NCBI GenBank assembly: GCA_035543375.1 | Contig: DASZZF010000002.1 | Span: forward strand, 67,202-131,201 | Reading direction: 5' to 3' | DNA length: 64,000 bases | Origin: Candidatus Limnocylindria bacterium | GTDB taxonomy: Bacteria > Chloroflexota > Limnocylindria > P2-11E | In this document: positions 1 to 64,000 of the stretch, in pieces | Numbering within the stretch: position 1 is the first letter of the stretch | How the letters are laid out: the number at the start of each line of letters is the position of its first letter | Notes under the pieces: generated by a model | Database searches by the model: none | What the model saw: only the letters and a program-made list of their open reading frames with translations | Told to the model about the DNA's origin: nothing | Program-made: the position numbers and the translations under genes

Positions 1-533
1 TTGCCCTCGCCGAAGATGTCCCGATGCTCGTTCGCGACCGCACAGGCCGCATCGAGCCCGTGCTCCTGGATCGCCCGCGCCACCTCGCCCTGGAGGCAGG
101 CTGACAAGGCGATCAGCCCCGTGCTCTTCGCCCGGAGCAGCTCCTTGTCCATGCGGGGCCGGTAGTAGTAGCCCTCGAGGTGGGCCGCGGTGACGAGCGA
201 GACGAGGTTCTTGTAGCCGGTGAAGTTTTTGGCAAGGAGCACGAGGTGGAACGGTTTCCCGTGGCCTTCCACCCTCGGGTCGCGATCCGCTCGCGAGCCC
301 CGCGCGATATACGTCTCGACCCCGATGATTGGCTTGATGCCCGCGGCCTTCGCCGCGGTATAGAAATCGATCGCGCCGTACAGAGCGCCGTGATCCGTGA
401 GGGCGAGCGCCGGCATCGCGAGGGCCTTCGCGCGCGCGACGAGGTCGCGCACGCGGGACAGCCCGTCGAGCAGACTGTACTCGCTGTGGGTGTGCAGATG
501 GACGAACTGCTGCGAGATGCGGTCGTCTCCCAG
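1..533 (-). CDS. dnaE: DNA polymerase III alpha subunit, N-terminal PHP domain (partial, runs off the left edge)
   Basis: Hand translation of the minus strand gives ISQQFVHLHTHSEYSLLDGLSRVRDLVARAKALAMPALALTDHGALYGAIDFYTAAKAAGIKPIIGVETY, the classic DnaE PHP motif. It is absent from the ORF track because it leaves the window. The frame is closed upstream by TAG at 555-557. There is no ATG/GTG/TTG before the HxH motif, only CTG at 531-533, so the 5' end is provisional. Confidence 0.85.
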   Translation of the reverse strand, partial: MGDDRISQQFVHLHTHSEYSLLDGLSRVRDLVARAKALAMPALALTDHGALYGAIDFYTAAKAAGIKPIIGVETYIARGSRADRDPRVEGHGKPFHLVLLAKNFTGYKNLVSLVTAAHLEGYYYRPRMDKELLRAKSTGLIALSACLQGEVARAIQEHGLDAACAVANEHRDIFGEG

Positions 534-574
534 GCCGTCGGGGAAGCTCCGCGGCTAGGTGAAGTGTATGCGCC

Positions 575-2410
575 TCAACGGCTGCTCCTGGTCACCAGCA
601 CGACGACGGCACGGTGATCCGATGCCGTTGATGCGACGACGTGGCCCTGTGCGGCGGTGACGCCGGTGCCGAAGAGGTAATCGATCCGCTCGACCGGCTC
701 CGGCGACGGGAACGTGTTCGCCCCGCCGCCTGATTGCCCGGCGAGGTCACCGAATCCCGAATCGTCGATGAGCCTCAGCTCCACCGCGTCCGGATGCGCA
801 TTGCAGTCGCAGGCGATGATCGCCGGGCTGGCTTTCCCGATCTCGTCGAGCAGCGTGCGCACCTGCTGCTGGCGTACGGCCGTGGCGTCGGCGTTCTCGT
901 CGAGATGGGTCGCCGCGATCAGCACGCCGCCGATCCGGACCAGGATCGCGCCACGCGGCTGATATCGCGCTCCCGGCTCCTTCGCGTACGAGATCCGCCG
1001 CACGTCGGTGATCGGGTACCGCGACAGGATGGCGTTGCCGTACAGGTCACCGATGTGCGGGTCAAAGACGTAGGTCATCCCGAGCCGCGACCCGAGGAAT
1101 CCGAGCACGTCGTGCTGATCATCGATGAGCCAGCCGCGGACGACCTCCTCCAGCACCAGGACGTCCGGACTCTCGCGCGAGATCGTGTCGGCGATGCGGT
1201 CGAGCGACGGCACGTCGACGGCGTCGAAGCCCTGGTGGACGTTGTAGGTCATGATGCGGAACGTCGCGGGCGCGTCGATCGTCGACGGACGGGGAGTGCT
1301 GATGACGCCATACGCGGGCACCAGGACCGTGCCGATCACGATCGCGGCCGTCAGCGCGCCGCGAAGGCGCGGCACCGTCGACGGCGGCACGGCAAGCGCG
1401 ACGACGGCGACGAGCGCGGCGAGCGACCAGAGCGGACGAAGATCCGCGAAGTAAGCGTAATGCGCGAACGCGCCGCCGACGAAAAGCACCCATCCGGTCC
1501 CGAAGGCGACGACCGCGAGCCATGGCGACGGCACCTCGATCGTCGGGCCGGAGAGCAACGCGCCTGCGGCGACGAGGATGCCGGCAGCGAAGATCGCTCC
1601 GGCAACGAGCGAAACGACGGGCAGGTGCGCCCAGAGACCGACGGCGCCGATCGCGACGGACAGGGCGGCGATGGGTCGTGCAGGGAGGCCTCGCGCGAGC
1701 ACGAGCGCCCCAGCCGCCAGCCCCGCGCCGGCGAGCAGCGTCCCGATCTGGGTGCTCGGCCCGCCGTCGAGACCGAGCCCCGCGGCGGCCGCGATCTGCG
1801 CGCCATTGGTGGCGCCGGTCTCGGCGACAAGGAGCAACGGACCGATCGCGAGCAGACCGATCGCGCCGCGCGGCCCCGGCGAGCTCCAGGTGATCCCCGC
1901 CGGGAGCGCCGCGATCCCACCCGCGAGGAACAGCAGCGCGGCCACCACGACGAGCGGGACGGCCAGCACCACCGGCGCGTCGACCACCGGGATCGTCGCG
2001 AACAGGCTCCGGAGCACGAGATCGACCGCGAGCGCGACCGGTAGTCCGACGGCGACCGGCGAGCCGCGCGCCGCGGTACGGCTCGCGTGTAGCAGGACCA
2101 GCCAATGGGTCCCGGCGACGATCGCGACGGCCGATAGCACCAGGTCCAGCAGTTCGACGCGGATGAGCGTGGACAGGATCGTCGTCGTCGCGAGCACGAG
2201 ACCGGTCGCCCCGATCGCGCGACGAGGTCCGAAGCGCCGTGCGGTGAAGATGGCGAGATACGACGCAGCGAAGACGAGGAAGGCGATCGCGCCGAGCGTC
2301 GTGTTCGGAAGCTTGCCGAAGAGCGCCTGATAGAGCGTCGCGGTGAAGGTGTGGATCGCCGCAAGGACGAAGAGCAGGCCGACGACCGCGAATGCAGCGC
2401 CGCCGATCAC
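575..2410 (-). CDS. polytopic membrane protein with C-terminal endonuclease/exonuclease/phosphatase (EEP) domain
   Basis: 611-aa ORF. The N-terminal ~370 aa are hydrophobic helices. The C-terminal part (FRIMTYNVHQG...LVLEEV...NAILSRYPI...DHRAVV) matches EEP-family motifs. Confidence 0.8.
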   Translation of the reverse strand: MIGGAAFAVVGLLFVLAAIHTFTATLYQALFGKLPNTTLGAIAFLVFAASYLAIFTARRFGPRRAIGATGLVLATTTILSTLIRVELLDLVLSAVAIVAGTHWLVLLHASRTAARGSPVAVGLPVALAVDLVLRSLFATIPVVDAPVVLAVPLVVVAALLFLAGGIAALPAGITWSSPGPRGAIGLLAIGPLLLVAETGATNGAQIAAAAGLGLDGGPSTQIGTLLAGAGLAAGALVLARGLPARPIAALSVAIGAVGLWAHLPVVSLVAGAIFAAGILVAAGALLSGPTIEVPSPWLAVVAFGTGWVLFVGGAFAHYAYFADLRPLWSLAALVAVVALAVPPSTVPRLRGALTAAIVIGTVLVPAYGVISTPRPSTIDAPATFRIMTYNVHQGFDAVDVPSLDRIADTISRESPDVLVLEEVVRGWLIDDQHDVLGFLGSRLGMTYVFDPHIGDLYGNAILSRYPITDVRRISYAKEPGARYQPRGAILVRIGGVLIAATHLDENADATAVRQQQVRTLLDEIGKASPAIIACDCNAHPDAVELRLIDDSGFGDLAGQSGGGANTFPSPEPVERIDYLFGTGVTAAQGHVVASTASDHRAVVVLVTRSSR

Positions 2411-2427
2411 GGGCGGAGTTTAGGCCG

Positions 2428-4182
2428 CTAGGCCACCTGCACCCCCTGGAGGCGCATCAGCGTCTCGTTCGGCACGTCCACGGCGGCCGCGCCGCCGAGG
2501 CTGGCCGAACGCCAGGCGAGCGAGAGCCGGTGGCCGGCATCGTCGACCAGGCCGCGGATCCGCCCGAGCGTGATGGGATCGAGGTCGTCGAACCTGGGCC
2601 CGGCGACGAACGCGCCGACGACGTCGCCGGCGACGACGATCGGGACGATCGTGGAGCGGCCGCCTCCGACGAGACGCTCGACGATGAGCGCCTCGCTCCA
2701 TTCGTGCACCGGCTGAATGAGCTCGTGCACGGTCGGCGCCTGGATGACCCGGGCCTCACGGCAGGCCCGGGCGATCGCGTTGTAGCGATCGTCGATGCTG
2801 ATCGCGAAGTGCGCCTGGGAGATCCCGATCGCCTTGTCCAGCTCGGCCGACTCAAGCGAGCCGCTCACGCGGTCGCCGCGGAGCAGCCCCGCCGCCGGGT
2901 CGAGCCCAACGATGAACGAGGTCGGCACGCCTTCGAGCGCGCACCGGTCGAGCAGCTCGCGGAGGATCGCATCGGTCGCGCCTTCCGCCGGCGCCGCCGG
3001 GGGTTCGACCAGCCCTGGCGCTCCGGGCAGCGCCGGCGCGGCCGCGGGTGACGGGACCAATGCCGGCGCGCTGCCGGGCTGGAAGTGCCCGGCGGCCCGG
3101 GCGCGCGCGAAGCCGGGTGCCGTGGCATCGACGATCGCCGCGATGAACTCGAGCTGGCCACCGGCGAAGCCACTGTCGCGGAACGTCTCCAGGGTCACGA
3201 CGCCCAGAATGTCGGTCCCGTCGGTGAGTGGCACCTGGAGCACGGCCACCCGGCGGCGCTCATTGGCGACGCTGACCGCGCGGTCGAACCCATGCCAGCG
3301 TTCCCCGTTGCGCACCGCGTAGCAGCGCGGCGAGTCGTCGACGGGCTGCTTGCCGAGCTCGCTCGAGGCCGCATCGATGCCGACGACCTTGTAGCGGTAC
3401 GCGACCTCCGGCCGGTCGGCGTGGAACAGCGCGACCGCGAAGGCCGACACCTCGCTGACCTCGTTCATCACATCGCGCAACACCCGTCCCACCGCTCGCG
3501 CATCCTCAGCTTGTTCGATCGCCACCCGGATCTGATCCGCGATCGTCGCGATGCGAGCCGCATCGTCCGAGCTCACGGGGACGGTCGGAGCCGGCGGAGT
3601 CGCCTCCGGAGCGGTCATGAGAAGCGGCGGGGGCAGCGCTGCCGCCGGAGGTCGAGCCGGTGGCATCCCCGAAGCCAGCCGATCCCGAAGCGAAGACGGC
3701 GAGCTGTCCGGCGACGCTGGCACGGGTGCCGGCACCGGAACGGGCGCCGCGACGACCGCCGCTGAGTGCATCGCCATGGCCGAGGCGATCAGCTCGCAGG
3801 AGAGATCGATCGCCTCGCGGATCCGCGCGTTCAGCTGCTCGCGCGTGATGAGCGTGCCGAGGAGCACGCCGACGGTCTGGCCGGCGAAGACGAGCCGCGA
3901 GATCAAGAGGCGCGGCGGGACGCCGACCCATTCGGCCTGATACGGCACGGGCCAGTCGAGCGCGACCGCGCGGTTCGCGGGGAGCGTGTCGTCGGGAAGC
4001 TCCAGCGTCGTGAGCCGGCGATCGAACAGCCACGGGTTCCGGCCGACCTCCGCCGAGATCGCGTCCGGGCCCGCGGGCTGCCGCACGACCGCGACGCCGA
4101 TGAGGTACGGGACGCTGTTCAGCAGGATGCGGAGGGTCGCCTCCACCGGAGGCGTGGCCGGGACAACCTGAAGCGGCTCCAT
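2428..4182 (-). CDS. multi-GAF-domain protein with Pro/Ala-rich linkers and no recognisable output domain
   Basis: This is the C-terminal 584 aa of track ORF 2428..5457. The upstream 425 codons are antisense to malate synthase, so I trimmed to ATG 4180-4182 (MEPLQVV...). It has several GAF-like blocks ([10 protein letters not shown]..., [13 protein letters not shown]...). Confidence 0.7.
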
Positions 4183-4292
4183 GCGATCATTTTTATGGGA
4201 ACCGGCCCCGCCGTCCCTCACCGAAATTGGGGGTATGGAGTACGGGGGAGTACCAATGTCGGATCCGGGGGAGTCGCTACCATGGCGGCGGT

Positions 4293-4320
4293 CCGCGATC
4301 TGGCACTTCGCGCATCGCGG
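4293..4320 (+). promoter_or_regulatory. stem-loop (CCGCGAT N14 ATCGCGG) followed by a U-rich tract in the aceB leader, a possible attenuator
   Basis: A 7-bp GC-rich inverted repeat followed by TGTCTTGCTTTC lies ~35 nt upstream of the aceB ATG, inside the 174-nt divergent intergenic region. Confidence 0.3.
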
Positions 4321-4356
4321 TGTCTTGCTTTCACATCGTGCAACTTGGAGGAGGCT

Positions 4357-5933
<1,577 letters not shown>

Positions 5934-5937
<4 letters not shown>

Positions 5938-7094
5938 CCGAGCGCACCAGCGGCATCCTGCTCGCGGCAGCGACCGCGATCGCGGTCGGGCTGACGTATA
6001 CCGACCAGGCGGCGCTCGTCCCGCTCATCCGCGCGGAGCTCGGCATCACCGACGTGCAGGCCGGGCTGTTGCCGACCGCGCTCTTCCTGACCTCGATCCC
6101 CACGATGCTCGTCACATCGACGCTCGCCGATCGCATCGGCGCGAAGCGCATGAACGGCTACGGCGTCGCGATCGCTCTCGCGGGGAATCTCCTGTTCAGC
6201 ATCGCGCCCTCGTACGAAGGCATGCTCGCGGCGAAAGCCGTCGGCGGCGTCGCGAGCGGGATGGCGTTCGTCGGCGGGGTCCGGTACATCAGTGGCCTCT
6301 ACGCCGGCGCGCGCTCGCATCTCGGTCAGGGCCTGTACGGAGCCGGGTATCCGCTGGGCACCGCGCTCGGCTTGCAGCTCTTGCCGCCGCTGGCCCTTGC
6401 GTTCGGCGGCTGGCGGGGCGCGTTCGTCGGCTCGAGCGCGCTCTTGCTCGTCGTCCTTGTCGTCTATGCGGTCGTCGCCCCAACGGTGCCCGCGCTACGG
6501 TTGGCGGGAGGCATCAGAGACGCACTGCGCGACGGGAACGCGTGGTGGTGTTTCGTCGAGCACGCGGCGGGCTTCGGACTGGCGCTCGCGACCGGCACCT
6601 GGGTGAGCGTCTTCGTCCTTCGCGAGTTCGACGCGTCGCTCGTCGTCGCCGGCGCGCTCGGGTCGCTCCTTCCCCTCATCGGTCTGGCCATGCGCCCGCT
6701 CGGTGGCTACCTCGTCGCGCGCGAGCGCGCGACGACGGTCGCGATCATGCGGGGGTCACAGCTCGTGAGCCTGACCGGGCTGGTGCTCCTCGCGTTCCCC
6801 GGAAGACCGCTCGCCGTCGCGGTGGTCGGCGGGCTGATGGTGGGGAGCGGTGCCGCCCTCCCGTACGCCGCCGTATTCAACACCGCGGCGGCCTCGCTGC
6901 GGCGCGCGCCGGGCGCCGCGCAGTCGCTCGCCGCGGCGGGCGGCACGTTCGGCGCGGTGCTCGGCGCGCCGGCGATGGGATTCGCGGTCGAGCGGTTCGG
7001 GTTCAGCGCGGCGTGGGCGGTCATCGCGATCCTGCCCGTGGCCGCGCTCGTGGGCACGTTCGTCCTGCGCGGCGAGGAGCAGCTCGCCCCTTAG
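5934..7094 (+). CDS. MFS transporter
   Basis: About 12 predicted TM helices. The first TM ([17 protein letters not shown]) starts right after CTG 5934, which overlaps the aceB TGA (CTGA). The nearest in-frame canonical start is either 200+ nt inside aceB or downstream of TM1, so the start is provisional. Confidence 0.8.
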
Positions 7095-7832
7095 CGGATG
7101 TCGTCCTGCTCGGCGATGAACACCAGGGCACGCCGAACTGTGATCCGACCGTTGCCGCGAGGGCCCTCACGCCGAGGGTTTCGGTGACCCAGTGCGAGCC
7201 GACGATGAGGTTGAGTCCCCGCTCGCGCGCGTAGCGCTTCGTGTACATCGATCCCTCGCCGGTGACAACGGTCTCCGCCGGTGCAGCCGCGCCTCCTCGA
7301 GCATGCTCGTGAGACCCACGCCGCCGGTGGCGATCGCCACGCGTTTGCACGTGGGCGCGTTCTCCCACGCCTCGATCGGTTCGCCGAGAGGGTCACATGC
7401 GCTCGCAGAGCTGCGCGAACGTCCGCTCGTGCCGGCCGACGTCGCCCGCCAAACCGCCGTGGTACGGGAGGAACCGCTCCTGCAGGGTGACTCCGAGCGC
7501 CGCCGCGAGCATCGGGATTGCCGAAACCCGGCGCGCCGTCGAGCGCGGAGTGGGCACCGTCCAGCGAGATCCCGTTGTCGCGGAGACGATCGAGCTTCTG
7601 GGGTTCGAGCTCGAGATCGATGTGTGGCCACGTCCGGTGATGGACGATGAGCAGGTCCGAGTCGGTGACCTTCGCGCGCGCGATCGCGTGGAACGACGTG
7701 TTTCACGGCCGCGGCGACGCGGGTCACCGTGTCGCCGGACCCAGGACGAGGCCGTTCGACGCTTCCTCATCGAACCTCCCGACCTCGACCGTCGCGTCGA
7801 GGAAGGCGGCGACATCGTCGAGCCTCGCTCAA
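7091..7832 (-). pseudogene. Nif3/YbgI family (GTP cyclohydrolase 1 type 2 homologue) gene disrupted by about 7 single-nt frameshifts
   Basis: Homology to YbgI-type proteins (NGL..G, LLIVHH, AHSALD, ATGG, VVTGE, GSHW.TE) is continuous only if the reading frame is switched about seven times across all three minus frames. Pieces appear in track ORFs 7393..7848, 7167..7727, 7021..7368 and 7091..7396. Confidence 0.75.
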
Positions 7833-9292
7833 CGGAGACGCTCGACAAGGAGCCGGCTCACGAGCGCGGGGTTCGCTTTCCCGCCGGTCTGCTGCATCAC
7901 CCGGCCGACGAGCGGGCCGAGCGCGCGCTGATTGCCGGCGCGGACGGCCGCCGCGGCCTCCGGCTCCTGCGCGATGATGGCGTCAACGGCAGCGGCGATG
8001 GCCCCTTCGTCGGACACCTGGGCGAGGCCCTTCTCGGCCACGATCTCGAGCGGGTCCCGCCCGGACGCGAGCATCGCGGCGAAGACCGTCTTCGCGGCCG
8101 TCGTGCTGATCGTGCCCGCGGCGATCAGCGACACGAGCGTGCCGAGCTGGGCCGCGCTGATCTCGACCTCCGCGAGTGCCTTCCCGGCGGCCCTGAGGTG
8201 GCCGAGCAGCTCCACCGTGACCCAATTGGCGACGCGCTTCGCCTCCCCGGGGGCCGCGCGGACCGCGTCCTCGAAAAAGGCGGCCAGCGCCCGGTCGGAA
8301 ACGAGGACGCGGGCGTCGTAATCCGAGAGCCCGTACTGCGTCACGAACCGCGCGCGCCGGTCGGACGGCATCTCGGGCAGCGCTGTGCGGATCCGCTCGA
8401 CCATCTCCCGGTCCGGCCGCAGCGCCACGAGGTCGGGCTCAGGGAAGTACCGGTAGTCATCGACATCCTCCTTGGTCCGCTGGACGTACGTGCGCCGCGA
8501 GTCGGGGCTCCAGCCGACGGTGATCTTGCCTTTCCGCGTTCGGAGCTCGCCGCCGTCCTGCCACTCGTTCCAGAGCCGGTCCGACTCGTACGCGACGGCG
8601 CCCTCGAGAGCGCGGAAGCTGTTGAGGTTCTTGATCTCGCTAAGCGGCGGCCACCGCGTCTCGCCGTCCTCCGTGAAGCGGATGGAGACGTTCACGTCGA
8701 AGCGCGCGCCACCCTCCTCGAGCTTGAACTCCGCGACGCCCGCGTACACGAGCCGCTCGCGCAGTAGCTCGAGGTACGCGAGCGACTCGCGAACCGAACG
8801 CAGGTCCGGGGCGCTGACGATCTCGAGGAGCGGCACGCCGGAGCGATTGAAATCGATGAGCGTCGCGCCAGCCGCGTGCAGCAGGCTGCCGGTGTCCTCC
8901 TCGAGATGCGCGCGGATGATGCCGACACGCTTCGCACGGCCGTCGTCGCCGGGTATTTCGAGCCAACCGTTCGACGAGAGCGGGAGGTCGTATTGCGAGA
9001 TCTGGTAGCCCTTCGGCAGGTCGGGATACATGTAGTTCTTGCGGTCGAACTTGGTATGCGCCGGGGTCTCGCAATGCAGCGCGATGCCGGCGGCGATTGA
9101 CAGCTCGATCGCCTTGCGGTTCGGGACCGGGAGCGCGCCAGGGAGGCCCAGGCAGACCTCGCACGTGAGGGTGTTCGGCGGGGCGCCGAACCATTTGGCC
9201 GAACAGCCGCAGAACATCTTCGAGCGCGTGTCGAGCTCGACGTGGCATTCGATGCCGATGATCGTTTCGTACGGCGGCGCGCTGACCGTCAC
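7829..9292 (-). CDS. gatB: Asp-tRNA(Asn)/Glu-tRNA(Gln) amidotransferase subunit B
   Basis: 487 aa, YETIIGIECHVELDTRSKMFCGC...CEVCLGLPGALPV. GTGA overlap with the upstream gene. Confidence 0.95.
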   Translation of the reverse strand: MTVSAPPYETIIGIECHVELDTRSKMFCGCSAKWFGAPPNTLTCEVCLGLPGALPVPNRKAIELSIAAGIALHCETPAHTKFDRKNYMYPDLPKGYQISQYDLPLSSNGWLEIPGDDGRAKRVGIIRAHLEEDTGSLLHAAGATLIDFNRSGVPLLEIVSAPDLRSVRESLAYLELLRERLVYAGVAEFKLEEGGARFDVNVSIRFTEDGETRWPPLSEIKNLNSFRALEGAVAYESDRLWNEWQDGGELRTRKGKITVGWSPDSRRTYVQRTKEDVDDYRYFPEPDLVALRPDREMVERIRTALPEMPSDRRARFVTQYGLSDYDARVLVSDRALAAFFEDAVRAAPGEAKRVANWVTVELLGHLRAAGKALAEVEISAAQLGTLVSLIAAGTISTTAAKTVFAAMLASGRDPLEIVAEKGLAQVSDEGAIAAAVDAIIAQEPEAAAAVRAGNQRALGPLVGRVMQQTGGKANPALVSRLLVERLR

Positions 9293-9804
9293 CGGAATGT
9301 CGGGTCGGATGGCGCGGGCACGACCTGGGTGCCGCTGATGACGCGGCTCGTGTTCACGACGACCTTCGTCCCCTCCACCGAGACAAGATAACGGTCGAAG
9401 TTTGCCGGCGGCCCGCCGGGCGCGTCGCTCACCGAGAAGCCGACGGCGTGGTTCGGCGGTGCGGACGGGAGTGCCGACGCGAGCACGGCGAGGAACTCAC
9501 CCTTCTTGGGTTGCAACAGATAGAAGGAATGCGCGACATCGACGAGCGGCGGCCCGTAGCGCGTCGGTGCCGCGCCGACGCGCGGCACGTCGGCCAGAGC
9601 GAGCACGACGCGCCCTCCTGCCACGACCGCGGGCGGCGTCGCGAACTCCACGGCCAGCGCGTTGTACGCGACCACCACGACGAGCGCCAGCGCGAGCAAC
9701 ACGGACGTCGCCACGATGAGGTATTGCTTCCACACCGGCGTCGGATCCAGCGATTCGGCGCCGGCCCACTGCTCCGGGGGCTGATCCTCGTATCGCGTTC
9801 CCAC
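9289..9804 (-). CDS. membrane-anchored hypothetical protein (C-terminal part tentatively Rieske-fold-like but lacking Cys/His ligands)
   Basis: 171 aa with one N-terminal TM (YLIVATSVLLALALVVVVAY). High GC3. Coupled to gatB by GTGA. Confidence 0.7.
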   Translation of the reverse strand: MGTRYEDQPPEQWAGAESLDPTPVWKQYLIVATSVLLALALVVVVAYNALAVEFATPPAVVAGGRVVLALADVPRVGAAPTRYGPPLVDVAHSFYLLQPKKGEFLAVLASALPSAPPNHAVGFSVSDAPGGPPANFDRYLVSVEGTKVVVNTSRVISGTQVVPAPSDPTFR

Positions 9805-10670
9805 TACGCCGTCGCCCGCAATGCGCGCGCGATCGCCTCGCGGCTACCGCCATCCCACTCCGCGACGGCGGCGCGCAGCTCCGGGCGACGCCGCAGGACG
9901 TTGCGCACCGCTGCCGTGACCGCGCGGCCCACGAACGGCCGGGCGTCGGCGGCGAGGAACGACAGGATCCCGAATGCCCGCTCGGCGACGCGCGCCCCCG
10001 ATGCGGTCGTGAACGCCATCGCGACATTCCAGCGGACGTTCTCGTCGGGCTCGCGAGCCCACCGCTCGAGCGTGGCGAAGGTCTGGTCGGGGTAGGAACG
10101 CAGGAACTGATCTCCGATGGCGAACGGGCCGAGGCTCCGACGGACGTATTCGTCATGGTCGGTGCGCGCCGGGGCGACGAGCGCGAGTAACCGCTCGGCC
10201 CGCTCGGGTCGTCGCGACCGGGCCGCGTACTTGGCACCGACGACGACCGCGCGCCGGAGCCGGGCATCGCCCGATGCCATCCACCCTTCGGCGATCCGCA
10301 GATACGGATCGAACCGGCGCTCGAGGGCATCGCCGAGCAGCGACGCTGACGTCTCGCGCACCTCCCAGTCGTCGTCGCGGGCGAGCCGATAGATCGCGCG
10401 CTCGAGGTCCGGCTGGTGGCTCTCCACGAGCGGCCGCAACATCACCGCGGCGAGCTCCTTGTCGACCCGGCGGGGATGCGCGAGCAGCCGCGCCGCCCAG
10501 TCGCGCCGGACCAGGGAGGCGACGCTCATGGTCCGCACGACCGCGGTCGCGCGCGAGAATGCGGCCTTCCTCACCCACCCGTTCTCGCCCGTATTCCGCA
10601 GGATGTCGGAGGCGCGCAACGGATCGCCGTCGGCGAGGGCGTCGCGGAACGCGCCCTCCCAGTCGATCAG
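9804..10670 (-). CDS. HEAT-repeat protein (DNA alkylation repair AlkC/AlkD-like, tentative)
   Basis: Repeated DxxWxVR-type HEAT motifs (RDDDWEVRETSA, EPDENVRWNVAMAF). The track ORF 9804..11105 is 5'-extended through the aminotransferase gene. I placed the provisional start at CTG 10668-10670, which overlaps the aminotransferase TGA. The alternative start is GTG 32 codons downstream. Confidence 0.6.
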   Translation of the reverse strand: MIDWEGAFRDALADGDPLRASDILRNTGENGWVRKAAFSRATAVVRTMSVASLVRRDWAARLLAHPRRVDKELAAVMLRPLVESHQPDLERAIYRLARDDDWEVRETSASLLGDALERRFDPYLRIAEGWMASGDARLRRAVVVGAKYAARSRRPERAERLLALVAPARTDHDEYVRRSLGPFAIGDQFLRSYPDQTFATLERWAREPDENVRWNVAMAFTTASGARVAERAFGILSFLAADARPFVGRAVTAAVRNVLRRRPELRAAVAEWDGGSREAIARALRATA

Positions 10671-11836
10671 AGCCGCCCGATGAATCGCTCGACGCGGTCG
10701 CAGGCCTCTTCGATCCGTTCCATCGATGCCGCGTAGCAGGCGCGGATATGGCCGGCGCCGTGCTCGCCGAACGCGCTGCCCGGCACGACGACGACCTTCT
10801 CCTCGGTGAGGAGCCGTTCGGAGAACTCGCCGTCGGACAGGCCGGTGCTCGTGATGTTCGGGAAGCAGTAGAAGGCGCCACGCGGCTCGAAGCAGCTGAG
10901 TCCCATGGCGTTGAACCGCTCGTACATCCGCTTGCGACGCTTGTCGTACTGGGCAACCATCGCGCGGACCTCGTCCTCGCCGCTGCGGAGCGCCTCCAGC
11001 GCCGCGTGCTGGGCCGCCGTCGGCACGCACATCACCGTGTACTGATGGATCTTCATCATCTGCTCGATGATCTCTGCCGGGGCGCAGGCGTAGCCCACGC
11101 GCCAACCGGTCATCGCGTACGACTTCGAGAATCCCGCGAGGTAGATGGTGCGCTCCTTCATCGCGGACTCGCCCAGGATCGAGTGGAACTCAACGCCGTA
11201 GACGAGACGGTCGTAGATCTCGTCGGCGTAGATCAGGAGGTCGTGCTCGCGCGCGAGCGCAGCGATGCCCGCGACGTCCTCGGGCAGGAGCACCGCGCCG
11301 GTCGGGTTGTTCGGGAAGCCGAGCAGGATCGCGCGGGTCCGCGGCGTGACCGCTTTCCGCACGTCCTCGGGCCGAAGCCGGAAGTCGGAGCGCTCCTCCG
11401 TGGGCACCCCGACCGGCACGCCGCCGGCGAGGATGATGCCGGGAACGTAGGCGACGTACGACGGGTCGGCGACGATGACCTCGTCCCCGTCATTCAACGT
11501 CGCCCGGAGGGCGAGGTCGACCGCCTCGGAGACGCCGACGGTGACGAGGATCTCGAGCAGCGGGTCGTACGCCACCCCGCGCAGCCGCTCCGTGTGCGCG
11601 GCGATCGCCTCGCGGAGCGCGAGCAGCCCGTAGTTCGAGGTGTATTGCGTCTGGCCGTCCACGATCGACTTGATCGCCGCGTTGCGGAACGCGTCCGGCG
11701 TGACGAAGTCGGGCTCACCGACGCCGAGTGAGATGACGCCCTCGAGGCCGGTGGCGAGGTCGAAGAACCGCCGGATGCCGCTCGCCGGCAGGCGGGCGAC
11801 GCGCCCATTCGTGAGCGAGCGCTTCGCGAGCGTCAT
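10667..11836 (-). CDS. pyridoxal-phosphate-dependent aminotransferase, class I/II (AspC-like)
   Basis: GVGEPDF...NNPTG...SKSYAMTGWRVGY motifs. ATGA overlap with the gatA stop. Confidence 0.9.
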   Translation of the reverse strand: MTLAKRSLTNGRVARLPASGIRRFFDLATGLEGVISLGVGEPDFVTPDAFRNAAIKSIVDGQTQYTSNYGLLALREAIAAHTERLRGVAYDPLLEILVTVGVSEAVDLALRATLNDGDEVIVADPSYVAYVPGIILAGGVPVGVPTEERSDFRLRPEDVRKAVTPRTRAILLGFPNNPTGAVLLPEDVAGIAALAREHDLLIYADEIYDRLVYGVEFHSILGESAMKERTIYLAGFSKSYAMTGWRVGYACAPAEIIEQMMKIHQYTVMCVPTAAQHAALEALRSGEDEVRAMVAQYDKRRKRMYERFNAMGLSCFEPRGAFYCFPNITSTGLSDGEFSERLLTEEKVVVVPGSAFGEHGAGHIRACYAASMERIEEACDRVERFIGRL

Positions 11837-13293
11837 GCGGCCACCGATTTCTGCGCCGGTCGGCGCAAGTGATGCCCGGTCGCGGCCTCGAACGCCGCGG
11901 CCACCCGGAACATGGTGCGCTCCTGGAACGAGTTGGCGATGATCTGCAGCCCGACCGGCAGGCCGTCGCTCAGCCCGCAGGGGATCGACATCCCCGGAAG
12001 GCCGGCGATGTTCACCGGCAGCGTGAACACGTCGTTCAGGTACATCGCGAGCGGGTCGTTGGTCTTCGCGCCCAGCGCGAACGCGACCGTCGGTGCCGTC
12101 GGCGTGAGGAGCGCGTCGACCGTTTCGAATACGGCGTCGAACTCGCGCTTGATGATCGTGCGGACCTGCTGGGCCTTCACGTAGTACGCATCGTGATAGC
12201 CAGCGGAGAGCGCGTACGTGCCGAGGATCATCCGCCGCTTGACCTCCGGGCCGAACCCTGCGCCGCGCGTTCTGCGATACGTGTCGGTGAGGTCCCGGCC
12301 CTGCACCCGCAGCCCGAAGCGGACGCCGTCGTAGCGGGCGAGGTTCGCCGACGCCTCGGACGGTTGGACGATGTAGTAGACGGCGAGTCCCTTGTCGGTC
12401 GAGGGCAGCGAAACATCGACGAGCTGCGCACCCATGCGCTCGTACTCGCGCACCGCAGCCCGGACCGCCGATTCGACGCCGGGCTCCATGCCCTCGATGA
12501 AGAACTCGCGCGGCACGCCGAGGCGCAGACCCTTCACACCCCCCTCGAGGTCGCGCCGGAGATCCTCCGCGGGCAGCGGCATCGTCGTGGCGTCGTGCGG
12601 ATCCGATCCGAAGAGCGCCTCGCAGACGATCGCCGCGTCGGCGACCGACGTCGTGAGCGGCCCCACCTGGTCGAGCGACGAGGCGAACGCGACCACGCCG
12701 TACCGCGAGACGCGGCCATAGGTGGGCTTCATGCCGACGACGCCGCAGAGCGCGCCGGGCTGCCGGATCGAGCCCCCGGTGTCGGTCCCGAGCGCGAAGA
12801 TCGCCTCGCCGCTTGCGACCGCGGCCGCTGAGCCGCCGGATGAGCCGCCCGGCACACGCGACGGATCCCACGGGTTGCGCACCGGGCCGAAGGCCGAATT
12901 CTCGTTCGAGCTGCCCATCGCGAACTCATCGAGGTTCGTCTTGCCGAGCATCACCGCGCCGGGTTGCTCGAGCCGCTCGACAACGGTGGCCGAATACGGC
13001 GGCACGTACCCCGCCAGGATCTTCGACGCGGCCGTCGTCTCGATTCCCTTCGTCCCGATGATGTCCTTGCAGGCCCACGGGATGCCGCAGAGGATCGGCG
13101 CGTCCCCCGCGCGCAGCCGCGCGTCGGCCGCCTCCGCCTGGCGCCGCGCGTGCTCGGGCACGATGCGCAGCCACGCGTTGCACGGGTCGGCTTGGGCCGC
13201 CGCGACGAACGCGTCGGCGAGCTCGACGGCGGACACCTCGCGCGAGCGCAGCCGGGCCGCCGCATCACCGATCGTGCGCGGCAGCTCAGGCAT
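11833..13293 (-). CDS. gatA: Glu-tRNA(Gln) amidotransferase subunit A
   Basis: Amidase signature GGSSGGSAAAVA...GTDTGGSIRQPA. Start trimmed to MPELPRT (ATG 13291-13293). Confidence 0.95.
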   Translation of the reverse strand: MPELPRTIGDAAARLRSREVSAVELADAFVAAAQADPCNAWLRIVPEHARRQAEAADARLRAGDAPILCGIPWACKDIIGTKGIETTAASKILAGYVPPYSATVVERLEQPGAVMLGKTNLDEFAMGSSNENSAFGPVRNPWDPSRVPGGSSGGSAAAVASGEAIFALGTDTGGSIRQPGALCGVVGMKPTYGRVSRYGVVAFASSLDQVGPLTTSVADAAIVCEALFGSDPHDATTMPLPAEDLRRDLEGGVKGLRLGVPREFFIEGMEPGVESAVRAAVREYERMGAQLVDVSLPSTDKGLAVYYIVQPSEASANLARYDGVRFGLRVQGRDLTDTYRRTRGAGFGPEVKRRMILGTYALSAGYHDAYYVKAQQVRTIIKREFDAVFETVDALLTPTAPTVAFALGAKTNDPLAMYLNDVFTLPVNIAGLPGMSIPCGLSDGLPVGLQIIANSFQERTMFRVAAAFEAATGHHLRRPAQKSVAA

Positions 13294-13591
13294 CGGGCCG
13301 CTCCTCGAGGCTCGCCTGGACGCGAAACAGGTCGCCCTCGCGGTCGGGCGCGTCGGCGAAGACTGCCTCACGCGGCAGGCTCGGGCGCGGCTCGTCCTCG
13401 CGCATCACGTTCTCGAGCGGCAGCACCGACGCGGTCGGCGGTACGTCCGACGTGTCGACGTCCTTCAGCCTCTCAATCGCGTCCAGGACGTCCTGTAGCT
13501 GACCGGTGAAGCGGTCGAGCTCTTCGTCGGTGAGGGCGATGCGCGCGAGGCCGGCGACGTGCTCCACGCGGCCTCGATCGATGGCCGTCAT
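13286..13591 (-). CDS. gatC: Glu-tRNA(Gln) amidotransferase subunit C
   Basis: 101 aa, VEHVAGLARIALTDEELDRFTGQL. Overlaps the gatA start by 8 nt. Confidence 0.9.
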   Translation of the reverse strand: MTAIDRGRVEHVAGLARIALTDEELDRFTGQLQDVLDAIERLKDVDTSDVPPTASVLPLENVMREDEPRPSLPREAVFADAPDREGDLFRVQASLEERPDA

Positions 13592-13600
13592 GTCGTCAGT

Positions 13601-14035
13601 CTACGGGCGGAACAGCGCGACCATGTGCGGCGCGAACACGAGCAGGCCGACCGCGACCGAGGCGATCGCGGCGACGAACACCATCCCGGCGGCGATATCC
13701 TTGGCCGCCCGGGCCTCGGGCCGGTGCTCCGGTGACGCGAGGGTGACCGCGAGCTCGATGCCGGTGTTCAGACCCTCCATCATGACGACGAGCGCGATCG
13801 TCAGCGCGACCAGTGCCCACTCGATGGCGCTCAGGCCGACCGCAAGGCCGATCACGATGGCCGTGGCCGCGGCGAGGAGATGCAGACGGAAGTTCCGCTG
13901 GGTCCGGACCAGATAGGCGATCCCCGCGAGCGCGTATGCGAAGGAGCGCACGCCGACAGTGTGCGCCCGCTGGCCTGCGACGTGCTCCGCGGATCCGCTG
14001 GCAGCGACGGCGGGAGGTCTCGCTGACCCATGCAT
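13601..14035 (-). CDS. dgkA: diacylglycerol/undecaprenol kinase family protein
   Basis: SFAYALAGI...MMEGLNTGIELAV...AKDIAAGMVFV motifs at the C-terminal end of track ORF 13601..14878. The start is either ATG 14035 or GTG 13951. Confidence 0.75.
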   Translation of the reverse strand: MHGSARPPAVAASGSAEHVAGQRAHTVGVRSFAYALAGIAYLVRTQRNFRLHLLAAATAIVIGLAVGLSAIEWALVALTIALVVMMEGLNTGIELAVTLASPEHRPEARAAKDIAAGMVFVAAIASVAVGLLVFAPHMVALFRP

Positions 14036-14968
14036 CCTGATGTCCTCGCGCACGTCAAGTGGTTCACCGACCCCGTACCGTACCCGACCGAATGGTCGCT
14101 GCTCCTCACCCTCCCCGTTCTGGCGGCATTCGCGGCCGCGCTCGCCGCCGCCGGCATCGCCGCGTATATCCAGCACCACGTCGCCGAGCCGGGCGCGCTC
14201 AAATGGCTCGAGCGCTACGCTAAGACCGGTCCGCTCGTACTCGGCCTGCACGTCGGCGCCGCGCTGTGCGTCGCGGCGATCGCGGGGATCCTCTTCACGC
14301 CGAACCTGCGCCCGAACGATGACGTCCTCGGGCGCGCGATCCTCGTCATCGAGGCGATGTGCGGCGTGATGCTGCTGCTCGGCCTTGCCACGCGCGCGGC
14401 CGCGGTGCTCCTGGTTTCGCTCGGGATCCTGGCGCTGCAGCCATTCACGTTCGAAAGCATTTTCGAGAACGTCCACATCCTGGGTATCGCGATGTTCTTC
14501 TTCATCGTCGGGCGCGGCCCCGTGTCGCTCGATCGCGTCCGTGGCATTCGCCCGCCGATCCGCCACGCTGAGGCGCCGGCCGCGGCGCTCGCGCTGCTGC
14601 GGCTGGCCCTCGGACTCGGCATCGCGTTCAGCGCGTTGACCGAGAAGCTCCTCGACCCCGGGCTCGCGCAGGCGCTCCTCGATCAGCGCCCGTTCCTGAA
14701 CGTCGGACGGGCATTCGGGCTGGGCGACCCGCAGTTCGCGTATCTCGTCGGAGTCACCGAGCTCACGATCGGCGTCGTGATCGTCTCGGGCCAGCTCACC
14801 CGACCGGTGATGGCGGTCGGGGCCCTCATCTTCACATCGTCGCTCCCGCTGTTCGGGTGGTCCGAGTTCCTCGGCCACCTGCCGTTCTACGGGATCATGT
14901 TCATGCTGTTCATCGCGCCGAACGCCGACTCGTGGGCGGTGAAACGGCAGCTCCGTCCATCCACGTAA
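14030..14968 (+). CDS. polytopic membrane protein (DoxX-like, tentative)
   Basis: 312 aa with ~8 hydrophobic helices. High GC3. GGGAGG lies upstream. Confidence 0.7.
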   Translation: MHPDVLAHVKWFTDPVPYPTEWSLLLTLPVLAAFAAALAAAGIAAYIQHHVAEPGALKWLERYAKTGPLVLGLHVGAALCVAAIAGILFTPNLRPNDDVLGRAILVIEAMCGVMLLLGLATRAAAVLLVSLGILALQPFTFESIFENVHILGIAMFFFIVGRGPVSLDRVRGIRPPIRHAEAPAAALALLRLALGLGIAFSALTEKLLDPGLAQALLDQRPFLNVGRAFGLGDPQFAYLVGVTELTIGVVIVSGQLTRPVMAVGALIFTSSLPLFGWSEFLGHLPFYGIMFMLFIAPNADSWAVKRQLRPST

Positions 14969-15003
14969 CGCCGGGCTACGCGGGGGCTGTGAGCGCCCCT
15001 GGG

Positions 15004-15388
15004 CTAGCGGAGCGGCAGCGACAGCTGGAACGTCGCGCCCATGCCCGGCCCGATGCTATCCGCGCTCAGGCGACCGACGTGCGCTTCGGCAAGGATGGCG
15101 AGGCCACGAAGACCACGAGCCCGGTCGCGAGGTTCCGGCCACCGGGCGCGGGGAGAAAGCCCTCCTCCTTGACCATATCGACCGACCAGGCGACCGCCGA
15201 GGCAGCGGAGATCGCAACGCCGGCGCCGCGCCCTCAGAGCAGCCTGACCGCGACGACTGGCAGGACGTACAGGACCACGAAGGAGTGTCGTCGGGGGTGA
15301 CGATACCGGCCCACATGATCGCCGCCGTCGCGACCAGTCCGAGACCGACCGCCAGGCTGTCGCGCAGCCGTGGATCCAACCGTCTCAT
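15004..15388 (-). pseudogene. remnant of a sensor histidine kinase (two TM segments plus the extreme C-terminus of the ATPase domain, spread over three frames)
   Basis: Frame ending at TAG 15004-15006 reads GLRGLAILAEAHVGRLSADSIGPGMGATFQLSLPLR, which resembles the G2 box to the end of HATPase_c. The upstream frames give TM-like LAVGLGLVATAAIMWAGIV and SFVVLYVLPVVAV. There is no HisKA/H-box. Confidence 0.35.
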
Positions 15389-15470
15389 CACCTTTCGCAA
15401 ATGTGGGCCGAGTCGACGAGCGGCGCATTCCTCGGTCGGATGACTGGGTATCGACCAAATGGTGGAGCGG

Positions 15471-16829
15471 CTAGGCCCCTTGCGGCGAGCCGCTCGGGTC
15501 AAGCGACACGAAGTACGAGTCGCAGGCCATGTCGATCAGATCGGGCGTGAGCTGCGCCGGGCGACCAAGGAACCGCGCCGTGTCGGTGAGCTGCTCGAGG
15601 ATGTCGCGCGGGTGGCAGGAGCGGAGCCCGAGGTTCTTGCGCCGGTAATGCGCCAGGATCTGGGAGAGCGCCTCGGCGCGGTAGTCGATCTGCTTGCGCG
15701 CGCACATGCGCTTGAAGATCTCCTCGTACTGCTCGACGGTGGGCGCCTCGATGCCGATCTTGTAGCGGATCCGGCGGAGGAACGCCTCGTCGACCAGGTC
15801 CGCGGGATCGAGGTTGGTCGAGAAGATGATGAGCATGTCGAACGGGATCTCGAGCTTCTTCCCGGTGTGCAGGGTGAGGTAGTCGACCCGTTTCTCGAGC
15901 GGCACGATCCACCGGTTCAGGAGATCGCGTGGTGAGACGCGCTGCCGGCCGAAGTCGTCGACCATGAAGATGCCGCCGTTCGCTTTCATCTGGAATGGCG
16001 CCTCGTAGAACTTCGATGTCTCGTCGTAGATGAGATCGAGCGTCTCGAGGGTCAGCTCGCCGCCGGTCATGACGATCGGACGCTTGCTCACGATCCAGCG
16101 ATGATCGAACCGCAAGCGGTCGGCGACGATCGGATCGAGCGCCGCTCGGTGGTAGACCTGGTCGTAGACCTTGATCACCTGTCGATCGACCTCGATCGCG
16201 TACGGCAGGACGACCTCGCCACGCAACAGGGAGACGAGCACCTCCGCGATCGTCGTCTTGCCGTTCCCAGGTGGGCCGAACAGGAAGATGGACTTGCCGG
16301 AGTTCACGGCCGGCCCGAGCTGCCCGAGCGTCTCGCGCGGGATGACCATGTGCGCGAACGCCTTGGCGAGCTCTTCCTGGGTGACCGAGATGTTGCTGAT
16401 CGTCTGCCGCTTCACCGCGTCGAGGTACGCCGCGAGCGGGACGGGGGCCTTCCCGACGTACTGACTGCGCGCGAGCGCCTCCTGCGCCTTCTCGGAGCCG
16501 CGATCGACGATGACGAACTGGTAGCTCGCGGCCGACAGGCCGGTCCCGCCACGGATCTCGACGAGCCGCTCGCCCTTCAGGTATTCCATGACCTTGTCAA
16601 CGACGTTCGTCATCGGCAGCCCGAGCGCGGTGGCGACCTCGCCCATCGTCATCTGGCCGCGCAGGTAGAGCGTTTTCAGCGCGAGGTCGGCGATGAAGCT
16701 GAGCGAGAGGCCTGTCTGCTCGATGGACTGCGGCTCGGGCGGGAGTGCAATCTCCGGCGCGCCGGGGGCGGCGCCGGTCGCGCCGGCAAGCGGCATCGTG
16801 GGTGCCGGCCGGGTCTGCGGCTGATACAC
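15471..16829 (-). CDS. AAA+ ATPase with N-terminal winged-helix-like region
   Basis: Walker A FLFGPPGNGKTT, Walker B IFMVDDFGRQ, arginine finger region AFLRRI. Confidence 0.85.
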   Translation of the reverse strand: MYQPQTRPAPTMPLAGATGAAPGAPEIALPPEPQSIEQTGLSLSFIADLALKTLYLRGQMTMGEVATALGLPMTNVVDKVMEYLKGERLVEIRGGTGLSAASYQFVIVDRGSEKAQEALARSQYVGKAPVPLAAYLDAVKRQTISNISVTQEELAKAFAHMVIPRETLGQLGPAVNSGKSIFLFGPPGNGKTTIAEVLVSLLRGEVVLPYAIEVDRQVIKVYDQVYHRAALDPIVADRLRFDHRWIVSKRPIVMTGGELTLETLDLIYDETSKFYEAPFQMKANGGIFMVDDFGRQRVSPRDLLNRWIVPLEKRVDYLTLHTGKKLEIPFDMLIIFSTNLDPADLVDEAFLRRIRYKIGIEAPTVEQYEEIFKRMCARKQIDYRAEALSQILAHYRRKNLGLRSCHPRDILEQLTDTARFLGRPAQLTPDLIDMACDSYFVSLDPSGSPQGA

Positions 16830-16858
16830 GCTCAGTCCTTCCTCATCCCGCGCGAGAA

Positions 16859-18913
16859 CTAACGCTGAACCGCGGCAAGCATAGCCTCGAACCCCGCTTC
16901 GTCGACCACCTTGACACCGAGTTGCTTCGCCTTCTCGAGCTTCGTCCCGGGGCCCGGACCGGCGACCAACAGGTGGGTCTTTGCGCTGACCGAACCGGAT
17001 GCCTTGCCGCCCAACGATCGAACGATCGCCTCCGCATCATCCCGGCTCCGATGTTCGAGCGTGCCGGTGAAGACGACCTTCTTCCCGGCGAACGGACCGG
17101 CCGCCACCGCGGCGCGCGGTGCCGGCAGGACCGGCTCCACCGCGGCGCGGATGAGCTTGTCCTGCAATGCCCGCTCGGTCTCATCCGTGAAGTGCTCGCG
17201 GATCGCTTCGGCGACCTTCGCGCCGACGCCCGCGATCGCCTCGAGGTCCTCCACGGTGGCGGATCGCAGCAGCGCGAACACGTCGGCGAGGCTCGCGCCG
17301 GATGGCAGCTTGGCGGCGACCCAGCGCGCCAGATCGTCGGACGTCGACTCGCCGACGAGCGGGATACCGAGCGCGTTGATGATCCGTCCGAGCGGGCGCT
17401 GCTTCGCGGCCTCGATCCGTTCGAAGATGTTCGACGCGCTCTTCTCCGCGAACCGATCGAGCGACAGGATGTCCTCTTTCTTCAGGAAGAAGAGATCGGC
17501 CGGATCGGTCACCAGCCCACGCGACTGGAGCTGCTCCACGAGCGCCGAGCCGATGCCCTCGATGTCGAAGCCCCCGCGCGATACGAAATGGCCGATGCGC
17601 TGGCCGGTCTTCGCGGGACAGACCGGATTCGCGCAGCGGTACGCGACCTCCCCGTCGCGATGCCCGACCGGGCCCTGGCACACCGGGCACCGCTCGGGCA
17701 TCGTGAACTTCGGGTAGCGCTTTCCCTTCTTCCGAAGCGCGCGTTCCACGCGTACGACCTCGGGGATCACGTCGCCGGCGCGCTGGATGACGACCCGGTC
17801 GCCGACGCGTACGTCGAGCCGTTGCACTTCGTCCAGGTTATGCAGCGTCGCGCGGCGCACCGTCGTGCCACCGACGAGCACCGGCGCGAGCCATGCGACC
17901 GGCGTGAGCACCCCGGTCCGGCCGACGTACACCTTGATGTCCTCGACGTCCGTCGCGGCCTGCTCCGCCGGGAACTTGAATGCCACGGCCCAGCGCGGGT
18001 TGCGCGCGGCATAGCCGAGGCGCGTCTGGTCGGTCACCCGATCGACCTTCACCACGATGCCGTCGGTGCCGTAGTCGAGCTCGTGACGCTTCCTCCCCCA
18101 CTCGCCGATGAACGCGAGGACCTCCTCGATGTCCTTCGCCGCGCGGACGTTCGGGTTCGTCCGGAGGCCGAGGTCGCGAAGTCCCGCGAGTAGGGCGTGC
18201 TGTGAGGCGGCGTCGATCCCCGCCGCCGAATAGCACCACATGGCGAGGTTGCGCTTGGCCGTCTGAGCAGGATCGAGCTGCCGCACTGCGCCGGCGGCGG
18301 CGTTGCGCGCGTTGGCGAACGGCGGCTCCTCGCGGTCGATCCGCTCGCGGTTGGTCGCTTCGAACGCCGACGTCGGCAGGTAGACCTCGCCACGGATGTC
18401 GATCCGCCCCCGCATCGGGGGGACCTGCTCGCGCAGCGTCAGCGGAATCGACTTGATCGTCCGGAGGTTCGCGGTCACATCCTCGCCCGTCGTGCCATCG
18501 CCGCGCGTCGCGCCCTGTTGGAACTTCCCGTCGGTATAGGTGAGGTTAATCGCGAGCCCGTCGATCTTCAGCTCGCAGAGGTAGCCAACGTCGTCGCGGC
18601 CAAGCGTCTTGCGGATGCGCTGATCGAACGCGCGCAGCTCCGTCTCGTCGAAGGCGTTCGCGAGCGAGAGCATCGGGTGCGCGTGCTGGACCGGGGCGAA
18701 GCGGTTCGACGGGGCGGTGCCGACTCGCTGCGTCGGCGACTCCGGTGTGACGAGCTCCGGGTGCTTCGTCTCAAGATCCTGGAGCTCGCGGAGGAGCGCA
18801 TCGTAGGCGGCGTCGTCGAGCACCGGCCGGTCGAGGATGTAGTACTCGTAGTTGGCCGTCTCGAGCCGCTGACGGAGCTCGGCGACGCGTTTCTGGGCGG
18901 TCGAGGCGGCCAT
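16859..18913 (-). CDS. ligA: NAD-dependent DNA ligase
   Basis: CELKIDGLA adenylation motif, Zn-finger CPVCQ...CANPVCPA, C-terminal BRCT. Start trimmed to the ATG preceded by GGGAGA. Confidence 0.95.
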   Translation of the reverse strand: MAASTAQKRVAELRQRLETANYEYYILDRPVLDDAAYDALLRELQDLETKHPELVTPESPTQRVGTAPSNRFAPVQHAHPMLSLANAFDETELRAFDQRIRKTLGRDDVGYLCELKIDGLAINLTYTDGKFQQGATRGDGTTGEDVTANLRTIKSIPLTLREQVPPMRGRIDIRGEVYLPTSAFEATNRERIDREEPPFANARNAAAGAVRQLDPAQTAKRNLAMWCYSAAGIDAASQHALLAGLRDLGLRTNPNVRAAKDIEEVLAFIGEWGRKRHELDYGTDGIVVKVDRVTDQTRLGYAARNPRWAVAFKFPAEQAATDVEDIKVYVGRTGVLTPVAWLAPVLVGGTTVRRATLHNLDEVQRLDVRVGDRVVIQRAGDVIPEVVRVERALRKKGKRYPKFTMPERCPVCQGPVGHRDGEVAYRCANPVCPAKTGQRIGHFVSRGGFDIEGIGSALVEQLQSRGLVTDPADLFFLKKEDILSLDRFAEKSASNIFERIEAAKQRPLGRIINALGIPLVGESTSDDLARWVAAKLPSGASLADVFALLRSATVEDLEAIAGVGAKVAEAIREHFTDETERALQDKLIRAAVEPVLPAPRAAVAAGPFAGKKVVFTGTLEHRSRDDAEAIVRSLGGKASGSVSAKTHLLVAGPGPGTKLEKAKQLGVKVVDEAGFEAMLAAVQR

Positions 18914-18984
18914 GCTGCTGATTCTCCCAAATGAAGTCGTATCCCGTGTGTACAACTTGGGATCGCGTTCGGCTCAAGCGCGGC

Positions 18985-21273
18985 TCAGCCTTTCGTCAGC
19001 CCCGCGAAGCTCGCCATGAGCTTCTTCACGCCCTTGCCGGCGAACGCGACGGTCACCTCTTCGTCGTCGGCGCGCACGAAGCTCGACACGACGATGCCGG
19101 CGCCGAACGCCGGGTGCACGACACGGTCTCCGGCGCGGAAGCGGGTGTCGCCGACCGCGGCGCTCCGGGCGACGCGATTCACCTGCGCCGCGCTCGGCTC
19201 GCGGCCGCTCCAGCCGCTCGGAAGATCCGCGAGCGCGACGGATCGACGCGCCACGCGACGCTCCTCGTAACGCTCCCGACCGCGCTCCCAGTCCAGCTCC
19301 TCCCAGACGTCGCGTTCCTCGGTCTCGATCTTCCCGCGAAGCTCCACAGCCGATGGCAGCTCCTTCAGGAACCGCGACGGCGGGTTCTCGTTCGTGCGGC
19401 CGAAGAGCTGGCGGCGTCGGGCGAAGGTCAGGTAGCAGCGATGCATCGCCCGGGTGATCGCGACGTAGCAGAGCCGCCGCTCCTCCTCGAGCTGTGCCTC
19501 GTGCTCGAGCGAGCGCGCGTGCGGGAAGACACCTTCTTCCATCCCGGTCACGAACACGACCGGGAACTCGAGGCCCTTCACGGCGTGCATCGTGATGAGC
19601 GTCGCGGCCGGCTTCGCCTCGGCGAACTCGTCGACGTCCGAGACGAGCGCCACTTCCTCCAAGAACGAGGGCAGCTGCTCGTCGCGCGGGAGATTCGCGA
19701 ACTCCCCGGCGAGGCTCCGGACCTCGAGGACGTTCGCGTGGCGCTCCTCGCCCTCCTCGGTGCCGTCCTTCAGATACGCGGCGTAGCCGGACGAGCGGAC
19801 GACCTCGTCCACGATGTCCGGCAGATCGCGCAGCCCGAGCTCCTCGCGGAGCCGCGCGAGGAGCCGCCCGAAGGCGACAATCGCAGCGGCTTGACGCTTC
19901 GGGATCTCGGCGGCCTGCTCGGCATCGAGGATCGCTTCAGCGATCGGGATGCCCCGCTCGCGCGCGAAGGCCAAGAGGCCCGCCTGGCTCTTCGCGCCGA
20001 TGCCACGCGGAGGCGTGTTCAACACGCGGGCCAGCGCGACGCTGTCGACCGGATTGCGCAGCAGGCGGAGATACGCGAGCACGTCCTTCACCTCGCGCCG
20101 CTCGTAGAACGAGAGGCCGCCGACGACCTGATAGGCGAGGCCAAAGCCGCGGAAGACGTCCTCGATGGCTCGCGACTGCGCGTTCGTGCGGTAGAGCACG
20201 GCGACGTCTCGGGCGTTCATGACGTCCCCTTCGCGGCGGAGCTTTTCGATCTCGCGGGCGATGGTCTCGGCCTCGTGATGCTCGCTGGCCGTCTGGATGA
20301 CCGTGACCGGCGATCCGCCGCGCCGTTCCGTCCAGAGCTTCTTCTCCTTGCGGGCGGCATTGTTCCGCACGACGCTGTGCGCGGCGTCCAAAATCGCCTG
20401 AGAGCTCCGGTAGTTCTGCTCGAGCTTGACGACCGTCGCATCCGAGTAGTCGCGCTCGAAATCGAGGATGTTCCGGACGTCCGCGCCGCGCCAGGAGAAG
20501 ACGGACTGATCGTCGTCGCCGACGACGCAGATGTTCTTCTTGACGCCGGTCAGATAGCGGAGCAGCACGTACTGCGCGCGATTGGTGTCCTGGTACTCGT
20601 CGACCAGAATGTGGTCATAGCGGTCTTGCCAGCGCTCGAGGGCGCGATCGCTGGTCTCGAACAATCGGCACGGCAGCACGAGCAGATCGTCGAAATCAAC
20701 GGCGTTGTTCTCCTTGAGCAGCGCCTCGTAGCGGCGCCAGGCGACGGCGGCCAAGCGGTCGAGCTGGCCGCGGGCCTCGTTGGCAAGGTCGGCCGGACCG
20801 CGTAGCTCGTTCTTCGCGCTCGAAATGACGTTGCCGACCGCGCCGGGCGAGAACAGCCGCTCGGAGACACCCGTGTCGGTCATCGCCTGGCGGAGCAGGG
20901 CGCGCTGGTCGGCGGTGTCGTAGATCGCGAAGCCGCGATCCAGGCCGACCTCGGGACCGTCGCGGCGCAAGAGCCGGGCACAGAAGGCGTGGAACGTGCC
21001 CGCGGTGAGGTCGGCGAGCGCGGCGTCGCCGAGGAGCCTGTGCAGGCGAGCCTTCATCTCCTTGGCGGCCTTGTTGGTGAACGTGACCGCGAGGATCTTC
21101 CGAGGCGGCACCCCAAGATCCCGGACGAGGTAGGCGATCCGGTGCGTGAGCACCCGGGTCTTGCCCGAGCCGGCCCCGGCCAGGATGAGCAGCGGGCCGG
21201 TGCCATGGGTCACTGCGGCACGCTGCTCCGGATTGAGATCGTCGAGGATCGGGTCCGCTGCCGGTCCGCTCAC
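18985..21273 (-). CDS. pcrA: ATP-dependent DNA helicase PcrA/UvrD
   Basis: AGAGSGKTRVLTHR, VDEYQDTN, TMHAVKGLEFPVVF motifs. Start trimmed to GTG 21271-21273 (VSGPAADPILDDLNPEQ). Confidence 0.95.
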   Translation of the reverse strand: MSGPAADPILDDLNPEQRAAVTHGTGPLLILAGAGSGKTRVLTHRIAYLVRDLGVPPRKILAVTFTNKAAKEMKARLHRLLGDAALADLTAGTFHAFCARLLRRDGPEVGLDRGFAIYDTADQRALLRQAMTDTGVSERLFSPGAVGNVISSAKNELRGPADLANEARGQLDRLAAVAWRRYEALLKENNAVDFDDLLVLPCRLFETSDRALERWQDRYDHILVDEYQDTNRAQYVLLRYLTGVKKNICVVGDDDQSVFSWRGADVRNILDFERDYSDATVVKLEQNYRSSQAILDAAHSVVRNNAARKEKKLWTERRGGSPVTVIQTASEHHEAETIAREIEKLRREGDVMNARDVAVLYRTNAQSRAIEDVFRGFGLAYQVVGGLSFYERREVKDVLAYLRLLRNPVDSVALARVLNTPPRGIGAKSQAGLLAFARERGIPIAEAILDAEQAAEIPKRQAAAIVAFGRLLARLREELGLRDLPDIVDEVVRSSGYAAYLKDGTEEGEERHANVLEVRSLAGEFANLPRDEQLPSFLEEVALVSDVDEFAEAKPAATLITMHAVKGLEFPVVFVTGMEEGVFPHARSLEHEAQLEEERRLCYVAITRAMHRCYLTFARRRQLFGRTNENPPSRFLKELPSAVELRGKIETEERDVWEELDWERGRERYEERRVARRSVALADLPSGWSGREPSAAQVNRVARSAAVGDTRFRAGDRVVHPAFGAGIVVSSFVRADDEEVTVAFAGKGVKKLMASFAGLTKG

Positions 21274-21349
21274 CGTTCGATGGTAGGTGCGGCAAGCGGT
21301 CTCATCGTCGATCGCGTCGCGACCTTCGACCCGCGACTGCGCGCCGTAC

Positions 21350-21784
21350 CTAGCCGGCGACCTTCCGCTGGCAGAAGGCGTAAAGCGCGTCGAAGATCGG
21401 CTTCGATGCGAGCCGCTGCGCCTGGTCGTTCGGGTGGTGTAGGGACCGCACGCCATCGAGGAGTGCCTCGACGCCCGGCGACTCCGGCGTCAGGTCCTTG
21501 GCGGCAGTGTCCGCGCCGCGAACGACCAGGGCGAGATAGGCCATCGCCGGATCCTTCTCCAGGCCGTACTTGCGCACGACCGCGTCGAAGCTGCATAGCG
21601 CACCGTGGTGTCCGAGCTCGACGCCTTCCACGTCGTAGGGTGTGGCGCCAGTCCGCTGCGCTTCCGTCATGACCTCCTCCGCCGGCATGTACAGGAACTC
21701 CGCCGCCGGGTCGATGAACCGTTCGATAAGCCAGGGGCAGGCGACACGGTCGACCTTCGGGTGCTCGCGCGTGATCCATTTCAT
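21350..21784 (-). CDS. ChrB C-terminal-domain-like protein (chromate resistance family)
   Basis: MKWITREHPKVDRVACPWLIERFIDP is the typical start of this domain. Trimmed from track ORF 21350..21910. Confidence 0.7.
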   Translation of the reverse strand: MKWITREHPKVDRVACPWLIERFIDPAAEFLYMPAEEVMTEAQRTGATPYDVEGVELGHHGALCSFDAVVRKYGLEKDPAMAYLALVVRGADTAAKDLTPESPGVEALLDGVRSLHHPNDQAQRLASKPIFDALYAFCQRKVAG

Positions 21785-21943
21785 GACGGCAGTATCGCCG
21801 GTGGATGGACGGTGGAAAACCCGGCCGGACGGTGGACAACTGGGCCTCGGGCAAGCGTTAACTCGTGGATAAAGACGTAGTCGCCCTGGTGCGGCGCGGC
21901 TATGTTTCATCGCGACCCGAGGGGTCTGCCAAGGGGACCGGAT

Positions 21944-22023
21944 CCGGAGATTCCATCAACGGATACGGGCCCGAGGAGCGCAACCGGAGATAGCATCAAA
22001 GGCGGTCCGAGAGGATATCGAGG
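21944..22023 (+). repeat. two degenerate ~40-bp tandem units upstream of the ECF sigma gene
   Basis: CCGGAGATTCCATCAACGG (21944-21962) and CCGGAGATAGCATCAAAGG (21984-22002) match at 16 of 19 positions and lie 40 nt apart, with further similarity in the unit tails. Confidence 0.5.
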
Positions 22024-22141
22024 ATCGGCTCCACGGCCAGGTCGCAGAGCTTCGAGGCTGCGGCAGGGCACGGAGGCAGGTCGCTCGGGTCGCTTCTTGT
22101 CCGGCGCATCCACAGGCGTTCGCTCTGCGTACAGTGAGCGG

Positions 22142-22696
22142 ATGAGCGCTGAAGCACCGACAGACGACGCATTGATGGCCGCGCTCGCAGCACACGAGCT
22201 GACCGCGCTCGCGACCCTCTACGACCGCTATGGCCGCTTGGCGTACGCCCTCGCCTACCGGATCCTCGGAGAGAGCGAGGGCGCCGAGGACGTCGTCCAC
22301 GACGCCTTCATTTCGGCCTGGCGGGGCGCCGCGAGCTATCGCCAGGAGCGCGGCAAGCCGCGCGGCTGGCTGCTCTCCATCGTCCACCACCGCGCGGTCG
22401 ACATCCTTCGCCGCAAGACCGCGTTCCGCCCGGCGCCTCTGGAGGCGGCCGAGCAGCGGCCGGCCGATGACGACACCGCGGCCATGGCCGAGCGCAACGT
22501 CGAGCAGCAGACCGTCCGGCAGGCACTGCAGGCCCTCCCCGAGGCTCAGCGGCGCACGATCGAGCTTGCCTACTTCGGTGGGTACACCCATGTCGAGCTC
22601 GCGGAGCTGATGGGTGTCCCGCTCGGCACGGTCAAGGGCCGGATGCGGATCGGCCTCCAGAAGATGCGCCGTGCGCTCGAAGGGACCTGGGCATGA
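22142..22696 (+). CDS. ECF-type RNA polymerase sigma factor
   Basis: Sigma-70 region 2 (GAEDVVHDAFISAW) and region 4 (LAYFGGYTHVELAELMGVPLGTVKGRMR). Confidence 0.9.
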   Translation: MSAEAPTDDALMAALAAHELTALATLYDRYGRLAYALAYRILGESEGAEDVVHDAFISAWRGAASYRQERGKPRGWLLSIVHHRAVDILRRKTAFRPAPLEAAEQRPADDDTAAMAERNVEQQTVRQALQALPEAQRRTIELAYFGGYTHVELAELMGVPLGTVKGRMRIGLQKMRRALEGTWA

Positions 22697-23418
22697 CCGA
22701 GCACGTCAGCGACGACCTCGAGCTCTACGCGGTCGGCGCGCTCGAGCCGCCGGAGGCCGCGCGGGTCGCCGCCCACCTGGGCACCTGCCCGAGCTGCCAG
22801 CTCGCCGCGGAGGACCTCGACCGCATCGTGAGCACGCTGCCGGGGACGCTGCCCGCGCGCGAGCCGGCGCCGGCGCTCCGCGCGCGCATCCTGTCGACCG
22901 CACGCGTCGAAACCCAGCTGCCTTTGCGCGGCGAGACCGCATGGTCATTCCGTCCGTCGCGCCGCTGGCTCGTCGGCGTGCTCGCTGCGGCGGTCGGGCT
23001 GCTCGTCGTACTCGACGTCAACGCGGTGCGCCAGGTGCGCATGGAACAGATGGAGCGCGACCAGACCGTGGCGCAGCTCCGACAGATCGGCGGCAGCGGG
23101 CGATCGTGGTACATGGCCGGCAAGGACGATTTCGCGGGGTCCGGAGGCACCATCAAGGTTCAGTCGGATGGGAGCGCCCTCGTCTTGTTCCATGACCTCA
23201 AGCCGATCGCGGCTCAGGCCCACCTCACGGTCTGGCTCGTGAGCACGGATGGCCGGTGGGTCAACGCCGCCGAGTTCACCCCCACCGGCCAGAAGCTCCA
23301 GACGGTGGACCTGCAGGCGCAGGCCGGCGGCTTCGAGCGCTGCGCCGTCACGCTGCAGGCGGATGGCGCGACGCGCGGGCCGACGGTCATGGAGTCGCGC
23401 ATCGCCCCGGCCAACTGA
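22693..23418 (+). CDS. anti-sigma factor (zf-HC2 N-terminus, one TM, RskA-like C-terminus)
   Basis: HLGTCPSCQ motif. ATGA overlap with the sigma gene. Central TM WLVGVLAAAVGLLVVL. Confidence 0.8.
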   Translation: MTEHVSDDLELYAVGALEPPEAARVAAHLGTCPSCQLAAEDLDRIVSTLPGTLPAREPAPALRARILSTARVETQLPLRGETAWSFRPSRRWLVGVLAAAVGLLVVLDVNAVRQVRMEQMERDQTVAQLRQIGGSGRSWYMAGKDDFAGSGGTIKVQSDGSALVLFHDLKPIAAQAHLTVWLVSTDGRWVNAAEFTPTGQKLQTVDLQAQAGGFERCAVTLQADGATRGPTVMESRIAPAN

Positions 23419-23437
23419 GATCTCCCGCCGGCTAGCG

Positions 23438-23474
23438 AAAGGCCCGGGCCTCGCGGCCCGGGCCTTTCTCTTTC
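23438..23474. terminator. bidirectional rho-independent terminator between convergent genes
   Basis: Perfect 13-bp stem AAAGGCCCGGGCC / GGCCCGGGCCTTT with loop TCGC. A/T runs on both sides. Confidence 0.8.
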
Positions 23475-23491
23475 GATCGAGGTAGCGCGGG

Positions 23492-25449
<1,958 letters not shown>

Positions 25450-25518
25450 GGTGGCTCCCTCCGTGCGTTTGTGCGTGTTTCGGCCAGGTGGGGGCTGGGC
25501 GTAGGGCTGCGGCGCGGA

Positions 25519-25545
25519 TTAGCACTCCCCTGGCGCGACTGCCAA
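25519..25545. promoter_or_regulatory. CIRCE-like HrcA operator upstream of groES
   Basis: TTAGCACTC-N9-GACTGCCAA compared with the consensus TTAGCACTC-N9-GAGTGCTAA. The left arm is perfect and the right arm matches 7 of 9. It lies 70 nt upstream of the groES start. Confidence 0.75.
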
Positions 25546-25635
25546 AGAGTACGAAAAGGCGGCGCGGACGTCAAGACGGCGGCCGGCGACCAAGCGAGCC
25601 GGACCCGTCGGCGCCGGTTCCCTATCGTGGCCCCG

Positions 25636-26757
25636 GTGAAGATCGACCGCCTGGAGACCTGGGTCCTCGAGGCCGAGGGCCCGGCCATCGAATTCGGCGC
25701 CGGCTCCTATTCGACCTTCAAGGCTATGGTCGTGGCGATCACGACCGACGACGGGCTCACCGGATGGGGCGAGTGCATCGCCCGGCGCGCGCCGAAGGTG
25801 CTGGACAGCGTCGTCCGCGAGCTCCTCTGGCCGGTCGCGCACGGTCGCGATCCGCATGACGTGGAAGGGCTCTGGGACGAGATGTTCGGCCTGCTGCGAC
25901 CGTGGGGTCACTACCGCGGCTTCGTGCAGGAGGGCATCAGCGGGATCGACCAGGCGCTCTGGGACATCCTCGCCCAGACCCAGGGGATCCCTCTCTACAA
26001 GGCGCTCGGTGGCGCCGGCCGCTCGAGCGTGCCGGTCTACGGCTCGAAGGTCTACACGGCCGATGTCGCGGCGATGGCGAAGCAGGCCCGGGAGAAGGTC
26101 GACGGCGGGCACCGCGCGATCAAGATCCAGCTCGGCCGGTCCGCGGCCCGGGACGGCTACCGCGGGGATATCGCCGTCACCAGGGCCATCCGCGAGGCGG
26201 TCGGTCCGGAGATCGAGATCGGGGCCGACGTCAACAGCGCATACGACGCCGCGACCGCGATCAAGGTCTGCCACGCGATCGCGAAGTACGACCTCGCGTT
26301 CATCGAGGAGCCGGTCTATCCCGACGACATCGACGGGTACGAGCTCATCCGCCGGTCGCAACCCATCCCGGTCGCGGCGGGCGAGTCGGAGTTCGGCATC
26401 TTCGGCTTCCGCGAGCTGCTGAAGCGCCGCGCAATCGACATCGTGCAGCCCGACGTCGCTCGCATCGGCGGGTTCACCGCAGCGAAGCGGCTCGGCGCGC
26501 TCGTGCACGCCCACAACGTGACGTATGCCCCGCATACCGGGTTCTCGTGCGGTATCGCGCAGCTGGCGTCGATGCACCTCGCTGCGGCGGCACCGAATCT
26601 GTGGCGCCTCGAATGGATGTGGATAACGAACCCGATCGCGGAGATCTTCGAGGAGCCGCTCCCGCAGCCGAAGGACGGCGTGCTCGCTCTCCCGACCGGA
26701 CCAGGTCTTGGCCTCACTCTCGACCGGACGAAGCTGGAGAAGCACCGGCTGTCGTGA
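25636..26757 (+). CDS. enolase-superfamily enzyme (mandelate racemase/muconate lactonizing family)
   Basis: KIDRLETW..., metal-ligand regions DVNSAY, FIEEP and AAGESE. Start at GTG 25636 (or 25627). Confidence 0.85.
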   Translation: MKIDRLETWVLEAEGPAIEFGAGSYSTFKAMVVAITTDDGLTGWGECIARRAPKVLDSVVRELLWPVAHGRDPHDVEGLWDEMFGLLRPWGHYRGFVQEGISGIDQALWDILAQTQGIPLYKALGGAGRSSVPVYGSKVYTADVAAMAKQAREKVDGGHRAIKIQLGRSAARDGYRGDIAVTRAIREAVGPEIEIGADVNSAYDAATAIKVCHAIAKYDLAFIEEPVYPDDIDGYELIRRSQPIPVAAGESEFGIFGFRELLKRRAIDIVQPDVARIGGFTAAKRLGALVHAHNVTYAPHTGFSCGIAQLASMHLAAAAPNLWRLEWMWITNPIAEIFEEPLPQPKDGVLALPTGPGLGLTLDRTKLEKHRLS

Positions 26758-27206
26758 TCCGGCCCTGGCGCACGCTCGCGCGGCGCGTCCTGCTGCGGCG
26801 GCCGCCGTGGTTCGAGATCGGCGAGGAGACGATCGAGCTTCCTAATGGGAACGTCGTCGACGACTTCGGCTGGATCACGATGCTGGACTTCGCGGTCATC
26901 GTGCCATTGACGGCCGACGAGCCCACCGTTCTGATCCGCTCTTATAAGCATGGAGTGCGCGCCGTCTCGCTCTCGCTGCCTGGCGGCGCCTTGCGCCCTG
27001 GCGAGGATCCGCTTGCGGGAGCGAAGCGCGAGCTCCGGGAAGAGACCGGATTCGAGGCGGATGACTGGCTACCACTTGGCCGCCACGTGATGGACCCGAA
27101 TTACGGCTGCGGAGCGATGCACGGATTCCTTGCCCGCGGCGCGCGCAGGGTGACCGAGCCGGATAGCGGCGACCTCGAAGCGCAGCAGATCCTGGTCCTC
27201 CCGTGA
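26754..27206 (+). CDS. NUDIX hydrolase (ADP-ribose pyrophosphatase-like), ending at a possibly premature TGA
   Basis: Nudix box GGALRPGEDPLAGAKRELREETGF. GTGA overlap with the upstream gene. The frame continues plausibly for 33 codons after the TGA. Confidence 0.85.
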   Translation: MIRPWRTLARRVLLRRPPWFEIGEETIELPNGNVVDDFGWITMLDFAVIVPLTADEPTVLIRSYKHGVRAVSLSLPGGALRPGEDPLAGAKRELREETGFEADDWLPLGRHVMDPNYGCGAMHGFLARGARRVTEPDSGDLEAQQILVLP

Positions 27207-27304
27207 GCGGACGCCGTCGATCGGCTCGATCGGGGCGAAGTGCGGCAGCTGTCGACGGCCGCGGCGCTGGCCCTGGCAGCCCTCGCGCTCGAACGCGCGC
27301 GTTC

Positions 27305-28801
27305 CTAGCGGGAGCCGGGCGGACCAGCGCGGAGCTCGCCCGCTGCAGCGGCGACGCTGAGCCGCCCGTGGCGCACGCTCTCCAGCATCAGGATCAGCGG
27401 ATCCGGCGCCGCGACGGCGACCGGAGCGCTCGCTGCGATCGCGCGGTGATCGCGCAACAGCAGCCGCAGGTGGATGGCGAACACGCCACCGAGCAGGAGG
27501 GCCGGCAGCGCCCAGCTGAGCGCGGTCCGTCCGCTCTCCGCGGTACCCGCCCCGCCGAGCGCGATGAAGGCGTTGTACGCGGAAATCACGCCCGAGACGA
27601 CCGTGGCGATGAGTCCCAGGCACACCACGTCATACAGGTAGAAGCGGCGGACGGCGCTCACGGGCGGTGACCGCCTGACGAACGGGATCCACGTCTGTGG
27701 GTAGATCAGCCCGACCACGGCGAGCGCCGCAGCGAGCGTGAGATCCCGGCCGGGGTCCAGCACCTCGCGGTCGACGAACGCGTGCCAAGCAACGCCGAGG
27801 GCACCGATGAGGGCGGCAAGCCCGACCGTCGCGGGGATCGCGAGCAGCATCCGGGTCGTCACGATGGCCGGATGACCGTTGCGTCCGCGGTCGCGGAACA
27901 GGAGGACGCCGTGGACGAGCACGAGGAGCGCCCCGGCGGCGAGCGGTGCCCACGGCGCGGTCAGCGCGCCGACCTCCGAACGGCGCTCGGCGAAGCGGAC
28001 GATGCCCGAGAGCTCATACGCGAAGGCGATCACGAAGAGCGCGACGCCGACGCCGTAGCCAAGTAGCGCGTAGGCGAGCCGGTCGGGCATCTTTGGCCAG
28101 CGCCACTGCCAGCCGAAGGCGAGCGCCCAGACCGTAAAAGCGACGATCGCGGTGAAGATACCGCTGCGCAGCGTCCGCTCCTGGAAGAGCCGGGGGTCGA
28201 AGCCGCGACCCAGCGGAGGGAAGCTGGTCGGAGCTGAGAAGAGGGCACCTGCGGCGCTCGCAGCGCTGCCCAGCAAGAACGCCGCGACGACCATCGCGAT
28301 GAGCATCACGACGATGGCAGCGCGGACCCGCCAGAGGATCCGCGCCGGCGGCGTGCGCGCGGCCCACCAGATGGCGACGAGCCCAACGGCGCCCGCCACC
28401 GGGATGACGGCAAGATGGGCGGTGAGATCAGGGCGCGCCTCGTACACGAGCACGTTGACGGCCGCCACGCCCCAGACCAACTCGAGGAGCAAGGCGGCCG
28501 CGGTCCAGAGGCTCAAGAACTGGTGTCGGATGTCGCTCGCCCGCTCCTCCTGATCCGCGAGCGCTCGCCGGACGAAGAACAAGTGGGCCGCGCCGACCGG
28601 CAGCGCGAACAAAAGAATCGCGACCGCGAGCGAGACGCTCCGCGAGATGTCGCTCGACAGGGTCGGCGGACCGACACCGAATGACTGGAGCGCCGCGCGC
28701 AGAACTAGCACCAGTGCGACCGCGGCCGCCCCGACCGCCAGTGACAGTGCCGAGTACAGATAGAAGCGGCGGTACGCCTGCGCGCGCGGAACGGCGATCA
28801 C
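27305..28801 (-). CDS. polytopic membrane protein with an internally repeated RRFYLY module
   Basis: 498 aa, more than 10 hydrophobic helices. AYRRFYLYSALSL sits near the N-terminus and AVRRFYLYDVVCL near residue 370. Confidence 0.75.
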   Translation of the reverse strand: MIAVPRAQAYRRFYLYSALSLAVGAAAVALVLVLRAALQSFGVGPPTLSSDISRSVSLAVAILLFALPVGAAHLFFVRRALADQEERASDIRHQFLSLWTAAALLLELVWGVAAVNVLVYEARPDLTAHLAVIPVAGAVGLVAIWWAARTPPARILWRVRAAIVVMLIAMVVAAFLLGSAASAAGALFSAPTSFPPLGRGFDPRLFQERTLRSGIFTAIVAFTVWALAFGWQWRWPKMPDRLAYALLGYGVGVALFVIAFAYELSGIVRFAERRSEVGALTAPWAPLAAGALLVLVHGVLLFRDRGRNGHPAIVTTRMLLAIPATVGLAALIGALGVAWHAFVDREVLDPGRDLTLAAALAVVGLIYPQTWIPFVRRSPPVSAVRRFYLYDVVCLGLIATVVSGVISAYNAFIALGGAGTAESGRTALSWALPALLLGGVFAIHLRLLLRDHRAIAASAPVAVAAPDPLILMLESVRHGRLSVAAAAGELRAGPPGSR

Positions 28802-28811
28802 CGCGGCCAGC

Positions 28812-29342
28812 CTAGATCGCCGAGTCGTCGATCTCGATGACCCGCGGATCCCACCGGTTGTCCGAACGATCGATGACGTTCTGCGGGTTCGTGTCGACGA
28901 TCAGGCCGGCCTCGGTCTCACGAATGTGGAATAGCTGCAGCGGCTTCGGCGCGGGGTCGCGGATCACGACCGCCGTCCGCTTGTCGTAGATCGATCCGTG
29001 ACACGGGCAGTGGAACCGGTCCTCGCCGACGCTGAACGGCACGGCGCAGCCCAGGTGCGTGCATTTGCGGTACGCCGCGACGATCCCGCCGGGCGGGTGG
29101 AGGAGGAAGAAGCGGCCCTGGCTGAAGAGGATCGGCGCGTCGCCCGTCGCGGCGAAGCGCGCGAGGATGTCGGCCTTCGGCCCGACCGGCACCGGCTCGC
29201 CCTGGCCGATGATCCGCTGGACCTTCAGGAACGGTGCGACCGAGGCCACGATCTCCGTACCGGCAAGGCCGGCCGCACTGAGGAATGCCCCGCGAAGAAG
29301 CGTTCGTCGCCCGACGCGGGAGGCGCGACCGACCCGGATCAT
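28812..29342 (-). CDS. Rieske [2Fe-2S] protein with twin-arginine-type N-terminus
   Basis: CTHLGCAV...CPCHGSIYD. N-terminal GRRTLLRGAFLSAAGLAG. Confidence 0.9.
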   Translation of the reverse strand: MIRVGRASRVGRRTLLRGAFLSAAGLAGTEIVASVAPFLKVQRIIGQGEPVPVGPKADILARFAATGDAPILFSQGRFFLLHPPGGIVAAYRKCTHLGCAVPFSVGEDRFHCPCHGSIYDKRTAVVIRDPAPKPLQLFHIRETEAGLIVDTNPQNVIDRSDNRWDPRVIEIDDSAI

Positions 29343-29380
29343 CTACTACATAACGGTAGTACAAGCTGTCAAGGGTCGCG

Positions 29381-30727
29381 CTAGGGGTTGAGCGTGACCC
29401 CCTGGCCGCCGTTGGCCGGGACATCGAGCTCGACGACCCAGCGGACGGAGTTCGCGCAAGGACACGCGCCGCCAACGCGCGCGAGGCGGGGCATCGCCTT
29501 GATCGCGTCCTTCAGCCCTACCGCGCCGTTCGCGACGCCGCGCTGCATCTCGACCCAGTGCTTCACGTCGACTGCCGCGAGATACGCCTCCGGCAGATGG
29601 TCGCGGACGTGCGTGATGTACTGCTCGACGTCGTCGAAGGTCGCGCCATCGACGCCAATCATCTGGAAGGCGAACTCGCCGCGGCGGCGGAAGAAGCCGT
29701 TGTGCGGGAGCTTCAGCAGATCGTCGTCCCAGGACAGCTTGGCCACCGTGTCACGCTCGGCCTTCACCTTCGCGTAGAGCGCATCGGCCTCGTCGCGCGA
29801 GAGCTTCGGGAACCGCGCGCGGACGTAGCGCTGGTTGATGTCGTCGAGCATCCGCTCGCACTCGGCGACGTACTCGTCCTGCGATTGCCGGTTGGTCTTG
29901 TCCTTGAGCCCCAGGCGTACGTTCGTCTCGCCACCGCGCTCGTCGCCGAACATCTCCAAACCGCGACCGAACCATTTGTTCACAGCCTTCTGGAGCGCGG
30001 GCATCGTGATCAGCGCGTTCGCTGACGCAGCCTGCTCGGCCCAGCGGCGCATCGGGATGACGCCGGTCGCTAGGTGAAAGGCCTCCTCGCGCAGCATCGG
30101 CGGCATCGACGCGGCCATCGGCTTGTATGCGTTCACCTTTTGCATCGTGAGCTGGTACTTCCCCACCCGGTCGATGAACGCCGCGAAGACGATGTTGTCC
30201 ACGAAGCTGTCGTACTCGAGGTTGAACGCCGCGAGCACGTGCGACCCGGTCTTCATGGAGAGGATCTCTTCGACCATGTCCGATGTCTTCGTGTCCATCA
30301 CCGGCGACCAGTCGGCGCTCGTGAGCAGGTGGATCATCTGGTAGCCATGGCGCAGCTCCTCGGCCATCACGCGGAGCACCCAGGCCTTGTCCTGGGGATC
30401 GCTGGCGCGGTCGATGGTGCCCTGGTGCTGCTGGATCGAGCCGAACTCGGTCGACGCCTGCGCCCGGATGATCGCAAGGAGCTGCTGCGCGGCCTCGGGG
30501 TCGAGCTCCTTCGGCTGGAGCGCCTTCGGGCGGCCCTTGCGCTGGCCGACCTCGATCTGGCCCGGCGTGTTCTGCGCGATGCGCGCGCAGAGACAGAACG
30601 CTTCGTCCTTGGGGAAGTAGGTGTCCCACTCAGCCTGGACGCGCGGGTAGTCCGGGAAGTTGTGCTTCTGCCAGTGCATGACCGCGTCGTGGTACTGGCG
30701 CGGGAGCTGGCTCTGCTGATCGGCCAC
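29381..30727 (-). CDS. ferritin-like diiron oxygenase, BoxB/PaaA-like
   Basis: Two E..H diiron motifs (RVMAEELRHGYQM, PMLREEAFHLATG). Overall colinearity with benzoyl-CoA oxygenase component B as I recall it. GTG start with GGAGGG 6 nt upstream. Confidence 0.7.
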   Translation of the reverse strand: MADQQSQLPRQYHDAVMHWQKHNFPDYPRVQAEWDTYFPKDEAFCLCARIAQNTPGQIEVGQRKGRPKALQPKELDPEAAQQLLAIIRAQASTEFGSIQQHQGTIDRASDPQDKAWVLRVMAEELRHGYQMIHLLTSADWSPVMDTKTSDMVEEILSMKTGSHVLAAFNLEYDSFVDNIVFAAFIDRVGKYQLTMQKVNAYKPMAASMPPMLREEAFHLATGVIPMRRWAEQAASANALITMPALQKAVNKWFGRGLEMFGDERGGETNVRLGLKDKTNRQSQDEYVAECERMLDDINQRYVRARFPKLSRDEADALYAKVKAERDTVAKLSWDDDLLKLPHNGFFRRRGEFAFQMIGVDGATFDDVEQYITHVRDHLPEAYLAAVDVKHWVEMQRGVANGAVGLKDAIKAMPRLARVGGACPCANSVRWVVELDVPANGGQGVTLNP

Positions 30728-30751
30728 AGCACCCTCCGGGGCGGGAAGATT

Positions 30752-30765
30752 TGACTAACTAGTCA
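30752..30765. promoter_or_regulatory. palindrome TGACTA-AC-TAGTCA, a candidate TetR operator
   Basis: Perfect 6-bp arms in an AT-rich patch. It overlaps the TetR stop and lies 25 nt upstream of the oxygenase start. Confidence 0.4.
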
Positions 30766-31482
30766 GTACGAGGAAAGTGTACCCGACCGGCTGAGCGGGT
30801 CACCACGCCGGCCGGCGAGATACCCGCGCGACGCCAGCGCCTGGAAGCTCGTCGATAGCTGCGAAACCGGCAAGCGCCCATCGGGCCGGTACCACTGATA
30901 GATCCAGAAGCACAGGCCGAGGATGCCGAAGGCCGCGACCGCTGGATCGATCTTGCGGAACGTCCCCGCGGCGGCGCCTTCCCGGTACACCCGCTCGACG
31001 GCCTTCACGATCTTCCGCTCGATCTTCGTGACCGTCTTGAGGTGCGCTGGCCCGAGGTGGCCCTTCTCCTGGAAGTACACGCTGAAGAACTCCGGCCGGT
31101 CGGCGACGAGCCGCACGAACGAGTCGACAATCTCGTTCAGCTTCGTGCCGGGCGCTCGCGCCGAGCGTGCGATCGCGGAGATGCGCTCATCCGTGACCTC
31201 GAGCGTCTGCGACGAGATCTGGAATAGGAGCTCCTCCTTGTTCTCGACGTAGTAGTAGAACGCGGCCTTCGTCAGCTCGAGCTGGTTGGCGACATCTTCG
31301 ACCGTCGTGCCGACGAAGCCGCGCTGCTGCATCAGAAGGGCGCCGGCATCGAGGATCGCCTGGCGCCGCCGGTCGGAGCGCGGCGGCGCGCCGGGCGCCC
31401 GCGGGCGCGCGCGAAGGGTCCGGCCGTCGACACGCTTCGGCGGAATGGCCACGTTCGCACGACGCCTCGGGGCTCGCGCCAC
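30763..31482 (-). CDS. TetR/AcrR family transcriptional regulator
   Basis: HTH region GFVGTTVEDVANQLELTKAAFYYYVENKEEL. Confidence 0.9.
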   Translation of the reverse strand: MARAPRRRANVAIPPKRVDGRTLRARPRAPGAPPRSDRRRQAILDAGALLMQQRGFVGTTVEDVANQLELTKAAFYYYVENKEELLFQISSQTLEVTDERISAIARSARAPGTKLNEIVDSFVRLVADRPEFFSVYFQEKGHLGPAHLKTVTKIERKIVKAVERVYREGAAAGTFRKIDPAVAAFGILGLCFWIYQWYRPDGRLPVSQLSTSFQALASRGYLAGRRGDPLSRSGTLSSY

Positions 31483-31485
31483 CGG

Positions 31486-31929
31486 CTAGAGGCGCTTCTC
31501 GAGTGCGGTGAGCGGTGCGGGCGCGAAGTCCATCGCCTTCAGGAACCCTGCGATGTCCTCGTCCCGTGCCGCGACCATCGTCCGCGCGATATGCGCGCCG
31601 CGCTCGCGGAAATGCGCGAGGAGCGCGTCGGTGAGCTTCCGGCCGAGGGAGCGGCCGCGCCAGTCGGGGTCGACGCCGAAGAACTCGATCCAGCCGGTGG
31701 GCTCGTCCAACCCGAACTCCCCGCCACGGACCTCGCCCATCATGAAACCGGCTACCTTGCCCGCGACCAGGGCGACCTGCGACGAGTCCGCGTCCCGGCG
31801 GATGTAGTAGGCGACCCGTTGCTCCCAGATCTCGGGGCGGTACTGCTTCGTGATCCGCTCGTCGATCCGCGTGATGGCATCGATGTCGAGCTCGGTGAGC
31901 GGCCGGATCCGGACGTCGTCGTCGGGCAC
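31486..31929 (-). CDS. GNAT family N-acetyltransferase
   Basis: Acetyl-CoA motif VDPDWRGRSLGRKL. 147 aa. Confidence 0.85.
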   Translation of the reverse strand: MPDDDVRIRPLTELDIDAITRIDERITKQYRPEIWEQRVAYYIRRDADSSQVALVAGKVAGFMMGEVRGGEFGLDEPTGWIEFFGVDPDWRGRSLGRKLTDALLAHFRERGAHIARTMVAARDEDIAGFLKAMDFAPAPLTALEKRL

Positions 31930-31947
31930 GACCGCAGGATAGCCGCG

Positions 31948-32823
31948 CTAGGCGTCAAGCTCCCGCCGCACGACCGCCGCGAGCGCGCGGATGAACGCGG
32001 GATCGCAGTTGGGCATCGGGACGCGGTGGTAGCGCAGCCCGGCCGCTTCCGCCTCCGCCGCGGCGGCGACGTCGAGGTCATAGAGGACCTCGAGATGGTC
32101 AGCGAGGAACTGCACCGGCGCGACGAGCACGTCGTGGTGGCCGGAACGGGCGAGGTCCGGGAAGAGCTCCTTCAGATCCGGCCGGAGCCATTCCTCCTGG
32201 GTGTGGCCAGCGCTCTGATAGGCCCAGGTCCAGTCGCCGCTGGCCAGACCGGCGGCCGCAGCGACGAGCCGTCCGGTCTCATGTAGCTGCGCAACGTAGC
32301 CCGGCTCGCCCGCGAAGACGCGCTTCGGCAGGCTGTGCGCCGTCAGCAGCACCGGGGCGCCCGGCAGGCGGGCCCGCGCCGCGCGAAGCTGCGCCGCGAG
32401 CGCCTCGACGAACGCGGGCTCGCGGTGCCAGGCACCCGCGACGGTCGCCGGACGGTCGGTCGCGCTTGCGAGCGCGTCGACGTACCCGCGCATGAGGAGC
32501 GGCGACCACTGGGGTGACATCACGACGCCGACGACGCGCTCGGCGCCGGAGAGTTCGCGCGCGCGGTCCGCGATCGTCGGGTCGGAGTAGCGCATGCCCG
32601 CGCGGACGCGGAAGGCCGGACCGAGCAGGGCCTCGAGCGCCGCGGCCTGCGCCTCGGTGATGCGAACGAGCGGCGACCCGCCGATGCGCGCGTACCGCCG
32701 GCGCATCTCCGCCAGGAGCGACTCGTCCGGCGTCCGGCCGCCGCGCACCTGGGCCAGGTACCGCGGGAGATCGGCGTGGTCACGGGGCGCGCCGTACGTC
32801 ATGAGCAGGACGCCGGTCGTCAC
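31948..32823 (-). CDS. hemH: ferrochelatase / coproporphyrin ferrochelatase
   Basis: LLMTYGAP...RYSDP...LLTAHSLP motifs. GTGA overlap with hemE. Confidence 0.9.
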   Translation of the reverse strand: MTTGVLLMTYGAPRDHADLPRYLAQVRGGRTPDESLLAEMRRRYARIGGSPLVRITEAQAAALEALLGPAFRVRAGMRYSDPTIADRARELSGAERVVGVVMSPQWSPLLMRGYVDALASATDRPATVAGAWHREPAFVEALAAQLRAARARLPGAPVLLTAHSLPKRVFAGEPGYVAQLHETGRLVAAAAGLASGDWTWAYQSAGHTQEEWLRPDLKELFPDLARSGHHDVLVAPVQFLADHLEVLYDLDVAAAAEAEAAGLRYHRVPMPNCDPAFIRALAAVVRRELDA

Positions 32824-33860
32824 GCCGGCACCGCCGCCGTTTCCTCGTGCACGAGCTCCGTGAGGCGCGCCAGGATGTCGGCCTCCGTCTCCGGCAGCAC
32901 CCCGTGACCGAGATTAAAGATATGGCCCGGGCGCCCATTCGCCCGGCGCAGCACCTCGCGGGTCGCCTCCGCCGCGACGTCGAACGGCGCAAGACAGACG
33001 CCGGGGTCGAGGTTCCCCTGGATCGCGCGATCGGGTCCGACGAGCGTCCACGCCTCGTCGAGCGGCACGCGCCAGTCCACGCTCACCGCCTCCGCGCCCG
33101 CGCGGGACATCGCTGGGAGCAACAGCGGATTCCCGGTCGCGAAGTGGATACGCGGTACCGCGAGGTCATCGAGCGCGGCGAAGATACGCGCGGTGTACGG
33201 GAGCACGCTGCACTCGTAGTCCGCGGGCGCGAGCGCGCCGGCCCAGGAGTCGAAGAGCTGCACCACGTCGACGCCGGCCGCTACCTGCGCGCGCAGGTAG
33301 CGGGTCAGCACCACTACGAGCGTCTCCATGAGGCGGGCCCAGCGCTCCGGCTCGCCGAAGAGCATCGCCTTTGTGCGCGCGAGATCGCGGCTCGGTCGCC
33401 CCTCGATGAGGTATGACGCGAGCGTGAACGGCGCGCCGGCGAAGCCGACGAGCGCCACCGCGGTCGGCAGATCGGCGCGCAGCGCGCGGATCGTTTCGAA
33501 GAGATACGGCGTCGCCTCCTCCGCGGCGATCACGCGAAGGCCGGCGACGTCCGCATCGGTACGCACTGGCGCTTCGACGATCGGGCCGAGGTCCGGCTGA
33601 ATGTGGAACGGCACGCCCATCCCGTCGAGCGGCAGCATGATGTCCGCGTAGAGCACGGCGGCATCGACGCCGAGGCGCCGCACCGGCATCGCCGTGACGC
33701 GCGCGCAGAGCTCGGGCGTGCGTGCCATCTCGAGGATCCCGTACTGCTCGCGGAGCGCCCGGTACTCCTCGAGGCACCGGCCGGCCTGGCGCATGAACCA
33801 CACCGGTGTGCGCTCGACGGCCTCGCGGCGACAGGCGCGCACCAACAGCGGCTCGGTCAC
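32820..33860 (-). CDS. hemE: uroporphyrinogen decarboxylase
   Basis: PVWFMRQAGR motif, 346 aa. Confidence 0.95.
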   Translation of the reverse strand: MTEPLLVRACRREAVERTPVWFMRQAGRCLEEYRALREQYGILEMARTPELCARVTAMPVRRLGVDAAVLYADIMLPLDGMGVPFHIQPDLGPIVEAPVRTDADVAGLRVIAAEEATPYLFETIRALRADLPTAVALVGFAGAPFTLASYLIEGRPSRDLARTKAMLFGEPERWARLMETLVVVLTRYLRAQVAAGVDVVQLFDSWAGALAPADYECSVLPYTARIFAALDDLAVPRIHFATGNPLLLPAMSRAGAEAVSVDWRVPLDEAWTLVGPDRAIQGNLDPGVCLAPFDVAAEATREVLRRANGRPGHIFNLGHGVLPETEADILARLTELVHEETAAVPA

Positions 33861-34555
33861 CCCGAGGTCCGCACGGCCGCGCCATCAATGAGGTCGAGCG
33901 CCAGGGAAATGGGCATGGCGGCACCGACGAAGATCGGCGTCTCTCGCTCGGTGTAGGCCGACGACTCCGTCTCGCGCAGGTCTGCGACGAGCGCCAGGAA
34001 GTCGCGCGGGTCGGGCGCCTCGAACGACACGACGAACTCGTGATCGTCGATGCCGAAGCTGTAGCCGGTGTGGATCCGGATGTCCGGATACTTGTGACCG
34101 ACCGCGACGTGGGCGCCCATGATCCGGGTCCGCTCCTCGAGCGGCAAGGCGTACCAGGCACGCTTCTTCGTCATCGGGTAGACGACGACGTACGGCTTGT
34201 CCCCCACCGGGCCGGCGGGCGCTTTGTGTTCGTTCGTGGCGTGGTCGTGCTCGCCCAGGTACTTCGATCTGCGTCGCGCCGCGAGATAGCCGTACGGCCG
34301 GGTGCTCCAAGTCCACAGCGAGGTCGCCGCGAGCCGGCTCTCGGCGAGGCGAAGGTCGGCGGCGTCGTCGGCGACGAGCCAGAGGAGGAGATCGGCGTCC
34401 GATCGCGTGCCGACAAGCGAGTACGCGTGTGTCACGACACCGCAGCGGGCGAGCGCGTCGGCGAACTCGCGCTTGTCGGCGGAACGCTCCTCCTCCGGGC
34501 GGCGGCGCCATTCGGGCGTCACGCTGAGCGTGAGATAACGGAATAGCTCGTTCAT
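33857..34555 (-). CDS. chdC: chlorite dismutase-family coproheme decarboxylase
   Basis: YVVVYPMTKKRAWYALPLEER...HVAVGHKY motifs. Trimmed from track ORF 33857..35155. ATGA overlap with hemL. Confidence 0.9.
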   Translation of the reverse strand: MNELFRYLTLSVTPEWRRRPEEERSADKREFADALARCGVVTHAYSLVGTRSDADLLLWLVADDAADLRLAESRLAATSLWTWSTRPYGYLAARRRSKYLGEHDHATNEHKAPAGPVGDKPYVVVYPMTKKRAWYALPLEERTRIMGAHVAVGHKYPDIRIHTGYSFGIDDHEFVVSFEAPDPRDFLALVADLRETESSAYTERETPIFVGAAMPISLALDLIDGAAVRTSG

Positions 34556-35835
34556 CGGGCGATCTCCTCGAGCGTCGCCGCGGCCGCCGCGCCGATGGCG
34601 TCGACATCCGCGTCGGTGTGGGCCAGCGAGAGGAACCAGCACTCGAGCTGTGACGGCGGCAGGAGCATGCCGAGCCCGCGCATGCCGCGGTGGAACGTGG
34701 CGAAGCGGGCCCGGTCGACGCGACCGGTGTCCCCGTCGCAGGTGACCGGACGATCGGTGAAGAAGAGGGTGAGGAGCGATCCGGTCCGTTGCACGACGGC
34801 CGGCACGTTCGCCGCGCGGGCGGCGGCCTCGAGGATCGCTTGCAGGCGCGCGCCCAGCGCCTCGAGCCGGGCATAGGCAAGCGCGTCCAGCTGCGCGAGG
34901 GTCGCGATGCCCGCAGCCATCGCGAGCGGATTGCCGGAGAGCGTGCCTGCCTGATACGCGGGCCCGAGCGGCGCCACGACCGACATGAGCGCGCGCGATC
35001 CGCCGTACGCACCGACGGGCAGGCCGCCGCCAATGACCTTGCCGAAGCACGACAGATCCGGACGCACGCCGCAGAGCTCCTGCGCGCCGCCGCGCGCGAC
35101 GCGGAAGCCGGTGATGACCTCGTCGAAGATGAGCAGTGCGCCGGTCCGGTCGCACATCGACCGCAAAGCATCGAGGAACCCCGGGGCCGGAGGGACGCAG
35201 CCCATATTGCCGGCGAACGGCTCGACGATCACGGCCGCGACGCGTTCATCGATCGCGGCTTCGCACGCGGACGGATCGTTGTACTCGACCACGATCGTGT
35301 CGGCGGCGGTCGCGCGGCTCACCCCGGCCGAGTCCGGCAGGCCGAAGGTCGCGATACCCGAACCGGCCTTCGCGAGGAGCGCATCCGAGTGCCCGTGGTA
35401 GCAGCCGGCGAACTTCACGATGCGATCACGGTGCGTCACCGCGCGGGCCACCCGGAGCGCGCTCATCGTGGCCTCGGTCCCGGACGATACGAACCGCAGC
35501 ATTTCGACGCTCGCTACCGCGCGCACGATCGTTTCAGCGAGCTCGACCTCACCGGCCGTGGGCGCCCCGAACGAGGTACCGAGCTCCGCTTGGTCCCGCA
35601 CCGCGCGCACGACCGCCGGATGCGCATGCCCGAGGATGAGCGGGCCCCACGAGCACACCAGATCGAGGTACTCGCGACCATCCTCGTCCCACACCCGGGC
35701 GCCGCTGCCGCGGGCGATGAACGGCGGCTCGCCGCCCACCGCGCGGTACGCGCGCACCGGGCTCGAGACCCCTCCGGGCATGACCGCCTCGGCGCGCTCG
35801 AGCAACGCGTGATTCGCGCTCGCGGTCACGACCAT
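34552..35835 (-). CDS. hemL: glutamate-1-semialdehyde 2,1-aminomutase
   Basis: MPGGVSSPVRA...FDEVITGFR...GKVIGGGLP motifs. Confidence 0.95.
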   Translation of the reverse strand: MVVTASANHALLERAEAVMPGGVSSPVRAYRAVGGEPPFIARGSGARVWDEDGREYLDLVCSWGPLILGHAHPAVVRAVRDQAELGTSFGAPTAGEVELAETIVRAVASVEMLRFVSSGTEATMSALRVARAVTHRDRIVKFAGCYHGHSDALLAKAGSGIATFGLPDSAGVSRATAADTIVVEYNDPSACEAAIDERVAAVIVEPFAGNMGCVPPAPGFLDALRSMCDRTGALLIFDEVITGFRVARGGAQELCGVRPDLSCFGKVIGGGLPVGAYGGSRALMSVVAPLGPAYQAGTLSGNPLAMAAGIATLAQLDALAYARLEALGARLQAILEAAARAANVPAVVQRTGSLLTLFFTDRPVTCDGDTGRVDRARFATFHRGMRGLGMLLPPSQLECWFLSLAHTDADVDAIGAAAAATLEEIAR

Positions 35836-36821
35836 CCGGCCACCTCGAGCGCGAAGTACGTGATGATGACGTCGGCGCCGGCCCGCGCGATGCCCACCAG
35901 CGATTCCATCGCCGCGCCCCTCCGGTCCATCCAGCCGCGCTCCGCCGCGGCGCAGATCGCGGCGTACTCGCCGCTCACCTGATACGCGGCGAGGGGGACG
36001 TCGAAACGCGCCCGGGCGCCGGCGATCACATCGAGGTACGGACCGGCCGGCTTCACCATGACCATGTCGGCTCCTTCTGCGATGTCGCTCGCCAGCTCCG
36101 CGAGGGCCTCGCGCGCGTTCGGCGGGTCCATCTGATAGCCGGTGCGGTCCCCGTCCTGCGGGGCGCACTGCGCGGCATCGCGGAACGGGCCGTAGTAGGC
36201 GGACGCGTACTTCGCTGAGTACGAAAGGATCGCCGTTCCTTGATGCGCGTTGCCGTCCAGGCCCGCCCGGATCGCGGCGACGCGCCCGTCCATCATGTCC
36301 GACGGCGCGACGATGTCCGCGCCGGCCTGGGCATAGGCGACCGCCGCGCTCGTGAGCAGCGGCAGCGTCGCATCGTTGTCCACTCCACCCTGTCCGTCCA
36401 GGACGCCGCAATGGCCGTGGCTCGTGTACTCGCACAGGCAGACGTCGGCGATGAGCGCCAGATCCGGCGTGGCGGCGCGCAGCCGGCGCAGCGCGTCCGG
36501 CACGGGCCCGAGCGGATCGGAGGCCGTGGTGCCGGTCTCGTCCTTCGCGTCGGGGAGGCCGAAGAGCAGCAGCCCACCGATACCGGCCGCGGCCGCGCGC
36601 TCGGCGACCCGTCCGATCTCACGGGCCGGCCAGCGCGCGTGACCGGACAGCGCGTCGATGGCCTCGGGTGCCGTGATCCGAGCGTCGACGAAAACCGGAA
36701 GGACAAGTGCCCGGGGATCGATCCGGTGCTCGCGGACGAGCGACCGCAACGCCGGCGTGCGCCGGAGGCGCCGGTGGCGTGCGAACGACAACGCGCTGCG
36801 CTCAGCGACGGACGATGGCAT
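35826..36821 (-). CDS. hemB: porphobilinogen synthase
   Basis: PVFV...APSDMMDGRV...MVKPA...YQVSGEY motifs. Confidence 0.95.
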   Translation of the reverse strand: MPSSVAERSALSFARHRRLRRTPALRSLVREHRIDPRALVLPVFVDARITAPEAIDALSGHARWPAREIGRVAERAAAAGIGGLLLFGLPDAKDETGTTASDPLGPVPDALRRLRAATPDLALIADVCLCEYTSHGHCGVLDGQGGVDNDATLPLLTSAAVAYAQAGADIVAPSDMMDGRVAAIRAGLDGNAHQGTAILSYSAKYASAYYGPFRDAAQCAPQDGDRTGYQMDPPNAREALAELASDIAEGADMVMVKPAGPYLDVIAGARARFDVPLAAYQVSGEYAAICAAAERGWMDRRGAAMESLVGIARAGADVIITYFALEVAGWS

Positions 36822-37560
36822 CACGTGCCTCCAATGCGGTGATGATGGCCGCGGCGACGGCGTCGTCGTCGGGTCGCGCCGCGACCGTGGGCTCGACGGC
36901 CAGGGCGACCCGGACCCGGGCCGCGGTGGTCGGCCCGATGGCGATGACCGCGGCGTCACCGAGCGAGAGCGCGGCCGCGAAGCCATCGACCGCCGATGGC
37001 GAGGCGAAGACGACCGCATCGGCACGCGGGAGCTCGCCGGCAACGCCGGCGAACGCGGGAACGGTCCGATACGCGGCGATCTCGCGGACCTTCGCGCCGC
37101 GGCGCCGCAGGATCTCGGCCGTCTCGTGGGCCGCTCGGTCGGCGCGCGCAAGGAGGACGATCCCTAAAGGCAGCGGCAGCTGCTCGGCAAGCGCGGCGCC
37201 GGTGGGCTCGGACGGCGCGAACGCGACGGCCAGCCCGCGGTCGCGGCAGGCCTCGGCCGTGGACAGGCCGACGACCGCGATCCGCGCGCGGCACGCGGCT
37301 CCCCCGAGCGCGTCCGCCACCGCCGTTGCGCCCGAGCGGCTGGTCAGCACGAGCGTGTCTCCGCGTGACAGCGAGCGGATCGCGTTCCGGAGCGGCGCGG
37401 GATCGGCCAGCGCCTCGATCCGCATGCACGGCGCCGCGCACGGCGCAAGCCCGAGGGACCGGAGCCGAGCCGCGAGCGAGTCGTTATCGCCGGGCGCGCG
37501 CGTGAGCAGCACGACAGCGTCACGCAACGGCGGCGACCCCGAGCTGCTCGGCGACATCAC
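36802..37560 (-). CDS. hemD: uroporphyrinogen-III synthase
   Basis: HemD-like fold repeats (VLLTR..., VFASPSAV). The position between hemC and hemB supports the call. The start is uncertain because the ORF overlaps hemC by 41 nt. Confidence 0.8.
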   Translation of the reverse strand: MMSPSSSGSPPLRDAVVLLTRAPGDNDSLAARLRSLGLAPCAAPCMRIEALADPAPLRNAIRSLSRGDTLVLTSRSGATAVADALGGAACRARIAVVGLSTAEACRDRGLAVAFAPSEPTGAALAEQLPLPLGIVLLARADRAAHETAEILRRRGAKVREIAAYRTVPAFAGVAGELPRADAVVFASPSAVDGFAAALSLGDAAVIAIGPTTAARVRVALAVEPTVAARPDDDAVAAAIITALEARDAIVRR

Positions 37561-38371
37561 GGGCCAGGGCGAACGGGTCGGTCCCGCGCCCTCGGGCGAG
37601 CCGGCCGTCGAACGCCGCCTCGAGCGTGATGCCCGGCCCGTCTGCGGTCGCGAGCGCGCCGAGGGCGAGGTCGCACCGTGCGCCGAGCAACCGAAGCAGC
37701 TCGCGCTCCGCGTCGGTCGCGCGCCGCGTCGGAACGTGATCGAGCTTCGCGAGCCGGTCGCGGGTCGCGACGTCGCCGGCGCGGCACTGCAAGGCGATCG
37801 CGCCCTGACCGGGGGCCGGCAGCATCACCGCCGTTGGAAGGATCTCGCTCTCGGCGACGGCGATCCCGAGCCGCTTCAACCCGGCGAGCGCGAGCACGGT
37901 GGCGTCGAACTCGCCGCGGGCGACCTTTGCGAGCCGCGTCTCCACGTTCCCCCGGATCGGGAGCGTCGCGATATCGGGCCGGAGCGCCCGAAGCGTCGCA
38001 TCGCGTCGCGGGCTGGAGGTGCCGACCCGGGCGTTCGCCACGAGCGTCGGCAGGCCGCCGCGCGCCGTGGTCACCAGCACGTCGCGCGGATCCTCGCGCG
38101 CGAGTACGGCCCCCACGACCAGGCCCGCCCGCTCGCCGGTGGGTACATCCTTCAACGAGTGCACCGCGACATCAATCTCGCCCTTCCGGAGCGCATCTTC
38201 GAGTGCGCCGACGAAGATCCCGTCGCCGAGCTCATGCAGCGGCCGCGACGACGCGTCTCCGGTCGTGCCCACGACCCTCGTATCGACGGCGCCGCCGAGC
38301 GCACCCGCGGCAAGGGCGGCCTGCGCCAGGGCGAGGGCGCTGCCCCGGGTGCCCAGGACGAGCGCGGTCAT
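37520..38371 (-). CDS. hemC: hydroxymethylbilane synthase
   Basis: LGTRGSALAL...VHSLKDVP motifs. ATGA overlap with hemA. Confidence 0.9.
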   Translation of the reverse strand: MTALVLGTRGSALALAQAALAAGALGGAVDTRVVGTTGDASSRPLHELGDGIFVGALEDALRKGEIDVAVHSLKDVPTGERAGLVVGAVLAREDPRDVLVTTARGGLPTLVANARVGTSSPRRDATLRALRPDIATLPIRGNVETRLAKVARGEFDATVLALAGLKRLGIAVAESEILPTAVMLPAPGQGAIALQCRAGDVATRDRLAKLDHVPTRRATDAERELLRLLGARCDLALGALATADGPGITLEAAFDGRLARGRGTDPFALARDVAEQLGVAAVA

Positions 38372-39585
38372 AGTGCGAAGAGGTCACGCGCGGCCGGCTC
38401 GTGCTCGGGCGAGCGGCGCAGGCGGACGGTCGGCTCGTGAATGAGCGCGTGGGCGAGGCCCTCCGAGAGGGACTCGACCACCCGGCGATCGCGTCCCGAC
38501 AGATGCGACAGGCGCGCGAGAGCGCGCTCGAGCTGGCGGACCCGGATCACCTCGGCGCGCTCGCGGAGCGCGCGGATCGTGACGCTCGCGTCGCGCTCGT
38601 GGAGCGCCGTCATCAGCACCGCGGTCGCGGCGGCGCAGCGGGCCTCGATGTCCGCGACGCTCGCCGCGTCGAGCTCCGGCGCCGCGGCGTCGGAGAGATC
38701 GTCGACATCGAGATACCGGAGGCCCTCGAGGCTCCGGGCGTCGGCGTCGACGCTGCGCGGGACGGCAAGATCGACGAGGGTGAGCGGTCCGCGGGCGAGG
38801 CGCGGGCCGAGACGCTCCCGCGTGATGACCGCTCCGCGGGTGTCCGCCGCGGCGATGACCGCCGAGGCGCGCAGCAGTGGCTCATCGATGTCGGACAGCG
38901 CCACCGCCGTGGCGCCGTGCTCGTGAGCGAGCGACGCGGCCCGAGCAACGTCGCGATTCGCGACGACGATGGTGCCGACACGCGATGCCAGCGCCCGGAG
39001 CGTGAGCTTGCCGACCTCGCCCGCGCCGATGACGAGCACGGTCGCGGCACGCTCGTCGGAACAGTCGGCAAGCGCCGCATCGACCGCGAGCGATCCGACG
39101 GTGCGCCGGACGGTGCCCAGCGCCGTCACGCGTCGGAGCTCGCGGCCGACGCGAAGCACGCGCTGCGTCACCGTCGCGAGCATCGGGTGCAGCGGACCGG
39201 CGGCCCGCAGATCGTCGAAGGTCCGGCGGAGCTGTCCCAGGATCTGCCCCTCGCCGCGGATCACGGAGTCCAGGCCGCAGGCGACGCGGACGAGATGCAG
39301 GACCGCGTCATGGCCGATGCGGACGGTGGCCTCGACTGGGATCGCGACGTCGAGGCGGGCGGCGATCAGGGTCGCGGGTTCGCCATCCGCCGGCAGCACG
39401 AGCGCGACCTCACAGCGGTGGCAGGTGGCGAGCATCAGCACGTCCGCCGAGGCCAGGGCGCTGACCTGGGCGGTGAGGCGCTCGCGGACATCGACGCCGG
39501 CGTCACGCTGATGCAGGGACAGCAGCGCGAAGCGGGCTCCGTCGCTCACTCGCTGCACCGTATCGGCGCTGTCGTCCGTCGCCAA
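38368..39585 (-). CDS. hemA: glutamyl-tRNA reductase
   Basis: LATCHRCEV active-site region and NAD fold VIGAGEVG. TTG start. Confidence 0.9.
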   Translation of the reverse strand: MATDDSADTVQRVSDGARFALLSLHQRDAGVDVRERLTAQVSALASADVLMLATCHRCEVALVLPADGEPATLIAARLDVAIPVEATVRIGHDAVLHLVRVACGLDSVIRGEGQILGQLRRTFDDLRAAGPLHPMLATVTQRVLRVGRELRRVTALGTVRRTVGSLAVDAALADCSDERAATVLVIGAGEVGKLTLRALASRVGTIVVANRDVARAASLAHEHGATAVALSDIDEPLLRASAVIAAADTRGAVITRERLGPRLARGPLTLVDLAVPRSVDADARSLEGLRYLDVDDLSDAAAPELDAASVADIEARCAAATAVLMTALHERDASVTIRALRERAEVIRVRQLERALARLSHLSGRDRRVVESLSEGLAHALIHEPTVRLRRSPEHEPAARDLFAL

Positions 39586-39630
39586 GAGCTTCGCCGAGAT
39601 TTACCGAGCTTTCACGCCAGCGGCGGACGA

Positions 39631-39666
39631 CAAAAATCGGGGGCGGGCATCGAAGCCCGCCCCCGA
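39631..39666 (-). terminator. rho-independent terminator after the DUF4349 gene and upstream of hemA
   Basis: Perfect 12-bp stem TCGGGGGCGGGC / GCCCGCCCCCGA with a 6-nt loop, followed on the minus strand by TTTTTG. Confidence 0.75.
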
Positions 39667-39679
39667 CGAGGAAAGGGGA

Positions 39680-40579
39680 CTACGAGGTCGCACTCGCCGG
39701 CCAGATCCGGCGCGAGACGATGAGGGCACCGGCTAGGAGCAGCAGCGGGATCCAGCCGAAGACGAGCAGCCAGATCGCGAGGTCAGCGAGGCCCCGCAGG
39801 AGCGTGGCCAGCGTCGCGAGCGCGAGCGCCGCGGTGCGCGACGGGTCCCATCCGGCCTTCGGGTCGGGGACGATGCTCGCAGCGGCGGTGCTGACCGAGA
39901 CGGTGATCGTCGAGAAGCGGGTGCGGGCGCTGATCGAGTTCACCTGACCCTGCAGCTGTTCGATCTGGGTACGGACGAGCGAGATCGATTGATCGATCTT
40001 CAGGATGTCGTCGATCTTGTCGGCACGGGCGAGCAGGGCGAGGTAGCGCTGCTCCTCGGACTGCTTCGCCGAGAGCCGGGCCTTGAGGTCGACGAACTGG
40101 TCGGTCACGTCCTTACCGTCGACGCTGGACGAGACGACTTCGGCGTCGAGGCCGCGGAGTTGGCGCAGCGCGTCGGTGAAGCGGTCGGACGGGACCCGAA
40201 GCACGAGATTCGCGATCCGATCGTTCTTGGTGCCGCTCTCGGTGAGTCCCATGACGTCGCCGCCGAGGCCCGCGGCGATCGCTTGGGCCTTGTCGGCGAT
40301 GGCCCACGGGTCGCCGGCCCGCAGCGACATCGACGCAGTGAGGATCAGGTTGCGATCGGCATCGAATGCCTGGGGGATGGGCAAACCGTTCGCCGCGCTG
40401 CCTTCGCCGGTCGCCGGCTGTGGCGGGACAGGCAAGGCCTTTCCGGTGACCGCATCGACCCGGGCCGGAGCGGCGCCGGAGACCGAAAAGCCGCCGTTGC
40501 CCGGTGCCGCGGTGGCACCGCTTTGGGCACAGGCCGCAAGAAGGAGGACCGCGGGGGCAAGCCAAGAGAGCCGCTGCAT
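39680..40579 (-). CDS. DUF4349-family lipoprotein
   Basis: Lipobox LLLAACA. Central coiled segment (DVTDQFVDLKARLSAKQSEEQRYLALL...IEQLQGQV). Two C-terminal TMs. Confidence 0.8.
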   Translation of the reverse strand: MQRLSWLAPAVLLLAACAQSGATAAPGNGGFSVSGAAPARVDAVTGKALPVPPQPATGEGSAANGLPIPQAFDADRNLILTASMSLRAGDPWAIADKAQAIAAGLGGDVMGLTESGTKNDRIANLVLRVPSDRFTDALRQLRGLDAEVVSSSVDGKDVTDQFVDLKARLSAKQSEEQRYLALLARADKIDDILKIDQSISLVRTQIEQLQGQVNSISARTRFSTITVSVSTAAASIVPDPKAGWDPSRTAALALATLATLLRGLADLAIWLLVFGWIPLLLLAGALIVSRRIWPASATS

Positions 40580-40643
40580 GTGACACCTGCCTTCGTGCCG
40601 GGCCTCTCTTCGGTCCGGTCTGGATCAGCAGACGCTCGCGCGG

Positions 40644-41255
40644 CTAGTTCGGTTCCCCGATGTCCAGGGGCAGCCCGAAATCCCAGTACTCGACGACGTA
40701 GCTCGTTTTGACGCTCGCGAGGCCGCTGCCGTCGGGTGCCACGGCCTCCGTCACGGTGAACGACTGCCGGCGGATGAGGTCATCGAGCAGGCCGAGCTCG
40801 ACCTCCATCACGCCACGCTCGCGGCGGTCGATCCGGTATCGCATGGTGAGTTTGCCGCGCGCGAATCCGAGGCCGACGAACGACGCCGACGCCGTGCCCG
40901 GCTCGCGGGCCTGCTCTAGGAGGGCCTGCGGGTGCGCGAGCGTGCGCAGCGGGGCTGGCGGGACAGGCCGGCCATCGCGCCAGGCGCGCGAGCCGACGAT
41001 GACGAGCGTGGCCGGCACCGGCTCGGTGAGGGCAAGACGCAGCCGGTCGGGCGGTACGAGCTCACCGGTCGCGTGATAGCCGAGCGCGAGATCGCCATCG
41101 GACCGGGCGCCGCTCGCGACGCTTCGCGCGTCGATGGCGAAGCGGACGCCGCGCAGGCGCTCCATGCCGGCGACGGCGCGACCGACCCGATCCCCCGGCC
41201 CCACCTGGGCGCACGCGGCGAGCAGCAGCGTCGCAGCGAGCAGGCTGCGCCTCAC
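40644..41255 (-). CDS. putative lipoprotein
   Basis: GTG start with lipobox LLLAACAQ. GTGA overlap with the tatD stop. Trimmed from track ORF 40644..41558. Confidence 0.65.
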   Translation of the reverse strand: MRRSLLAATLLLAACAQVGPGDRVGRAVAGMERLRGVRFAIDARSVASGARSDGDLALGYHATGELVPPDRLRLALTEPVPATLVIVGSRAWRDGRPVPPAPLRTLAHPQALLEQAREPGTASASFVGLGFARGKLTMRYRIDRRERGVMEVELGLLDDLIRRQSFTVTEAVAPDGSGLASVKTSYVVEYWDFGLPLDIGEPN

Positions 41256-42010
41256 CAACCCGGACCGAACAGCGCGCGTGCGGTCGCCTCCGTCTCCGCG
41301 ACGAGCGCGGCGAGCGTCATCCGCCGCTCCAGCGCGAGCCGCGCGTACGTCGCAGCGACGAACGCCGGCTCGTTCCGCGTCCCGCGGTGGCCCTCGGGTG
41401 CGAGAGAGGGCGCGTCCGTCTCGACCAGCAGCGGACCATCGGCGGCCGCGGCGGCCCGCAGCCGCGCGTTCGCCGGATAGGTCACCGGGCCCGCGAACGA
41501 TGGCACGAGCCCGCGAGCGCGCCAGCCGGCGAGCTCCTCGGGCCCCTCGCTGTAGCAATGCAGCTGACCCCGGACAGGTCCATCGCGGCCGTCGAAGAGC
41601 GCGCGCACGGTATCCCCGGCGTCGCGGATGTGCACGACCACGGGGAGGCCGAGTGCCGCGGCGAGATCGAGCTGGAGCAGGAACGCGCGTTCCTGCACCT
41701 CGAGCGCCGCGCTGCGGCCGGACAGATCGATCCCGATCTCGCCGATGGCGACGACGCGCTCGTCCGCGGCGAGCGCCGCGAGCGCGGACAGCGCCTCCTT
41801 GTCCAGCGAGGCAGCGCGATGCGGGTGCACGCCGACCGCGACGCGAACGATGTCATGCGCCCGCGCGATCGCCACCGCGCCGGCGCTCGTGCGGATATCT
41901 TCGCCGCAGGTGAGGATCCGGCTGATCCCCGCATCCCGGGCGCGCGTGATCACGGCACCCAGGTCGCCGGAGAAGCGCGCATCGGTGAGATGCGCGTGCG
42001 CATCGATCAG
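41252..42010 (-). CDS. tatD: TatD-family metal-dependent hydrolase
   Basis: LIDAHAHL...GEIGID...VVHIRDA...LVETDAP motifs. The conserved N-terminus begins exactly at CTG 42008-42010, which overlaps the metG TGA. Confidence 0.85.
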   Translation of the reverse strand: MIDAHAHLTDARFSGDLGAVITRARDAGISRILTCGEDIRTSAGAVAIARAHDIVRVAVGVHPHRAASLDKEALSALAALAADERVVAIGEIGIDLSGRSAALEVQERAFLLQLDLAAALGLPVVVHIRDAGDTVRALFDGRDGPVRGQLHCYSEGPEELAGWRARGLVPSFAGPVTYPANARLRAAAAADGPLLVETDAPSLAPEGHRGTRNEPAFVAATYARLALERRMTLAALVAETEATARALFGPGW

Positions 42011-43551
42011 GCCTTCGCCGTCTCCAGTCGGGGGAACAACGGCGGGCCGGCGTGCACGCGCTGGCCGGGTCGGAGCAGACCCCAGCGCGCGACATCCGAC
42101 CACGGAGCGGACGCCGGCGAGGGCAGCCCGAGCTGCGCGGCTATCGCGTCGGCGACGTTCGGCATGTAGGGCCAAAGCGCGTGCGCGGTGATCCGCAACG
42201 CCTCGAGCCCCGCGTAGAGCGATGCCCCGACACTTGCGGCATTCGCCGGATCCTTCACCATCTGCCAGGGCTGCGTGACCTGGTAGTGCTTGTTGGCCGC
42301 GTCGATGAGCGAGAAGATCGCGGCTAACGCGTCTGCGAAGTACAGCTGCTCCGCGGCCGCGTCATGCTCTGCCACGGCGCGCGTCGCCGCCGCGTGCACG
42401 GCGCGCTCGGACTCGCCCTGCGCGGCAGGGTCCGGCACAGCGCTGTCGCAGTACGTCTCGACCATTTTCAGGGTGCGCGACACGAGGTTCCCGAGCCCGT
42501 TCGCGAGATCGGCGTTGAAGCGCGTATTGAACTGCTCCGGGCTGATCGGCGAGTCCTTTTCGAACGGCGCCTCGCGCAGGACGAGGTAGCGGATCGCGTC
42601 GGATCCCCACTCCTTCGCCGCGGCAAGCGGGTCGATCATGCCGCGGCGCAGCCGCCCGTGCCCGCCAAATTCCAGGAACCCGTGTGCGAAGACGGTCCGC
42701 GGCAGCTCCACTCCGGCGGCCATGAGCATCGCCGGCCAGTAGATGCAGTGAAAGCGCGTGATGTCCTTACCGATGACATGGACGTCGCACGGCCACCACG
42801 ACTTGAACTTAGCCTCGTCGGTCCCGAACCCTACGCCGGTCGCGTAGTTGATCAACGCGTCGAACCAGACGTACACGACGTGGTCGGGATGATCGGGGAA
42901 CGGGATGCCCCACGTGAGATTGCGTCGCGACACGCTCACGTCGCGGAGACCGCGATCGAGCCAACCAAGTACTTCGTTACGACGGATCTCCGGCTCGCAG
43001 AACTCCGGATGCTCGCGGTACAGATCCTTCAGTCGCTGCTCGTACTTCGTGAGCCGGAAGAAATAGTTCTCTTCCTTCAGCTGTTGGATGTACGCGGGGT
43101 CTTCGGGGTGGATCGGGCACCGACCATCGACGATGTCCGCTTCCTCGTAGAACGCCTCGCAGCGCGTGCAGTACAGCCCCTCGTACGTCGCGAGGTACAC
43201 GTCGTCGTTCGCGATCCAGCGGCGAACGAATTCCTGCACTCCTCGCACATGATCCGGATCGGTCGTGCGGATGAAGCGGTCGTACGAGATGTTCCAGGTG
43301 TCCGCCATCTGCTTGAATTCCGCGGCGTGGCGGTCGACGAGGACCCGGACATCCTCGCCGGCCTCCTTCGCGGCGCGCTCGTTGCGCGTCGCGTTCTCGT
43401 CAGTGCCGGTGAGGAAGAACACCTCGCGCCCTCGCTGCCGGTGGAACCGCGCAAGCGCGTCCGCACCTGTGAATTCGTAGGCGTGATGCAGCCCGGGGCG
43501 ATCGTTCACGTAGGCGATCGCGGTCGTCACGTAGAACTTCGGTGCCGGCAC
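42007..43551 (-). CDS. metG: methionyl-tRNA synthetase
   Basis: FYVTTAIAYVNDRPGLHHAY (HIGH-type). Class I core, 514 aa. GTG start. Confidence 0.95.
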   Translation of the reverse strand: MPAPKFYVTTAIAYVNDRPGLHHAYEFTGADALARFHRQRGREVFFLTGTDENATRNERAAKEAGEDVRVLVDRHAAEFKQMADTWNISYDRFIRTTDPDHVRGVQEFVRRWIANDDVYLATYEGLYCTRCEAFYEEADIVDGRCPIHPEDPAYIQQLKEENYFFRLTKYEQRLKDLYREHPEFCEPEIRRNEVLGWLDRGLRDVSVSRRNLTWGIPFPDHPDHVVYVWFDALINYATGVGFGTDEAKFKSWWPCDVHVIGKDITRFHCIYWPAMLMAAGVELPRTVFAHGFLEFGGHGRLRRGMIDPLAAAKEWGSDAIRYLVLREAPFEKDSPISPEQFNTRFNADLANGLGNLVSRTLKMVETYCDSAVPDPAAQGESERAVHAAATRAVAEHDAAAEQLYFADALAAIFSLIDAANKHYQVTQPWQMVKDPANAASVGASLYAGLEALRITAHALWPYMPNVADAIAAQLGLPSPASAPWSDVARWGLLRPGQRVHAGPPLFPRLETAKA

Positions 43552-43609
43552 CTCGGTAGTTTAGGTCGGACTGAATGCCGCGACGCTCCGAGAGCAGCGC
43601 GGGCGTCGC

Positions 43610-44443
43610 TCAGCGCGCGGCGCTCTCGACCTGATGCGCGAGCTCCACCACGGATCGGGCGCAGCCTGCGGCGAGGTCACCGCCCACGGCGACGCCCGAC
43701 GTCACGGATTCGAGCCCCGCGAGGGCGTTGTAGATGTTCCGAACGAGGCGCTCCGCCTCCGTCGGCGGATGGCCGATGGCGGCGAGGGTCTTGTCCAGTT
43801 GGATCGTGTGCTGCCGCCAGTGTTCCTCGAATCGATGCATCCGGAAGCGGATCGGATAAGGCTCGCTCTCCCAGAAGAACGACGGCGTGTCGAGTTCGGC
43901 GTCGCTGACGGTATCGAGCGCAAGCAGAATCGCGGTGTGGCTCCGGAAGAGCGCGTTCAGCACATCGCCGCGCGAGCCGCTCGGATCCTCGACCGGCACC
44001 TCGCGCGACTCCCACTTCTCCTTCGTCGAGCGCTCCGACAGCCGTCCGGCGCGCACCGCATCGAGCGCCAGGACGATCGCGGTCAAGAACGCGCTGTCCG
44101 CGCCGAGCCCGTGCGCGAGCACCGCGCGCAGCGTCCACTGACCGGCACCGGGATCGCGATCCAGGTCAGCGTCGGTCGTGCCCGCGAGCGCGCCACTCAG
44201 GTCGCGGTACGCCTCGTGGACCTGCGCGAGGATCCGCTGGCCTTCGCTGAACGGCTCCCCCGCCGCGAGCCGCGCGGCGGCGCATGTTGCCGTGGTCTCG
44301 CGCAGCAAGTGGTGAGCGGTAAGGAGCGAGAACCGGAGCCCGTCGCCGTCGTAGTCATGCCAGACGTACGGCCGGTCCAGGTCGGCATCGCTCAGCCGCA
44401 CGCTCGCCGCGACGAGCCGCTCGACGGCCTGCGTCGGCGTCAT
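43610..44443 (-). CDS. DinB-superfamily protein
   Basis: DinB-like His-containing helices (WTLRAVLAHG, HWRQHTIQL). 277 aa. Confidence 0.7.
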   Translation of the reverse strand: MTPTQAVERLVAASVRLSDADLDRPYVWHDYDGDGLRFSLLTAHHLLRETTATCAAARLAAGEPFSEGQRILAQVHEAYRDLSGALAGTTDADLDRDPGAGQWTLRAVLAHGLGADSAFLTAIVLALDAVRAGRLSERSTKEKWESREVPVEDPSGSRGDVLNALFRSHTAILLALDTVSDAELDTPSFFWESEPYPIRFRMHRFEEHWRQHTIQLDKTLAAIGHPPTEAERLVRNIYNALAGLESVTSGVAVGGDLAAGCARSVVELAHQVESAAR

Positions 44444-44697
44444 CCGAGCGACACCTCCGGCACCCGGCGTAGCGTTTCCTCGGCGAGCGCGTCGATCACG
44501 GCGTGCAGGTGCCCGGTGCGCTCGTGCACCCGCACCGGCCGGTCCGCGCTGGTTCCGTCGCGGGCAATCACGCGAAGGTACTCGACCTCGGCCCGGGATC
44601 CGAGCGGATCGAGCACGTCATCGACGAACTCGAGCAGCTACTCGGCGAGGTCGCGGCCGAGCGCGGCGCTGTGCGCCTTGCGATGGTCACGCCTCAT
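44440..44697 (-). pseudogene. small ORF (85 codons) interrupted by an in-frame TAG at codon 20 and ATGA-coupled to the DinB gene
   Basis: MRRDHRKAHSAALGRDLAE-TAG-LLEFVDDVLDPLGSRAEVEYLRVIARDGTSADRPVRVHERTGHLHAVIDALAEETLRRVPEVSLG. Hand-counted GC3 is about 87 percent, against about 78 percent for the opposite-strand track ORF. Confidence 0.4.
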
Positions 44698-44754
44698 CCG
44701 CGCGCGTGCCTCGAGCGCGAGCCGCGGGCGATCCCCCCGAAGACGTCAACCGTT

Positions 44755-45465
44755 TCATTCGTCGCTCGCGGCATCGCTCCCCCTCGCGTCACGGGACATT
44801 GGCGCGACGATGACCGTGACCTCCCCCTTGGGGCGCTCGGAAGCATACCGAGCCGCGAGCTCTGTCGCCGTCCCGCGCACGAATGACTCGTGGATCTTGG
44901 TGAGCTCACGCGCGACGACGACGCGCGCGTCCGGCGCGACGGCGGCGATATCTGCGACGAGATCACCGACGCGGTAGGGGCTCTCGTACGCGACGACAGT
45001 GCGGCCCTCGCCAAGGAGCGCGCCGATGAGGCGCTGCCGCGCGCCGCTCTTCTTCGGCAGAAAGCCGAGGAAGGTGAACGCGCGCGTCGGCAGACCGGAT
45101 GCGACGAGCGCCGCGATCGCGGCATTCGGGCCGGGGATGGACGACACGGTCTGATCGGCAGCGATGGCCGCGGCGACGAGCGCCTCGCCCGGGTCGGACA
45201 GCGCGGGCGTGCCCGCATCAGATACGAGCGCCACGTCCCAGCCCCGCTCGAGCTGCCCGACGAGGACGCCGACCTGCCGCTTGTGGTTGAACTCCGTGTA
45301 CGAGGTGAGGTGCTTCGCGCGGATCTGGTAACGGCGGAGGAGGATCTGGGTGTGGCGGGTGTCCTCGCACGCGACCATGTGGACCTCCTGCAGCACCCGG
45401 AGCGCCCGCGGAGAGACGTCCTCCAGATTGCCGATCGGGGTGGCAACGAGATACAGGGTGCCCAC
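44755..45465 (-). CDS. rsmI: 16S rRNA (cytidine1402-2'-O)-methyltransferase
   Basis: GTLYLVATPIGNLEDVS...CEDTRHT...SDAGTPALSDPG motifs. Start at GTG 45465 or ATG 45507. Confidence 0.9.
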   Translation of the reverse strand: MGTLYLVATPIGNLEDVSPRALRVLQEVHMVACEDTRHTQILLRRYQIRAKHLTSYTEFNHKRQVGVLVGQLERGWDVALVSDAGTPALSDPGEALVAAAIAADQTVSSIPGPNAAIAALVASGLPTRAFTFLGFLPKKSGARQRLIGALLGEGRTVVAYESPYRVGDLVADIAAVAPDARVVVARELTKIHESFVRGTATELAARYASERPKGEVTVIVAPMSRDARGSDAASDE

Positions 45466-45512
45466 GGGGCTTAAGGATGCCCGGCGGCAGGATTCCTGCA
45501 GAGGCACCCGCC

Positions 45513-46028
45513 ATGAACCCGGTCAAGGGCGCTGTCGCGGGGGCGGTCGGCGGGCTCGCCGGCGCGTACGCGATGGAGCGATTCCAGTACTGGTGGCAGG
45601 ACCTGGAGCAGCGTGCCGCGCCGAAGCGCCGGGCCCACGCCGCCAGGGACGGCGCGGCCGATAAGCAGACCGAGGAGCCCGCGACCGTGCAGGTCGCCGA
45701 ACGGCTCTCCGAGAAGCTGCTGGCTTCGCCGCTACCGGACGCGCTGAAGCCGAAGGCCGGCGAGGCGGTCCACTACGCGACCGGCGGGCTGATCGGCGCG
45801 GCCTACGGAATCGCCGCGGAACTCCTGCCGCCCGCGCGTTGGGCGAACGGCATGGTCTTCGGAAGCGTCGTCTGGTGGGTCGCCGACAACATGGCCGTCC
45901 CGGCGCAAGGACTGGGCAAGAAGCCGGAACAGGTCCCGCCGTCGAAGCATGCCTACGCCCTCGCGTCGCACCTCGTGTACGGGTTCAGCACCGAGCTCGT
46001 GCGCCGCATCGTCCGGCTCGTCCTCTAG
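45513..46028 (+). CDS. small membrane protein (DUF1440-like, tentative)
   Basis: MNPVKGAVAGAVGGLAGAY..., 171 aa with 3-4 hydrophobic segments. Confidence 0.65.
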   Translation: MNPVKGAVAGAVGGLAGAYAMERFQYWWQDLEQRAAPKRRAHAARDGAADKQTEEPATVQVAERLSEKLLASPLPDALKPKAGEAVHYATGGLIGAAYGIAAELLPPARWANGMVFGSVVWWVADNMAVPAQGLGKKPEQVPPSKHAYALASHLVYGFSTELVRRIVRLVL

Positions 46029-46034
46029 ACCCGG

Positions 46035-46925
46035 CTACACGCCGTCCGCTGTCACGCGGACCGACTGCGCGATGAGGATCCCACCGATGACGACCGCTCC
46101 GCCAAGCACCTGCGGCAGCTGGAGCGATTCACCGATCAGCAGCCACGCGGCGATCGCCGCGACGACCGGCTCGCTCGTCGCGGTCAGGCCGACGCGCGCG
46201 GCGGGGATCAGCCGCACGGCGGCGACGGTGAACAGGTACGGGATCACCGTCGCGATCACGACGACCCCGAAAACGAGAAGCCCGATCTCGCCGGTCACGC
46301 TCGACCACGGCATCGCCCAGAGCGGTCGAACGATGGCCCAAGCCAGCAGCGCGCCGCCGAAGCCCCAGGTGAGCAGGGTCCAGGTGGAATAGCGGACGAC
46401 GAGCCGCTCCGCGACCAGGAAGTACACCGCGAAGATGAACGCGTCCACCGCCGCGAGGAGCGCGCCCAACGCATTCAGCTGCCGGAGCTCGGCGTCGTAC
46501 GCTCCGACGACGAGATAGCAGCCGGTGAGCGTCACCGCCGCGGCGAGCCAGAGCTGCGGCCCCACACGGCGACCGCGGGTCCGCCAGTACACGAGGATGA
46601 GCAGCGGCGCGGTGTACTCGATCACCAGCGCGACCCCGAGGGGAATGCGCTGGATCGCCTCGTAATAGATGAGCTGCACGCCGAACACGCCGAAGAGCGC
46701 GAACAGCCCGACGAGTGGTAGGTCGGCGCGCTGCACCCGAAGGTCCGCGCGCCGGAAGGCGAGCGTGATCGCGAGGAAGGCGAGAAAGCCGAAGAGGATC
46801 CGCCACTCGGCGAGCACGGAGGGGTCGATGCCGAGCGCGAACGCACGCTTCGCGATGACGCCGCCGACCCCGTAGAAGGCCGCGCCACCGACCGCGAACA
46901 GGTAGCCGAGCGCGATGCGGCTCAG
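46035..46925 (-). CDS. EamA/DMT-family transporter
   Basis: Ten-TM DMT pattern. The first helix (SRIALGYLFAVGGAAFYGVGGVIAKRAF) lies upstream of the track ORF start (GTG 46817) in an open frame that has no ATG/GTG/TTG. CTG 46923-46925 overlaps the nadE TGA. Confidence 0.85.
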   Translation of the reverse strand: MSRIALGYLFAVGGAAFYGVGGVIAKRAFALGIDPSVLAEWRILFGFLAFLAITLAFRRADLRVQRADLPLVGLFALFGVFGVQLIYYEAIQRIPLGVALVIEYTAPLLILVYWRTRGRRVGPQLWLAAAVTLTGCYLVVGAYDAELRQLNALGALLAAVDAFIFAVYFLVAERLVVRYSTWTLLTWGFGGALLAWAIVRPLWAMPWSSVTGEIGLLVFGVVVIATVIPYLFTVAAVRLIPAARVGLTATSEPVVAAIAAWLLIGESLQLPQVLGGAVVIGGILIAQSVRVTADGV

Positions 46926-47788
46926 TCGGCTTCCCAGTCACGGGGATAGAGGAAATCGTGCCCAATGGTGCGGAGGCTCACCTTGGCGATGAGCGGCGGC
47001 ACGCGCTTGAAGTGGTTCACCCGGACCCGCTCCCGGATGCGCGCGATGAGTGCCTGGTCAAAGCCGGCTGAGGCGAGGTCGCGCGGCTGGACCCTTCGAT
47101 CGACCAGGTGATAGAGGATGAGATCCGCGTCGGCGTAGCTGAAGCCGAGCTCGGCCTCGTCGGTTTGCCCGGCCCACAGATCGGCAGTCGGCGCCTTCTG
47201 GATGACCCCGCACGGGACGCCCAGATGCACGGCGAGCTCGCGCAATTGCGTCTTGTAGAGGTCACCGACGGGGTTGAGCGCGCAGGCGAGATCCCCGAAC
47301 TGCGTGCCGTAGCCGAGCAGCAGCTCGGTCTTGTTTGAGGTGCCGAGCACGAGCCCGTCCGGCCAAGAGCGGTCATATTCGATGCTCTTGCGCTCCCGGG
47401 CCATCTTGTTGCCGATCCGCACCCGGTCGGTGCCGAGCAAGCCGCTGAAGTAGGCATCGACCTGCGCGGTGATCGGGACCTCTTCGAGCCGGATACCGAA
47501 GGCCCGCGCGACGGCGAGCGCGTCGCGGTGGGAGCTTTCGCTCGAGGTGCGGTACGGAGTGAACAGGCCGAGGACCTGCGCCGGCCCGAGGGCCTCGGCC
47601 GCGAGCGCCGCGACGACCGCGCTGTCGATCCCGCCCGAGATGCCGAGGACGAGCCGCCGGTGGCCGGTCTTCACCGTCTCGTTGCGCAGGAACGAGATCA
47701 GCATCTTGCGCACGAGGACCAGGTCGATCCGCAGCGGGGACAGGTCGCCCACCGCCATCCGGATCGCCGCACGCTCGGGATCGATCAC
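46922..47788 (-). CDS. nadE: NAD+ synthetase (synthetase domain only)
   Basis: PP-loop LGISGGIDSAVV. 288 aa. GTGA overlap with the upstream CN-hydrolase gene. Confidence 0.95.
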   Translation of the reverse strand: MIDPERAAIRMAVGDLSPLRIDLVLVRKMLISFLRNETVKTGHRRLVLGISGGIDSAVVAALAAEALGPAQVLGLFTPYRTSSESSHRDALAVARAFGIRLEEVPITAQVDAYFSGLLGTDRVRIGNKMARERKSIEYDRSWPDGLVLGTSNKTELLLGYGTQFGDLACALNPVGDLYKTQLRELAVHLGVPCGVIQKAPTADLWAGQTDEAELGFSYADADLILYHLVDRRVQPRDLASAGFDQALIARIRERVRVNHFKRVPPLIAKVSLRTIGHDFLYPRDWEAD

Positions 47789-48639
47789 GGCGCGACCTTG
47801 ATCCCCATGCGCTCCGCCAGGGCCCGGAAGACCAGATCCGGACGCTCGTCGCGCAGCAGCGGGTTGCGGGCCCGTTCGCGCGCGACGAGGGCCGGGTCGA
47901 TCTCCGCAATGACGAGCTCTTCCTCGAACTCCTTCGCCCGGGCGACGACCGTGCCATCCGGCGCGACGACCTCGGACCCGCCCCAGAAGCCGACGCCGTC
48001 CTCGTGACCGACCCGATTCGCGAACGCCACGTACACCGTGAGGTATTGGGCATAGAAACGATCCATCGACCGGCAGGATGCCGCGGTGCCGAGGTCTCCG
48101 CCCTCAGCGACCCCGCGCCCGGGGCTCGAGGCGGGCGCCAGGATCACGCTGGCCCCCGCGATCGCGTACAGGTATGGAACGGAGAGATGCCAGAGATCCT
48201 CGCAGATCGCGAGGCCCGCGGTGCCAACGGCGCTCTCGAACGTCTCGAACGCATCACCGGGCCCGAAGTAGCGGCCGTCGTCGAAGATCCCATACGTCGG
48301 CAGGTACACCTTGCGGTGCACGTGACGCAACGCGCCGCCCGACCAGTAGCCCTGTGCGATGTGCAGCTTCGCGTCCTTCGATCGCTCGACGAAGCCCGCG
48401 ACGACGTCGATGTCGCGCGATGCACGGGCGATCGGCGCCAGGACCGGATCGTCGGCAGAGCACGCGACGTCCGCGGCGAGGTCCTTCAGGTAGTAACCGG
48501 TGAGGGACAGCTCCGGGAACACGACCAGGCGTGCCTCCGCCGCCCGCGCCCGGTCGACCCACTCCCGATGCATCTCGACATTCCGTTTGACCGCGCCGAG
48601 CGCGGGCGAGCATTGGGCGATCGCGACCCGCACGCTCAT
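47785..48639 (-). CDS. carbon-nitrogen hydrolase (nitrilase superfamily), a likely glutaminase partner of NadE
   Basis: VVFPELSLTGY...HRKVYLP...LAICEDLW catalytic E-K-C triad context. Confidence 0.9.
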   Translation of the reverse strand: MSVRVAIAQCSPALGAVKRNVEMHREWVDRARAAEARLVVFPELSLTGYYLKDLAADVACSADDPVLAPIARASRDIDVVAGFVERSKDAKLHIAQGYWSGGALRHVHRKVYLPTYGIFDDGRYFGPGDAFETFESAVGTAGLAICEDLWHLSVPYLYAIAGASVILAPASSPGRGVAEGGDLGTAASCRSMDRFYAQYLTVYVAFANRVGHEDGVGFWGGSEVVAPDGTVVARAKEFEEELVIAEIDPALVARERARNPLLRDERPDLVFRALAERMGIKVAP

Positions 48640-49070
48640 GAGCCGCGGAAGGTCCCGACGCGGTTGGCGTACTCGTTCGCGAGGGCAAGCGCGCGACGCT
48701 CATCGGCGGCCTCGGCCCAGATGTTGAACAACCAGTACCCGTCCGCGACGTACCCGTAGAGCGGCTCGCCGTCCGCGAGCAGCTGCGGGAATAGATCCTT
48801 GCTGAAATCGAAGGCCTCACCAACCGGATAACGCTCCAGCAGCCGCGGCTCGATGACGTAGATGCCGGTGTTGATCATGTCCGAGAACATTTCGCCCCAC
48901 GCGAGATATTGCAGCGTGACGACCGCGTCGGCCATGTCGTGCGACTTCAGCAGATCGAAAATGTGGCCGAGGCAGGGCCGGTTGACGATCGCCACCATCG
49001 GCTTGGGCCGGTTGATCGTGAGCGGCCGGAGGCGGCTACCCTCGCCGCCGGCCATGACGACAGCCTGCAT
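48636..49070 (-). pseudogene. nucleotidyltransferase (mannose-1-P guanylyltransferase-like) remnant with an in-frame internal deletion and truncated C-terminus
   Basis: N-terminal MAGGEGSRLRPLTINRPKPMV...VVTLQYL joins directly to WGEMFSDMINTGIYVIEP...GEPLYGYVADGYW. From memory, these blocks are about 110 residues apart in intact family members. Confidence 0.5.
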
Positions 49071-49076
49071 CCGAGT

Positions 49077-49373
49077 CTAGGCGCGCGGTCCGGGTCGATC
49101 GGCCCCGATCGCGAAGACAGACTCCAGATCGTGACGCGAGTACATCTTGAACGCGACGTGCGTATGGGTGCGCTGCACGCCCGGCACCTGGCCGATCCGC
49201 TGGGTCACGATCTCGGCGAGCTCGTCATGTGCGCGGGCCCGGACCATCGCGATGAAGTCGAACTCACCGGTGACCGAGTACACCTCGGACACGCCGTCCA
49301 CGCCCGCCAGGGCCTCGCCGATCGTCGGTATCGACTTCCGCTCGGCGTTGATGAGGACGATGGCGGTGATCAC
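49077..49373 (-). CDS. stand-alone Lrp/AsnC ligand-binding (RAM) domain protein
   Basis: MITAIVLINAE...VSEVYSVTGEFDFIAMVRA, 98 aa, no HTH. Confidence 0.8.
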   Translation of the reverse strand: MITAIVLINAERKSIPTIGEALAGVDGVSEVYSVTGEFDFIAMVRARAHDELAEIVTQRIGQVPGVQRTHTHVAFKMYSRHDLESVFAIGADRPGPRA

Positions 49374-49376
49374 CGG

Positions 49377-49586
49377 CTACAGGCTCTTCAGATCGATGTC
49401 GTGGAGCGCGGCCTTGACGAAGTGCGCGGCCTCCTGGAAGCCCATCGCCCTGCCGCGGTTGAGCGCGGCCTCGTAACCCTCGAGGCTGTCGTCGTTCGAG
49501 CGCTCGTCGTAGCGGTGGAACGCCTCCTCGAGCTGGTCGACGGCGAGCTTCACCCGGTCACGCGCGGCGGAGCTGATCACGGACAC
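49377..49586 (-). CDS. small helical hypothetical protein
   Basis: 69 aa. High GC3. Tightly packed between neighbouring genes. Confidence 0.55.
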   Translation of the reverse strand: MSVISSAARDRVKLAVDQLEEAFHRYDERSNDDSLEGYEAALNRGRAMGFQEAAHFVKAALHDIDLKSL

Positions 49587-49641
49587 CCTCCCGATGGCTG
49601 CGTCGAACAGAGGATATCGGGAGCGCGTCCGAACCGGGCTG

Positions 49642-50007
49642 CTAGCCGATCTCGAGCCTTGTCGTCGACACGCCGAGGTCGAGCTCGACGATCCCGTCCC
49701 GCACCCGGACGGGATACGCGTTGACCGGGAAGACCGCGGGCAGCGCCTTCACCTCGCCGGTGAAGAGGTCGAACCGGGCGCCGTGCCGCGGACATTCGAC
49801 GCAGTGATCCTCGATCGTGCCTTCGCCAAGGGTGCCGCCATCGTGCGTGCAGACGTTGTCGATGGCGCCCCAGTCACCGCCCTCGGTCCGCGCGAGACAA
49901 AAGGATCGTCCCTCCGCGCCGACGACCATCACCGCGCCGAGCGCGACATCGGCCTCGCCCGCGACCGGGACGAAGCGCGCCGTCTCCTGGTCCGGTCGCG
50001 CGCTCAC
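49642..50007 (-). CDS. Rieske-type [2Fe-2S] ferredoxin, last gene of the suf array
   Basis: CTHDGGTL...CPRHGARFD. GTGA overlap with the sufD stop. Confidence 0.85.
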   Translation of the reverse strand: MSARPDQETARFVPVAGEADVALGAVMVVGAEGRSFCLARTEGGDWGAIDNVCTHDGGTLGEGTIEDHCVECPRHGARFDLFTGEVKALPAVFPVNAYPVRVRDGIVELDLGVSTTRLEIG

Positions 50008-51272
50008 GCGACGTCCTCGAGCTCGGCGAGCCGGCCGATGCGCGACGCGAGTGCGTCCACGATCAGCGCGCGGACACGCGGATCCGGCAGGTGGTCGATC
50101 ACCCGCTGGAAGAAGCCGCGCACGAGCAGCTTCTCCGCCGCGTCGTGGGTCAGCCCCCGGGACATCACGTAGAAGAGCTCGCTGTCCTCGATCGCGCCTG
50201 CGGTCGCGCCGTGGCCGCAGCGCGCGACGTCGTTCGTCAGGATCTCGAGCACCGGGATCGGGTCGGCGCCGGCCTTCGGGGACAGCAGCATGTTCCGGCA
50301 TTCCTGGTAGGAGCCCGTGCCGCTCGAGGTGGGCTCGACGCGAATGATCCCGTAGAAGATTGCCTTCGCCGCGTCGTACAGCGCGGACAGGTAGAGGAGA
50401 TCGCTGTTCGACCCCTTGCCGTCGAGCCGCTGGAACGAGTTCACGTCGATCCGCTGTTCCGCGCCGGCGGCGACGAGGCCGTAGAGCTTCACGTTGGCGC
50501 CGTCAGCCCGGATGTCCGACTCCACACCGACCTTGGCCTTGCGGGCCCCGGTCAGCACGTTGAAGCTCGCGAGCTCGCTCTCGCGCTCCGACACGTAACG
50601 TTGCGAAGAGAGGTCCCACACGTCGTCGCCGAAGCGCTGCGTCCGCACGTACCGGAGACGGGCGCCGGCGCCGAGATGAACGTCGAGCTGCGGGATCGCG
50701 AGCCGGCCGGGGCCACCGCCATCTGAGGTCAGCTCCTCGACCACGGTCGCGCTGCTGCCCGGCTCGAGGACGATGATCGTCCGCGCGATGAGCGCGTTCG
50801 CGCCCGCCTCCCAGTGGTTGCTGATGATGATCGGCTCGCGCACCAAGGTGCCGCCTGATACGTGCAGGAAAGTGCTCCCGCCGGACCACATCGCCCGGGC
50901 CAACGCAGCGAACGGAGCGTGGCTCGCGATGGCTCCTGGCCGCTCGAGCCACGGACGCACGAGCGTCGGGTGCGCGACGGACATCTGGGTCAGCTTCCCG
51001 GCGGCGACCCCAGCCGGCGTCGCGGAGTAGGTGGCCGTATAGCCGCCCTGGGCGCGGACCACGGGTGGGCTACCGAGCCCGGGGAGGCCGGCAAGCGGGA
51101 AGCGGCGCCACTCCTCTTCGGCTCCGGTCGGCCAGGTCAGGGCGGCATAGTCGCGGGCCGCGGCCAGGCGCAGGTCGCGCAGCCAGTCGGGCTCGTTCCG
51201 CCCGACAGCGAGCCGCTCGACCGTTTCGGGGTCGAGCGGTAGGGACAGCGCAGGCGCGGTCGCGACGGCCAT
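50004..51272 (-). CDS. sufD: Fe-S cluster assembly protein SufD
   Basis: 422 aa with SufB/D beta-helix C-terminal region (HGATAGAIEDSELFYVMSRGL). Confidence 0.9.
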   Translation of the reverse strand: MAVATAPALSLPLDPETVERLAVGRNEPDWLRDLRLAAARDYAALTWPTGAEEEWRRFPLAGLPGLGSPPVVRAQGGYTATYSATPAGVAAGKLTQMSVAHPTLVRPWLERPGAIASHAPFAALARAMWSGGSTFLHVSGGTLVREPIIISNHWEAGANALIARTIIVLEPGSSATVVEELTSDGGGPGRLAIPQLDVHLGAGARLRYVRTQRFGDDVWDLSSQRYVSERESELASFNVLTGARKAKVGVESDIRADGANVKLYGLVAAGAEQRIDVNSFQRLDGKGSNSDLLYLSALYDAAKAIFYGIIRVEPTSSGTGSYQECRNMLLSPKAGADPIPVLEILTNDVARCGHGATAGAIEDSELFYVMSRGLTHDAAEKLLVRGFFQRVIDHLPDPRVRALIVDALASRIGRLAELEDVA

Positions 51273-52690
51273 CAGCCGATGGCGCCCTGCATCTGGAGCG
51301 TGATGAGCCGGTTCATCTCGATCGCGTAGTCCATCGGCAGCGTCTTCACGATCGGCTCAATGAAGCCGTTCACGACCATGGCGGTCGCCTCGGCCTCGGT
51401 CATGCCGCGGCTCATGAGATAGAAGAGCTGCTCCTCGCCGACCTTCGAGACCGAGGCCTCGTGGCCGATGGTGACATCCTCTTCGTCGACCTCCATATAC
51501 GGATACGTGTCGCTGCGGGCGGTGGTGTCGAGGATGAGTGCGTCGCAGCGCACCGTGCTCTTCGACTTCACGCAGCCGGGATAGATCTTCACCAGGCCGC
51601 GGTAGCTCGTACGACCGGTGCCCTTGCTGATCGACTTGCTGTTGATGAGCGATGTCGTGCGCGGCGCCGCGTGGACCATCTTCGCTCCGGCGTCGATGTG
51701 CTGGCCGGTGTCCGCGAACGCGACGGAGAGCACTTCGCCGTGCGCGCGCTCGCCGACGAGATACACGCTCGGGTACTTCATCGTGACCTTCGAGCCGAGG
51801 TTGGCGTCGATCCACTCCATCGCGCCGCCCTCTTGCACGACGGCACGCTTCGTCACGAGGTTGTAGACGTTGTGGCTCCAGTTCTGGATCGTCGTGTAGC
51901 GCACCCGCGCGTTCTTCTTGACGATGATCTCGACGACCGCGCTGTGCAGCGTGTTCGTCGAGAAGACGGGGGCCGTGCAGCCCTCGACGTAGTGCACGCT
52001 CGAGCCCTCCTCGGCGATGATGAGCGTGCGCTCGAACTGGCCGGCGTTCTCGCTGTTGATCCGGAAGTACGCCTGGAGCGGGATCTCCACCTCGACGCCC
52101 TTGGGCACCCAGACGAACGAGCCGCCCGACCACACCGCGGTGTTCAGCGCGGCCAGCTTGTTGTCGTTCGCCGGGATGACCGTGCCGAAGTGCTCGCGGA
52201 CGATATCCGGGTGCTCGCGGAGCGCGGAGTCGGTGTCCATGAAGAGGACACCCTTGGCCTCGATGTCCTTGCGGATGTTGTGGTAGACGGACTCCGAATC
52301 GTACTGGGCGCCGACACCCGCGAGGTACTTCTGCTCCGCCTCGGGGATGCCGAGCTTGTCGAAGGTCCGCTTCACGTAATCGGGGACGTCGTTCCAGTCC
52401 TTCACGGTCTTGTCGGACGCGCGCAGGTAGTAATAGATGTCCTCGAAGTCGATCTCGGAGAGGTCGGCGCCCCAGGTCGGCATCGGCCGCGAGCGGTAGT
52501 GCTTCAGCGCCTTGAGGCGCCGGTCGAGCATCCACTGCGGCTCGTGCTTGAAGGTCTGGCTGATCTCGCGCACGACGTCCTCGGTGAGGCCCTTCTTCTT
52601 CTCGTTCCGGTAGACGGCGTCGGTGTCTTCCCAGCCGTACTTGTAGCTGTCGTTCCGGGGGACCTTCAGGCGGACCTGATCTACTGCCAT
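51272..52690 (-). CDS. sufB: Fe-S cluster assembly protein SufB
   Basis: 472 aa, YKYGWEDTD...[21 protein letters not shown]. Confidence 0.97.
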
Positions 52691-52724
52691 CGCACCCTAT
52701 TTTCTACTAATTTAGTCGGAATTG

Positions 52725-53126
52725 CTAGGAGGACTTCGCTTCCTCGCCCGGCCACTCGGTGAGCCCCCAGGCGCTGCCCTTCAGGGCCTTCAGGCTGAGG
52801 AGCGCGCATTTGATCCGCGCCGGGCTGAGCGTGATCCCGAGGCTGTCGAGCACGTGCTCCTTGTCGAACGCTCTGAGCTCGTCGAGGGTCTTGCCGCGCA
52901 CCTCGTCGGTGAGAATTGACGCGGATGCCTGCGAGATGGCGCAGCCCTTGCCGCTGAAGGCAACGTCTTCGACCACGTCGCCATCGCCAATCTTGAGGTA
53001 CATCGTGATCTCGTCGCCGCACAGCGGATTCGTATCGTGGTACCGGTGCGTGGCGTCGGCGAGCTCGCCGAAGTTGTGCGGATTCTTGTAGTGGTCGAGG
53101 ATGAACTCACGGTAGAAGTCGTCCAT
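52725..53126 (-). CDS. sufU: SufU/IscU-like sulfur transfer scaffold
   Basis: LDHYKNPHNFG...NPLCGDEI...GKGCAISQASAS...ARIKCALL. Confidence 0.9.
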   Translation of the reverse strand: MDDFYREFILDHYKNPHNFGELADATHRYHDTNPLCGDEITMYLKIGDGDVVEDVAFSGKGCAISQASASILTDEVRGKTLDELRAFDKEHVLDSLGITLSPARIKCALLSLKALKGSAWGLTEWPGEEAKSS

Positions 53127-53128
53127 CG

Positions 53129-54385
53129 CTAGACCTTGAACACACGCTTGGCCGTACCGATGGCTGCGACCAGCGCGTCGCACTCGGCAACGGTGTTGTA
53201 CAGGTAGAAGCTCGCGCGGGTGGTCGCCGGCGTACCGAGGCGCTCCATGAGCGGCTGGTTGCAGTGGTGGCCGGCGCGGACGCAGACGCCCTCGCTGTCG
53301 AAGATCTGCGCGACGTCGTGCGGATGGATGCCCTCGATCGCGAACGAGATGACCCCCACGCGATCGTCGAGCGTCATCGGGCCGAACACGGTGACGCCCG
53401 GGATCGCCATGATCTTCGGGAGCGCGTAGCCGACGAGCGCCCGCTCGTGCTCGTGGATCCGGCCCATCCCGACGGCCTCGAGGTAGTCGACGGCGGCGCC
53501 GAGCCCGATCGCGTCGACGTACGCGGAGGTCCCGGCTTCGAACTTCCACGGCAGCTCGTTCCACGACGACCGCGCCACCGTCACGGTCGCGATCATGTCG
53601 CCGCCGTAGAGGAACGGCCGCATCTTCTCGAGGAGCGCCGCGCGCCCCCAGACCACTCCCGAGCCGGGAGGCGCCAGCATCTTGTGGCCGCTGAAGATCA
53701 GGAAATCGCAATCGAGGTCGCGAACGTCGACCTTCGAGTGGGGCACGGACTGGGCGCCATCGAGCAAGACCACCGCGCCAGCGGCGTGGGCCTCGGTCAC
53801 GAGCTCCTTGGCGGGAGTGACGGTGCCGAGGCCGTTGCTCGCATGCGTAATCGCCACGAGCTTCGGATGCAGGGCGAGGGCGGCCGTGTACTCGTCCCGC
53901 TTCAGCCGGCCCTCCTCGTCGATATCGACAACGATGAGCCGCGCGCCGGCCTGCTGCGCGAGCTGCTGCCAGGGGACGAAGTTCGAGTGATGTTCGAGCA
54001 CGGTCGTCACGATCACATCACCGGTGCCGACGTGCTCGCGGGCCCAGGAGTTCAGGACGAGGTTCGCGCCCTCGGTCGCGTTGCGCACGAAGATGACCTC
54101 ACGCGCGTGCGGGGCGTTGATGAACCGGGCGACCTTCTCGCGCGCACCCTCGAAGAGCTCACTCGTCCGGATGCTGAGCTCGTAGACACCACGATGGATG
54201 TTCGCGTTGCACTCCTCGTAGACCGCGCTCATCGCGTCGATGACCTGCCGCGGCTTCTGGCTGGTCGCCGCGTTGTCGAGATACACGAGCGGCTTGCCGT
54301 TCATCGGCCGCGAGAGGATCGGGAAGTCGGCGCGGATACGCTCGACGTCGAGCGCGGTCTCGTGGCGCGATGCGGTCAGGGGCAC
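53129..54385 (-). CDS. sufS: cysteine desulfurase SufS
   Basis: FSGHKMLAPPGSG (PLP lysine) and RAGHHCNQP motifs. Confidence 0.95.
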   Translation of the reverse strand: MPLTASRHETALDVERIRADFPILSRPMNGKPLVYLDNAATSQKPRQVIDAMSAVYEECNANIHRGVYELSIRTSELFEGAREKVARFINAPHAREVIFVRNATEGANLVLNSWAREHVGTGDVIVTTVLEHHSNFVPWQQLAQQAGARLIVVDIDEEGRLKRDEYTAALALHPKLVAITHASNGLGTVTPAKELVTEAHAAGAVVLLDGAQSVPHSKVDVRDLDCDFLIFSGHKMLAPPGSGVVWGRAALLEKMRPFLYGGDMIATVTVARSSWNELPWKFEAGTSAYVDAIGLGAAVDYLEAVGMGRIHEHERALVGYALPKIMAIPGVTVFGPMTLDDRVGVISFAIEGIHPHDVAQIFDSEGVCVRAGHHCNQPLMERLGTPATTRASFYLYNTVAECDALVAAIGTAKRVFKV

Positions 54386-55176
54386 TAGGCGCTGCCCACC
54401 GCGGCGGGCTCCTTGTAGAGCTCCTCGCGTACGAACTCGTACCCCTTGATTTCGAGCTCCTCGGCGAGCTCGCGCCCGCCGGTGCGGACGATCCGGCCTT
54501 CGACCAGGACGTGCACGTAGTCGGGCTGCACGTAGCGGAGGATCCGCTCGTAGTGCGTGATCAGGAGGATGCCCAGATCGGGCCCGCGGCTCTGCTCGAT
54601 CCCGCCGGCGATCGTCTTCAGCGCGTCGATGTCGAGGCCCGAATCCGCCTCGTCGAGAATCGCCATCGTCGGCTGGAACATGTGCATCTGGAGGGTCTCG
54701 AGGCGTTTCTTCTCGCCCCCGGAGAAGCCATCGTTCACGGAGCGCTTCAGGAATTCGTCCGGAACCTCGAGCAGCTTCATCTTCTCTGCCAGGAGCTTCC
54801 GGAACTGCGGGATCGGCATGTCGTTCTTCTTTTCGATTCCGGGCGTCGCGCGCCGCGCGTTGATCGCGGTGCGGAGGAAGTTGGCCACGGAAACGCCGGG
54901 GATCGCCGCTGGGTACTGGAAGGCGAGGAACAGGCCCTTGCGGGCGCGCTCGTCGACCGGCAACGCCAGGACATCCAGGCCGTCGAGCAGGACCTGGCCA
55001 CGCGTCACGCGATAGCGCGGGTGACCCATGATCGCGAGCGATAGCGTGCTCTTGCCCGAGCCGTTCGGGCCCATGATCGCGTGCACCTCGCCGCTTTTGA
55101 CGACGAGGTCGATGCCGCGGAGGATCTCCTTATCGTCCACGCTGACGTGGAGGTCCTTGATCTCGAGCGTTGACAT
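54385..55176 (-). CDS. sufC: Fe-S cluster assembly ATPase SufC
   Basis: GPNGSGKSTL, FSGGEKKR and ILDEADSGLD motifs. Confidence 0.97.
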   Translation of the reverse strand: MSTLEIKDLHVSVDDKEILRGIDLVVKSGEVHAIMGPNGSGKSTLSLAIMGHPRYRVTRGQVLLDGLDVLALPVDERARKGLFLAFQYPAAIPGVSVANFLRTAINARRATPGIEKKNDMPIPQFRKLLAEKMKLLEVPDEFLKRSVNDGFSGGEKKRLETLQMHMFQPTMAILDEADSGLDIDALKTIAGGIEQSRGPDLGILLITHYERILRYVQPDYVHVLVEGRIVRTGGRELAEELEIKGYEFVREELYKEPAAVGSA

Positions 55177-55197
55177 GGGTACTCCCCTCTTCGTGCG

Positions 55198-55665
55198 CTA
55201 CGGCATGACGGACGCGATCGGTCGCGTATCGCGGGCGAGCTCGGCGAGCGTCATGCCGTCGAGCGCCAGCGCGATGCTGGACTGCAGCTTGAGCCAGACG
55301 AGCCGCGTGCCGCAGCCCTGCTCGCGCACGCAGTTGAGGACCGGGTCGCCTTCGGCGGTGCAGATCTGCGGCTCGATCGGACCTTCGAGCGCGCGCACGA
55401 TGTCGCCGGCGGTGATCTGCCCGGGCTCCCGGGCGAGCGTGTAGCCGCCCCCGGCGCCGCGCTTGCCGATCACGAGGCCGGACTTGCGGAGTACCGCGAC
55501 GAGCTGCTCGAGGTAGGCCCCCGGCAGCTGTTCGCGCTCCGCCACGGCGTGCAGGGAGACGCTGCCGCCTCCGTAATGACGTGCCAGATCGACCATCAGG
55601 CGCATCCCATACTCGCCCCGGGTGGAGACGTGGAACGCGGCGGTGGTCGTCTGATTTCCGAGCAC
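55198..55665 (-). CDS. Rrf2-family transcriptional regulator (IscR/SufR-type position)
   Basis: STRGEYGMRLMVDLA...GLVIGKRGAGGGYTLA, plus three Cys (C..CVREQGC) in the sensor region. Start at GTG 55663-55665. Confidence 0.85.
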   Translation of the reverse strand: MLGNQTTTAAFHVSTRGEYGMRLMVDLARHYGGGSVSLHAVAEREQLPGAYLEQLVAVLRKSGLVIGKRGAGGGYTLAREPGQITAGDIVRALEGPIEPQICTAEGDPVLNCVREQGCGTRLVWLKLQSSIALALDGMTLAELARDTRPIASVMP

Positions 55666-55675
55666 TACGGTCGGA

Positions 55676-55704
55676 ATTCTAGCGAGCCCCGCGCACCCTG
55701 ACAA
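55676..55704 (-). promoter_or_regulatory. sigma-70-type promoter for the Rrf2-suf operon (TTGTCA-17-TAGAAT)
   Basis: On the minus strand: -35 TTGTCA (55704-55699), a 17-nt spacer and -10 TAGAAT (55681-55676). The GTG start is 11 nt after the -10, which implies a leaderless or near-leaderless mRNA. Confidence 0.5.
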
Positions 55705-55711
55705 TCGCCCG

Positions 55712-56248
55712 GTGGCCCTTGGTATCAGGCGTGCGGTGGTCGGGTCGACGAATCCGGCCAAGGTCGCCGCGGTCCGCACGGCGCTCGTCCGGCTGGCCCC
55801 GGCGGCGGAGGTGCGAGCGATCGCTGTGTCATCCGGTATCCCGTCACAACCGTTCGGGGACGCCGTGACGCGGAGCGCGGCCCTCGAGCGCGCGCGGCAG
55901 GCGCTCGGGGCGAGCGACGCCGAGATTGCGTTCGGTCTCGAAGGCGGGGTGGAGCTGGACGCGGGGCGGGTGTGGCTCCTTTCTTGGGTGGCAGCGCTCG
56001 ACCGCGCGGGCCAGACCGGCTATGCGAGCGGCTTGCGGATGCTGCTTCCCCCGTCGCTAGCCGACGGACTACGCGCCGGCGCGGAACTCGGCAGCCTCAT
56101 CGACCGGCTGTTCGGAGTCCGCGACAGCAAGACCCAGAGCGGCGCGATCGGCCTGCTCACCGACGGTGCGGTGTCACGGACCGACGCGTTCGCGGACCTG
56201 GTCGCGATGAGCCTCGCGCCCTGGCTCCATCCCGACCGTTACCGCTAG
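55712..56248 (+). CDS. inosine/xanthosine triphosphatase (YjjX/DUF84 family)
   Basis: VVGSTNPAKVAAV...FGLEGG... pattern, 178 aa. Confidence 0.8.
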   Translation: MALGIRRAVVGSTNPAKVAAVRTALVRLAPAAEVRAIAVSSGIPSQPFGDAVTRSAALERARQALGASDAEIAFGLEGGVELDAGRVWLLSWVAALDRAGQTGYASGLRMLLPPSLADGLRAGAELGSLIDRLFGVRDSKTQSGAIGLLTDGAVSRTDAFADLVAMSLAPWLHPDRYR

Positions 56249-58060
56249 CCCCTGATCCTGCGCCGGGCCGTCCGAGCGGAAGGCCCGCGTGTACAGCCGC
56301 CAGTAGAGGGCCTCGCGCACCATGAGCTCGGCGTGCGTGCCGTCCTCGACGATGCGGCCGTGCTCGAGCACGACGATCCGAGCGGCGCGCTCGACCGTCG
56401 TGAGGCGGTGGGCGATGACGATCGTGGTCCGGCCGATCATCAGCCGGGCGAGAGCCTCCTGCACAAGGTATTCACTCTCGTTGTCGAGGGCCGACGTCGC
56501 TTCATCCAACAGCAGGACGGGCGCGTCGCGAAGCAGCGCCCGGGCAATCGCGACGCGCTGACGCTGGCCGGCCGACAGCTTCACGCCGCGCTCGCCGACG
56601 ATGGTCTCGTAGCGTTCCGGCAGCCGATCGATGAACTCGGTGGCGTTCGCGGCTGCGGCGGCCGCGTGAAGCTCCGTCGCGGTCGCGTCGAGGCGACCGT
56701 AGCGGATGTTCTCGGCGATCGTCGTGGCGAACAGCACGGGCTCCTGCGGGACGACGGCGATGTGCTCGCGCAGCGAATGCAGGGTGACATCGCGCAGGTC
56801 CCGCCCGTCGACGGTGATCAGTCCGGTCGTCGGGTCGTAAAAGCGCGCGACGAGGCTGACGAGCGTCGTCTTCCCCGCCCCCGACGGGCCGACGAGCGCC
56901 GTCGTCTGTCCGGCCGCGAACGTCGTCGTGATGTGCGAGAGCACGACCGGCCCTGCGCCGTATCGGAAGGACACGTCCTCCAACGCGATGCGGCCGGCAA
57001 CGTGCGGCAGCGTCGCGGCGTGCGGCCGGTCGGTGATCTCCGGGGCCGTGTCGAGGAGCGCGAAGATGCGGTCCGCAGCGCCAAAGGCCTCCTGGATCTG
57101 CGTCCACTGCGACGCGAGGCCGCCGACCGGTCCGGCGACCATCCCCGCGTACAACAGGAACGCGACGAGCTGTCCGGTGGTCGCCTCGCCCTGGATGACC
57201 TGGTGCCCGCCGTACCAGAGCACGACGATCGAGGCAGCGAAGCCGAGGAACCCGATGAGCGGGAACAGCGTCGACGAGAGCTTCGCCCGCTCGAGGACCT
57301 TGGCGAGCGTGACGAGCAGCTTCTCGCGGAAGCGCTCCGCCTCGTAGGTCTCTCGGGTGAACGCCTGGACGGTGCGGACCTCGGCGATCGCCTCCTGGAG
57401 CACGCCGACCGCCTCGCCCTGCGCGTCCTGTGCCTGGCGTGAGAGCGACCGGATCCGGCGGCCGAGGAACTGCCCGAGCAGCCCGATCGGAGGCGCGACG
57501 ACGAGCGTCAGCAGGGCGAGGCGCCAGTTCATCACGAAGATCACGACCAGGCCGCCGACGAGCGTAAGCACCTGGCCGAGGACCTGGATGATGGTCTGGG
57601 TCACGACGCCGTGCACGAGCGTGGCGTCGCTCGTGACGTGCGACATGAGCTCGCCGGTCTTGCGCTTGCTGAAGAACGAGAGCGACAACGACTGCAAGTG
57701 CAGGACGATCGCCATCCGGAGATCGAAGATCACGCGCTCGCCGGTCCAGGTCATCACGTAGCTACGCACGCCGTCGATCGCGGCCCTGACCAGCAGGACG
57801 CCGATAAGGAGCAGCACGAGCTGGTCGAGGATCGTCCCGTCGTGGAGCCCGGCGTCGAGCACCCGCAGGACGACCTGCGGCCAGCCCAGGCCGAGCACCG
57901 TGGAGAGGATCAGCAGCGCGGCGGCGAACACGAGATTCCGGGCATACGGCCGGACGAACCGGAGAAGCCGGCGGTACATCGCGATCGAGGGACGCGTCTT
58001 CGTCTGACCGCCCCCGCCCAGCCACATGCCGTGGCCGCCGCCGGAGCCCATCGGCATCAT
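56174..58060 (-). CDS. ABC transporter, fused permease/ATPase (MsbA-like exporter)
   Basis: Six-TM domain followed by GPSGAGKTT, LSAGQRQRVAIARA and LLLDEATSALD. Gly-rich N-terminus MMPMGSGGGHGMWLGGGG. Confidence 0.9.
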   Translation of the reverse strand: MMPMGSGGGHGMWLGGGGQTKTRPSIAMYRRLLRFVRPYARNLVFAAALLILSTVLGLGWPQVVLRVLDAGLHDGTILDQLVLLLIGVLLVRAAIDGVRSYVMTWTGERVIFDLRMAIVLHLQSLSLSFFSKRKTGELMSHVTSDATLVHGVVTQTIIQVLGQVLTLVGGLVVIFVMNWRLALLTLVVAPPIGLLGQFLGRRIRSLSRQAQDAQGEAVGVLQEAIAEVRTVQAFTRETYEAERFREKLLVTLAKVLERAKLSSTLFPLIGFLGFAASIVVLWYGGHQVIQGEATTGQLVAFLLYAGMVAGPVGGLASQWTQIQEAFGAADRIFALLDTAPEITDRPHAATLPHVAGRIALEDVSFRYGAGPVVLSHITTTFAAGQTTALVGPSGAGKTTLVSLVARFYDPTTGLITVDGRDLRDVTLHSLREHIAVVPQEPVLFATTIAENIRYGRLDATATELHAAAAAANATEFIDRLPERYETIVGERGVKLSAGQRQRVAIARALLRDAPVLLLDEATSALDNESEYLVQEALARLMIGRTTIVIAHRLTTVERAARIVVLEHGRIVEDGTHAELMVREALYWRLYTRAFRSDGPAQDQGLAVTVGMEPGREAHRDQVRERVGP

Positions 58061-58109
58061 CACCGGAACCAGCCTACCGGGCCTACCCGGTGTAGCGAGC
58101 GGACCGGGG

Positions 58110-59660
58110 CTACTTCCCGATTCCGACCTCGGTGAACAGATCGCCTTGGGCGTTCTGGACCTTCTTCGTCGCCGCGGCCGATGGCGCGCTCCAGACGAGC
58201 GGGATCCGCGGGACCTCACGCTGTGCGATCTTGGACACCTGCTTGTAGAGCTCCGCGCGCTTCGACGGATCCGGTTCGCTTCGCGCCTTCCGCAGCAGTC
58301 CCGCGCTCTCCGCGTTCACCCACGCGCCGCCGATCGTCGGGAGGTCTTGGCCGTTCAGGACCGGAGGGATGAACGAGCGCCCGAGCACTTCGTCCGCGTC
58401 GCCCCGCCGATCGACGAGCGTGTCGATCCACAGCGGGTACTTGTTGTCGCGGACCGAGAGCGTGAACGTTACGAAGTCGATGGTCTTGAGGTTCGCGACG
58501 ATACCGACGGCCGCGAGGTCCGCCGCGATCGATTCGGCGATCCGGCGGTCATCCGGGCGCGAGGGCGGCGCTCCGAGGACATACCAGACGTCGAGGTCGA
58601 AGGTCGCCTTGCCGGCGTCCGCGAGCAGTTTCTTCGCCGCGTCCGGGTCGTTCTTCGCGAATTCGGTGACTGAGTCGTCGTAGCCGAGCGTGCGGGGCGG
58701 CGGGAACTGGGAGGCCAGCTTCGCCTCGCCGTTGAAAAGCCGCTCGACGAGCGCGCGCGGGTTCAAGGCCTGCGCGATCGCTCGGCGGACGCGGAGGTCG
58801 TCGAGCGGCGGCACCGACAGGTTCAGCCCGACGAACAGCGTCGTCGATGCTGTCCGCGAGAGCAGCTGGAGGCTCGGATCCGCGCGGACCGCCGGCACGT
58901 CGGCGACGCCGATCTCGGGGACGAGGTCGACGCTGCCGCTGCGCAGCGCCGCGACCCGCGACGGCGCGTCGGAGTACGCGGCAAAGGTCAAGCGGTCGAG
59001 ATACGGGAGTGCCTGGCCGTTGCGGTCTTTTCTCCAGTACCTGGGATTCCGCTCGAGCAGCAGCGGACGGGCCGTCTCGGTGCCGGGTGCGATGCGGAAC
59101 GGACCGGTCCCGACGTTCGTCGCGCCGGTCCGCACGATCGCGTAGGCCGGCGTCGAGAGCGCCGAGAGGAACGGACCGAACGGCACGCGCGTGGTGACGC
59201 CCAGGGTGGTGGCGTCCGGCGCGCTTGCCCCTTCCACGATCGGGTCGTTCGGCGCGCGCATCAGGCTCTTCATTGCCGCGGTGGCATCAAAGGCTGTGCC
59301 GTCGTGAAAGATCACACCGTCGCGCAGGGTAAAGGTCCAGGTGCGGCCATCGGGCGAGACGGACCACTTCGTCGCGAGGACCCCCACAGCACCGTCCAGC
59401 GCGTTCGCCACGAGGCCCTCGTAGATCTGGCGCGTCACCGGGCGGGCAGCGTCGTCGTCGTGTCCGGGGTCGAGGAGCCCGACGTCCGCCGCCAGACCGA
59501 TACGCAGCGTCCCGCCGGGCTGGATCGACACGAGCGGCGCGGTCGGGCTCGGGCTCGCGGTGGCCTGGACCGAGGGGACGGCCACCGGCGGCGGGATCGA
59601 CTGGCACGCGGCGAGGGCGGCGATGAGGACGAGGGCGGCGCGCGGAGGCCTTCGGGTCAA
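58110..59660 (-). CDS. ABC transporter substrate-binding lipoprotein, family 5 (peptide/nickel type)
   Basis: Lipobox LIAALAAC. SBP_bac_5-like sequence. TTG start overlapping the stop of the permease remnant (TTGA). Confidence 0.85.
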   Translation of the reverse strand: MTRRPPRAALVLIAALAACQSIPPPVAVPSVQATASPSPTAPLVSIQPGGTLRIGLAADVGLLDPGHDDDAARPVTRQIYEGLVANALDGAVGVLATKWSVSPDGRTWTFTLRDGVIFHDGTAFDATAAMKSLMRAPNDPIVEGASAPDATTLGVTTRVPFGPFLSALSTPAYAIVRTGATNVGTGPFRIAPGTETARPLLLERNPRYWRKDRNGQALPYLDRLTFAAYSDAPSRVAALRSGSVDLVPEIGVADVPAVRADPSLQLLSRTASTTLFVGLNLSVPPLDDLRVRRAIAQALNPRALVERLFNGEAKLASQFPPPRTLGYDDSVTEFAKNDPDAAKKLLADAGKATFDLDVWYVLGAPPSRPDDRRIAESIAADLAAVGIVANLKTIDFVTFTLSVRDNKYPLWIDTLVDRRGDADEVLGRSFIPPVLNGQDLPTIGGAWVNAESAGLLRKARSEPDPSKRAELYKQVSKIAQREVPRIPLVWSAPSAAATKKVQNAQGDLFTEVGIGK

Positions 59661-60076
59661 CTCACCCTCAGTCTAGGGTCGAGCGCGTCGCGCAGACTTG
59701 CCGCCGACGAGGTACGGGCAGAGACCACAAGGAAGATGAAGAACACCGGCGACAAGGCGAGCCACCATGCGCGGCCCAGGCACTGCGTCGCGTTCGTGAG
59801 GATGTTCCCCCGCCCGGCGTGGGCGGATACATCCCTAGGCCGAGGTCGCTAAGCGCGGACTCGGTGAAGCTGAGCCGGCCGATGTCGATCGAGGCGAGCA
59901 CAAAGATGTGCGGGACGACGTTCGGCAGCACGTGCTTCACGATGATCCGACTTCGTGGTCGCCCCGATCGTCCGGGCCGAAATCACCAACTCGCGCTCCC
60001 GGACGGCGAACGTCTGCCCGCGGGCGAGGTTGCAGGCCGCGGTCCAGCGGAGGATCCCGAGGCTGGACACGGGCAA
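59657..60076 (-). pseudogene. 3' remnant of a second DppC/OppC-like permease gene (5' two-thirds deleted, at least 2 frameshifts)
   Basis: ARGQTFAVRERELVISARTIGATTKS / IIVKHVLPNVVPHIFVLASIDIG...LGLGMYPPTPG / GNILTNATQCLGRAWWLALSP...LRDALDPRLRVS lie in three frames. They parallel residues ~150-308 of the intact permease at 60099..61025. Confidence 0.7.
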
Positions 60077-60098
60077 TGGAAGACTCGCACGGCGCGCC

Positions 60099-61025
60099 CT
60101 AGGTCGACTTCAGACGGGGATCCAGCGCGTCGCGGAGGCCGTCTCCGATGAGGTAGAGGCAGAGCACGGTGAGGAAGATCATGGACCCTGGCGATACGAC
60201 CAGCCACCACGCGCGGTTCGCGTAGCTCTGCGAATTCGACAGCATGTTCCCCCAGCTCGGCGTGGGCGGCAGGATGCCGAGACCGAGGTAGGAAAGCGCC
60301 GATTCCGCCAGGATGATCGTACCGATGTCGATCGCCGCCAAGACGAAGATGAACGGCAACACGTTCGGCAGGATGTGGCGCAGCATGATGCGCGATGTCG
60401 AACCGCCGATCGCCCGCGCCGCGGTCACGAATTCGCGGTCGCGCAGCGCGAAGGTCTGGCCGCGCACGAAGTTCGTGATGCCCGTCCAGAAGAGACCGCC
60501 GATGATGATGGTGAGGGTGAGCGCTCCCGGCTGGAAGAGGGTCGTGATGATGAGCAGGAGGAAGATGAGCGGGATGGAGTTGAGCGTAGTGATGAACCAG
60601 GTGATAACGTCGTCAAAGGCCCCGCGGAGGTAGCCGGCGACGAGACCGAGCCCTACGCCGATCGTGAGGCTCATGAGCGCCGCGACGAAGCCGACGAAGA
60701 GCGACACCTGGCCCCCGTAGAGCAGCCGCACCACCTGGCTTCGTCCGATCTCGTCCGAGCCGAGGAGGTATGCAGGCGGGTCGAGCGTTGGCTTCGCGTA
60801 GGTGTGCAGAAGGTCCTGGGCCTCGAACGACGAGTTGAACACGTGCTCGGCGATGAGCGGAGCGAGAATCGAGACGAGCGCAAGCACGATGATCACGAAC
60901 GATGCCGCCATGGTGAGGCGATCGCGACGCAAGCGGTACCAAGCGCTCTCCCAGAGACCCGCTGAGGCGCGGCGCGCCGGCGCGGCCGCCGCCGCGGCGC
61001 GCTCGAGGCGATCGACCGTCGCCAT
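60099..61025 (-). CDS. ABC peptide/nickel transporter permease (DppC/OppC type)
   Basis: 308 aa, EAA-loop region FVTAARAIGGSTSRIMLRHILPNV. Confidence 0.9.
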   Translation of the reverse strand: MATVDRLERAAAAAAPARRASAGLWESAWYRLRRDRLTMAASFVIIVLALVSILAPLIAEHVFNSSFEAQDLLHTYAKPTLDPPAYLLGSDEIGRSQVVRLLYGGQVSLFVGFVAALMSLTIGVGLGLVAGYLRGAFDDVITWFITTLNSIPLIFLLLIITTLFQPGALTLTIIIGGLFWTGITNFVRGQTFALRDREFVTAARAIGGSTSRIMLRHILPNVLPFIFVLAAIDIGTIILAESALSYLGLGILPPTPSWGNMLSNSQSYANRAWWLVVSPGSMIFLTVLCLYLIGDGLRDALDPRLKST

Positions 61026-61984
61026 CAGCTCACCTTGATCCGCGGGTCAACGCGTGCATAGGCGATGTCGCGGACCAGGTAGCTGAGCACGAGGAGCGTG
61101 CTCGCGAACATCACGCCGGCCATGATCAACGGATAGTCCTTTCCGCGGGCGGCGGCGTAGGTGAGCTGCCCGACCCCGGGCCAGGTGAAGACCTGCTCGA
61201 TGATCAGGGCGCCGGAGACGAGCGCGGCGAGGATCCCGCCCAGCGCCGTGACGACGGGGATGAGCGCGTTACGCAACGCGTGGGTGTAAACGACGGTCCG
61301 TTCGCGCAGCCCCTTCGCCCGTGCAGTGCGGACGTAGTCCTGCGCGATGACGTCGAGCGTCTCGGTGCGCAGGTAGCGCGAATAGTTCGCGATGCCGGCG
61401 AGCGCCAGCACGAACGCCGGAAGGATGATGTGCCTCGCGCGGTCGCCGATATCCCAGACGTCGTGGCCGATGGTGAGCAAACCCTGGCTCGGCAGCCATC
61501 GCAGGTTCACCGCGAAGAGGACGATGAACAGGAGTCCGATCCAGAAGCCAGGGATGGCGTGGCCGATGACGCCGAAGAAGCGGACCGTGTTGTCGGCCCA
61601 GCCGCCGCGGTTGAGCGCGGCAATGACGCCCAGTGGCACGCCGATGGCGAGCTGTAGGAAGAGCGCGAGGGTCGCGAGCTGAAGCGTGGCAGGGAGGCGC
61701 TCGAGCACCAATCCCAAGGCGGGTTTGTTGTACTGGAGCGAGTTCCCGAAGTCGCCGCGCAGCATGTTCATGAGCCATTCGACGTACTGGATCGGCAGCG
61801 GCTGGTCCAGGCCATAGGCGTGGTGCAGCGCCGCGATGTCCTCCTCGGTGATGTTCGTGGCACCGAACGTGTACAGGCGCACCGGATCGCCGGGAGAGAG
61901 GCGCGTGATGAGGAACACGATGATCGAGATCCCGAGCAGCGTGGGAATCGCGTAGAGGATCCGCCGGATGATGTACGTCCGCAT
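61025..61984 (-). CDS. ABC peptide/nickel transporter permease (DppB/OppB type)
   Basis: MRTYIIRRILYAIPTLLGISIIVFLI...YVRTARAKGL. Confidence 0.9.
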   Translation of the reverse strand: MRTYIIRRILYAIPTLLGISIIVFLITRLSPGDPVRLYTFGATNITEEDIAALHHAYGLDQPLPIQYVEWLMNMLRGDFGNSLQYNKPALGLVLERLPATLQLATLALFLQLAIGVPLGVIAALNRGGWADNTVRFFGVIGHAIPGFWIGLLFIVLFAVNLRWLPSQGLLTIGHDVWDIGDRARHIILPAFVLALAGIANYSRYLRTETLDVIAQDYVRTARAKGLRERTVVYTHALRNALIPVVTALGGILAALVSGALIIEQVFTWPGVGQLTYAAARGKDYPLIMAGVMFASTLLVLSYLVRDIAYARVDPRIKVS

Positions 61985-62013
61985 GTCTCTGTGACCCTCC
62001 GCTTGACCGACAC

Positions 62014-62043
62014 GGCGGGGCACCCTGGGAAGGGTGCACCGCC
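62014..62043 (-). other. intercistronic stem-loop between the substrate-binding-protein gene and the first permease gene
   Basis: GGCGGGGCACCC-TGGGAA-GGGTGCACCGCC, with 11 of 12 positions paired. Confidence 0.5.
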
Positions 62044-62064
62044 GCGCGCATCGCTAACCTGCCG

Positions 62065-63771
62065 CTATTGCTTGATCCACCATTTCTCGACGTTCCACGT
62101 CGCGTCGGGGCTGAAGCTCCCCGGCTCGATCCCGCGGATCCGCTTGTCAGTGGCGAGGATCCGGTCCTGCGAGAAGGCGAAGTTGTACGGCTGGTCCTCG
62201 TTGAGGATCTTGTTCGCCTGCTGATAGATGTTCTTGCGTGTGGCGACCGTGCAGTCGGGCCCACGTCCCTGCTCGATGAGCTTGTCCAGGTCGGGGTTCT
62301 TGTAGCCGACGAAGTTGTTCCCGGCCTGCTCGGCCCGCGCGACGTTGCTCGAGTGCCAGATGCTGAACAGGTCAGGGTCCGTGCCGAGCTGCCAGCCGAG
62401 GATGACCGATTCGACCTCGTTGCTCCCGCTGTTCAGCTTGGGCACGAGCGTCTCGAAGGCCTCGACCTTCGGGTTGATCTTCACGCCGATCTGCTTGTAC
62501 TGCTCGGTGGCGACCTGGAGGAACGTCTCGCGGGTCTTGTTCCCCTGATTCGTCACGATGCTGAACCCAAGCGTCTTGCCGTCCTTGGCGTAGAAGCCGT
62601 CGGCGCCCTTGGCGTAACCCGCCTGCTTAATCAGATCTTCGGCTTTGGCCTTGTCGTACTTGTAGTCGTTGAGACCGGTCGCCGCGGCCCAGGAGGCCGC
62701 GGGGCTGTGCGACACCTGCTTCAGGCCGTGCGTAAAGACCACCGATTGGACGACCGCGGCGGTGTCGAGCCCGTAGGCAAGCGCTTGGCGGACGCGCTTG
62801 TCCTGGAGGACGGGGACGTTGGGGTTGTTCAGACGCCAGCCGATGTAGACATAGCCGTTGTCCTGCCACTCGTACAGCTTGAGCGTGTCCTGCTTCGATA
62901 GATCGTCGTAGTCACCCGGCTGGATGGCGCCCAAGGTCAGCTCGCCGGTCTTGAGCTGCGAGGCCTGCACTGTCGAGTCGGCGACGACCTTCTGAACGAA
63001 CTCTTCGAGGTACGGCGCGCCGCGCCAGTACGTATCGTTGCGGCTCAGGATGACCTGGTCCCCCTTGCGCCACTCCTTGAACCTGAAGGGGCCGCTGAAG
63101 ACGGTGGGCGCCGCGTTTTCCGGCGCGGCGTCGATGTTCTTCGTCGCATCGCTGTCCACCGTGTACTTGCCGAAAACGTGCGCCGGGATTGGCGCCGCCC
63201 CGAATACGGTCAGGAGCGCCGGGCAGAACGACCGCGTGAACTTCGCGGTGAACTTCTTGGTGCTCGACGGGTCGAGCGTGATGCCGCTGATCGTCGTCGC
63301 CTTGCCGTCACGGTAGTCGTTGAAGCCCTCGAGGTCAGCGAACCCGCTCTTCTGCGTCGTGAGCTTGCTGCGCGCGATGGCCTTGACGCGCGCGAGGTAG
63401 TCGTCGGCGATGATCGGCTTACCGTCCGACCAATTAGCCTTCGCGTCGATCTCCCAGGAGAACGTGAGGTTGTCGGAACTGACCGTCCACTTCCCCAACC
63501 AGGGGACCGGCTCGCCGGTCTTCGGGTTCACATTGATGAGCGCGTCGTACATCAGGCTACTGACCTGGCTCGAGGTCGCGTCCGTAGAGACCACCGGATT
63601 GAGCGTCCGGATGTCGGAGAACGAGCCTCGGATGACGCGCCCGCCGGCGACTGGCGTTTCAGCGCCCGCCTGCGGCGAGCTCGATGGCGTCGTCGAGGTC
63701 GCGCATGCGGTCACCACGAGCGTGGCCGCCGCAAGAACGCTGAAGGCCCTTCGTAGGCTGTGGATCCTCAT
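62065..63771 (-). CDS. ABC transporter substrate-binding lipoprotein, family 5 (peptide/nickel type)
   Basis: Lipobox LVVTACA. 568 aa. GGGAGGA lies upstream of the ATG. Confidence 0.9.
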   Translation of the reverse strand: MRIHSLRRAFSVLAAATLVVTACATSTTPSSSPQAGAETPVAGGRVIRGSFSDIRTLNPVVSTDATSSQVSSLMYDALINVNPKTGEPVPWLGKWTVSSDNLTFSWEIDAKANWSDGKPIIADDYLARVKAIARSKLTTQKSGFADLEGFNDYRDGKATTISGITLDPSSTKKFTAKFTRSFCPALLTVFGAAPIPAHVFGKYTVDSDATKNIDAAPENAAPTVFSGPFRFKEWRKGDQVILSRNDTYWRGAPYLEEFVQKVVADSTVQASQLKTGELTLGAIQPGDYDDLSKQDTLKLYEWQDNGYVYIGWRLNNPNVPVLQDKRVRQALAYGLDTAAVVQSVVFTHGLKQVSHSPAASWAAATGLNDYKYDKAKAEDLIKQAGYAKGADGFYAKDGKTLGFSIVTNQGNKTRETFLQVATEQYKQIGVKINPKVEAFETLVPKLNSGSNEVESVILGWQLGTDPDLFSIWHSSNVARAEQAGNNFVGYKNPDLDKLIEQGRGPDCTVATRKNIYQQANKILNEDQPYNFAFSQDRILATDKRIRGIEPGSFSPDATWNVEKWWIKQ

Positions 63772-64000
63772 CGCCGTCGAGTTCCTCCCGCCCGTGAACT
63801 TGGGTCAGTCTACGTATGTACGGCCAGCGGAGTACGCCGGTTCAACCCGCCTAATCCGAGATTGTCTGTGACGCAGCTACGCCACGCGGGCGCGGTACTC
63901 CAGGATCGTTGGGACGAGCTTGGTGCTTCGTGTACACGCCCTGGCTCCTTTCTCCGTCGCGGGCAAGCGAGGATGGCGCTTCCCGCGTCTGCACTGCTGG

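Follow-up and report, generated by a model that had tools for sequence, protein, structure and literature searches.

Between gatB and a convergent MFS transporter gene of a Candidatus Limnocylindria genome (Chloroflexota, soil-type and uncultured) lies a stretch of DNA along which homology to the NIF3/YbgI family can be followed only by changing reading frame repeatedly. Is this a conserved gene in decay, or an intact gene broken up by a faulty stretch of assembly? The question was addressed within a 64-kb stretch of DNA (hereafter the window; G+C content 69%). The features at issue are:

7091..7832, minus strand: probable unitary pseudogene of NIF3/DUF34 (YbgI/SA1388-type), 742 nt where intact orthologues have 750 nt
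7829..9292, minus strand: gatB, intact upstream neighbour, 487 aa (HVR87999.1)
6054..7094, plus strand: MFS transporter, intact convergent neighbour, 346 aa (HVR87997.1)

Exact protein look-ups place both neighbours in an NCBI third-party-annotated MAG with VHG53_* locus tags. From the accessions of the two neighbours, HVR87998.1 would be expected between them in the NCBI numbering.

Identity and extent of the NIF3 relic

The original prediction traced a NIF3/YbgI homologue from a TTG at 7832, which forms TTGA with the gatB stop, to a terminal TAA, along a path of peptide segments lying in different frames. Translation of the three minus-strand frames recovered all eight listed segments in the frames given, together with the TTG (7832-7830), which shares bases with the gatB TGA (7831-7829), and the TAA (7093-7091, minus strand). 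Concatenated, the 246-residue path matches Pfam PF01784 (DUF34_NIF3) at 99.4 bits (E=3.4e-28; cut-off 23.4 bits) over profile positions 3-253 of 256, which bears out the claimed homology; the path aligns over its full extent to TIGR00486 and to the E. coli YbgI model as well. The score against TIGR00486 YbgI_SA1388 is 91.1 bits, below the cut-off of 130.55, a shortfall of little weight. The best individual ORF of the region, a C-terminal piece, scores 24.9 bits against Pfam, and the other ORFs are nearly silent. Of the matches listed when 5.8 billion proteins were searched, the nearest intact ones have 249 aa and are up to 82% identical to the path, and the named matches belong to Candidatus Limnocylindria or Chloroflexota MAGs. 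Judged from these alignments, the NIF3 similarity of the frame-corrected path is far above chance.

The predicted metal-ligand motifs VHHR, GAHSALD and GSHWVTE can be read in the segments by alignment to YbgI (1NMO), with six of six ligand codons kept; the ligand identities (HH; H-x3-D; H-x3-E) are those of the 1NMO structure. The corrected frame has no internal stop codon. No second NIF3 copy was found within the window, and the pseudogene stretch yielded no Rfam family and no promoter-like or terminator-like site. Exact look-up of 10 ORF and start-codon variants from the pseudogene found none of them in the protein collection. Alternative identities of the stretch were considered and rejected: the sole tandem-repeat match (7037-7063, score 33) is inside the MFS gene and outside the pseudogene, and the plus-strand ORFs of the stretch have no Pfam match.

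Neighbouring genes and synteny

Both neighbours had been described as intact, and their domain coverage agrees. GatB spans GatB_N (2-277 of 277) and GatB_Yqey (2-148 of 148) in full, while the MFS protein covers MFS_1 and aligns over residues 1-345 to its orthologue. The MFS stop overlaps the pseudogene stop; the NCBI protein HVR87997.1 starts earlier.

The closest relative found is ENA contig ERZ27315166 k141_4944689 (hereafter L001), which encodes an intact NIF3 protein (P0001). Its gene order is gatC, gatA, aminotransferase, 171-aa gene, gatB, NIF3, convergent MFS and malate synthase, and the NIF3 start overlaps the gatB stop (ATGA). Window and L001 are collinear over about 17 kb with protein identities of 78% to 97%; NIF3 itself is 84% identical in the corrected frame. 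In JGI metagenomes scanned with the C-terminus of GatB, the nearest relative stood at 69%. Comparison with the orthologous locus in related genomes, which the original prediction had proposed, revealed an intact, single-frame, 249-codon NIF3 between gatB and the convergent MFS gene at more than 30 related Candidatus Limnocylindria loci, the same arrangement being present in 22 GTDB genomes and about 15 JGI/ENA contigs. These orthologues are 747-750 nt long and without indels among 14 species, and 128 of 249 residues are invariant (15 species). The gene is always coupled to gatB in Limnocylindria and directly follows it in the relatives, L001 included, as expected from the proposed place at the end of the gat operon. 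In having intact syntenic orthologues in its relatives, the relic has the setting predicted for a unitary pseudogene.

Two further differences from L001 were observed in the operon. GatB of the window (7829-9292) is 78% identical to that of L001 (8541-10004), against 94% for GatA, 91% for the aminotransferase and 97% for a 451-aa ATPase. Thirty GatB changes are found in L001 only and 12 in the window only, and L001 has 17 unique changes at invariant columns, so that gatB of L001 may have evolved faster or been replaced by another allele. Decay of the window GatB was rejected, given its full Pfam coverage and a divergence that belongs for the most part to the L001 branch. In the window, the aminotransferase and the 171-aa gene are separated by a HEAT / DNA_alkylation-like gene (9849-10691, minus strand; about 270 aa). 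The interval between these two genes has the same size in most Limnocylindria relatives, and in L001 they abut; L001 appears to have lost the HEAT / DNA_alkylation-like gene.

Seven frameshifts confined to the gene

DNA alignment to 14 intact orthologues, themselves mutually gap-free, resolved exactly seven frameshifting indels, none a multiple of three. In minus-strand order these are:

Between 7826 and 7825, minus strand: 2-nt deletion, codon 3
Between 7742 and 7741, minus strand: 1-nt deletion, Arg32 codon CGG to GG
7703-7701, minus strand: 1-nt insertion in an A-run, AA to AAA, codon 44/45
Between 7512 and 7511, minus strand: 2-nt deletion, GACCTG to GATG, codons 108-109
7397-7394, minus strand: 2-nt deletion in ATGCGCGAC, codons 147-148, which makes ATG-TGA in that frame
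7279-7278, minus strand: 1-nt deletion in a G-run, GGG to GG, codon 187
7124-7123, minus strand: 1-nt deletion in a G-run, GGG to GG, codon 239

Three 2-nt deletions, three 1-nt deletions and one 1-nt insertion give a net change of -8 nt (742 against 750). The count of about seven put forward originally is thus right, whereas the description of all of them as single-nucleotide events is not, since three remove two bases. Their predicted positions were correct to within about 10 bases, the sixth lying about 10 nt from the 7290 first given. Several had been placed in short homopolymers; only three of the seven are, in A- and G-runs, and the other four lie outside such runs.

The damage extends from codon 3 to codon 239 of 249 and lies entirely within the gene boundaries, and the overlapping ends of gatB and MFS carry none. 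Read from the TTG start, the NIF3 frame is lost at codon 3 and a stop follows after about 23 codons, so a functional NIF3 protein is impossible by ordinary translation. No uninterrupted reading frame covers the whole domain, the longest in-frame piece being 62 codons. The share of indels is rather high, at seven against about 20-30 inferred neutral substitutions.

Signs of relaxed constraint on the frame-corrected sequence

Amino acid replacements were counted on the frame-corrected translation with junction codons masked, the outgroup state being taken where at least 80% of 14 other species agree. Private NIF3 replacements number 22 for the window and 5 for the sister L001 (binomial p=0.0015). 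In columns on which the 15 intact orthologues agree (141 in all), the window has 14 unique changes; the corresponding counts for the others are 0-8 (median 1). Radical changes at invariant residues include Y92D, F56V, L202R, QLEER to TVGSQ, A174V (TGGAG motif) and A218V (HWATE). At near-invariant nucleotide sites there are 39 window-private changes, distributed 14/15/10 over codon positions 1/2/3, such that second positions have changed as often as first. Intact lineages have 4-16 private changes at such sites (28 in the deepest), with typically 0-4 at position 2. In every pairwise comparison, NIF3 identity is 4-8 points under the value that the MFS and malate synthase genes on its flank would predict.

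An NG86 dN/dS comparison of the window with L001 over 13 genes gave NIF3 an omega of 0.18, within the range of its neighbours, with synonymous sites that look saturated. Whatever the gene or species pair, synonymous distances come to about 0.45-0.6 (GC3 about 0.9), and because of this saturation omega has no discriminating power; relative-rate and invariant-site counts were used instead.

A private excess was also observed in the class I/II aminotransferase of the same operon (10667-11836, minus strand), which has 16 window-only and 2 L001-only replacements. Ten of its changes fall at columns invariant in 11 orthologues; they are scattered and mostly conservative, and the frame is intact. This pattern is best described as lineage-specific rate acceleration without frame damage. 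Lineage rate variation therefore accounts for part of the NIF3 replacement signal, and the NIF3 excess is moderate, supportive rather than overwhelming for relaxed selection. Taken with this weight, the counts point to relaxed purifying selection on the relic relative to its orthologues.

Disrupted NIF3 genes in other assemblies

About 33 other NIF3 loci are intact, and three are disrupted. In the MAG UBA4730 (DHJC01000059.1; positions 7989-8729 of locus L022), NIF3 is broken at the syntenic locus by four indels (-2, -1, +1, -1). It also shows 11 changes in 143 invariant columns, and the two aligned ligand histidines are among the residues replaced (H95R, H216Q). The lineage of UBA4730 differs from that of the window (GatA 81% identical to L001). 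A single 53-nt deletion interrupts NIF3 in WNGO01270436.1 (positions 645-1338 of locus L036), and a distant Dehalococcoidia MAG (L024, 7992-8716) has one frameshift. No indel is common to the window and the UBA4730, WNGO01270436 or Dehalococcoidia genes. Since it shares no indel with the window and belongs to a different lineage, the UBA4730 break is an independent event. It is possible, though somewhat doubtful, that NIF3 at this locus has undergone several independent inactivations, in the window, UBA4730, WNGO01270436 and perhaps the Dehalococcoidia MAG, making a natural knock-out set.

Reading frames and decayed genes in the rest of the window

A scan of codon-position composition demonstrated that nearly the whole window is tiled by long coding zones, the exceptions being the NIF3 stretch and 14969-15470. 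Decayed genes aside, the reading frames of the roughly 60 other genes are uninterrupted. When the 10 shortest or most suspicious ORFs were compared with Pfam, 7 were near full-length, 2 had no match and 1 was truncated. The consistent coding zones and Pfam coverage indicate that the assembly is not generally riddled with frameshifts. Two further loci bear signs of decay:

14969-15470, minus strand: sensor-kinase-like (HATPase_c) remnant, between a 451-aa ATPase (15471-16829) and a DoxX-like gene (14030-14968)
48636-49076, minus strand: likely NTP-transferase remnant ORF, 146 aa, matching NTP_transferase profile positions 2-56 of 245 only

L001 and several other relatives have the sensor-kinase-like gene intact (319 aa). 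In the window, where it lies some 7 kb from the relic of NIF3, it measures about 500 bp instead of 960 bp; an internal deletion of 614 bp is seen at a TCCT microhomology, and seven small gaps interrupt the 390 bases that still align (75% identity). The alignment of the 146-aa ORF with homologues of about 800-840 aa falls into two blocks (1-57 and 155-216); the ORF is likely what internal deletion and C-terminal truncation have left of a large nucleotidyltransferase, and would be the third decayed gene in the window.

Independent assemblies and alternative explanations

Logan contigs from runs SRR12277199 and SRR12277200 match the window at 100% identity over 5256/5461-7121 and 9218-11051/11066, so that the flanks are confirmed, as are the final 27 nt of the pseudogene (7094-7121). 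The contigs of both runs break exactly at 7121 and 9218 but differ at their other ends. The first break is three bases from the seventh indel, and the interval between the two coincides closely with the NIF3 pseudogene plus gatB. Breaks this reproducible suggest a branch in the assembly graph, from k-mers shared within the community or from strain variants, and the population may be heterogeneous near 7121. Exact look-ups, including 10 guessed edge-truncated GatB products, found no second assembly covering 7122-7828, and a literature search on the two runs and on Limnocylindria pseudogenes found nothing.

The original prediction had left two explanations side by side, an old pseudogene or a locally error-prone assembly. 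Under the second, the real NIF3 is intact, and the seven indels with some of the substitutions come from an error-prone or strain-chimeric stretch. Its source in a metagenome-assembled genome, the three homopolymer indels, the Logan contigs ending on either side of NIF3 and gatB, and the failure of look-ups to retrieve 7122-7828 from an independent assembly are all compatible with such an error. However, the errors would have to run from the third codon to the 239th of one gene and yet spare gatB within the same bracketed interval, and an error-prone assembly block has no cause to follow gene boundaries. The three 2-nt deletions lie outside homopolymers, and an excess of conserved-residue replacements over all codon positions is unlike indel-type error. 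The remaining genes of the window, some 60, keep uninterrupted frames. The k141_ contig names of related TPA MAGs are of the kind usual in short-read MEGAHIT assembly, in which indel errors are rare, and the same may apply to this MAG. Similar decay of NIF3 is also present in the unrelated assembly UBA4730. We consider an assembly or consensus artefact unlikely.

A polymorphic locus, at which intact and decayed alleles coexist or gatB-NIF3 haplotypes recombine and the MAG happens to show the broken version, is very unlikely. The reproducible breaks in two SRA runs would fit it, and the GatB identity to L001, low beside that of GatA, hints at allele replacement around gatB; however, that anomaly lies mostly on the L001 branch. 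No fragment more than 82% identical to the NIF3 path is present among the best 120 matches of the 5.8-billion-protein search (Logan, ENA, JGI, NCBI), within which an in-frame fragment of at least about 90 aa from a near-identical intact allele would rank. Even at a polymorphic locus, the sequenced allele would still be a real pseudogene. That recoding (programmed frameshifting, transcriptional slippage or editing) or separate functional fragments keep the protein working is scarcely credible: the six readable ligand codons and the stop-free corrected frame would suit it, but the seven shifts differ in size and direction and have no slippery motif in common, the region holds no Rfam element or structured signal, the radical replacements at invariant residues speak against function, and the fold needs both halves where the longest piece is 62 aa and the start frame soon stops.

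We conclude that 7091-7832 is very probably a genuine unitary NIF3/DUF34 pseudogene, which is much likelier than an assembly artefact. This reading is favoured because of the excess of conserved-site replacements, the confinement of the damage to the gene, the other decayed genes in the window and the NIF3 pseudogene of UBA4730. Homology, synteny, the indels, the surplus of replacements and the intactness of the neighbours are shown directly by the comparisons; we infer that the sequence represents the real genome rather than an assembly error, and that the gene was dispensable. The word 'old' in the original prediction is relative, as all six ligand codons can still be made out and the gene can be traced over its full length.

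Comparison with known systems

As a member of NIF3/DUF34 (PF01784; TIGR00486; YbgI 1NMO; T. thermophilus TTHA1606 2YYB), the relic matches the full profile with the same domain order, its HH, H-x3-D and H-x3-E motifs align to YbgI, and at about 250 codons it resembles the short bacterial form. Unlike working members, it has a frame broken seven times and several family-invariant residues replaced. By its sequence, the relic is assigned to NIF3/DUF34 by descent, and it lacks the open frame required of a working member. Its synteny is identical to that of intact Limnocylindria orthologues such as L001, to which the window copy adds the seven indels and about 17 extra replacements. The pseudogene of UBA4730 is alike in gene, position and mode of decay (small non-triplet indels with invariant-site replacements), but it has lost two ligand histidines that the window copy keeps.

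Bacterial pseudogenes carry small indels, have a deletional bias, as has reportedly been described, and are retained for a time before deletion. The relic resembles classical bacterial unitary pseudogenes in its slippage-prone contexts and in substitutions spread across codon positions, and its six-to-one excess of deletions fits the known bias; for the number of substitutions, its indels are rather dense. The case is one of ordinary gene loss, a new instance of a familiar kind and neither a new element type nor a new mechanism.

Proposed history and meaning of the loss

In the ancestor, a 249-codon NIF3 would have been the last gene of an operon gatC-gatA-aminotransferase-HEAT-171aa-gatB-NIF3, its start overlapping the gatB stop. 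The gene would then have become dispensable in this Candidatus Limnocylindria lineage and lost its selection, which is plausible because DUF34/NIF3 is reported to be non-essential in the great majority of those bacteria for which data exist (PMC8469502). An inactivating change was presumably followed by drift, in which six small deletions and one insertion accumulated, some of the deletions probably through slippage at short runs and at a GC repeat, along with some 15-20 additional amino-acid-changing substitutions. The retention of the ligand codons and the lack of a stop in the corrected frame indicate that the decay is not extremely old. The 742-nt remnant would now be only a spacer between the convergent gatB and MFS genes, as yet undeleted.

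For annotation, the locus should carry the label frameshifted NIF3 pseudogene. The three gene remnants in 64 kb, NIF3 and two others, suggest ongoing gene loss in this Limnocylindria lineage. The relic represents the natural loss of a member of a universally distributed protein family whose function remains unsettled. Repeated independent loss of a strongly conserved, gatB-coupled NIF3 in Limnocylindria would be usable for co-loss analysis and, if all of the losses are real, the genes lost together with NIF3 could point to the function of the family.

Follow-up and report, generated by a model that had tools for sequence, protein, structure and literature searches.

Probable lineage-specific pseudogenes and deletion scars clustered in a housekeeping region of a soil Limnocylindria genome

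Six genes within a 64-kb region of mostly housekeeping DNA appear broken, which raises the question of whether they record errors of assembly, the erosion of a whole genome, or the ordinary loss of single genes. The stretch analyzed here, referred to as the window, has a length of 64 kb and was taken from a metagenome bin (MAG) of 23 contigs with a completeness of 62.9%, which belongs to Candidatus Limnocylindria (Chloroflexota) and originates from soil. A sequence-only reading of the window had claimed six damaged loci, and all six were found to be damaged, at the positions it gave, when compared with intact orthologues in congeners. We consider it probable that these lesions are genuine and represent pseudogenes and deletion scars specific to the lineage of a free-living soil Limnocylindria, that the decay of its genome as a whole is ordinary, and that the window represents a modest local cluster.

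Damaged loci and their intact counterparts

Lesion calls were judged against intact orthologues in 2 to 12 congeners, and the positions of nif3, the kinase, NUDIX, GCS2, ppa and the NTP-transferase are all flanked by conserved orthologues. Frameshifts, premature stops and losses of domains were found, and the coverage of the Pfam domains was shortened accordingly.

The nif3 (DUF34/NIF3) pseudogene (7091..7835, minus strand) is the last gene of a gatCAB-nif3 operon, and pieces of Pfam PF01784 were detected in three frames. When the DNA of the pseudogene was aligned with that of G003, G004 and G021, whose orthologues are intact and 249 aa long, approximately seven indels of 1-2 nt became apparent, which are confined exactly within the gene borders. 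Two of the seven lie in runs, which are short (2-3 nt), and five lie outside; two of the indels are 2-nt deletions. The divergence at codon position 2 was 0.12-0.16, compared to 0.05-0.06 among intact orthologues, and this two- to threefold increase points to relaxed constraint after inactivation. The gene is also frameshifted in G008 (four indels) and absent from G005 and L069, while it is intact in G003, G004, G021, L067, L068 and L071. Among the more distant Limnocylindria loci (63-70% GatB identity), just one was found to have nif3 after gatB. These genome comparisons, from which the pattern is drawn, indicate that nif3 was lost repeatedly within the group. The NIF3/DUF34 family (YbgI family, PF01784) is conserved but non-essential, with a poorly defined function, and here intact, frameshifted and deleted stages occur within one genus.

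The NUDIX hydrolase gene (26754..27302, plus strand), identified by Pfam NUDIX and by protein alignment with G003 and G005, carries a premature in-frame TGA at 27204-27206, where G005 encodes W and G003 encodes F. This stop is of the TGG-to-TGA type and differs by a single base. The product has 150 aa instead of the approximately 178-183 aa of intact forms, and the 32 codons 3' of the stop are still conserved in frame up to the ancestral stop near 27300, with no raised divergence evident. Since nif3 and NUDIX are both terminal in their operons, they could decay without polar effects.

The sensor histidine kinase relic (approximately 14985..15281, minus strand) was delimited by translations and by tblastn with the kinases of G003, G004, G005 and G008, in which the intact orthologue is a HATPase_c histidine kinase of 343-353 aa (Pfam HATPase_c on the G003 orthologue). 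The N-terminal membrane part with an in-frame stop and, in another frame, the last 35 codons or so remain, with the frame change near 15090. A deletion of approximately 600 nt took the HisKA region together with the larger part of HATPase_c, and the congener kinases align with the relic over 29-35% of their length in two frames with two stops.

What had been taken for a nonsense codon in a small ORF turned out to be the scar of a much larger event, although the stop itself (44638-44640) is present. It lies in frame within a 3' remnant of a GCS2/YbdK-type carboxylate-amine ligase gene (44440..44655, minus strand), which holds the last 70 codons or so, matches residues ~300-373 of the 373-aa genes of G003 and G011 with 79-81% identity, and was assigned by the Pfam GCS2 match of the orthologue. 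Breaks in blastn synteny against the contigs G003_C18 and G011_C92, together with junction alignments, place a deletion junction and a 5' stub of ppa (soluble inorganic pyrophosphatase) at 44600..44760 (minus strand), with the stub amounting to approximately 14 codons (VDVFGGIARGSRSR). The deletion of approximately 4.3 kb affected five genes and took ppa, an esterase gene, a gene of 315-327 aa, a circularly permuted ATP-grasp gene and 300 GCS2 codons. Therefore, the earlier statement that all essential genes are intact needs qualifying, as ppa is gone. Among 20 relatives, ppa is carried by 18 and a membrane H+-pyrophosphatase by all 20. In the assembled 63% of the source genome the latter was not found, and its expected neighborhood lies just past the end of contig C17. 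Judging from the relatives, the loss of ppa is probably backed up by this membrane enzyme.

A second set of deletions reduced an 831-aa NTP_transferase-LbH-PGM/PMM gene, present in its long form in 12 of 12 congeners, to an in-frame remnant of 144 aa (48636..49070, minus strand; Pfam and congener alignment). The junctions lie at 48902|48901 (306 nt lost) and 48733|48732 (1755 nt lost); both are in frame and carry microhomologies of 2-4 nt. Both the native start and the native stop of the remnant are retained, and the stop shares an ATGA overlap with the start codon of the following gene, an arrangement also found in G003 and G011. The in-frame form of both deletions may be due to this overlap, since only in-frame remnants would keep the translational coupling to the next gene. 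The position-2 divergence of the remnant was not raised (0.06-0.07, compared to 0.02-0.06). The lack of raised divergence in this remnant and in the codons after the NUDIX stop would imply either recent events or residual constraint.

The sixth locus is a dppC' relic (59663..60088, minus strand), the C-terminal half of an ABC peptide permease, as determined by translations and by tblastn against the source genome itself and G003. It comprises approximately 120 C-terminal codons with two frameshifts in two frames, and Pfam BPD_transp_1 is matched at positions 74-183/184. Its closest relative is the adjoining intact dppC (58% aa identity), so that it is paralogous to its neighbor and not orthologous to any G003 gene. 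The SBP-dppB-dppC set in the window is an extra insertion; the remnant, while damaged as claimed, is a side effect of the insertion or duplication of transporter genes and does not represent the loss of an ancestral transporter. The impression that the dpp operon of the window has no ATPase genes was rejected, as orthologues of dppD and dppF (91-94% identity) were found just past the end of the window.

All of these lesions probably arose by ordinary mutation, with small indels, one transition to a stop codon, and deletions through illegitimate recombination between microhomologies of 2-4 nt. The affected genes are probably dispensable, redundant or accessory in this lineage (an orphan kinase, NUDIX, a bifunctional sugar-nucleotide enzyme, a partial dppC duplicate, nif3 and ppa), and drift after the first inactivating event would account for several lesions per gene and for the additional non-synonymous change in nif3.

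Assembly errors, shortened genes or gene loss

It could be argued that the lesions are artefacts of assembly, consensus or binning, such as collapsed gaps, consensus sequences of strain mixtures or indel errors, and not mutations of the dominant population. The source is a fragmented and incomplete bin, the NUDIX lesion is just one base, and a probe set including a junction-spanning peptide pattern detected the nucleotidyltransferase deletion allele in none of 80 kept metagenome contigs, all of which carried the long form. Certainly, each lesion taken singly could stem from an error in the consensus or belong to a minority allele, and this applies most to the NUDIX stop with its one-base change. 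However, errors would be isolated, associated with homopolymers and scattered, whereas the indels are concentrated in single genes and 771 of 791 conserved syntenic genes (approximately 97%) are intact. The nif3 indels end exactly at the gene borders, mostly outside even short homopolymer runs, the gene shows an excess of non-synonymous substitution, and in other assemblies it has been disrupted or lost independently. Several types of lesions also occur together in single relics: beyond the indels of nif3, the kinase combines a deletion, a frameshift and two stops, and the GCS2 remnant has an extra stop. A false k-mer join in de Bruijn-graph assemblers would need much longer homology than the deletion junctions have, and comparable multi-hit pseudogenes are present in the short-read congener G003. 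An artefactual origin of the lesions is thus unlikely. With several hits per gene, intact neighbors and the parallel loss of nif3, the earlier view that the mixture of lesion types reflects real gene loss and not a single type of error is supported. A slightly less remote alternative, yet still an improbable one, is that some of the loci are shortened genes that still function, namely the 150-aa NUDIX protein with its Nudix box and the 144-aa remnant as a translated spacer or mini-protein. In the NUDIX protein, the catalytic N-terminal half lies within the domain match and no break precedes the stop in the ORF, while the remnant combines two in-frame deletions, a native start, a coupled stop with conserved ATGA overlap and unraised divergence. 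However, the remnant has lost NTP_transferase residues ~57-158, all of LbH and all of PGM/PMM, which makes an enzymatic function appear implausible, and two deletions would both be in frame by chance in one of nine cases. The conserved codons past the NUDIX stop seem to indicate only that this stop is recent, and for nif3, the kinase, GCS2 and dppC' such an explanation is inapplicable.

Decay across the genome and within the window

For a comparison at genome scale, the genes of the congener G003 were sought in the source genome (G000), where 771 were intact, 20 were relics and 88 were absent. The reverse search yielded 753 intact genes, 13-14 relics and 65 absences. Relics thus account for 20 of 791 conserved syntenic genes (2.5%), compared to 13 of 766 (1.7%) in G003 (p=0.29), and with syntenic absences of 88 and 65 (p=0.075) the flux of genes is near-symmetric. 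The coding fraction was 0.909, compared to 0.932 in G003 with the same gene caller. An intrinsic scan found 38.7 relic-like gaps per Mb, compared to 16.5 per Mb in G003 (2.3-fold), with gap bases of 6.9% and 4.4% and gaps above 500 nt of 47 and 22 per Mb, respectively, a comparison that is confounded as the longer contigs of G000 retain more of the flexible and mobile regions that tend to be lost from fragmented short-read bins. As an upper estimate, 60 gaps per 1513 genes correspond to approximately 4%. Truncated relics confirmed by Pfam elsewhere in the genome include SDR, alpha/beta-hydrolase, luciferase-like, Replic_Relax and IS481 sequences. A first ortholog screen with 0.86 Mb of G003 had placed nearly all lesions in the window, but with 1.87 Mb and the intrinsic scan relics were found elsewhere, too. 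False relics caused by the codon-usage gene caller were discounted (2428-4170, minus strand, called as a 723-aa ORF on the plus strand, and 13601-14113, minus strand, missed). Among the gene-like sequences of free-living prokaryotes, a share of at least 1-5% typically consists of pseudogenes (Liu et al. 2004, Genome Biol 5:R64, PMC522871). The fraction in the source genome is neither far above this range nor clearly above that of its relative, and its coding density is not low. The genome as a whole therefore decays at an ordinary rate, with approximately 2.5-4% of its genes affected, although by gaps and absences it may be somewhat more decayed than G003. Unusual decay at the genome scale, as suggested by the sequence-only reading, was not borne out. 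Instead, the genome-wide relic counts largely agree with the outcome which that reading had set against itself, an ordinary genome-wide fraction with a chance cluster in this region.

The density of damage within the window is a different matter. The ratio of relics to intact genes was 6:37 in the window and 14:711 elsewhere (Fisher nominal p=5e-4, OR 8.2; p=0.002 if counted by events), so that the claimed unusual density holds against the rate for the genome's own conserved genes but not against its rate of relic-like gaps, as three other 64-kb bins hold at least as many of these gaps as the window. The 37 intact orthologues in the window share 78.0% amino acid identity with their counterparts, compared to 77.1% in the rest of the genome. 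A foreign origin of contig C2 within the bin was rejected, since its ortholog identity to G003 equals that of the other contigs. Clustering around RNA genes or sites of tRNA integration was rejected, as no Rfam match and no tRNA was found in the 64 kb. The clustering may result from chance plus a flexible region, which also shows gene insertion and replacement.

Early genome erosion across this Limnocylindria lineage, above the level of its congeners and driven by a change of niche or a drop in effective population size, with the window as a representative sample, would offer a broader explanation. In its favor are the higher values for all three gap measures, the lower coding density (90.9% and 93.2%), the larger number of syntenic absences, the loss of ppa despite its presence in most relatives, and the fact that conserved genes and not just accessory ones are damaged. 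However, the relic rates of both genomes are ordinary and statistically alike, the coding density of 91% differs widely from the values of eroding genomes, and the intact orthologues are normally conserved. The remainder of the genome has just 14 relics among 725 conserved genes, the gap comparison is biased by the long contigs, and the genome size when scaled by completeness (1.55 Mb / 0.63 = approximately 2.5 Mb) would match that of the congeners. We regard such erosion as improbable, to much the same degree as an artefactual origin. Even less probable is a non-chance cluster, in which selection was recently relaxed on a contiguous conserved stretch of approximately 55 kb, or in which erosion is at its very start, with operon deletions filtered for frame by translational coupling. 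If true, this would mean a quick joint shedding of ppa, the bifunctional sugar-nucleotide enzyme, NIF3, the sensor kinase and the GCS2/ATP-grasp cluster.

Comparison with known pseudogenes and implications

Ordinary pseudogenes and deletion scars, the reading we prefer, make the lesions of the window a further case of a known kind. Like the pseudogenes described by Liu et al. 2004 (PMC522871), they are disabled versions of genes whose intact forms persist in relatives, they comprise frameshifts, nonsense mutations and truncations, their genome-wide share is 2.5-4%, and the relics include transposases and components of ABC transporters. Unlike those cases, six of them share 64 kb with housekeeping genes, the sequence comes from a metagenome bin, and five of the six affect genus-conserved genes and are not failed horizontal transfers. 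The multi-hit decay of conserved genes, the deletion stubs and the loss of redundant metabolic genes also resemble Mycobacterium leprae, M. lepraemurium and Sodalis-type symbionts. In such mass-pseudogenized genomes, however, broken genes account for tens of percent, whereas the broken fraction here is an order of magnitude lower at a coding density of 91%, there was no sign of IS expansion apart from a few IS481 fragments, and gain and loss relative to the congener are near-symmetric.

These results serve as a caution and a calibration. Six broken genes were correctly spotted from raw sequence, but the window is not evidence for genome reduction, because the whole genome decays at the usual bacterial rate. 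The locus offers clear illustrations of the ways in which an uncultured lineage from soil loses conserved genes, with the stages of nif3, the five-gene deletion and the trimming of a protein from 831 to 144 aa, and these cases are useful for the annotation of Limnocylindria MAGs. Furthermore, they support a small, testable idea, namely that translational coupling limits how operon-internal genes get deleted.

Damaged loci and their orthologues

The window lies at C2:67202-131201 of a 1.549-Mb metagenome-assembled genome (G000; 23 contigs, 69% G+C) with an estimated completeness of 62.9% and a contamination of 0.07%. The congener genomes G001-G012 and G021 represent other species: syntenic blocks are approximately 76-83% identical in nucleotide sequence, and orthologues approximately 77% in amino acid sequence. 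Since synteny with the window is well preserved, orthologous loci could be compared directly, and the six damaged loci picked out by the sequence-only reading were confirmed against their congener orthologues.

In nif3 (7091-7835, minus strand), the NIF3 pieces are found in separate frames (Pfam), and when its DNA was aligned to that of G003, G004 and G021, which have intact orthologues of 249 aa, approximately seven indels of 1-2 nt were apparent. Two of these remove a dinucleotide, and just two fall in short runs. Codon position 2 had diverged by 0.12-0.16, compared to 0.05-0.06 among the intact orthologues, with position 3 being similar, and this excess points to relaxed constraint beyond mere miscalled bases. 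The G008 orthologue (L021, G008:C40 17929-18672) carries four indels of its own, and nif3 is missing at locus L069 and in G005, where no such gene lies between gatB and the following gene (L024, G005:C109 near 24669-24704). Intact copies were present at loci L067, L068, L071 and L093. Among the more distant Limnocylindria loci (63-70% GatB identity), every locus except one lacks a nif3 behind gatB. The indels in G008 and these absences indicate repeated nif3 loss in the group.

The kinase relic (about 14985-15281, minus strand) corresponds to a 343-353-aa sensor histidine kinase (HATPase_c) in G003, G004, G005 and G008. What remains is the N-terminal membrane-spanning region, interrupted by an in-frame stop, and, in a different frame, the final approximately 35 codons; some 600 nt were lost. 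A poorly conserved gene is located at 13601-14113 (minus strand), with 53% identity to a 204-aa gene of G003; its length and integrity vary among congeners, the G004 gene having 384 aa and those of G008 and G021 being partial, and G003 has approximately 7 kb of extra genes adjoining its counterpart. The NUDIX lesion (26754-27206) consists of a TGA at 27204, where G005 encodes W and G003 F, and the 32 codons that lead from it to the ancestral stop still show in-frame conservation. This stop is probably a recent one-base event, and sequence error is harder to exclude here than for the other five lesions.

Deletions and the dpp region

The stop at 44638 had been ascribed to a small ORF. The stop is present, but it sits in what remains of a GCS2 gene of 373 aa, namely its last approximately 70 codons; approximately 4.3 kb that both G003 and G011 carry at this place were deleted from the window. 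The junction fuses codon ~15 of ppa (soluble inorganic pyrophosphatase) to GCS2 codon ~300, leaving a ppa stub of approximately 14 codons (44600-44760), and ppa, an esterase, an unassigned gene of 315-327 aa and a circularly permuted ATP-grasp gene were lost. The assembled 63% of G000 yielded neither an intact ppa nor an H+-PPase, while H+-PPase occurs in every one of the 20 relatives and ppa in 18 of them. The expected hppA neighbourhood lies just past a contig end, and H+-PPase may serve as back-up for the lost ppa.

The nucleotidyltransferase remnant (48636-49070) comprises gene positions 1-169, 476-644 and 2400-2496 of a long form (~831-aa NTP_transferase-LbH-PGM/PMM) that occurs without exception in the 12 congeners and in the 80 metagenome contigs kept. 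Both deletions (306 and 1755 nt) are in frame, with junction microhomology of 2-4 nt. As in G003 and G011, the original stop codon and the start codon of the following gene overlap (ATGA), and only in-frame remnants would keep the presumed translational coupling.

The dppC' relic (59663-60088), the C-terminal half of a BPD_transp_1 permease, requires two frame changes to be read, and its closest relative is the adjoining intact dppC (58% identity). In the region covering 60099-63717 and, just past the window, C2:131235-133408, a second SBP-dppB-dppC set is inserted, flanked by a third SBP_bac_5 gene (58110-59660) on one side and by the conserved dppF-dppD on the other. It has no ATPase genes of its own and is just 37-40% identical to the orthologous set. 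Since orthologous dppD and dppF (91-94% identity) follow directly past the window end, the window SBP-dppB-dppC is an extra inserted or duplicated unit, with dppC' as its debris.

Other variation was observed as well. At 21285-21801, where G003, G021 and G008 have just ~30 nt, the window contains an extra ~480 nt, in which the minus strand encodes a stand-alone protein of 144 aa with a ChrB_C domain (21350-21784). About eight genes at 31948-39732 cannot be aligned to the ~6.4 kb between the same flanks in G003 and form a replaced, variable segment. Upstream of a 629-aa ABC exporter gene, a gap of ~500 nt (55666-56173; equal in size in G003, C18 19051-19573) gave no Rfam match and includes a stop-free stretch with coding-like composition (55733-56173, plus strand).

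Mutation, artefact and relic density

Genuine mutation is favoured over artefact by the sequence comparisons. Single genes carry multiple lesions of differing kinds, while 37 neighbouring orthologues are intact with normal identity, and parallel nif3 decay in independent assemblies, the excess of non-synonymous change in nif3 and microhomology at deletion junctions likewise favour real lesions. With ~97% of conserved genes intact genome-wide, a generally error-prone assembly is ruled out. Congeners also carry pseudogenes: G011:C92 8064-9324 (frameshift; orthologue of window 53129-54385), a frameshifted esterase (G003:C18 4494-5202) and a 987-aa gene with five stops in two frames (G003:C24 13261-16223).

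For relic density, 1.87 Mb (78%) of G003 was retrieved and the same test was run both ways. G003 genes sought in G000 were intact in 771 cases, relics in 20 and cleanly absent in 88; the reverse search gave 753, 14 (one a gene mis-call) and 65. The relic rates of 2.5% and 1.7% (p=0.29) both fall inside the ordinary published range of at least 1-5% (PMC522871); clean absences differed with p=0.075, and the coding fractions were 0.909 (G000) and 0.932 (G003). Among conserved genes, the window holds 6 relics (5 events) against 37 intact, compared to 14 against 711 in the rest of G000, an enrichment (odds ratio 8.2, p=5e-4; by events p=0.002) that is nominal, given approximately 24 windows per genome and the reader's choice of window.

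An intrinsic scan flagged gaps whose coding-like signal occupies two or more frames or continues through stops. Their density was 38.7 per Mb in G000 compared to 16.5 per Mb in G003, and in number of flagged gaps three other 64-kb bins of G000 match or exceed the window. As Pfam identified truncated SDR, alpha/beta-hydrolase, luciferase-like, Replic_Relax and IS481 genes in flagged gaps elsewhere, relics are spread over G000. At the contig end C10:115528-117401 of G000 lie two IS481-type transposase fragments (HTH and partial rve domain), one of them disrupted by an in-frame stop as well as a frame change, which suggests that insertion sequences have decayed at this contig break.

The peculiarity of the window is that conserved rather than accessory genes are damaged, and the extra ChrB_C gene, the replaced 7.8-kb block and the inserted dpp set fit a locally flexible stretch. 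The sequence-only reading had claimed an unusual density of degraded genes and ongoing gene loss; this interpretation is supported in part, since gene decay is probably genuine but its genome-wide level is ordinary. The six lesions most likely result from pseudogenisation of a kind ordinary in bacteria, modestly clustered in this window, and are no evidence of unusual genome erosion.

Follow-up and report, generated by a model that had tools for sequence, protein, structure and literature searches.

Comparative sequence evidence for a probable CUG start codon on the metG stop codon in a TatD-family nuclease gene of Candidatus Limnocylindria

Background

Where does translation of a gene begin if its family-typical N-terminus falls on a codon that is not a canonical start, and if that codon shares two of its bases with the stop codon of the preceding gene? 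This question is raised by the metG-tatD pair of an uncultured soil bacterium, Candidatus Limnocylindria (phylum Chloroflexota), represented by a metagenome-assembled genome that is 63% complete. The pair is encoded on the minus strand of a 64,000-nucleotide stretch of one contig (the window), and all coordinates below refer to that stretch. Gene finders used for metagenome-derived genomes accept only ATG, GTG and TTG as starts, and the public calls for tatD are 283 amino acids (aa) long at NCBI and 233 aa long in Logan, while a 252-aa form is absent from the collection. An initial annotation of the window, made from the letters alone, had placed the start of TatD at a CTG overlapping the metG stop, and had described the nearest in-frame canonical start, a GTG 31 codons upstream and inside metG, as one that would add an extension resembling out-of-frame translation of metG. 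Here we follow up this proposal with profile searches, with a comparison of the junction among relatives, and with a scan of the whole assembly for other genes of the same layout. We conclude, with a probability of about 0.88, that TatD is a 252-aa protein, the synthesis of which would be begun at CUG by ribosomes that have just finished metG.

Results

The metG-tatD junction

Direct reading of the junction (Table 1) bore out the description given in the initial annotation. The tetranucleotide CTGA (42010..42007) comprises a CTG and a TGA that have two bases in common, and the tatD frame from 42010 onward reads CTG ATC GAT GCG CAC GCG CAT CTC, i.e. L-I-D-A-H-A-H-L. The upstream partner is a well-defined gene, as MetG matches the Pfam families tRNA-synt_1g (E 4e-94) and Anticodon_3, its C-terminus (...LFPRLETAKA*) aligns with those of relatives, and its stop codon lies at the equivalent place in 12 of the 14 crown species of the genus. 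The nearest canonical codon in the tatD frame is indeed the GTG inside metG, and a second one, TTG 42175..42173, is found 55 codons above the CTG. The 31 codons between the GTG and the CTG encode VGCRALGSAPTRPARARRPAVVPPTGDGEG, which is rich in Arg, Pro and Ala, as had been noted, and which is obtained when the codons of the MetG C-terminus (...PWSDVARWGLLRPGQRVHAGPPLFPRLETAKA*) are read in the -1 frame. The GGAG motif that precedes the CTG at a Shine-Dalgarno-like position is created by conserved Leu-Glu codons of MetG (CTG GAG).

Table 1. Features of the metG-tatD junction (positions within the window)
Feature	Coordinates	Strand	Basis or remark
metG, methionyl-tRNA synthetase, 514 aa, upstream partner of the pair	43551..42007	-	ORF; Pfam
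metG stop TGA, its TG common to the tatD start codon	42009..42007	-	
Proposed tatD start CTG (CUG), forming CTGA with the metG stop	42010..42008	-	Alignment, profile, locus L111
Predicted tatD-family (YchF/TatD, YabD-like) metal-dependent nuclease gene, 252 aa from CTG	41252..42010	-	Pfam, TIGR00010
First metal-binding motif His-x-His (CAC GCG CAT), codons 5-7 from CTG	41990..41998	-	Read from the sequence
Shine-Dalgarno-like GGAG, 11 nt before CTG	42022..42025	-	Sequence
Rival start GTG, 31 codons upstream of CTG, inside metG	42103..42101	-	NCBI start (283 aa)
Downstream GTG, codon 20	41951..41953	-	Start of the 233-aa public call; removes His-x-His
Example peptide stretch of the extended form: ...PPTGDGEGLIDAHAHLTDAR			

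The protein family and its N-terminus

According to profile searches, the product is a predicted nuclease of the TatD/YchF family. The Pfam profile PF01026 (TatD_DNase) is matched over its entire length (positions 1-253 of 253, E 3.8e-56), with its first position on the Ile that follows the CTG, and the NCBIfam profile TIGR00010 is matched at positions 1-251 of 253 (E 4.6e-52; the score of 177 bits is under the NCBI cut-off of 206 bits), with its first position on the CTG codon itself. The His-x-His motif is kept in all relatives, and the translation contains the segments GEIGID, VVHIRD, QLHCYSEG and VETDAP, which we take, from the general fold of the family and not from a structure, to be those of the later Glu, His, His and Asp ligands. 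Across the genus the TatD orthologs are 70-74% identical.

Start codons in relatives

Within the genus, the junction was collected from all 24 species. The comparison also covered about 55 species from seven further genera of the family, two species representing a second family in the order, and other families of Limnocylindria; the metG-tatD pair was present in every Limnocylindria family sampled. Six sister genera, represented by about 50 species, have a canonical start at the codon that aligns with the CTG (GTG in most of them, ATG in four and TTG in one), which supports the start proposed in the initial annotation. A spacer of 4-30 nt separates the metG stop from the tatD start in these genera, and an in-frame stop is often found one to five codons upstream of the aligned codon, so that this codon must be the start; hence the N-terminus of the family can be deduced to be M-I-D-A-H-A-H. 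In genus g19 the two genes overlap canonically, with a GTGA located two codons upstream, and TatD homologs of other phyla begin at the residue aligned with the CTG or one or two residues before it.

A tree based on MetG and TatD places two species with GTG at the base of the genus and a crown of 14 species above them. The CTGA overlap arose once, at the base of this crown, where it is ancestral, and it was retained in 12 of the 14 species. In L013 the overlap has been lost (the metG stop is 31 nt earlier), and the codon aligned exactly with the CTG is TTG, which makes up only 4% of the Leu codons in this genome. L007 reads CTC ATA G, with an ATA on a new metG stop TAG (ATAG) in equal geometry, and L114 reads ATC CTA G. 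Thus, the position of the CTG is occupied in relatives by GTG, ATG or TTG, by TTG in L013, by ATA on TAG in L007 and by ATC in L114.

Among 14 related loci CTGA itself is invariant, while the two bases just before it vary and the last MetG codon ahead of it may be TCC, GCC, CCC, TGC or CTC; judged from these alignments, the invariance of CTGA next to variable bases is more than chance would produce. A change of the C in the terminal codon to G, A or T would be synonymous in metG and would create a canonical tatD start, and codons ending in G are preferred in this genome (GCG accounts for 56% and CCG for 65% of the respective codons).

Is the upstream extension translated?

The most serious alternative is that TatD begins at the upstream GTG, or at another canonical codon inside metG in other species, and carries an Arg/Pro/Ala-rich tail of 25-56 residues, the CTG being an internal Leu codon. 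This form is the one annotated by NCBI, and it is physically possible in each of the 13 genome-derived species of the genus that were checked, all of which have an in-frame canonical start 25-56 codons upstream with no stop in between; a species lacking such a start was sought among these 13 and was not found. Leu is also the usual residue at the position of the CTG in those TatD proteins whose start lies one or two codons further upstream, and an internal Leu codon with its TG fixed by the metG stop would be expected to be conserved as well. Since none of the 13 species lacks an upstream canonical start, this comparison could not be decisive by itself, and the open frame is uninformative too, because under neutrality a species would lack stops in it with a probability of about 0.8.

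The properties of the extension nevertheless speak against its translation. It would require metG and tatD to overlap co-directionally by 93 nt (by 75-168 nt in relatives), and overlaps of this class nearly always turn out to be artefacts of annotation. Moreover, if the tatD frame were coding in the overlap, the third positions of metG codons would be expected to be constrained, but their diversity over the last 32 codons (0.408) does not indicate any extra constraint relative to 32-codon windows in the rest of metG (0.37 +/- 0.055). The codon usage of the tatD frame likewise looks non-coding over the 31 codons before the CTG (log-odds of -0.37 per codon, vs +0.27 after it). Conservation of the extension at the protein level, on which the initial annotation had made its proposal depend, was therefore not observed.

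Nor is the position of the alternative start conserved, as it is found at -25, -26, -31, -32 or -56 depending on the species: at -31/-32 in 10 of 13 species (one of them with ATG) and at -25/-26 in 5 of 13. The upstream GTG codons can be explained as by-products of conserved Pro-Trp and Arg-Trp pairs in MetG (CCG TGG and CGG TGG), the GTG of the window stemming from a Pro-Trp pair (CCG TGG), and they follow the Trp codons at roughly the frequency predicted by codon usage (CCG, 65% for Pro; CGG, 32% for Arg). No Shine-Dalgarno-like motif was seen before the GTG when the sequence was read by eye. Finally, a start within metG does not account for the rare TTG placed in L013 exactly at the aligned codon, and it is impossible in the loci described below. 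Altogether, we regard translation from the upstream GTG as improbable.

Loci in which CTG has no canonical rival

The decisive case among close relatives was provided by L111, a 52-kb contig from a soil metagenome, which encodes a 71% identical TatD and has the same MetG tail and the same CTGA. In its tatD frame a TAA lies 17 codons ahead of the CTG, and none of ATG, GTG and TTG occurs before His-x-His, which leaves the CTG as the only possible start there and lends further support to the CTG in the window.

A parallel was found in the sister family f4. In all 29 of its loci in which the end of metG is visible, representing about 15 genera, the metG TGA is overlapped by an in-frame CTG, located about 14 codons ahead of the catalytic Asp. 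From this CTG onward a peptide L-S-R-x-R-x-P-x-x-L-P-G is conserved, with diversity of 0.30, 0.27 and 0.51 at codon positions 1, 2 and 3, respectively, a pattern characteristic of coding sequence. No conservation is seen ahead of the CTG, where the last MetG codon can be AGC, CCC, ACC, TCC, GGC or CGC. Nine of the 29 loci are devoid of canonical starts in the interval from the upstream in-frame stop to His-x-His. By these comparisons, family f4 uses CTG on TGA at the same gene pair, independently and unambiguously.

A start one codon downstream and a ribosomal frameshift

Another possibility is that initiation occurs at the codon that follows the CTG, AUC 42007..42005, in a -1 nt overlap (UGAUC), which would yield fMet-Asp-Ala-His... 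and a protein shorter by one residue. In E. coli AUC is a near-cognate codon of about the same strength as CUG, and at the tatD locus the two are formally inseparable. Every crown locus has ATC or ATA as its second codon, and L114 has ATC CTA G and no CTG at all. However, the canonical start of the sister genera sits on the CTG position and not on the next codon, and the second codon is AGC or ACN in family f4. The other CTGA genes that were validated in this genome (see below) have AGG, AGC or ACC there, which cannot initiate, so that CUG is the element common to them. A start at AUC therefore seems very unlikely, even more so than one at the upstream GTG. Least credible of all, and hardly to be entertained, is that ribosomes shift into the -1 frame where metG ends, so that a MetG-TatD fusion would be produced with no separate initiation: tatD is in the -1 frame of metG, this frame runs across the junction without a stop in every genome-derived species of the genus that was checked, and a slow UGA could promote slipping, but no slippery heptamer is found at the junction, the triplet ahead of CTGA changes freely between loci (GCC, TCC, CCC, TGC, CTC), so that P-site re-pairing is not conserved, the sister genera have a spacer and a canonical start between the two genes, and the same layout joins unrelated genes, e.g. 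nadE and a membrane transporter.

CTG and ATA starts elsewhere in the genome

The whole assembly (G000) was scanned with a simple home-made gene caller based on codon usage, which yielded 1509 genes. Junctions in which the downstream, -1 frame is open at the upstream stop comprise 170 GTGA, 169 ATGA and 21 TTGA, i.e. 360 canonical -4 overlaps, and 113 CTGA, 54 of which are ordinary TGATG overlaps. A loose criterion, under which the next start has to be at least five codons away, proved useless, as ordinary short spacers pass it. Under a strict one, which demands that canonical starts be absent from the 4 codons before and the 11 codons after the junction and that the coding signal begin at the junction, 19 CTGA junctions were retained vs one CTAG junction.

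For several of these genes Pfam domain boundaries leave CTG on TGA as the only possible start, namely cdd (cytidine deaminase), an EamA transporter, an AAA_33 kinase (with its P-loop at residues 9-15), accC (biotin carboxylase) and a GT2 glycosyltransferase. For an inositol monophosphatase and ribF the only possible start is ATA on TAG. CTG and ATA are exactly those near-cognate codons that are able to share two bases with a stop codon. In 13 of 15 congeners cdd has ATGA or GTGA at the corresponding position, and in the other two GTG is found one codon upstream; accC has CTGA in four species and ATA on TAG in ten, with no canonical alternative. A GGAG or GAGG motif occurs within -20..-4 of 45% of CTGA-type starts; for canonical -4 overlaps the figure is 29%, and for random positions in this genome 13%.

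Relative to canonical overlaps, strict CTGA junctions number 19 per 360 in this genome and 4 per 70 in G028, vs 4 per 181 in two control genomes, Zavarzinia and Cyanobium (1.5 Mb), an excess that is not significant with this home-made gene caller (Fisher p about 0.12). Three of the four control matches were refuted by Pfam, and the fourth has no Pfam domain. We do not claim that CTGA starts are special to Limnocylindria.

The initiator tRNA is normal (anticodon CAU, C1xA72, three G-C pairs), and a search for an initiator-like tRNA with the anticodon CAG found none in the 63%-complete genome. Loss of IF3 was considered as a cause and rejected, as 12 of 13 genomes contain infC; in this genome infC has no canonical start and a Shine-Dalgarno sequence is followed by ATA. 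The predicted RNA structure at the metG-tatD junction is unremarkable (minimum free energy of -43.3 kcal/mol, z = -1.84).

Discussion

How TatD synthesis may be initiated, and why at a weak codon

The reading we prefer is initiation at the CUG. Ribosomes would terminate metG translation at UGA (42009..42007) and re-initiate at the overlapping CUG (42010..42008) with the ordinary initiator tRNA, in a stop-start overlap of -4 nt that has a near-cognate codon in place of the canonical start. The first residue would presumably be Met, and the product, fMet-Ile-Asp-Ala-His-Ala-His..., would have the usual N-terminus of the family and no extension.

If re-initiation of this kind takes place, the weakness of the codon may have a function. 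Because a change of the C that is synonymous in metG and does not alter the TatD protein would be sufficient to generate a canonical start, and yet the C is invariant across two clades (29 of 29 f4 loci and all 14 crown loci, with AUA on UAG as the only other solution), the alignments suggest that the weak start is selected to hold the TatD nuclease at a small, fixed fraction of MetG. The codon may thus be kept so as to hold TatD well below MetG. A broader version of this idea is that CUG or AUA on a stop codon is selected, not just tolerated, and constitutes a maintained device of 'attenuated coupling', which would operate in about 5% of the -4 overlaps of these genomes and tie a low-abundance protein to a small, fixed fraction of an abundant one encoded upstream. 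We put this forward tentatively, at slightly less than even odds.

Consequences for gene annotation

If TatD starts at the CUG, the 283-aa and the 233-aa public calls are probably both wrong and the true product has 252 aa: the former would carry a spurious tail of 31 residues, while the latter is devoid of the catalytic His-x-His. Start calls are wrong in the same way for at least seven further genes of this genome, among them cdd, accC, ribF and a transporter, and by implication many database proteins of uncultured bacteria with high G+C content are mis-started. A CUG start maintained family-wide at one junction may mean that re-initiating ribosomes are more permissive in their choice of start codon; another possibility is that selection favours a weak start on a stop codon as a means of setting a low, fixed ratio of expression. 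Attenuated coupling, if true, would be invisible to current gene finders.

Comparison with known systems

The gene pair itself has a counterpart in Firmicutes and Actinobacteria (B. subtilis, M. tuberculosis), where metS/metG is followed, in the same orientation as here, by yabD, which encodes a TatD-family protein. To our knowledge, the downstream gene of that pair has a canonical start.

The closest mechanistic parallel is translational coupling by termination-reinitiation, described for -4 nt overlaps of the ATGA, GTGA and TTGA type (Huber et al. 2019, PMC6728339; PMC10666635; review: PMC12548453). In these systems, as at the metG-tatD junction, the genes are co-directional, two bases of the upstream TGA also belong to the downstream start and the geometry is conserved across species, and a Shine-Dalgarno-like motif inside the upstream gene is optional, which is likewise the case here. 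The difference is that the described overlaps have canonical starts (ATG, GTG or TTG), whereas the putative tatD start, which would be coupled to metG, is a near-cognate CTG. A near-cognate start on a -4 overlap is a variant that is not discussed in the three papers: the string 'CUG' occurs 0 times in the 2025 review (PMC12548453), and ATT is the sole rare non-canonical start mentioned in the 2023 paper (PMC10666635).

Near-cognate initiation as such has precedents. In E. coli, a group of four codons, to which CUG and AUA belong, supports initiation at about 1-2% of the level of AUG (10.1101/063800). In Deinococcus deserti a CTG start of rpsL has been proven by N-terminal proteomics, and further experimentally proven near-cognate starts include those of Deinococcus dnaA (ATC), plasmid RepA (CTG) and infC (ATT/ATA) (PMC2830850); the infC of our genome also lacks a canonical start. 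The Deinococcus rpsL start has peptide proof, while that of tatD is proposed from sequence comparison. As in the Deinococcus and RepA cases, a conserved CTG is found at tatD where relatives and the family profile place the N-terminus, and gene finders mis-call the start. On the other hand, no tie to an upstream stop codon was reported for any of the cases in PMC2830850, in which the word 'overlap' appears once and in a different context, whereas the CTG described here always lies on TGA, and the codon turns canonical when the overlap is lost, as has happened in L013.

Candidate CTG start codons overlapping upstream stops

A CTG that shares two bases with the TGA of the gene ahead of it (a CTGA junction, overlap -4) recurs at several places in the window, elsewhere in the metagenome-assembled genome to which it belongs (G000) and in its relatives (see table). 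On the evidence of the Pfam domain boundary and a start-codon scan, the predicted start of the EamA transporter gene is the CTG that overlaps the TGA stop of nadE. The EamA domain begins at residue 6 counted from this CTG; no canonical start (ATG, GTG or TTG) is found upstream of it in the frame, and the first one downstream lies 36 codons away. At two further candidate junctions, the nearest canonical starts are 40 codons downstream and 66 upstream of the CTG on the plus strand, and 17 downstream and 120 upstream of the one on the minus strand; one gene of this pair looks like a membrane transporter.

Candidate non-canonical starts and CTGA junctions, with their coordinates.
Feature	Location	Strand	Basis or remark
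EamA transporter, CTG on nadE stop TGA	window 46923-46925	minus	Pfam domain boundary and start-codon scan
Candidate CTGA junction	window 5934-5936	plus	onset of coding signal at CTG
Candidate CTGA junction	window 10668-10670	minus	onset of coding signal at CTG
cdd	G000:C11:78108-78515		with congeners, L271-L286
accC	G000:C2:160075-161577		with congeners, L245-L258
mutS at CTGA junction	index 327012		Cyanobium control, L330-L369
CTAA junction without canonical start, CTAACG	G000:C4, index 39485	plus	
CTAA junction without canonical start, CTAACG	G000:C6, index 49977	plus	
infC	G000:C10:3810-4556		L390

The CTGA of cdd (cytidine deaminase) is confined to G000 in a comparison with 15 congeners: in 13 of these the corresponding bases read ATGA or GTGA, and in the remaining two a GTG lies one codon further upstream. 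The pattern suggests a recent switch from a canonical start to CTG inside a -4 overlap. At the accC (biotin carboxylase) junction, four species carry CTGA, whereas ten have ATA on a TAG stop in the same place. In one accC locus (L252), an in-frame stop lies upstream and no canonical start precedes VLVANRGEIA. In the Cyanobium control genome, mutS appears to be a split or frameshifted gene, with domain IV of MutS starting 5 residues beyond a CTGA junction.

ACG and ATA as candidate starts

In two loci of family f2 (L019 and L036), metG and tatD share a frame and are separated by TAA followed by ACG GCG CGA TAC GTC GAC, with no canonical start ahead of the His-x-His motif of tatD. Since a sister species (L021) has GTG at the position of the ACG in L019, this ACG, adjoining the metG stop, may be the tatD start there. 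In G000, both CTAA junctions that lack a canonical start read CTAACG, so that ACG begins on the last A of TAA, giving a -1 overlap; the gene is a GAF histidine kinase in one case and an ABC permease in the other. Finally, the open frame of infC (IF3) lacks ATG, GTG and TTG ahead of codon 59, and contains GGAGCGGAG followed by ATA at codon 14, directly ahead of the conserved N-domain, a layout that resembles known non-canonical infC starts.

Follow-up and report, generated by a model that had tools for sequence, protein, structure and literature searches.

The eamA gene located downstream of nadE in Candidatus Limnocylindria raises the question of where its translation begins. The frame is open upstream of the first canonical start codon, and this upstream part appears to encode a transmembrane helix. 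We addressed this question in a stretch of 64,000 nucleotides, referred to as the window. The source organism is uncultured. The features of the locus are listed in Table 1.

The locus and the open frame upstream of eamA

The nadE gene, which scores 295.9 bits against NCBIfam PRK13980 (cutoff 255), ends in GAC TGA, with its stop codon at 46924-46922. Together with the A at 46922, the CTG at 46925-46923 forms CTGA, as an earlier reading of the stretch (the sequence-only reading) had reported. This overlap belongs to a chain of 4-nt overlaps comprising ATGA (48636-48639), GTGA (47785-47788) and CTGA (46922-46925), with the CN-hydrolase gene as first link. The initiation region of eamA is located inside the last 11 codons of nadE (FLYPRDWEAD and TGA). 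As proposed here, eamA comprises 296 codons and a stop codon at 46037-46035, the start at 46925 being chosen because of a comparative argument on the junction loci.

Table 1 Features of the nadE/eamA locus, with positions in the window.
Feature	Positions	Strand	Remarks
CN-hydrolase gene	47785..48639	minus	Glutaminase half of split NAD synthetase
nadE	46922..47788	minus	Upstream gene, NAD+ synthase, 288 aa; Pfam PF02540, E 8e-68
In-frame TGA	46938..46940	minus	Closes the eamA frame upstream; from nadE codons CGT GAC
Position 1	46935..46937	minus	Upstream in-frame CTG, 12 nt before position 2
Shine-Dalgarno (SD)-like element	46930..46935	minus	GGGAAG, from nadE Trp-Glu-Ala (TGG GAA Gcc), 4 nt upstream of position 2
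Position 2	46923..46925	minus	CTG overlapping the nadE stop (CTGA); favoured eamA initiation codon
eamA as proposed	46035..46925	minus	DMT/EamA-family transporter; CUG of the CUGA overlap as start
TM1 coding sequence	46836..46919	minus	Residues 7-34 of the 300-aa reading; AF2 helix H7-34
GTG of ORF finders and gene callers	46815..46817	minus	260-aa product P0002; read as internal Val codon

The eamA frame had been described as open upstream to the TGA at 46938-46940, and these coordinates hold on the minus strand. After this TGA, it reads CTG (46937) GGA AGC CGA CTG (46925) AGC CGC ATC and so on to GTG 46817. Across the 40 codons between the TGA and GTG 46817, no ATG, GTG or TTG is present in frame, which bears out the sequence-only reading. 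The peptide that it gave, SRIALGYLFAVGGAAFYGVGGVIAKRAFALGIDPS, is also right, with 35 residues after the CTG and 36 codons in total, and the high GC3 that it ascribed to this stretch was measured at 0.90, equal to that of the rest of the gene. It named CTG 46937 and CTG 46925 as the only CTGs; both are present, but a third one is found in frame at 46901, within the TM1 coding sequence. The choice between the first two had been left unmade. The same frame also exhibits ATC codons at 46916, 46856 and 46829.

In the three neighbouring genes, ATG, GTG and TTG account for 5.2% of the in-frame codons, and a run of 40 codons without any of them is expected with P ~0.12. The absence of a canonical codon is therefore unremarkable when taken alone. 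The telling features are the in-frame stop bounding the eamA frame and the comparative data.

The window contains six canonical NTGA overlaps and three TGATG overlaps; overlap coupling is often used by this genome. We searched for a second case with a GC3-based scan of the 48 likely genes of the window. The candidate at 55198-56019 (minus strand), with 80 codons before its first canonical codon and a GC3 of 0.85, was rejected: its translation is that of an Rrf2-type regulator that begins at an ordinary ATG (MRLMVDLARHYGG...), preceded by a part that does not resemble protein. As this candidate has an ordinary ATG, eamA is the only case in the 64 kb.

The first helix and the identity of the transporter

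With regard to the protein, hmmscan of the extended 300-aa product matched PF00892 twice (E 7.3e-33), the first match covering residues 10-144 and profile positions 2-134 of 135. The AF2 model exhibits 10 TM helices (7-34, 39-61, 70-97, 100-120, 127-145, 156-179, 185-203, 216-243, 246-268 and 274-291), with a pLDDT of 82.7 and a pTM of 0.79. This count is consistent with the hydropathy profile, in which the TM1 peak spans residues 10-28. As in DMT transporters, two EamA domains occur in tandem and the helices form a 5+5 arrangement that includes TM1.

A Foldseek search against the PDB gave YddG (5I20, E 4e-8, TMq 0.72-0.75) and LicB (7PAF, TMq 0.76), followed by TPT, CST and SLC35, and the model can be superposed from end to end on 5I20 and 7PAF, both of them 10-TM DMT structures. 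Like YddG and LicB, the eamA product comprises two EamA repeats and 10 TM helices, with TM-scores of 0.72-0.76 over 290-297 columns, but the sequence identity with them is just 18-21%. When the PDB was searched by sequence, using the family profile, there was no match, the matches coming instead from the fold search. No named NCBIfam equivalog scored over its cutoff (TIGR00950, 88 vs 230 bits; RhtA, 50 vs 354; YddG, 38 vs 300).

We show that TM1 belongs to the eamA protein and is encoded upstream of GTG 46817. The stretch had been described as a DMT first helix, and both the start of the EamA domain and the position of TM1 in the model agree with this description. Based on the model, the eamA product is predicted to be a complete 10-helix DMT/EamA transporter. 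The comparison with orthologues and the helix count that had been suggested gave 300-305 aa for close orthologues and the expected 10 helices.

The selection acting on TM1 was estimated from 25 distinct related loci that have only CTG and no canonical start before TM1. For codons 5-39, dN/dS is 0.20-0.22, with a pS of 0.33. In genomes without a canonical start, these substitution rates show TM1 to be translated and under purifying selection at the protein level. The values for codons 40-298 (dN/dS 0.38-0.54) were computed without gap handling and are probably inflated by indels, and no quantitative weight is given to them.

These data bear on the explanation that GTG 46817 is the real start, with a product of 260 aa and nine helices and an upstream frame that is open by accident, which we consider very improbable. 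This GTG is the first canonical codon of the frame, and automated callers gave the 260-aa P0002 for the identical contigs. However, while the sequence-only reading had considered that orthologues might consistently start at the equivalent position, just 9 of 112 loci have GTG there, the codon being mostly ATC or ACG. Moreover, the 35 upstream codons, with their high GC3 and low dN/dS (0.20), correspond to the Pfam EamA profile from position 2 onward and encode the TM1 of the 5+5 inverted-repeat fold, which would be lost. The anti-SD pairing at this GTG is also weak, at just -1.7 kcal/mol. A start at GTG 46817 is already contradicted by the comparative data.

The nadE/eamA junction among Limnocylindria

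In 116 related Limnocylindria loci, nadE ends in FLYPRDW(E/D)xD*, a near-invariant C-terminus. The eamA gene follows in the -1 frame at 112 of these loci, and the CTGA overlap is kept in 114. The codon at position 2 is CTG at all loci in which the nadE stop is TGA. No canonical start is found ahead of TM1 in 53 of the 97 distinct junctions (55%). The segment from the junction to TM1 exhibits 29 distinct lengths, with 24-82 codons up to the GGVIAK anchor, all of them in frame, and in-frame stops occur in this segment at codon 4 only. As linkers of such varied lengths are all in frame, we argue that translation probably begins at the junction. The alignments show a frame relation between nadE and eamA that has been preserved through many indels. 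On this comparison, the junction arrangement is an ancestral and conserved feature of Candidatus Limnocylindria, and no defect of this genome.

The last point is relevant to the explanation in which the start was lost by a TTG to CTG mutation, or the C stems from an error in sequencing or assembly, the locus being a fresh pseudogene or a mis-assembly. At the position equivalent to 46937, TTG is found in the nearest relatives (89% and 78% identity), and a change from TTG to CTG is a single transition, silent in nadE. Nevertheless, CTG is the majority state at this position, being found in 82 of 108 unique loci, which excludes the base error that the sequence-only reading had envisaged. The identical sequence, including the CTG, is present in two 100%-identical contigs assembled separately from SRR12277199 and SRR12277200, and the CTG is therefore not a one-off assembly error. 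The gene is also intact, with TM1 under purifying selection in CTG-only lineages. This explanation is already contradicted, and we regard it as extremely unlikely.

The two CTGs of the junction were compared with regard to their conservation. The C of position 2 is present in 108 of 108 unique loci, against an expectation of 27.6% T, and no parsimony change is observed on the tree, whereas every other nearby wobble site exhibits 6-26 changes. A GAT as last codon of nadE would be synonymous and would yield the canonical TTGA, which is seen in none of the 108 loci. At position 1, TTG is found in 26 loci (24%), including the alignment of L003-L006; this matches the background of GAT (27.6%), and about 20 flips are counted on the tree. 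With a T/C ratio equal to the background Asp codon usage and so many flips, there is no sign that having a better (TTG) or a worse (CTG) start codon matters at 46937. The Ala codon GCT, which makes a TGA between the two CTGs, occurs at 6.1%, compared with a background of 5.65%, and has six independent origins. In L103, L050, L067 and L109, this TGA is combined with the absence of any canonical codon before TM1, so that position 2 is the only possible start. All six stop-creating variants are singletons on the tree, and they could be mildly deleterious rather than neutral.

It is unlikely, although there are several arguments for it, that eamA starts at 46937 (CTG here, TTG in a quarter of the relatives), giving a 300-aa protein beginning with MGSRLS and a 16-nt overlap on nadE; in a variant, ribosomes that diffuse locally once they have terminated may use both CTGs. 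Prodigal and PGAP choose this codon as the start when able, and Prodigal calls it when it is TTG. For the close orthologues P0001 and P0003, the called start is a TTG at the same codon, and P0010, which matches L100 and has CTG there, is annotated in its NCBI record as a 301-aa protein from MGSGLS. In the sister loci L086 and L121, the nadE stop is TAG and position 2 is hence CTA, which is not usable, yet position 1 is CTG and the frame is open; these two loci must initiate at position 1 or at a downstream canonical codon. If translation starts at position 1, position 2 encodes an internal Leu, and its first base is synonymous in both genes (GAC for Asp in nadE, CTG for Leu in eamA). With C preferred in both frames, its invariance could reflect this and needs no special assumption. 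If position 2 is the start, the total absence of TTGA can be explained only by additionally assuming that a weak start is selected for. On the other hand, a start at 46937 is at odds with the background-like T/C ratio and with the repeated origin, at neutral GCT frequency, of a TGA three codons downstream. Anti-SD pairing at position 1 amounts to +0.6 kcal/mol, i.e. none, and a lineage in which eamA is detached from nadE (L097) has an ATG (MSRRAAFGYLF) at the N-terminal position equivalent to position 2.

In the other detached loci, eamA starts with GTG (L022 and L038) or, in L118, with an ATG that overlaps another ORF as TGATG. The MGSG... start of the P0081/L118 lineage was considered as a relic of position 1 and rejected, as its ATG belongs to this overlap with a different upstream ORF. 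The CN-hydrolase/nadE junction, where readable in the same loci, is GTGA in 25 cases, ATGA in five, TTGA in one and CTGA in none. As this junction never uses CTG, CTG is not a generally accepted start in the clade. An apparent CTGA at this junction in L098 was discarded: it is out of frame and results from a 14-nt tandem duplication, the real nadE start being GTG.

The duplex of the 16S tail with the SD-like element upstream of position 2 has an energy of -4.2 kcal/mol, compared with -5.5 and -4.0 kcal/mol for the neighbouring coupled starts. The wobble base of the Glu codon (46931) is A at 86%, against a background of 17%. The element is weak; a G at this base would make a perfect GGGAGG. For 57 junctions, RNAalifold gave only an upstream 5-bp hairpin, UUCCU/GGGAA (-2.2 kcal/mol, no compensatory pairs), which would pair an anti-SD-like sequence with the SD-like element. 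The single-sequence fold of the junction is no better than shuffles (z = -1.1), and an Rfam scan of 46700-47100 at E <= 1 gave no match.

If ribosomes underwent a programmed -1 frameshift at the end of nadE, a NadE-EamA fusion would result and no initiation at all would be needed. Since 10-TM DMT proteins have a cytoplasmic N-terminus, such a fusion is topologically possible; relative to nadE, eamA is in the -1 frame without exception, and the SD-like element is located just upstream of the nadE stop. However, GAC TGG GAA GCC GAC TGA (GACTGGGAAGCCGACTGA) comprises no X XXY YYZ slippery heptamer. The eamA frame is closed by a TGA immediately ahead of 46937 in the window, and six loci have a further TGA at codon 4. 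A shift could thus occur only on the final codon of nadE, where tRNA-Asp cannot re-pair on CGA. In addition, there is neither a supported downstream structure nor an Rfam match, and none of 407 homologues exhibits a NadE-EamA fusion architecture. A frameshift is accordingly hardly credible. Initiation at another near-cognate codon just before TM1, such as ATC 46916, is also highly doubtful. This codon is in frame, three codons past position 2 and before TM1, and AUC initiates in E. coli at about the same low level as CUG, but it lacks conservation: at this site, the relatives exhibit a Thr codon (ACG or ACC) or an unrelated linker, while the CTG of the junction is conserved. As for the two CTGs, the comparative evidence favours position 2 over position 1, short of proof.

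Initiation on CUG and its implications

Based on these observations, translation of eamA probably starts at CUG 46925-46923, in the CUGA overlap within the last codons of nadE. Three points are inferred: the actual use of a CUG codon, the choice between the two CUGs, and the dependence of eamA initiation on the translation of nadE. Ribosomes ending nadE at UGA would re-initiate on the overlapping CUG; alternatively, a 30S subunit held by the weak GGGAAG element could initiate on it. In both cases, the initiator tRNA would tolerate a first-base mismatch, as it does with GUG and UUG. The eamA gene would then be the last link of the overlap chain ATGA, GTGA, CUGA, and a low synthesis of the transporter would be tied to that of NadE. 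The switch to ATG or GTG in lineages detached from nadE is only a hint of coupling.

A further-reaching proposal, which we put forward tentatively and hold to be somewhat less than probable, is that CUGA is an obligate, selectively maintained initiation site in Candidatus Limnocylindria, with purifying selection removing silent C-to-U changes, since UUG, as a canonical start, would give too much transporter. If this is true, the first base of the start codon, which is the wobble base of the last nadE codon, would be a fixed setter of the NadE:EamA expression ratio, and the junction would provide an example from nature of termination-reinitiation at a codon other than AUG, GUG or UUG.

Efficient coupling by termination-reinitiation has been described at -4 overlaps (ATGA, GTGA and TTGA) (Huber et al. 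2019, PMC6728339; PMC10666635; reviewed in PMC12548453). The nadE/eamA junction shares with these overlaps the co-directional genes, a downstream start that shares TG with the upstream TGA, the position in a same-operon overlap chain (ATGA, GTGA) and a weak SD-like element within the upstream gene. In contrast, the putative start is CUG here, a codon that those surveys did not include among their starts. Its C is invariant although the canonical UUG is one silent change away, and the coupling itself is putative.

The AUU of infC, which encodes IF3 in E. coli, is mentioned in PMC3592434 as a conserved non-canonical start for low or regulated expression. As in eamA, a near-cognate start is kept across many lineages although it is one base from a canonical codon, and low, tuned expression is the likely effect. 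The mismatch is at the third base in infC and at the first base in eamA. The gene class also differs, eamA encoding a membrane transporter without a known feedback loop, and the putative eamA start is embedded in the last codon of nadE, with its first base as the nadE wobble base. In E. coli, CUG initiation with the initiator tRNA reaches about 1-2% (0.02-3%) of that of AUG (Hecht et al., who assayed all 64 codons; bioRxiv 10.1101/063800), and the annotations of model genomes include an occasional CTG start. Whereas that evidence consists of reporter measurements and sporadic annotations, the evidence for eamA is comparative, covering about 100 lineages, 55% of them without a canonical alternative. 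Our literature search on bacterial CUG starts yielded mostly eukaryotic work; PMC4648390, on reinitiation at non-canonical codons, was set aside as a parallel, as it deals with eukaryotic mRNA (Shaker-Kv, 40S scanning and Kozak context).

Of the 120 best matches, 57 (249-278 aa) are annotated from an internal codon and lack some or all of TM1. Roughly half of the representatives in the database are thus mis-started, and structural, topological and family analyses of them are wrong; the remedy is to annotate the start at the nadE junction. Gene finders should consider CTGA overlaps in high-GC genomes as start sites. Conserved CUG starts are rarely documented in bacteria, and the nadE/eamA junction is a natural substrate for studying how strict start-codon selection is in termination-reinitiation, a question that bears on the debate on 30S versus 70S scanning (PMC12548453). 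CUGA would represent a new variant of stop/start-overlap coupling. The purifying selection on TM1, the frame-preserving indels, the invariant first base and the canonical starts of detached genes together suggest that, in Candidatus Limnocylindria, a near-cognate codon at a stop/start overlap can be a stable, normal gene start.

The nadE-eamA junction and its conservation

The transporter gene eamA (DMT/EamA family) follows nadE in the -1 frame of the latter, and this frame contains no ATG, GTG or TTG from the TGA at 46940 down to the gene-caller start, GTG 46817. Two CTG codons lie at its upstream end, namely position 1 (46937) and position 2 (46925), the latter having TG in common with the nadE stop and forming a CTGA overlap. 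The sequence-only reading described the coordinates, the open frame, the CTGA and the start-less stretch correctly, but missed a third in-frame CTG. By itself, a 40-codon run lacking canonical start triplets is not rare (P about 0.12, estimated from neighbouring genes). The region is 100% identical between two contigs of separate SRA runs.

Features of the nadE-eamA region and codons found at the junction
Feature	Position	Strand	Detail
nadE (NAD+ synthase)	46922..47788	minus	3' end ...CGT GAC TGG GAA GCC GAC TGA
eamA frame	46940 to 46817	minus	TGA(46940) CTG(46937) GGA AGC CGA CTG(46925) AGC CGC ATC GCG CTC GGC TAC CTG TTC ... GTG(46817)
In-frame CTG codons of eamA	46937, 46925, 46901	minus	sequence reading
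In-frame ATC codons of eamA	46916, 46856, 46829	minus	sequence reading
nadE wobble bases	46946, 46931	minus	T of Tyr TAT, A of Glu GAA
Operon overlap chain	48636-48639, 47785-47788	minus	ATGA, GTGA, then CTGA
CN-hydrolase	47785-48639	minus	
ORF upstream of CN-hydrolase	48636-49070	minus	144 aa
Rrf2-family regulator	55198-56019	minus	own ATG
Position 1, CTG			87 loci
Position 1, TTG			29 loci
Position 2, CTG			114 loci
Position 2, CTA			2 loci (sisters with nadE stop TAG)

A further 123 loci, drawn from metagenome contigs and from species genomes of GTDB, were added, and the whole set was analysed by script. The nadE end FLYPRDW(E/D)xD-stop is present in 116 loci, and eamA comes next in the -1 frame in 112 of these. 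Among 97 distinct junctions, 53 have no canonical start before the first transmembrane helix (TM1), 22 exhibit TTG at position 1, and 22 exhibit another canonical codon within the N-terminal segment. A pseudogene, or a sequencing error at the C, is excluded, as CTG is the majority state, occurs in independent assemblies and is accompanied by purifying selection. The same Limnocylindria-type junction was observed in GTDB genome contigs of MAGs assigned to unrelated phyla (Candidatus Saccharimonadales for L087 and L108, Candidatus Bathyarchaeia archaeon for L112; 62-71% identity to the window protein), which are likely binning contamination.

Coding evidence upstream of GTG 46817

The stretch upstream of GTG 46817 belongs to the eamA protein. 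The Pfam EamA match begins at residue 10 of the 300-aa reading from position 1 and covers profile positions 2-134 of 135, with a second EamA repeat after it. The 40 upstream codons have a GC3 of 0.90, as in the remaining gene, against 0.3-0.7 in open stretches 5' of other genes within the window. AlphaFold, run with 21 family members, gave a model (pLDDT 82.7, pTM 0.79) with ten TM helices, TM1 comprising residues 7-34, which superposes on the 10-TM DMT structures 5I20 and LicB 7PAF over 290-297 columns (TM-score 0.72-0.76). A product begun at GTG 46817 would be devoid of TM1. The sequence-only reading had placed TM1 upstream of this codon, and this holds: of 112 loci, no more than 9 have GTG at the equivalent codon. 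By the standard which that reading had set for itself, this count speaks against a 9-TM short form and, together with the Pfam, GC3 and model evidence, excludes it. A second candidate for a missing start, an Rrf2-family regulator, was rejected as it has its own ATG; in its stop-to-stop frame, 80 open codons with a GC3 of 0.85 precede this ATG.

In the close clade, comparison of 25 distinct CTG-only loci over codons 5-39 gave a pS of 0.33, a pN of 0.08 and a dN/dS of 0.20, which points to translation of TM1 in genomes lacking a canonical start. Across all loci, the distance from the junction to the eamA anchor motif GGVIAK takes 29 different values (24-82 codons), all in frame, and in-frame stops in this segment occur at codon 4 only. 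Untranslated spacers would not stay in frame through so many indels, which argues that eamA translation must start at or beside the junction. A start at ATC 46916 is disfavoured, this codon not being conserved. A -1 frameshift giving a NadE-EamA fusion is contradicted by the absence of a slippery site, by -1-frame stops directly at the junction, by the lack of support for RNA structure there (no Rfam match) and by the absence of any fusion architecture among the 407 homologues. In the sister clade (L019-L082, L104-L124), a low-complexity extension of 4-58 codons, always in frame, runs from the nadE stop to the 'LGY' motif/TM1; it is rich in P/S/G/T/R (e.g. ...GAGSTETLSSRRGPPGLGRLGRHPSARGPSVDPAP...) and is probably a disordered cytoplasmic tail.

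The homologue search covered 5.8 billion proteins and found 407 homologues, the best in Candidatus Limnocylindria/Chloroflexota MAGs. Their called lengths (249, 254, 265, 274, 278, 292 and 300-305 aa) exhibit the scatter that is the signature of gene callers seeking a start. Fifty-seven of the best 120 (249-278 aa) begin within or past TM1 and are called from an internal GTG, ATG or TTG (among P0002, the product from GTG 46817, P0016-P0062 and P0066-P0120), a systematic annotation error arising because the start is non-canonical. The closest full-length homologues, P0001 (89% identity, beginning MGIGLS...) and P0003 (78%, MGSRLN...), have TTG exactly at the window's CTG 46937, a difference that is silent in nadE (CGC GAT TGG in these relatives vs CGT GAC TGG). 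A CTG start is already implicit in one public annotation, the NCBI record P0010, a 301-aa protein from CTG at position 1.

Position 1 versus position 2

Base changes were counted on a tree built by neighbour joining from 95 loci, and background codon usage was taken from the same loci (Asp GAT 27.6%, Ala GCT 5.65%, Glu GAA 17%, Tyr TAT 15.5%). Position 1 carries T at background level (24% of loci) and flipped about 20 times, exceeding every other nearby two-fold site. For the Ala codon between both CTGs, GCT likewise stands at its background frequency, with 6.1% of loci; it creates a TGA in the eamA frame (LGS-stop-LS), has six separate origins, and in 4 of the six loci no canonical start precedes TM1. 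At position 2, the first base is C in 108 of 108 unique loci, with zero changes, compared with 6-26 changes at each of the other nadE wobble sites of the last 20 codons. Pairing with the 16S tail amounts to +0.6 kcal/mol for position 1, -1.7 for GTG 46817 and -4.2 for position 2 (via GGGA), the last being similar to the neighbouring canonical coupled starts of nadE (-5.5) and CN-hydrolase (-4.0). Four loci serve as natural controls. Where about 900 nt are inserted between the two genes (L097), an ATG (MSRRAAFGYLF) stands at the N-terminal equivalent of position 2; in L118, eamA is coupled via TGATG to another ORF, and in L022 and L038 the spacer is out of frame and contains GTGs.

On these comparative grounds, we favour position 2, the CUGA overlap, as the probable eamA start. 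A silent GAT would make a canonical TTGA there, which was never observed in the loci, so a start at position 2 calls for selection in favour of a weak start. Another possibility is that ribosomes which initiate at position 1 decode position 2 as a Leu codon as well. Two further points speak against position 2: it is unusable in the two loci with nadE stop TAG (L086, L121), and each of the six GCT variants is a singleton at a tip of the tree. Every locus is consistent with a model in which post-termination ribosomes take any in-frame xUG that is no more than a few nucleotides away.

Two nadE wobble bases are kept against the genome codon bias, with only 9-11 reversions each on the tree: TAT at 46946 (87% vs 15.5% background) and GAA at 46931 (86% vs 17%), where GAG would yield a perfect GGGAGG SD. 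The cause may be selection that keeps the region where eamA is initiated weak or unstructured.

Operon context and proposed re-initiation

Among the gene overlaps of the 64-kb window are six of the canonical NTGA type and three of the TGATG type. There is ample published evidence for termination-reinitiation at -4 overlaps (PMC6728339, PMC10666635, PMC12548453), and in E. coli, CUG initiates at about 1-2% of the AUG level (10.1101/063800). We therefore propose that ribosomes ending nadE would re-initiate on CUGA, and that eamA would thereby be translated at a low level. Of this, just the comparative facts are established; that CUG is used, which of the CUGs it is and that it depends on nadE are our inference. 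At the CN-hydrolase/nadE overlap of the same loci, GTGA, ATGA or TTGA occurs and CTGA was never found; CTG is not a general start codon in the clade.

Two sister MAGs (L098:~620-660, L099:~610-660) exhibit a ~14-nt tandem duplication (CGAGCTCACGACGTGAT) at the CN-hydrolase/nadE junction, by which the nadE GTG is set apart from the stop upstream of it and, in L098, a CTGA overlap is imitated. CN-hydrolase matches the N-terminal half (positions 4-255) and nadE the C-terminal half (positions 271-537) of PRK13981 (NCBIfam glutamine-dependent NAD+ synthase), and the two are a split NAD synthetase joined by the GTGA overlap. The ORF upstream of CN-hydrolase has an NTP-transferase-like N-terminus; at its place, the syntenic L003 and L005 encode an 826-aa NTP_transferase/hexapeptide/phosphoglucomutase protein, and a large internal deletion may have occurred in the window lineage.

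As proposed, the eamA junction would work like standard 4-nt overlap coupling, from which it differs in that its start codon is not a canonical one, and it also resembles conserved weak starts such as infC AUU. In the literature searched, neither the clade-wide pattern nor the invariant CUGA nor the ambiguity between the two sites was found described. The junction is a clean, testable natural case, not a new principle.
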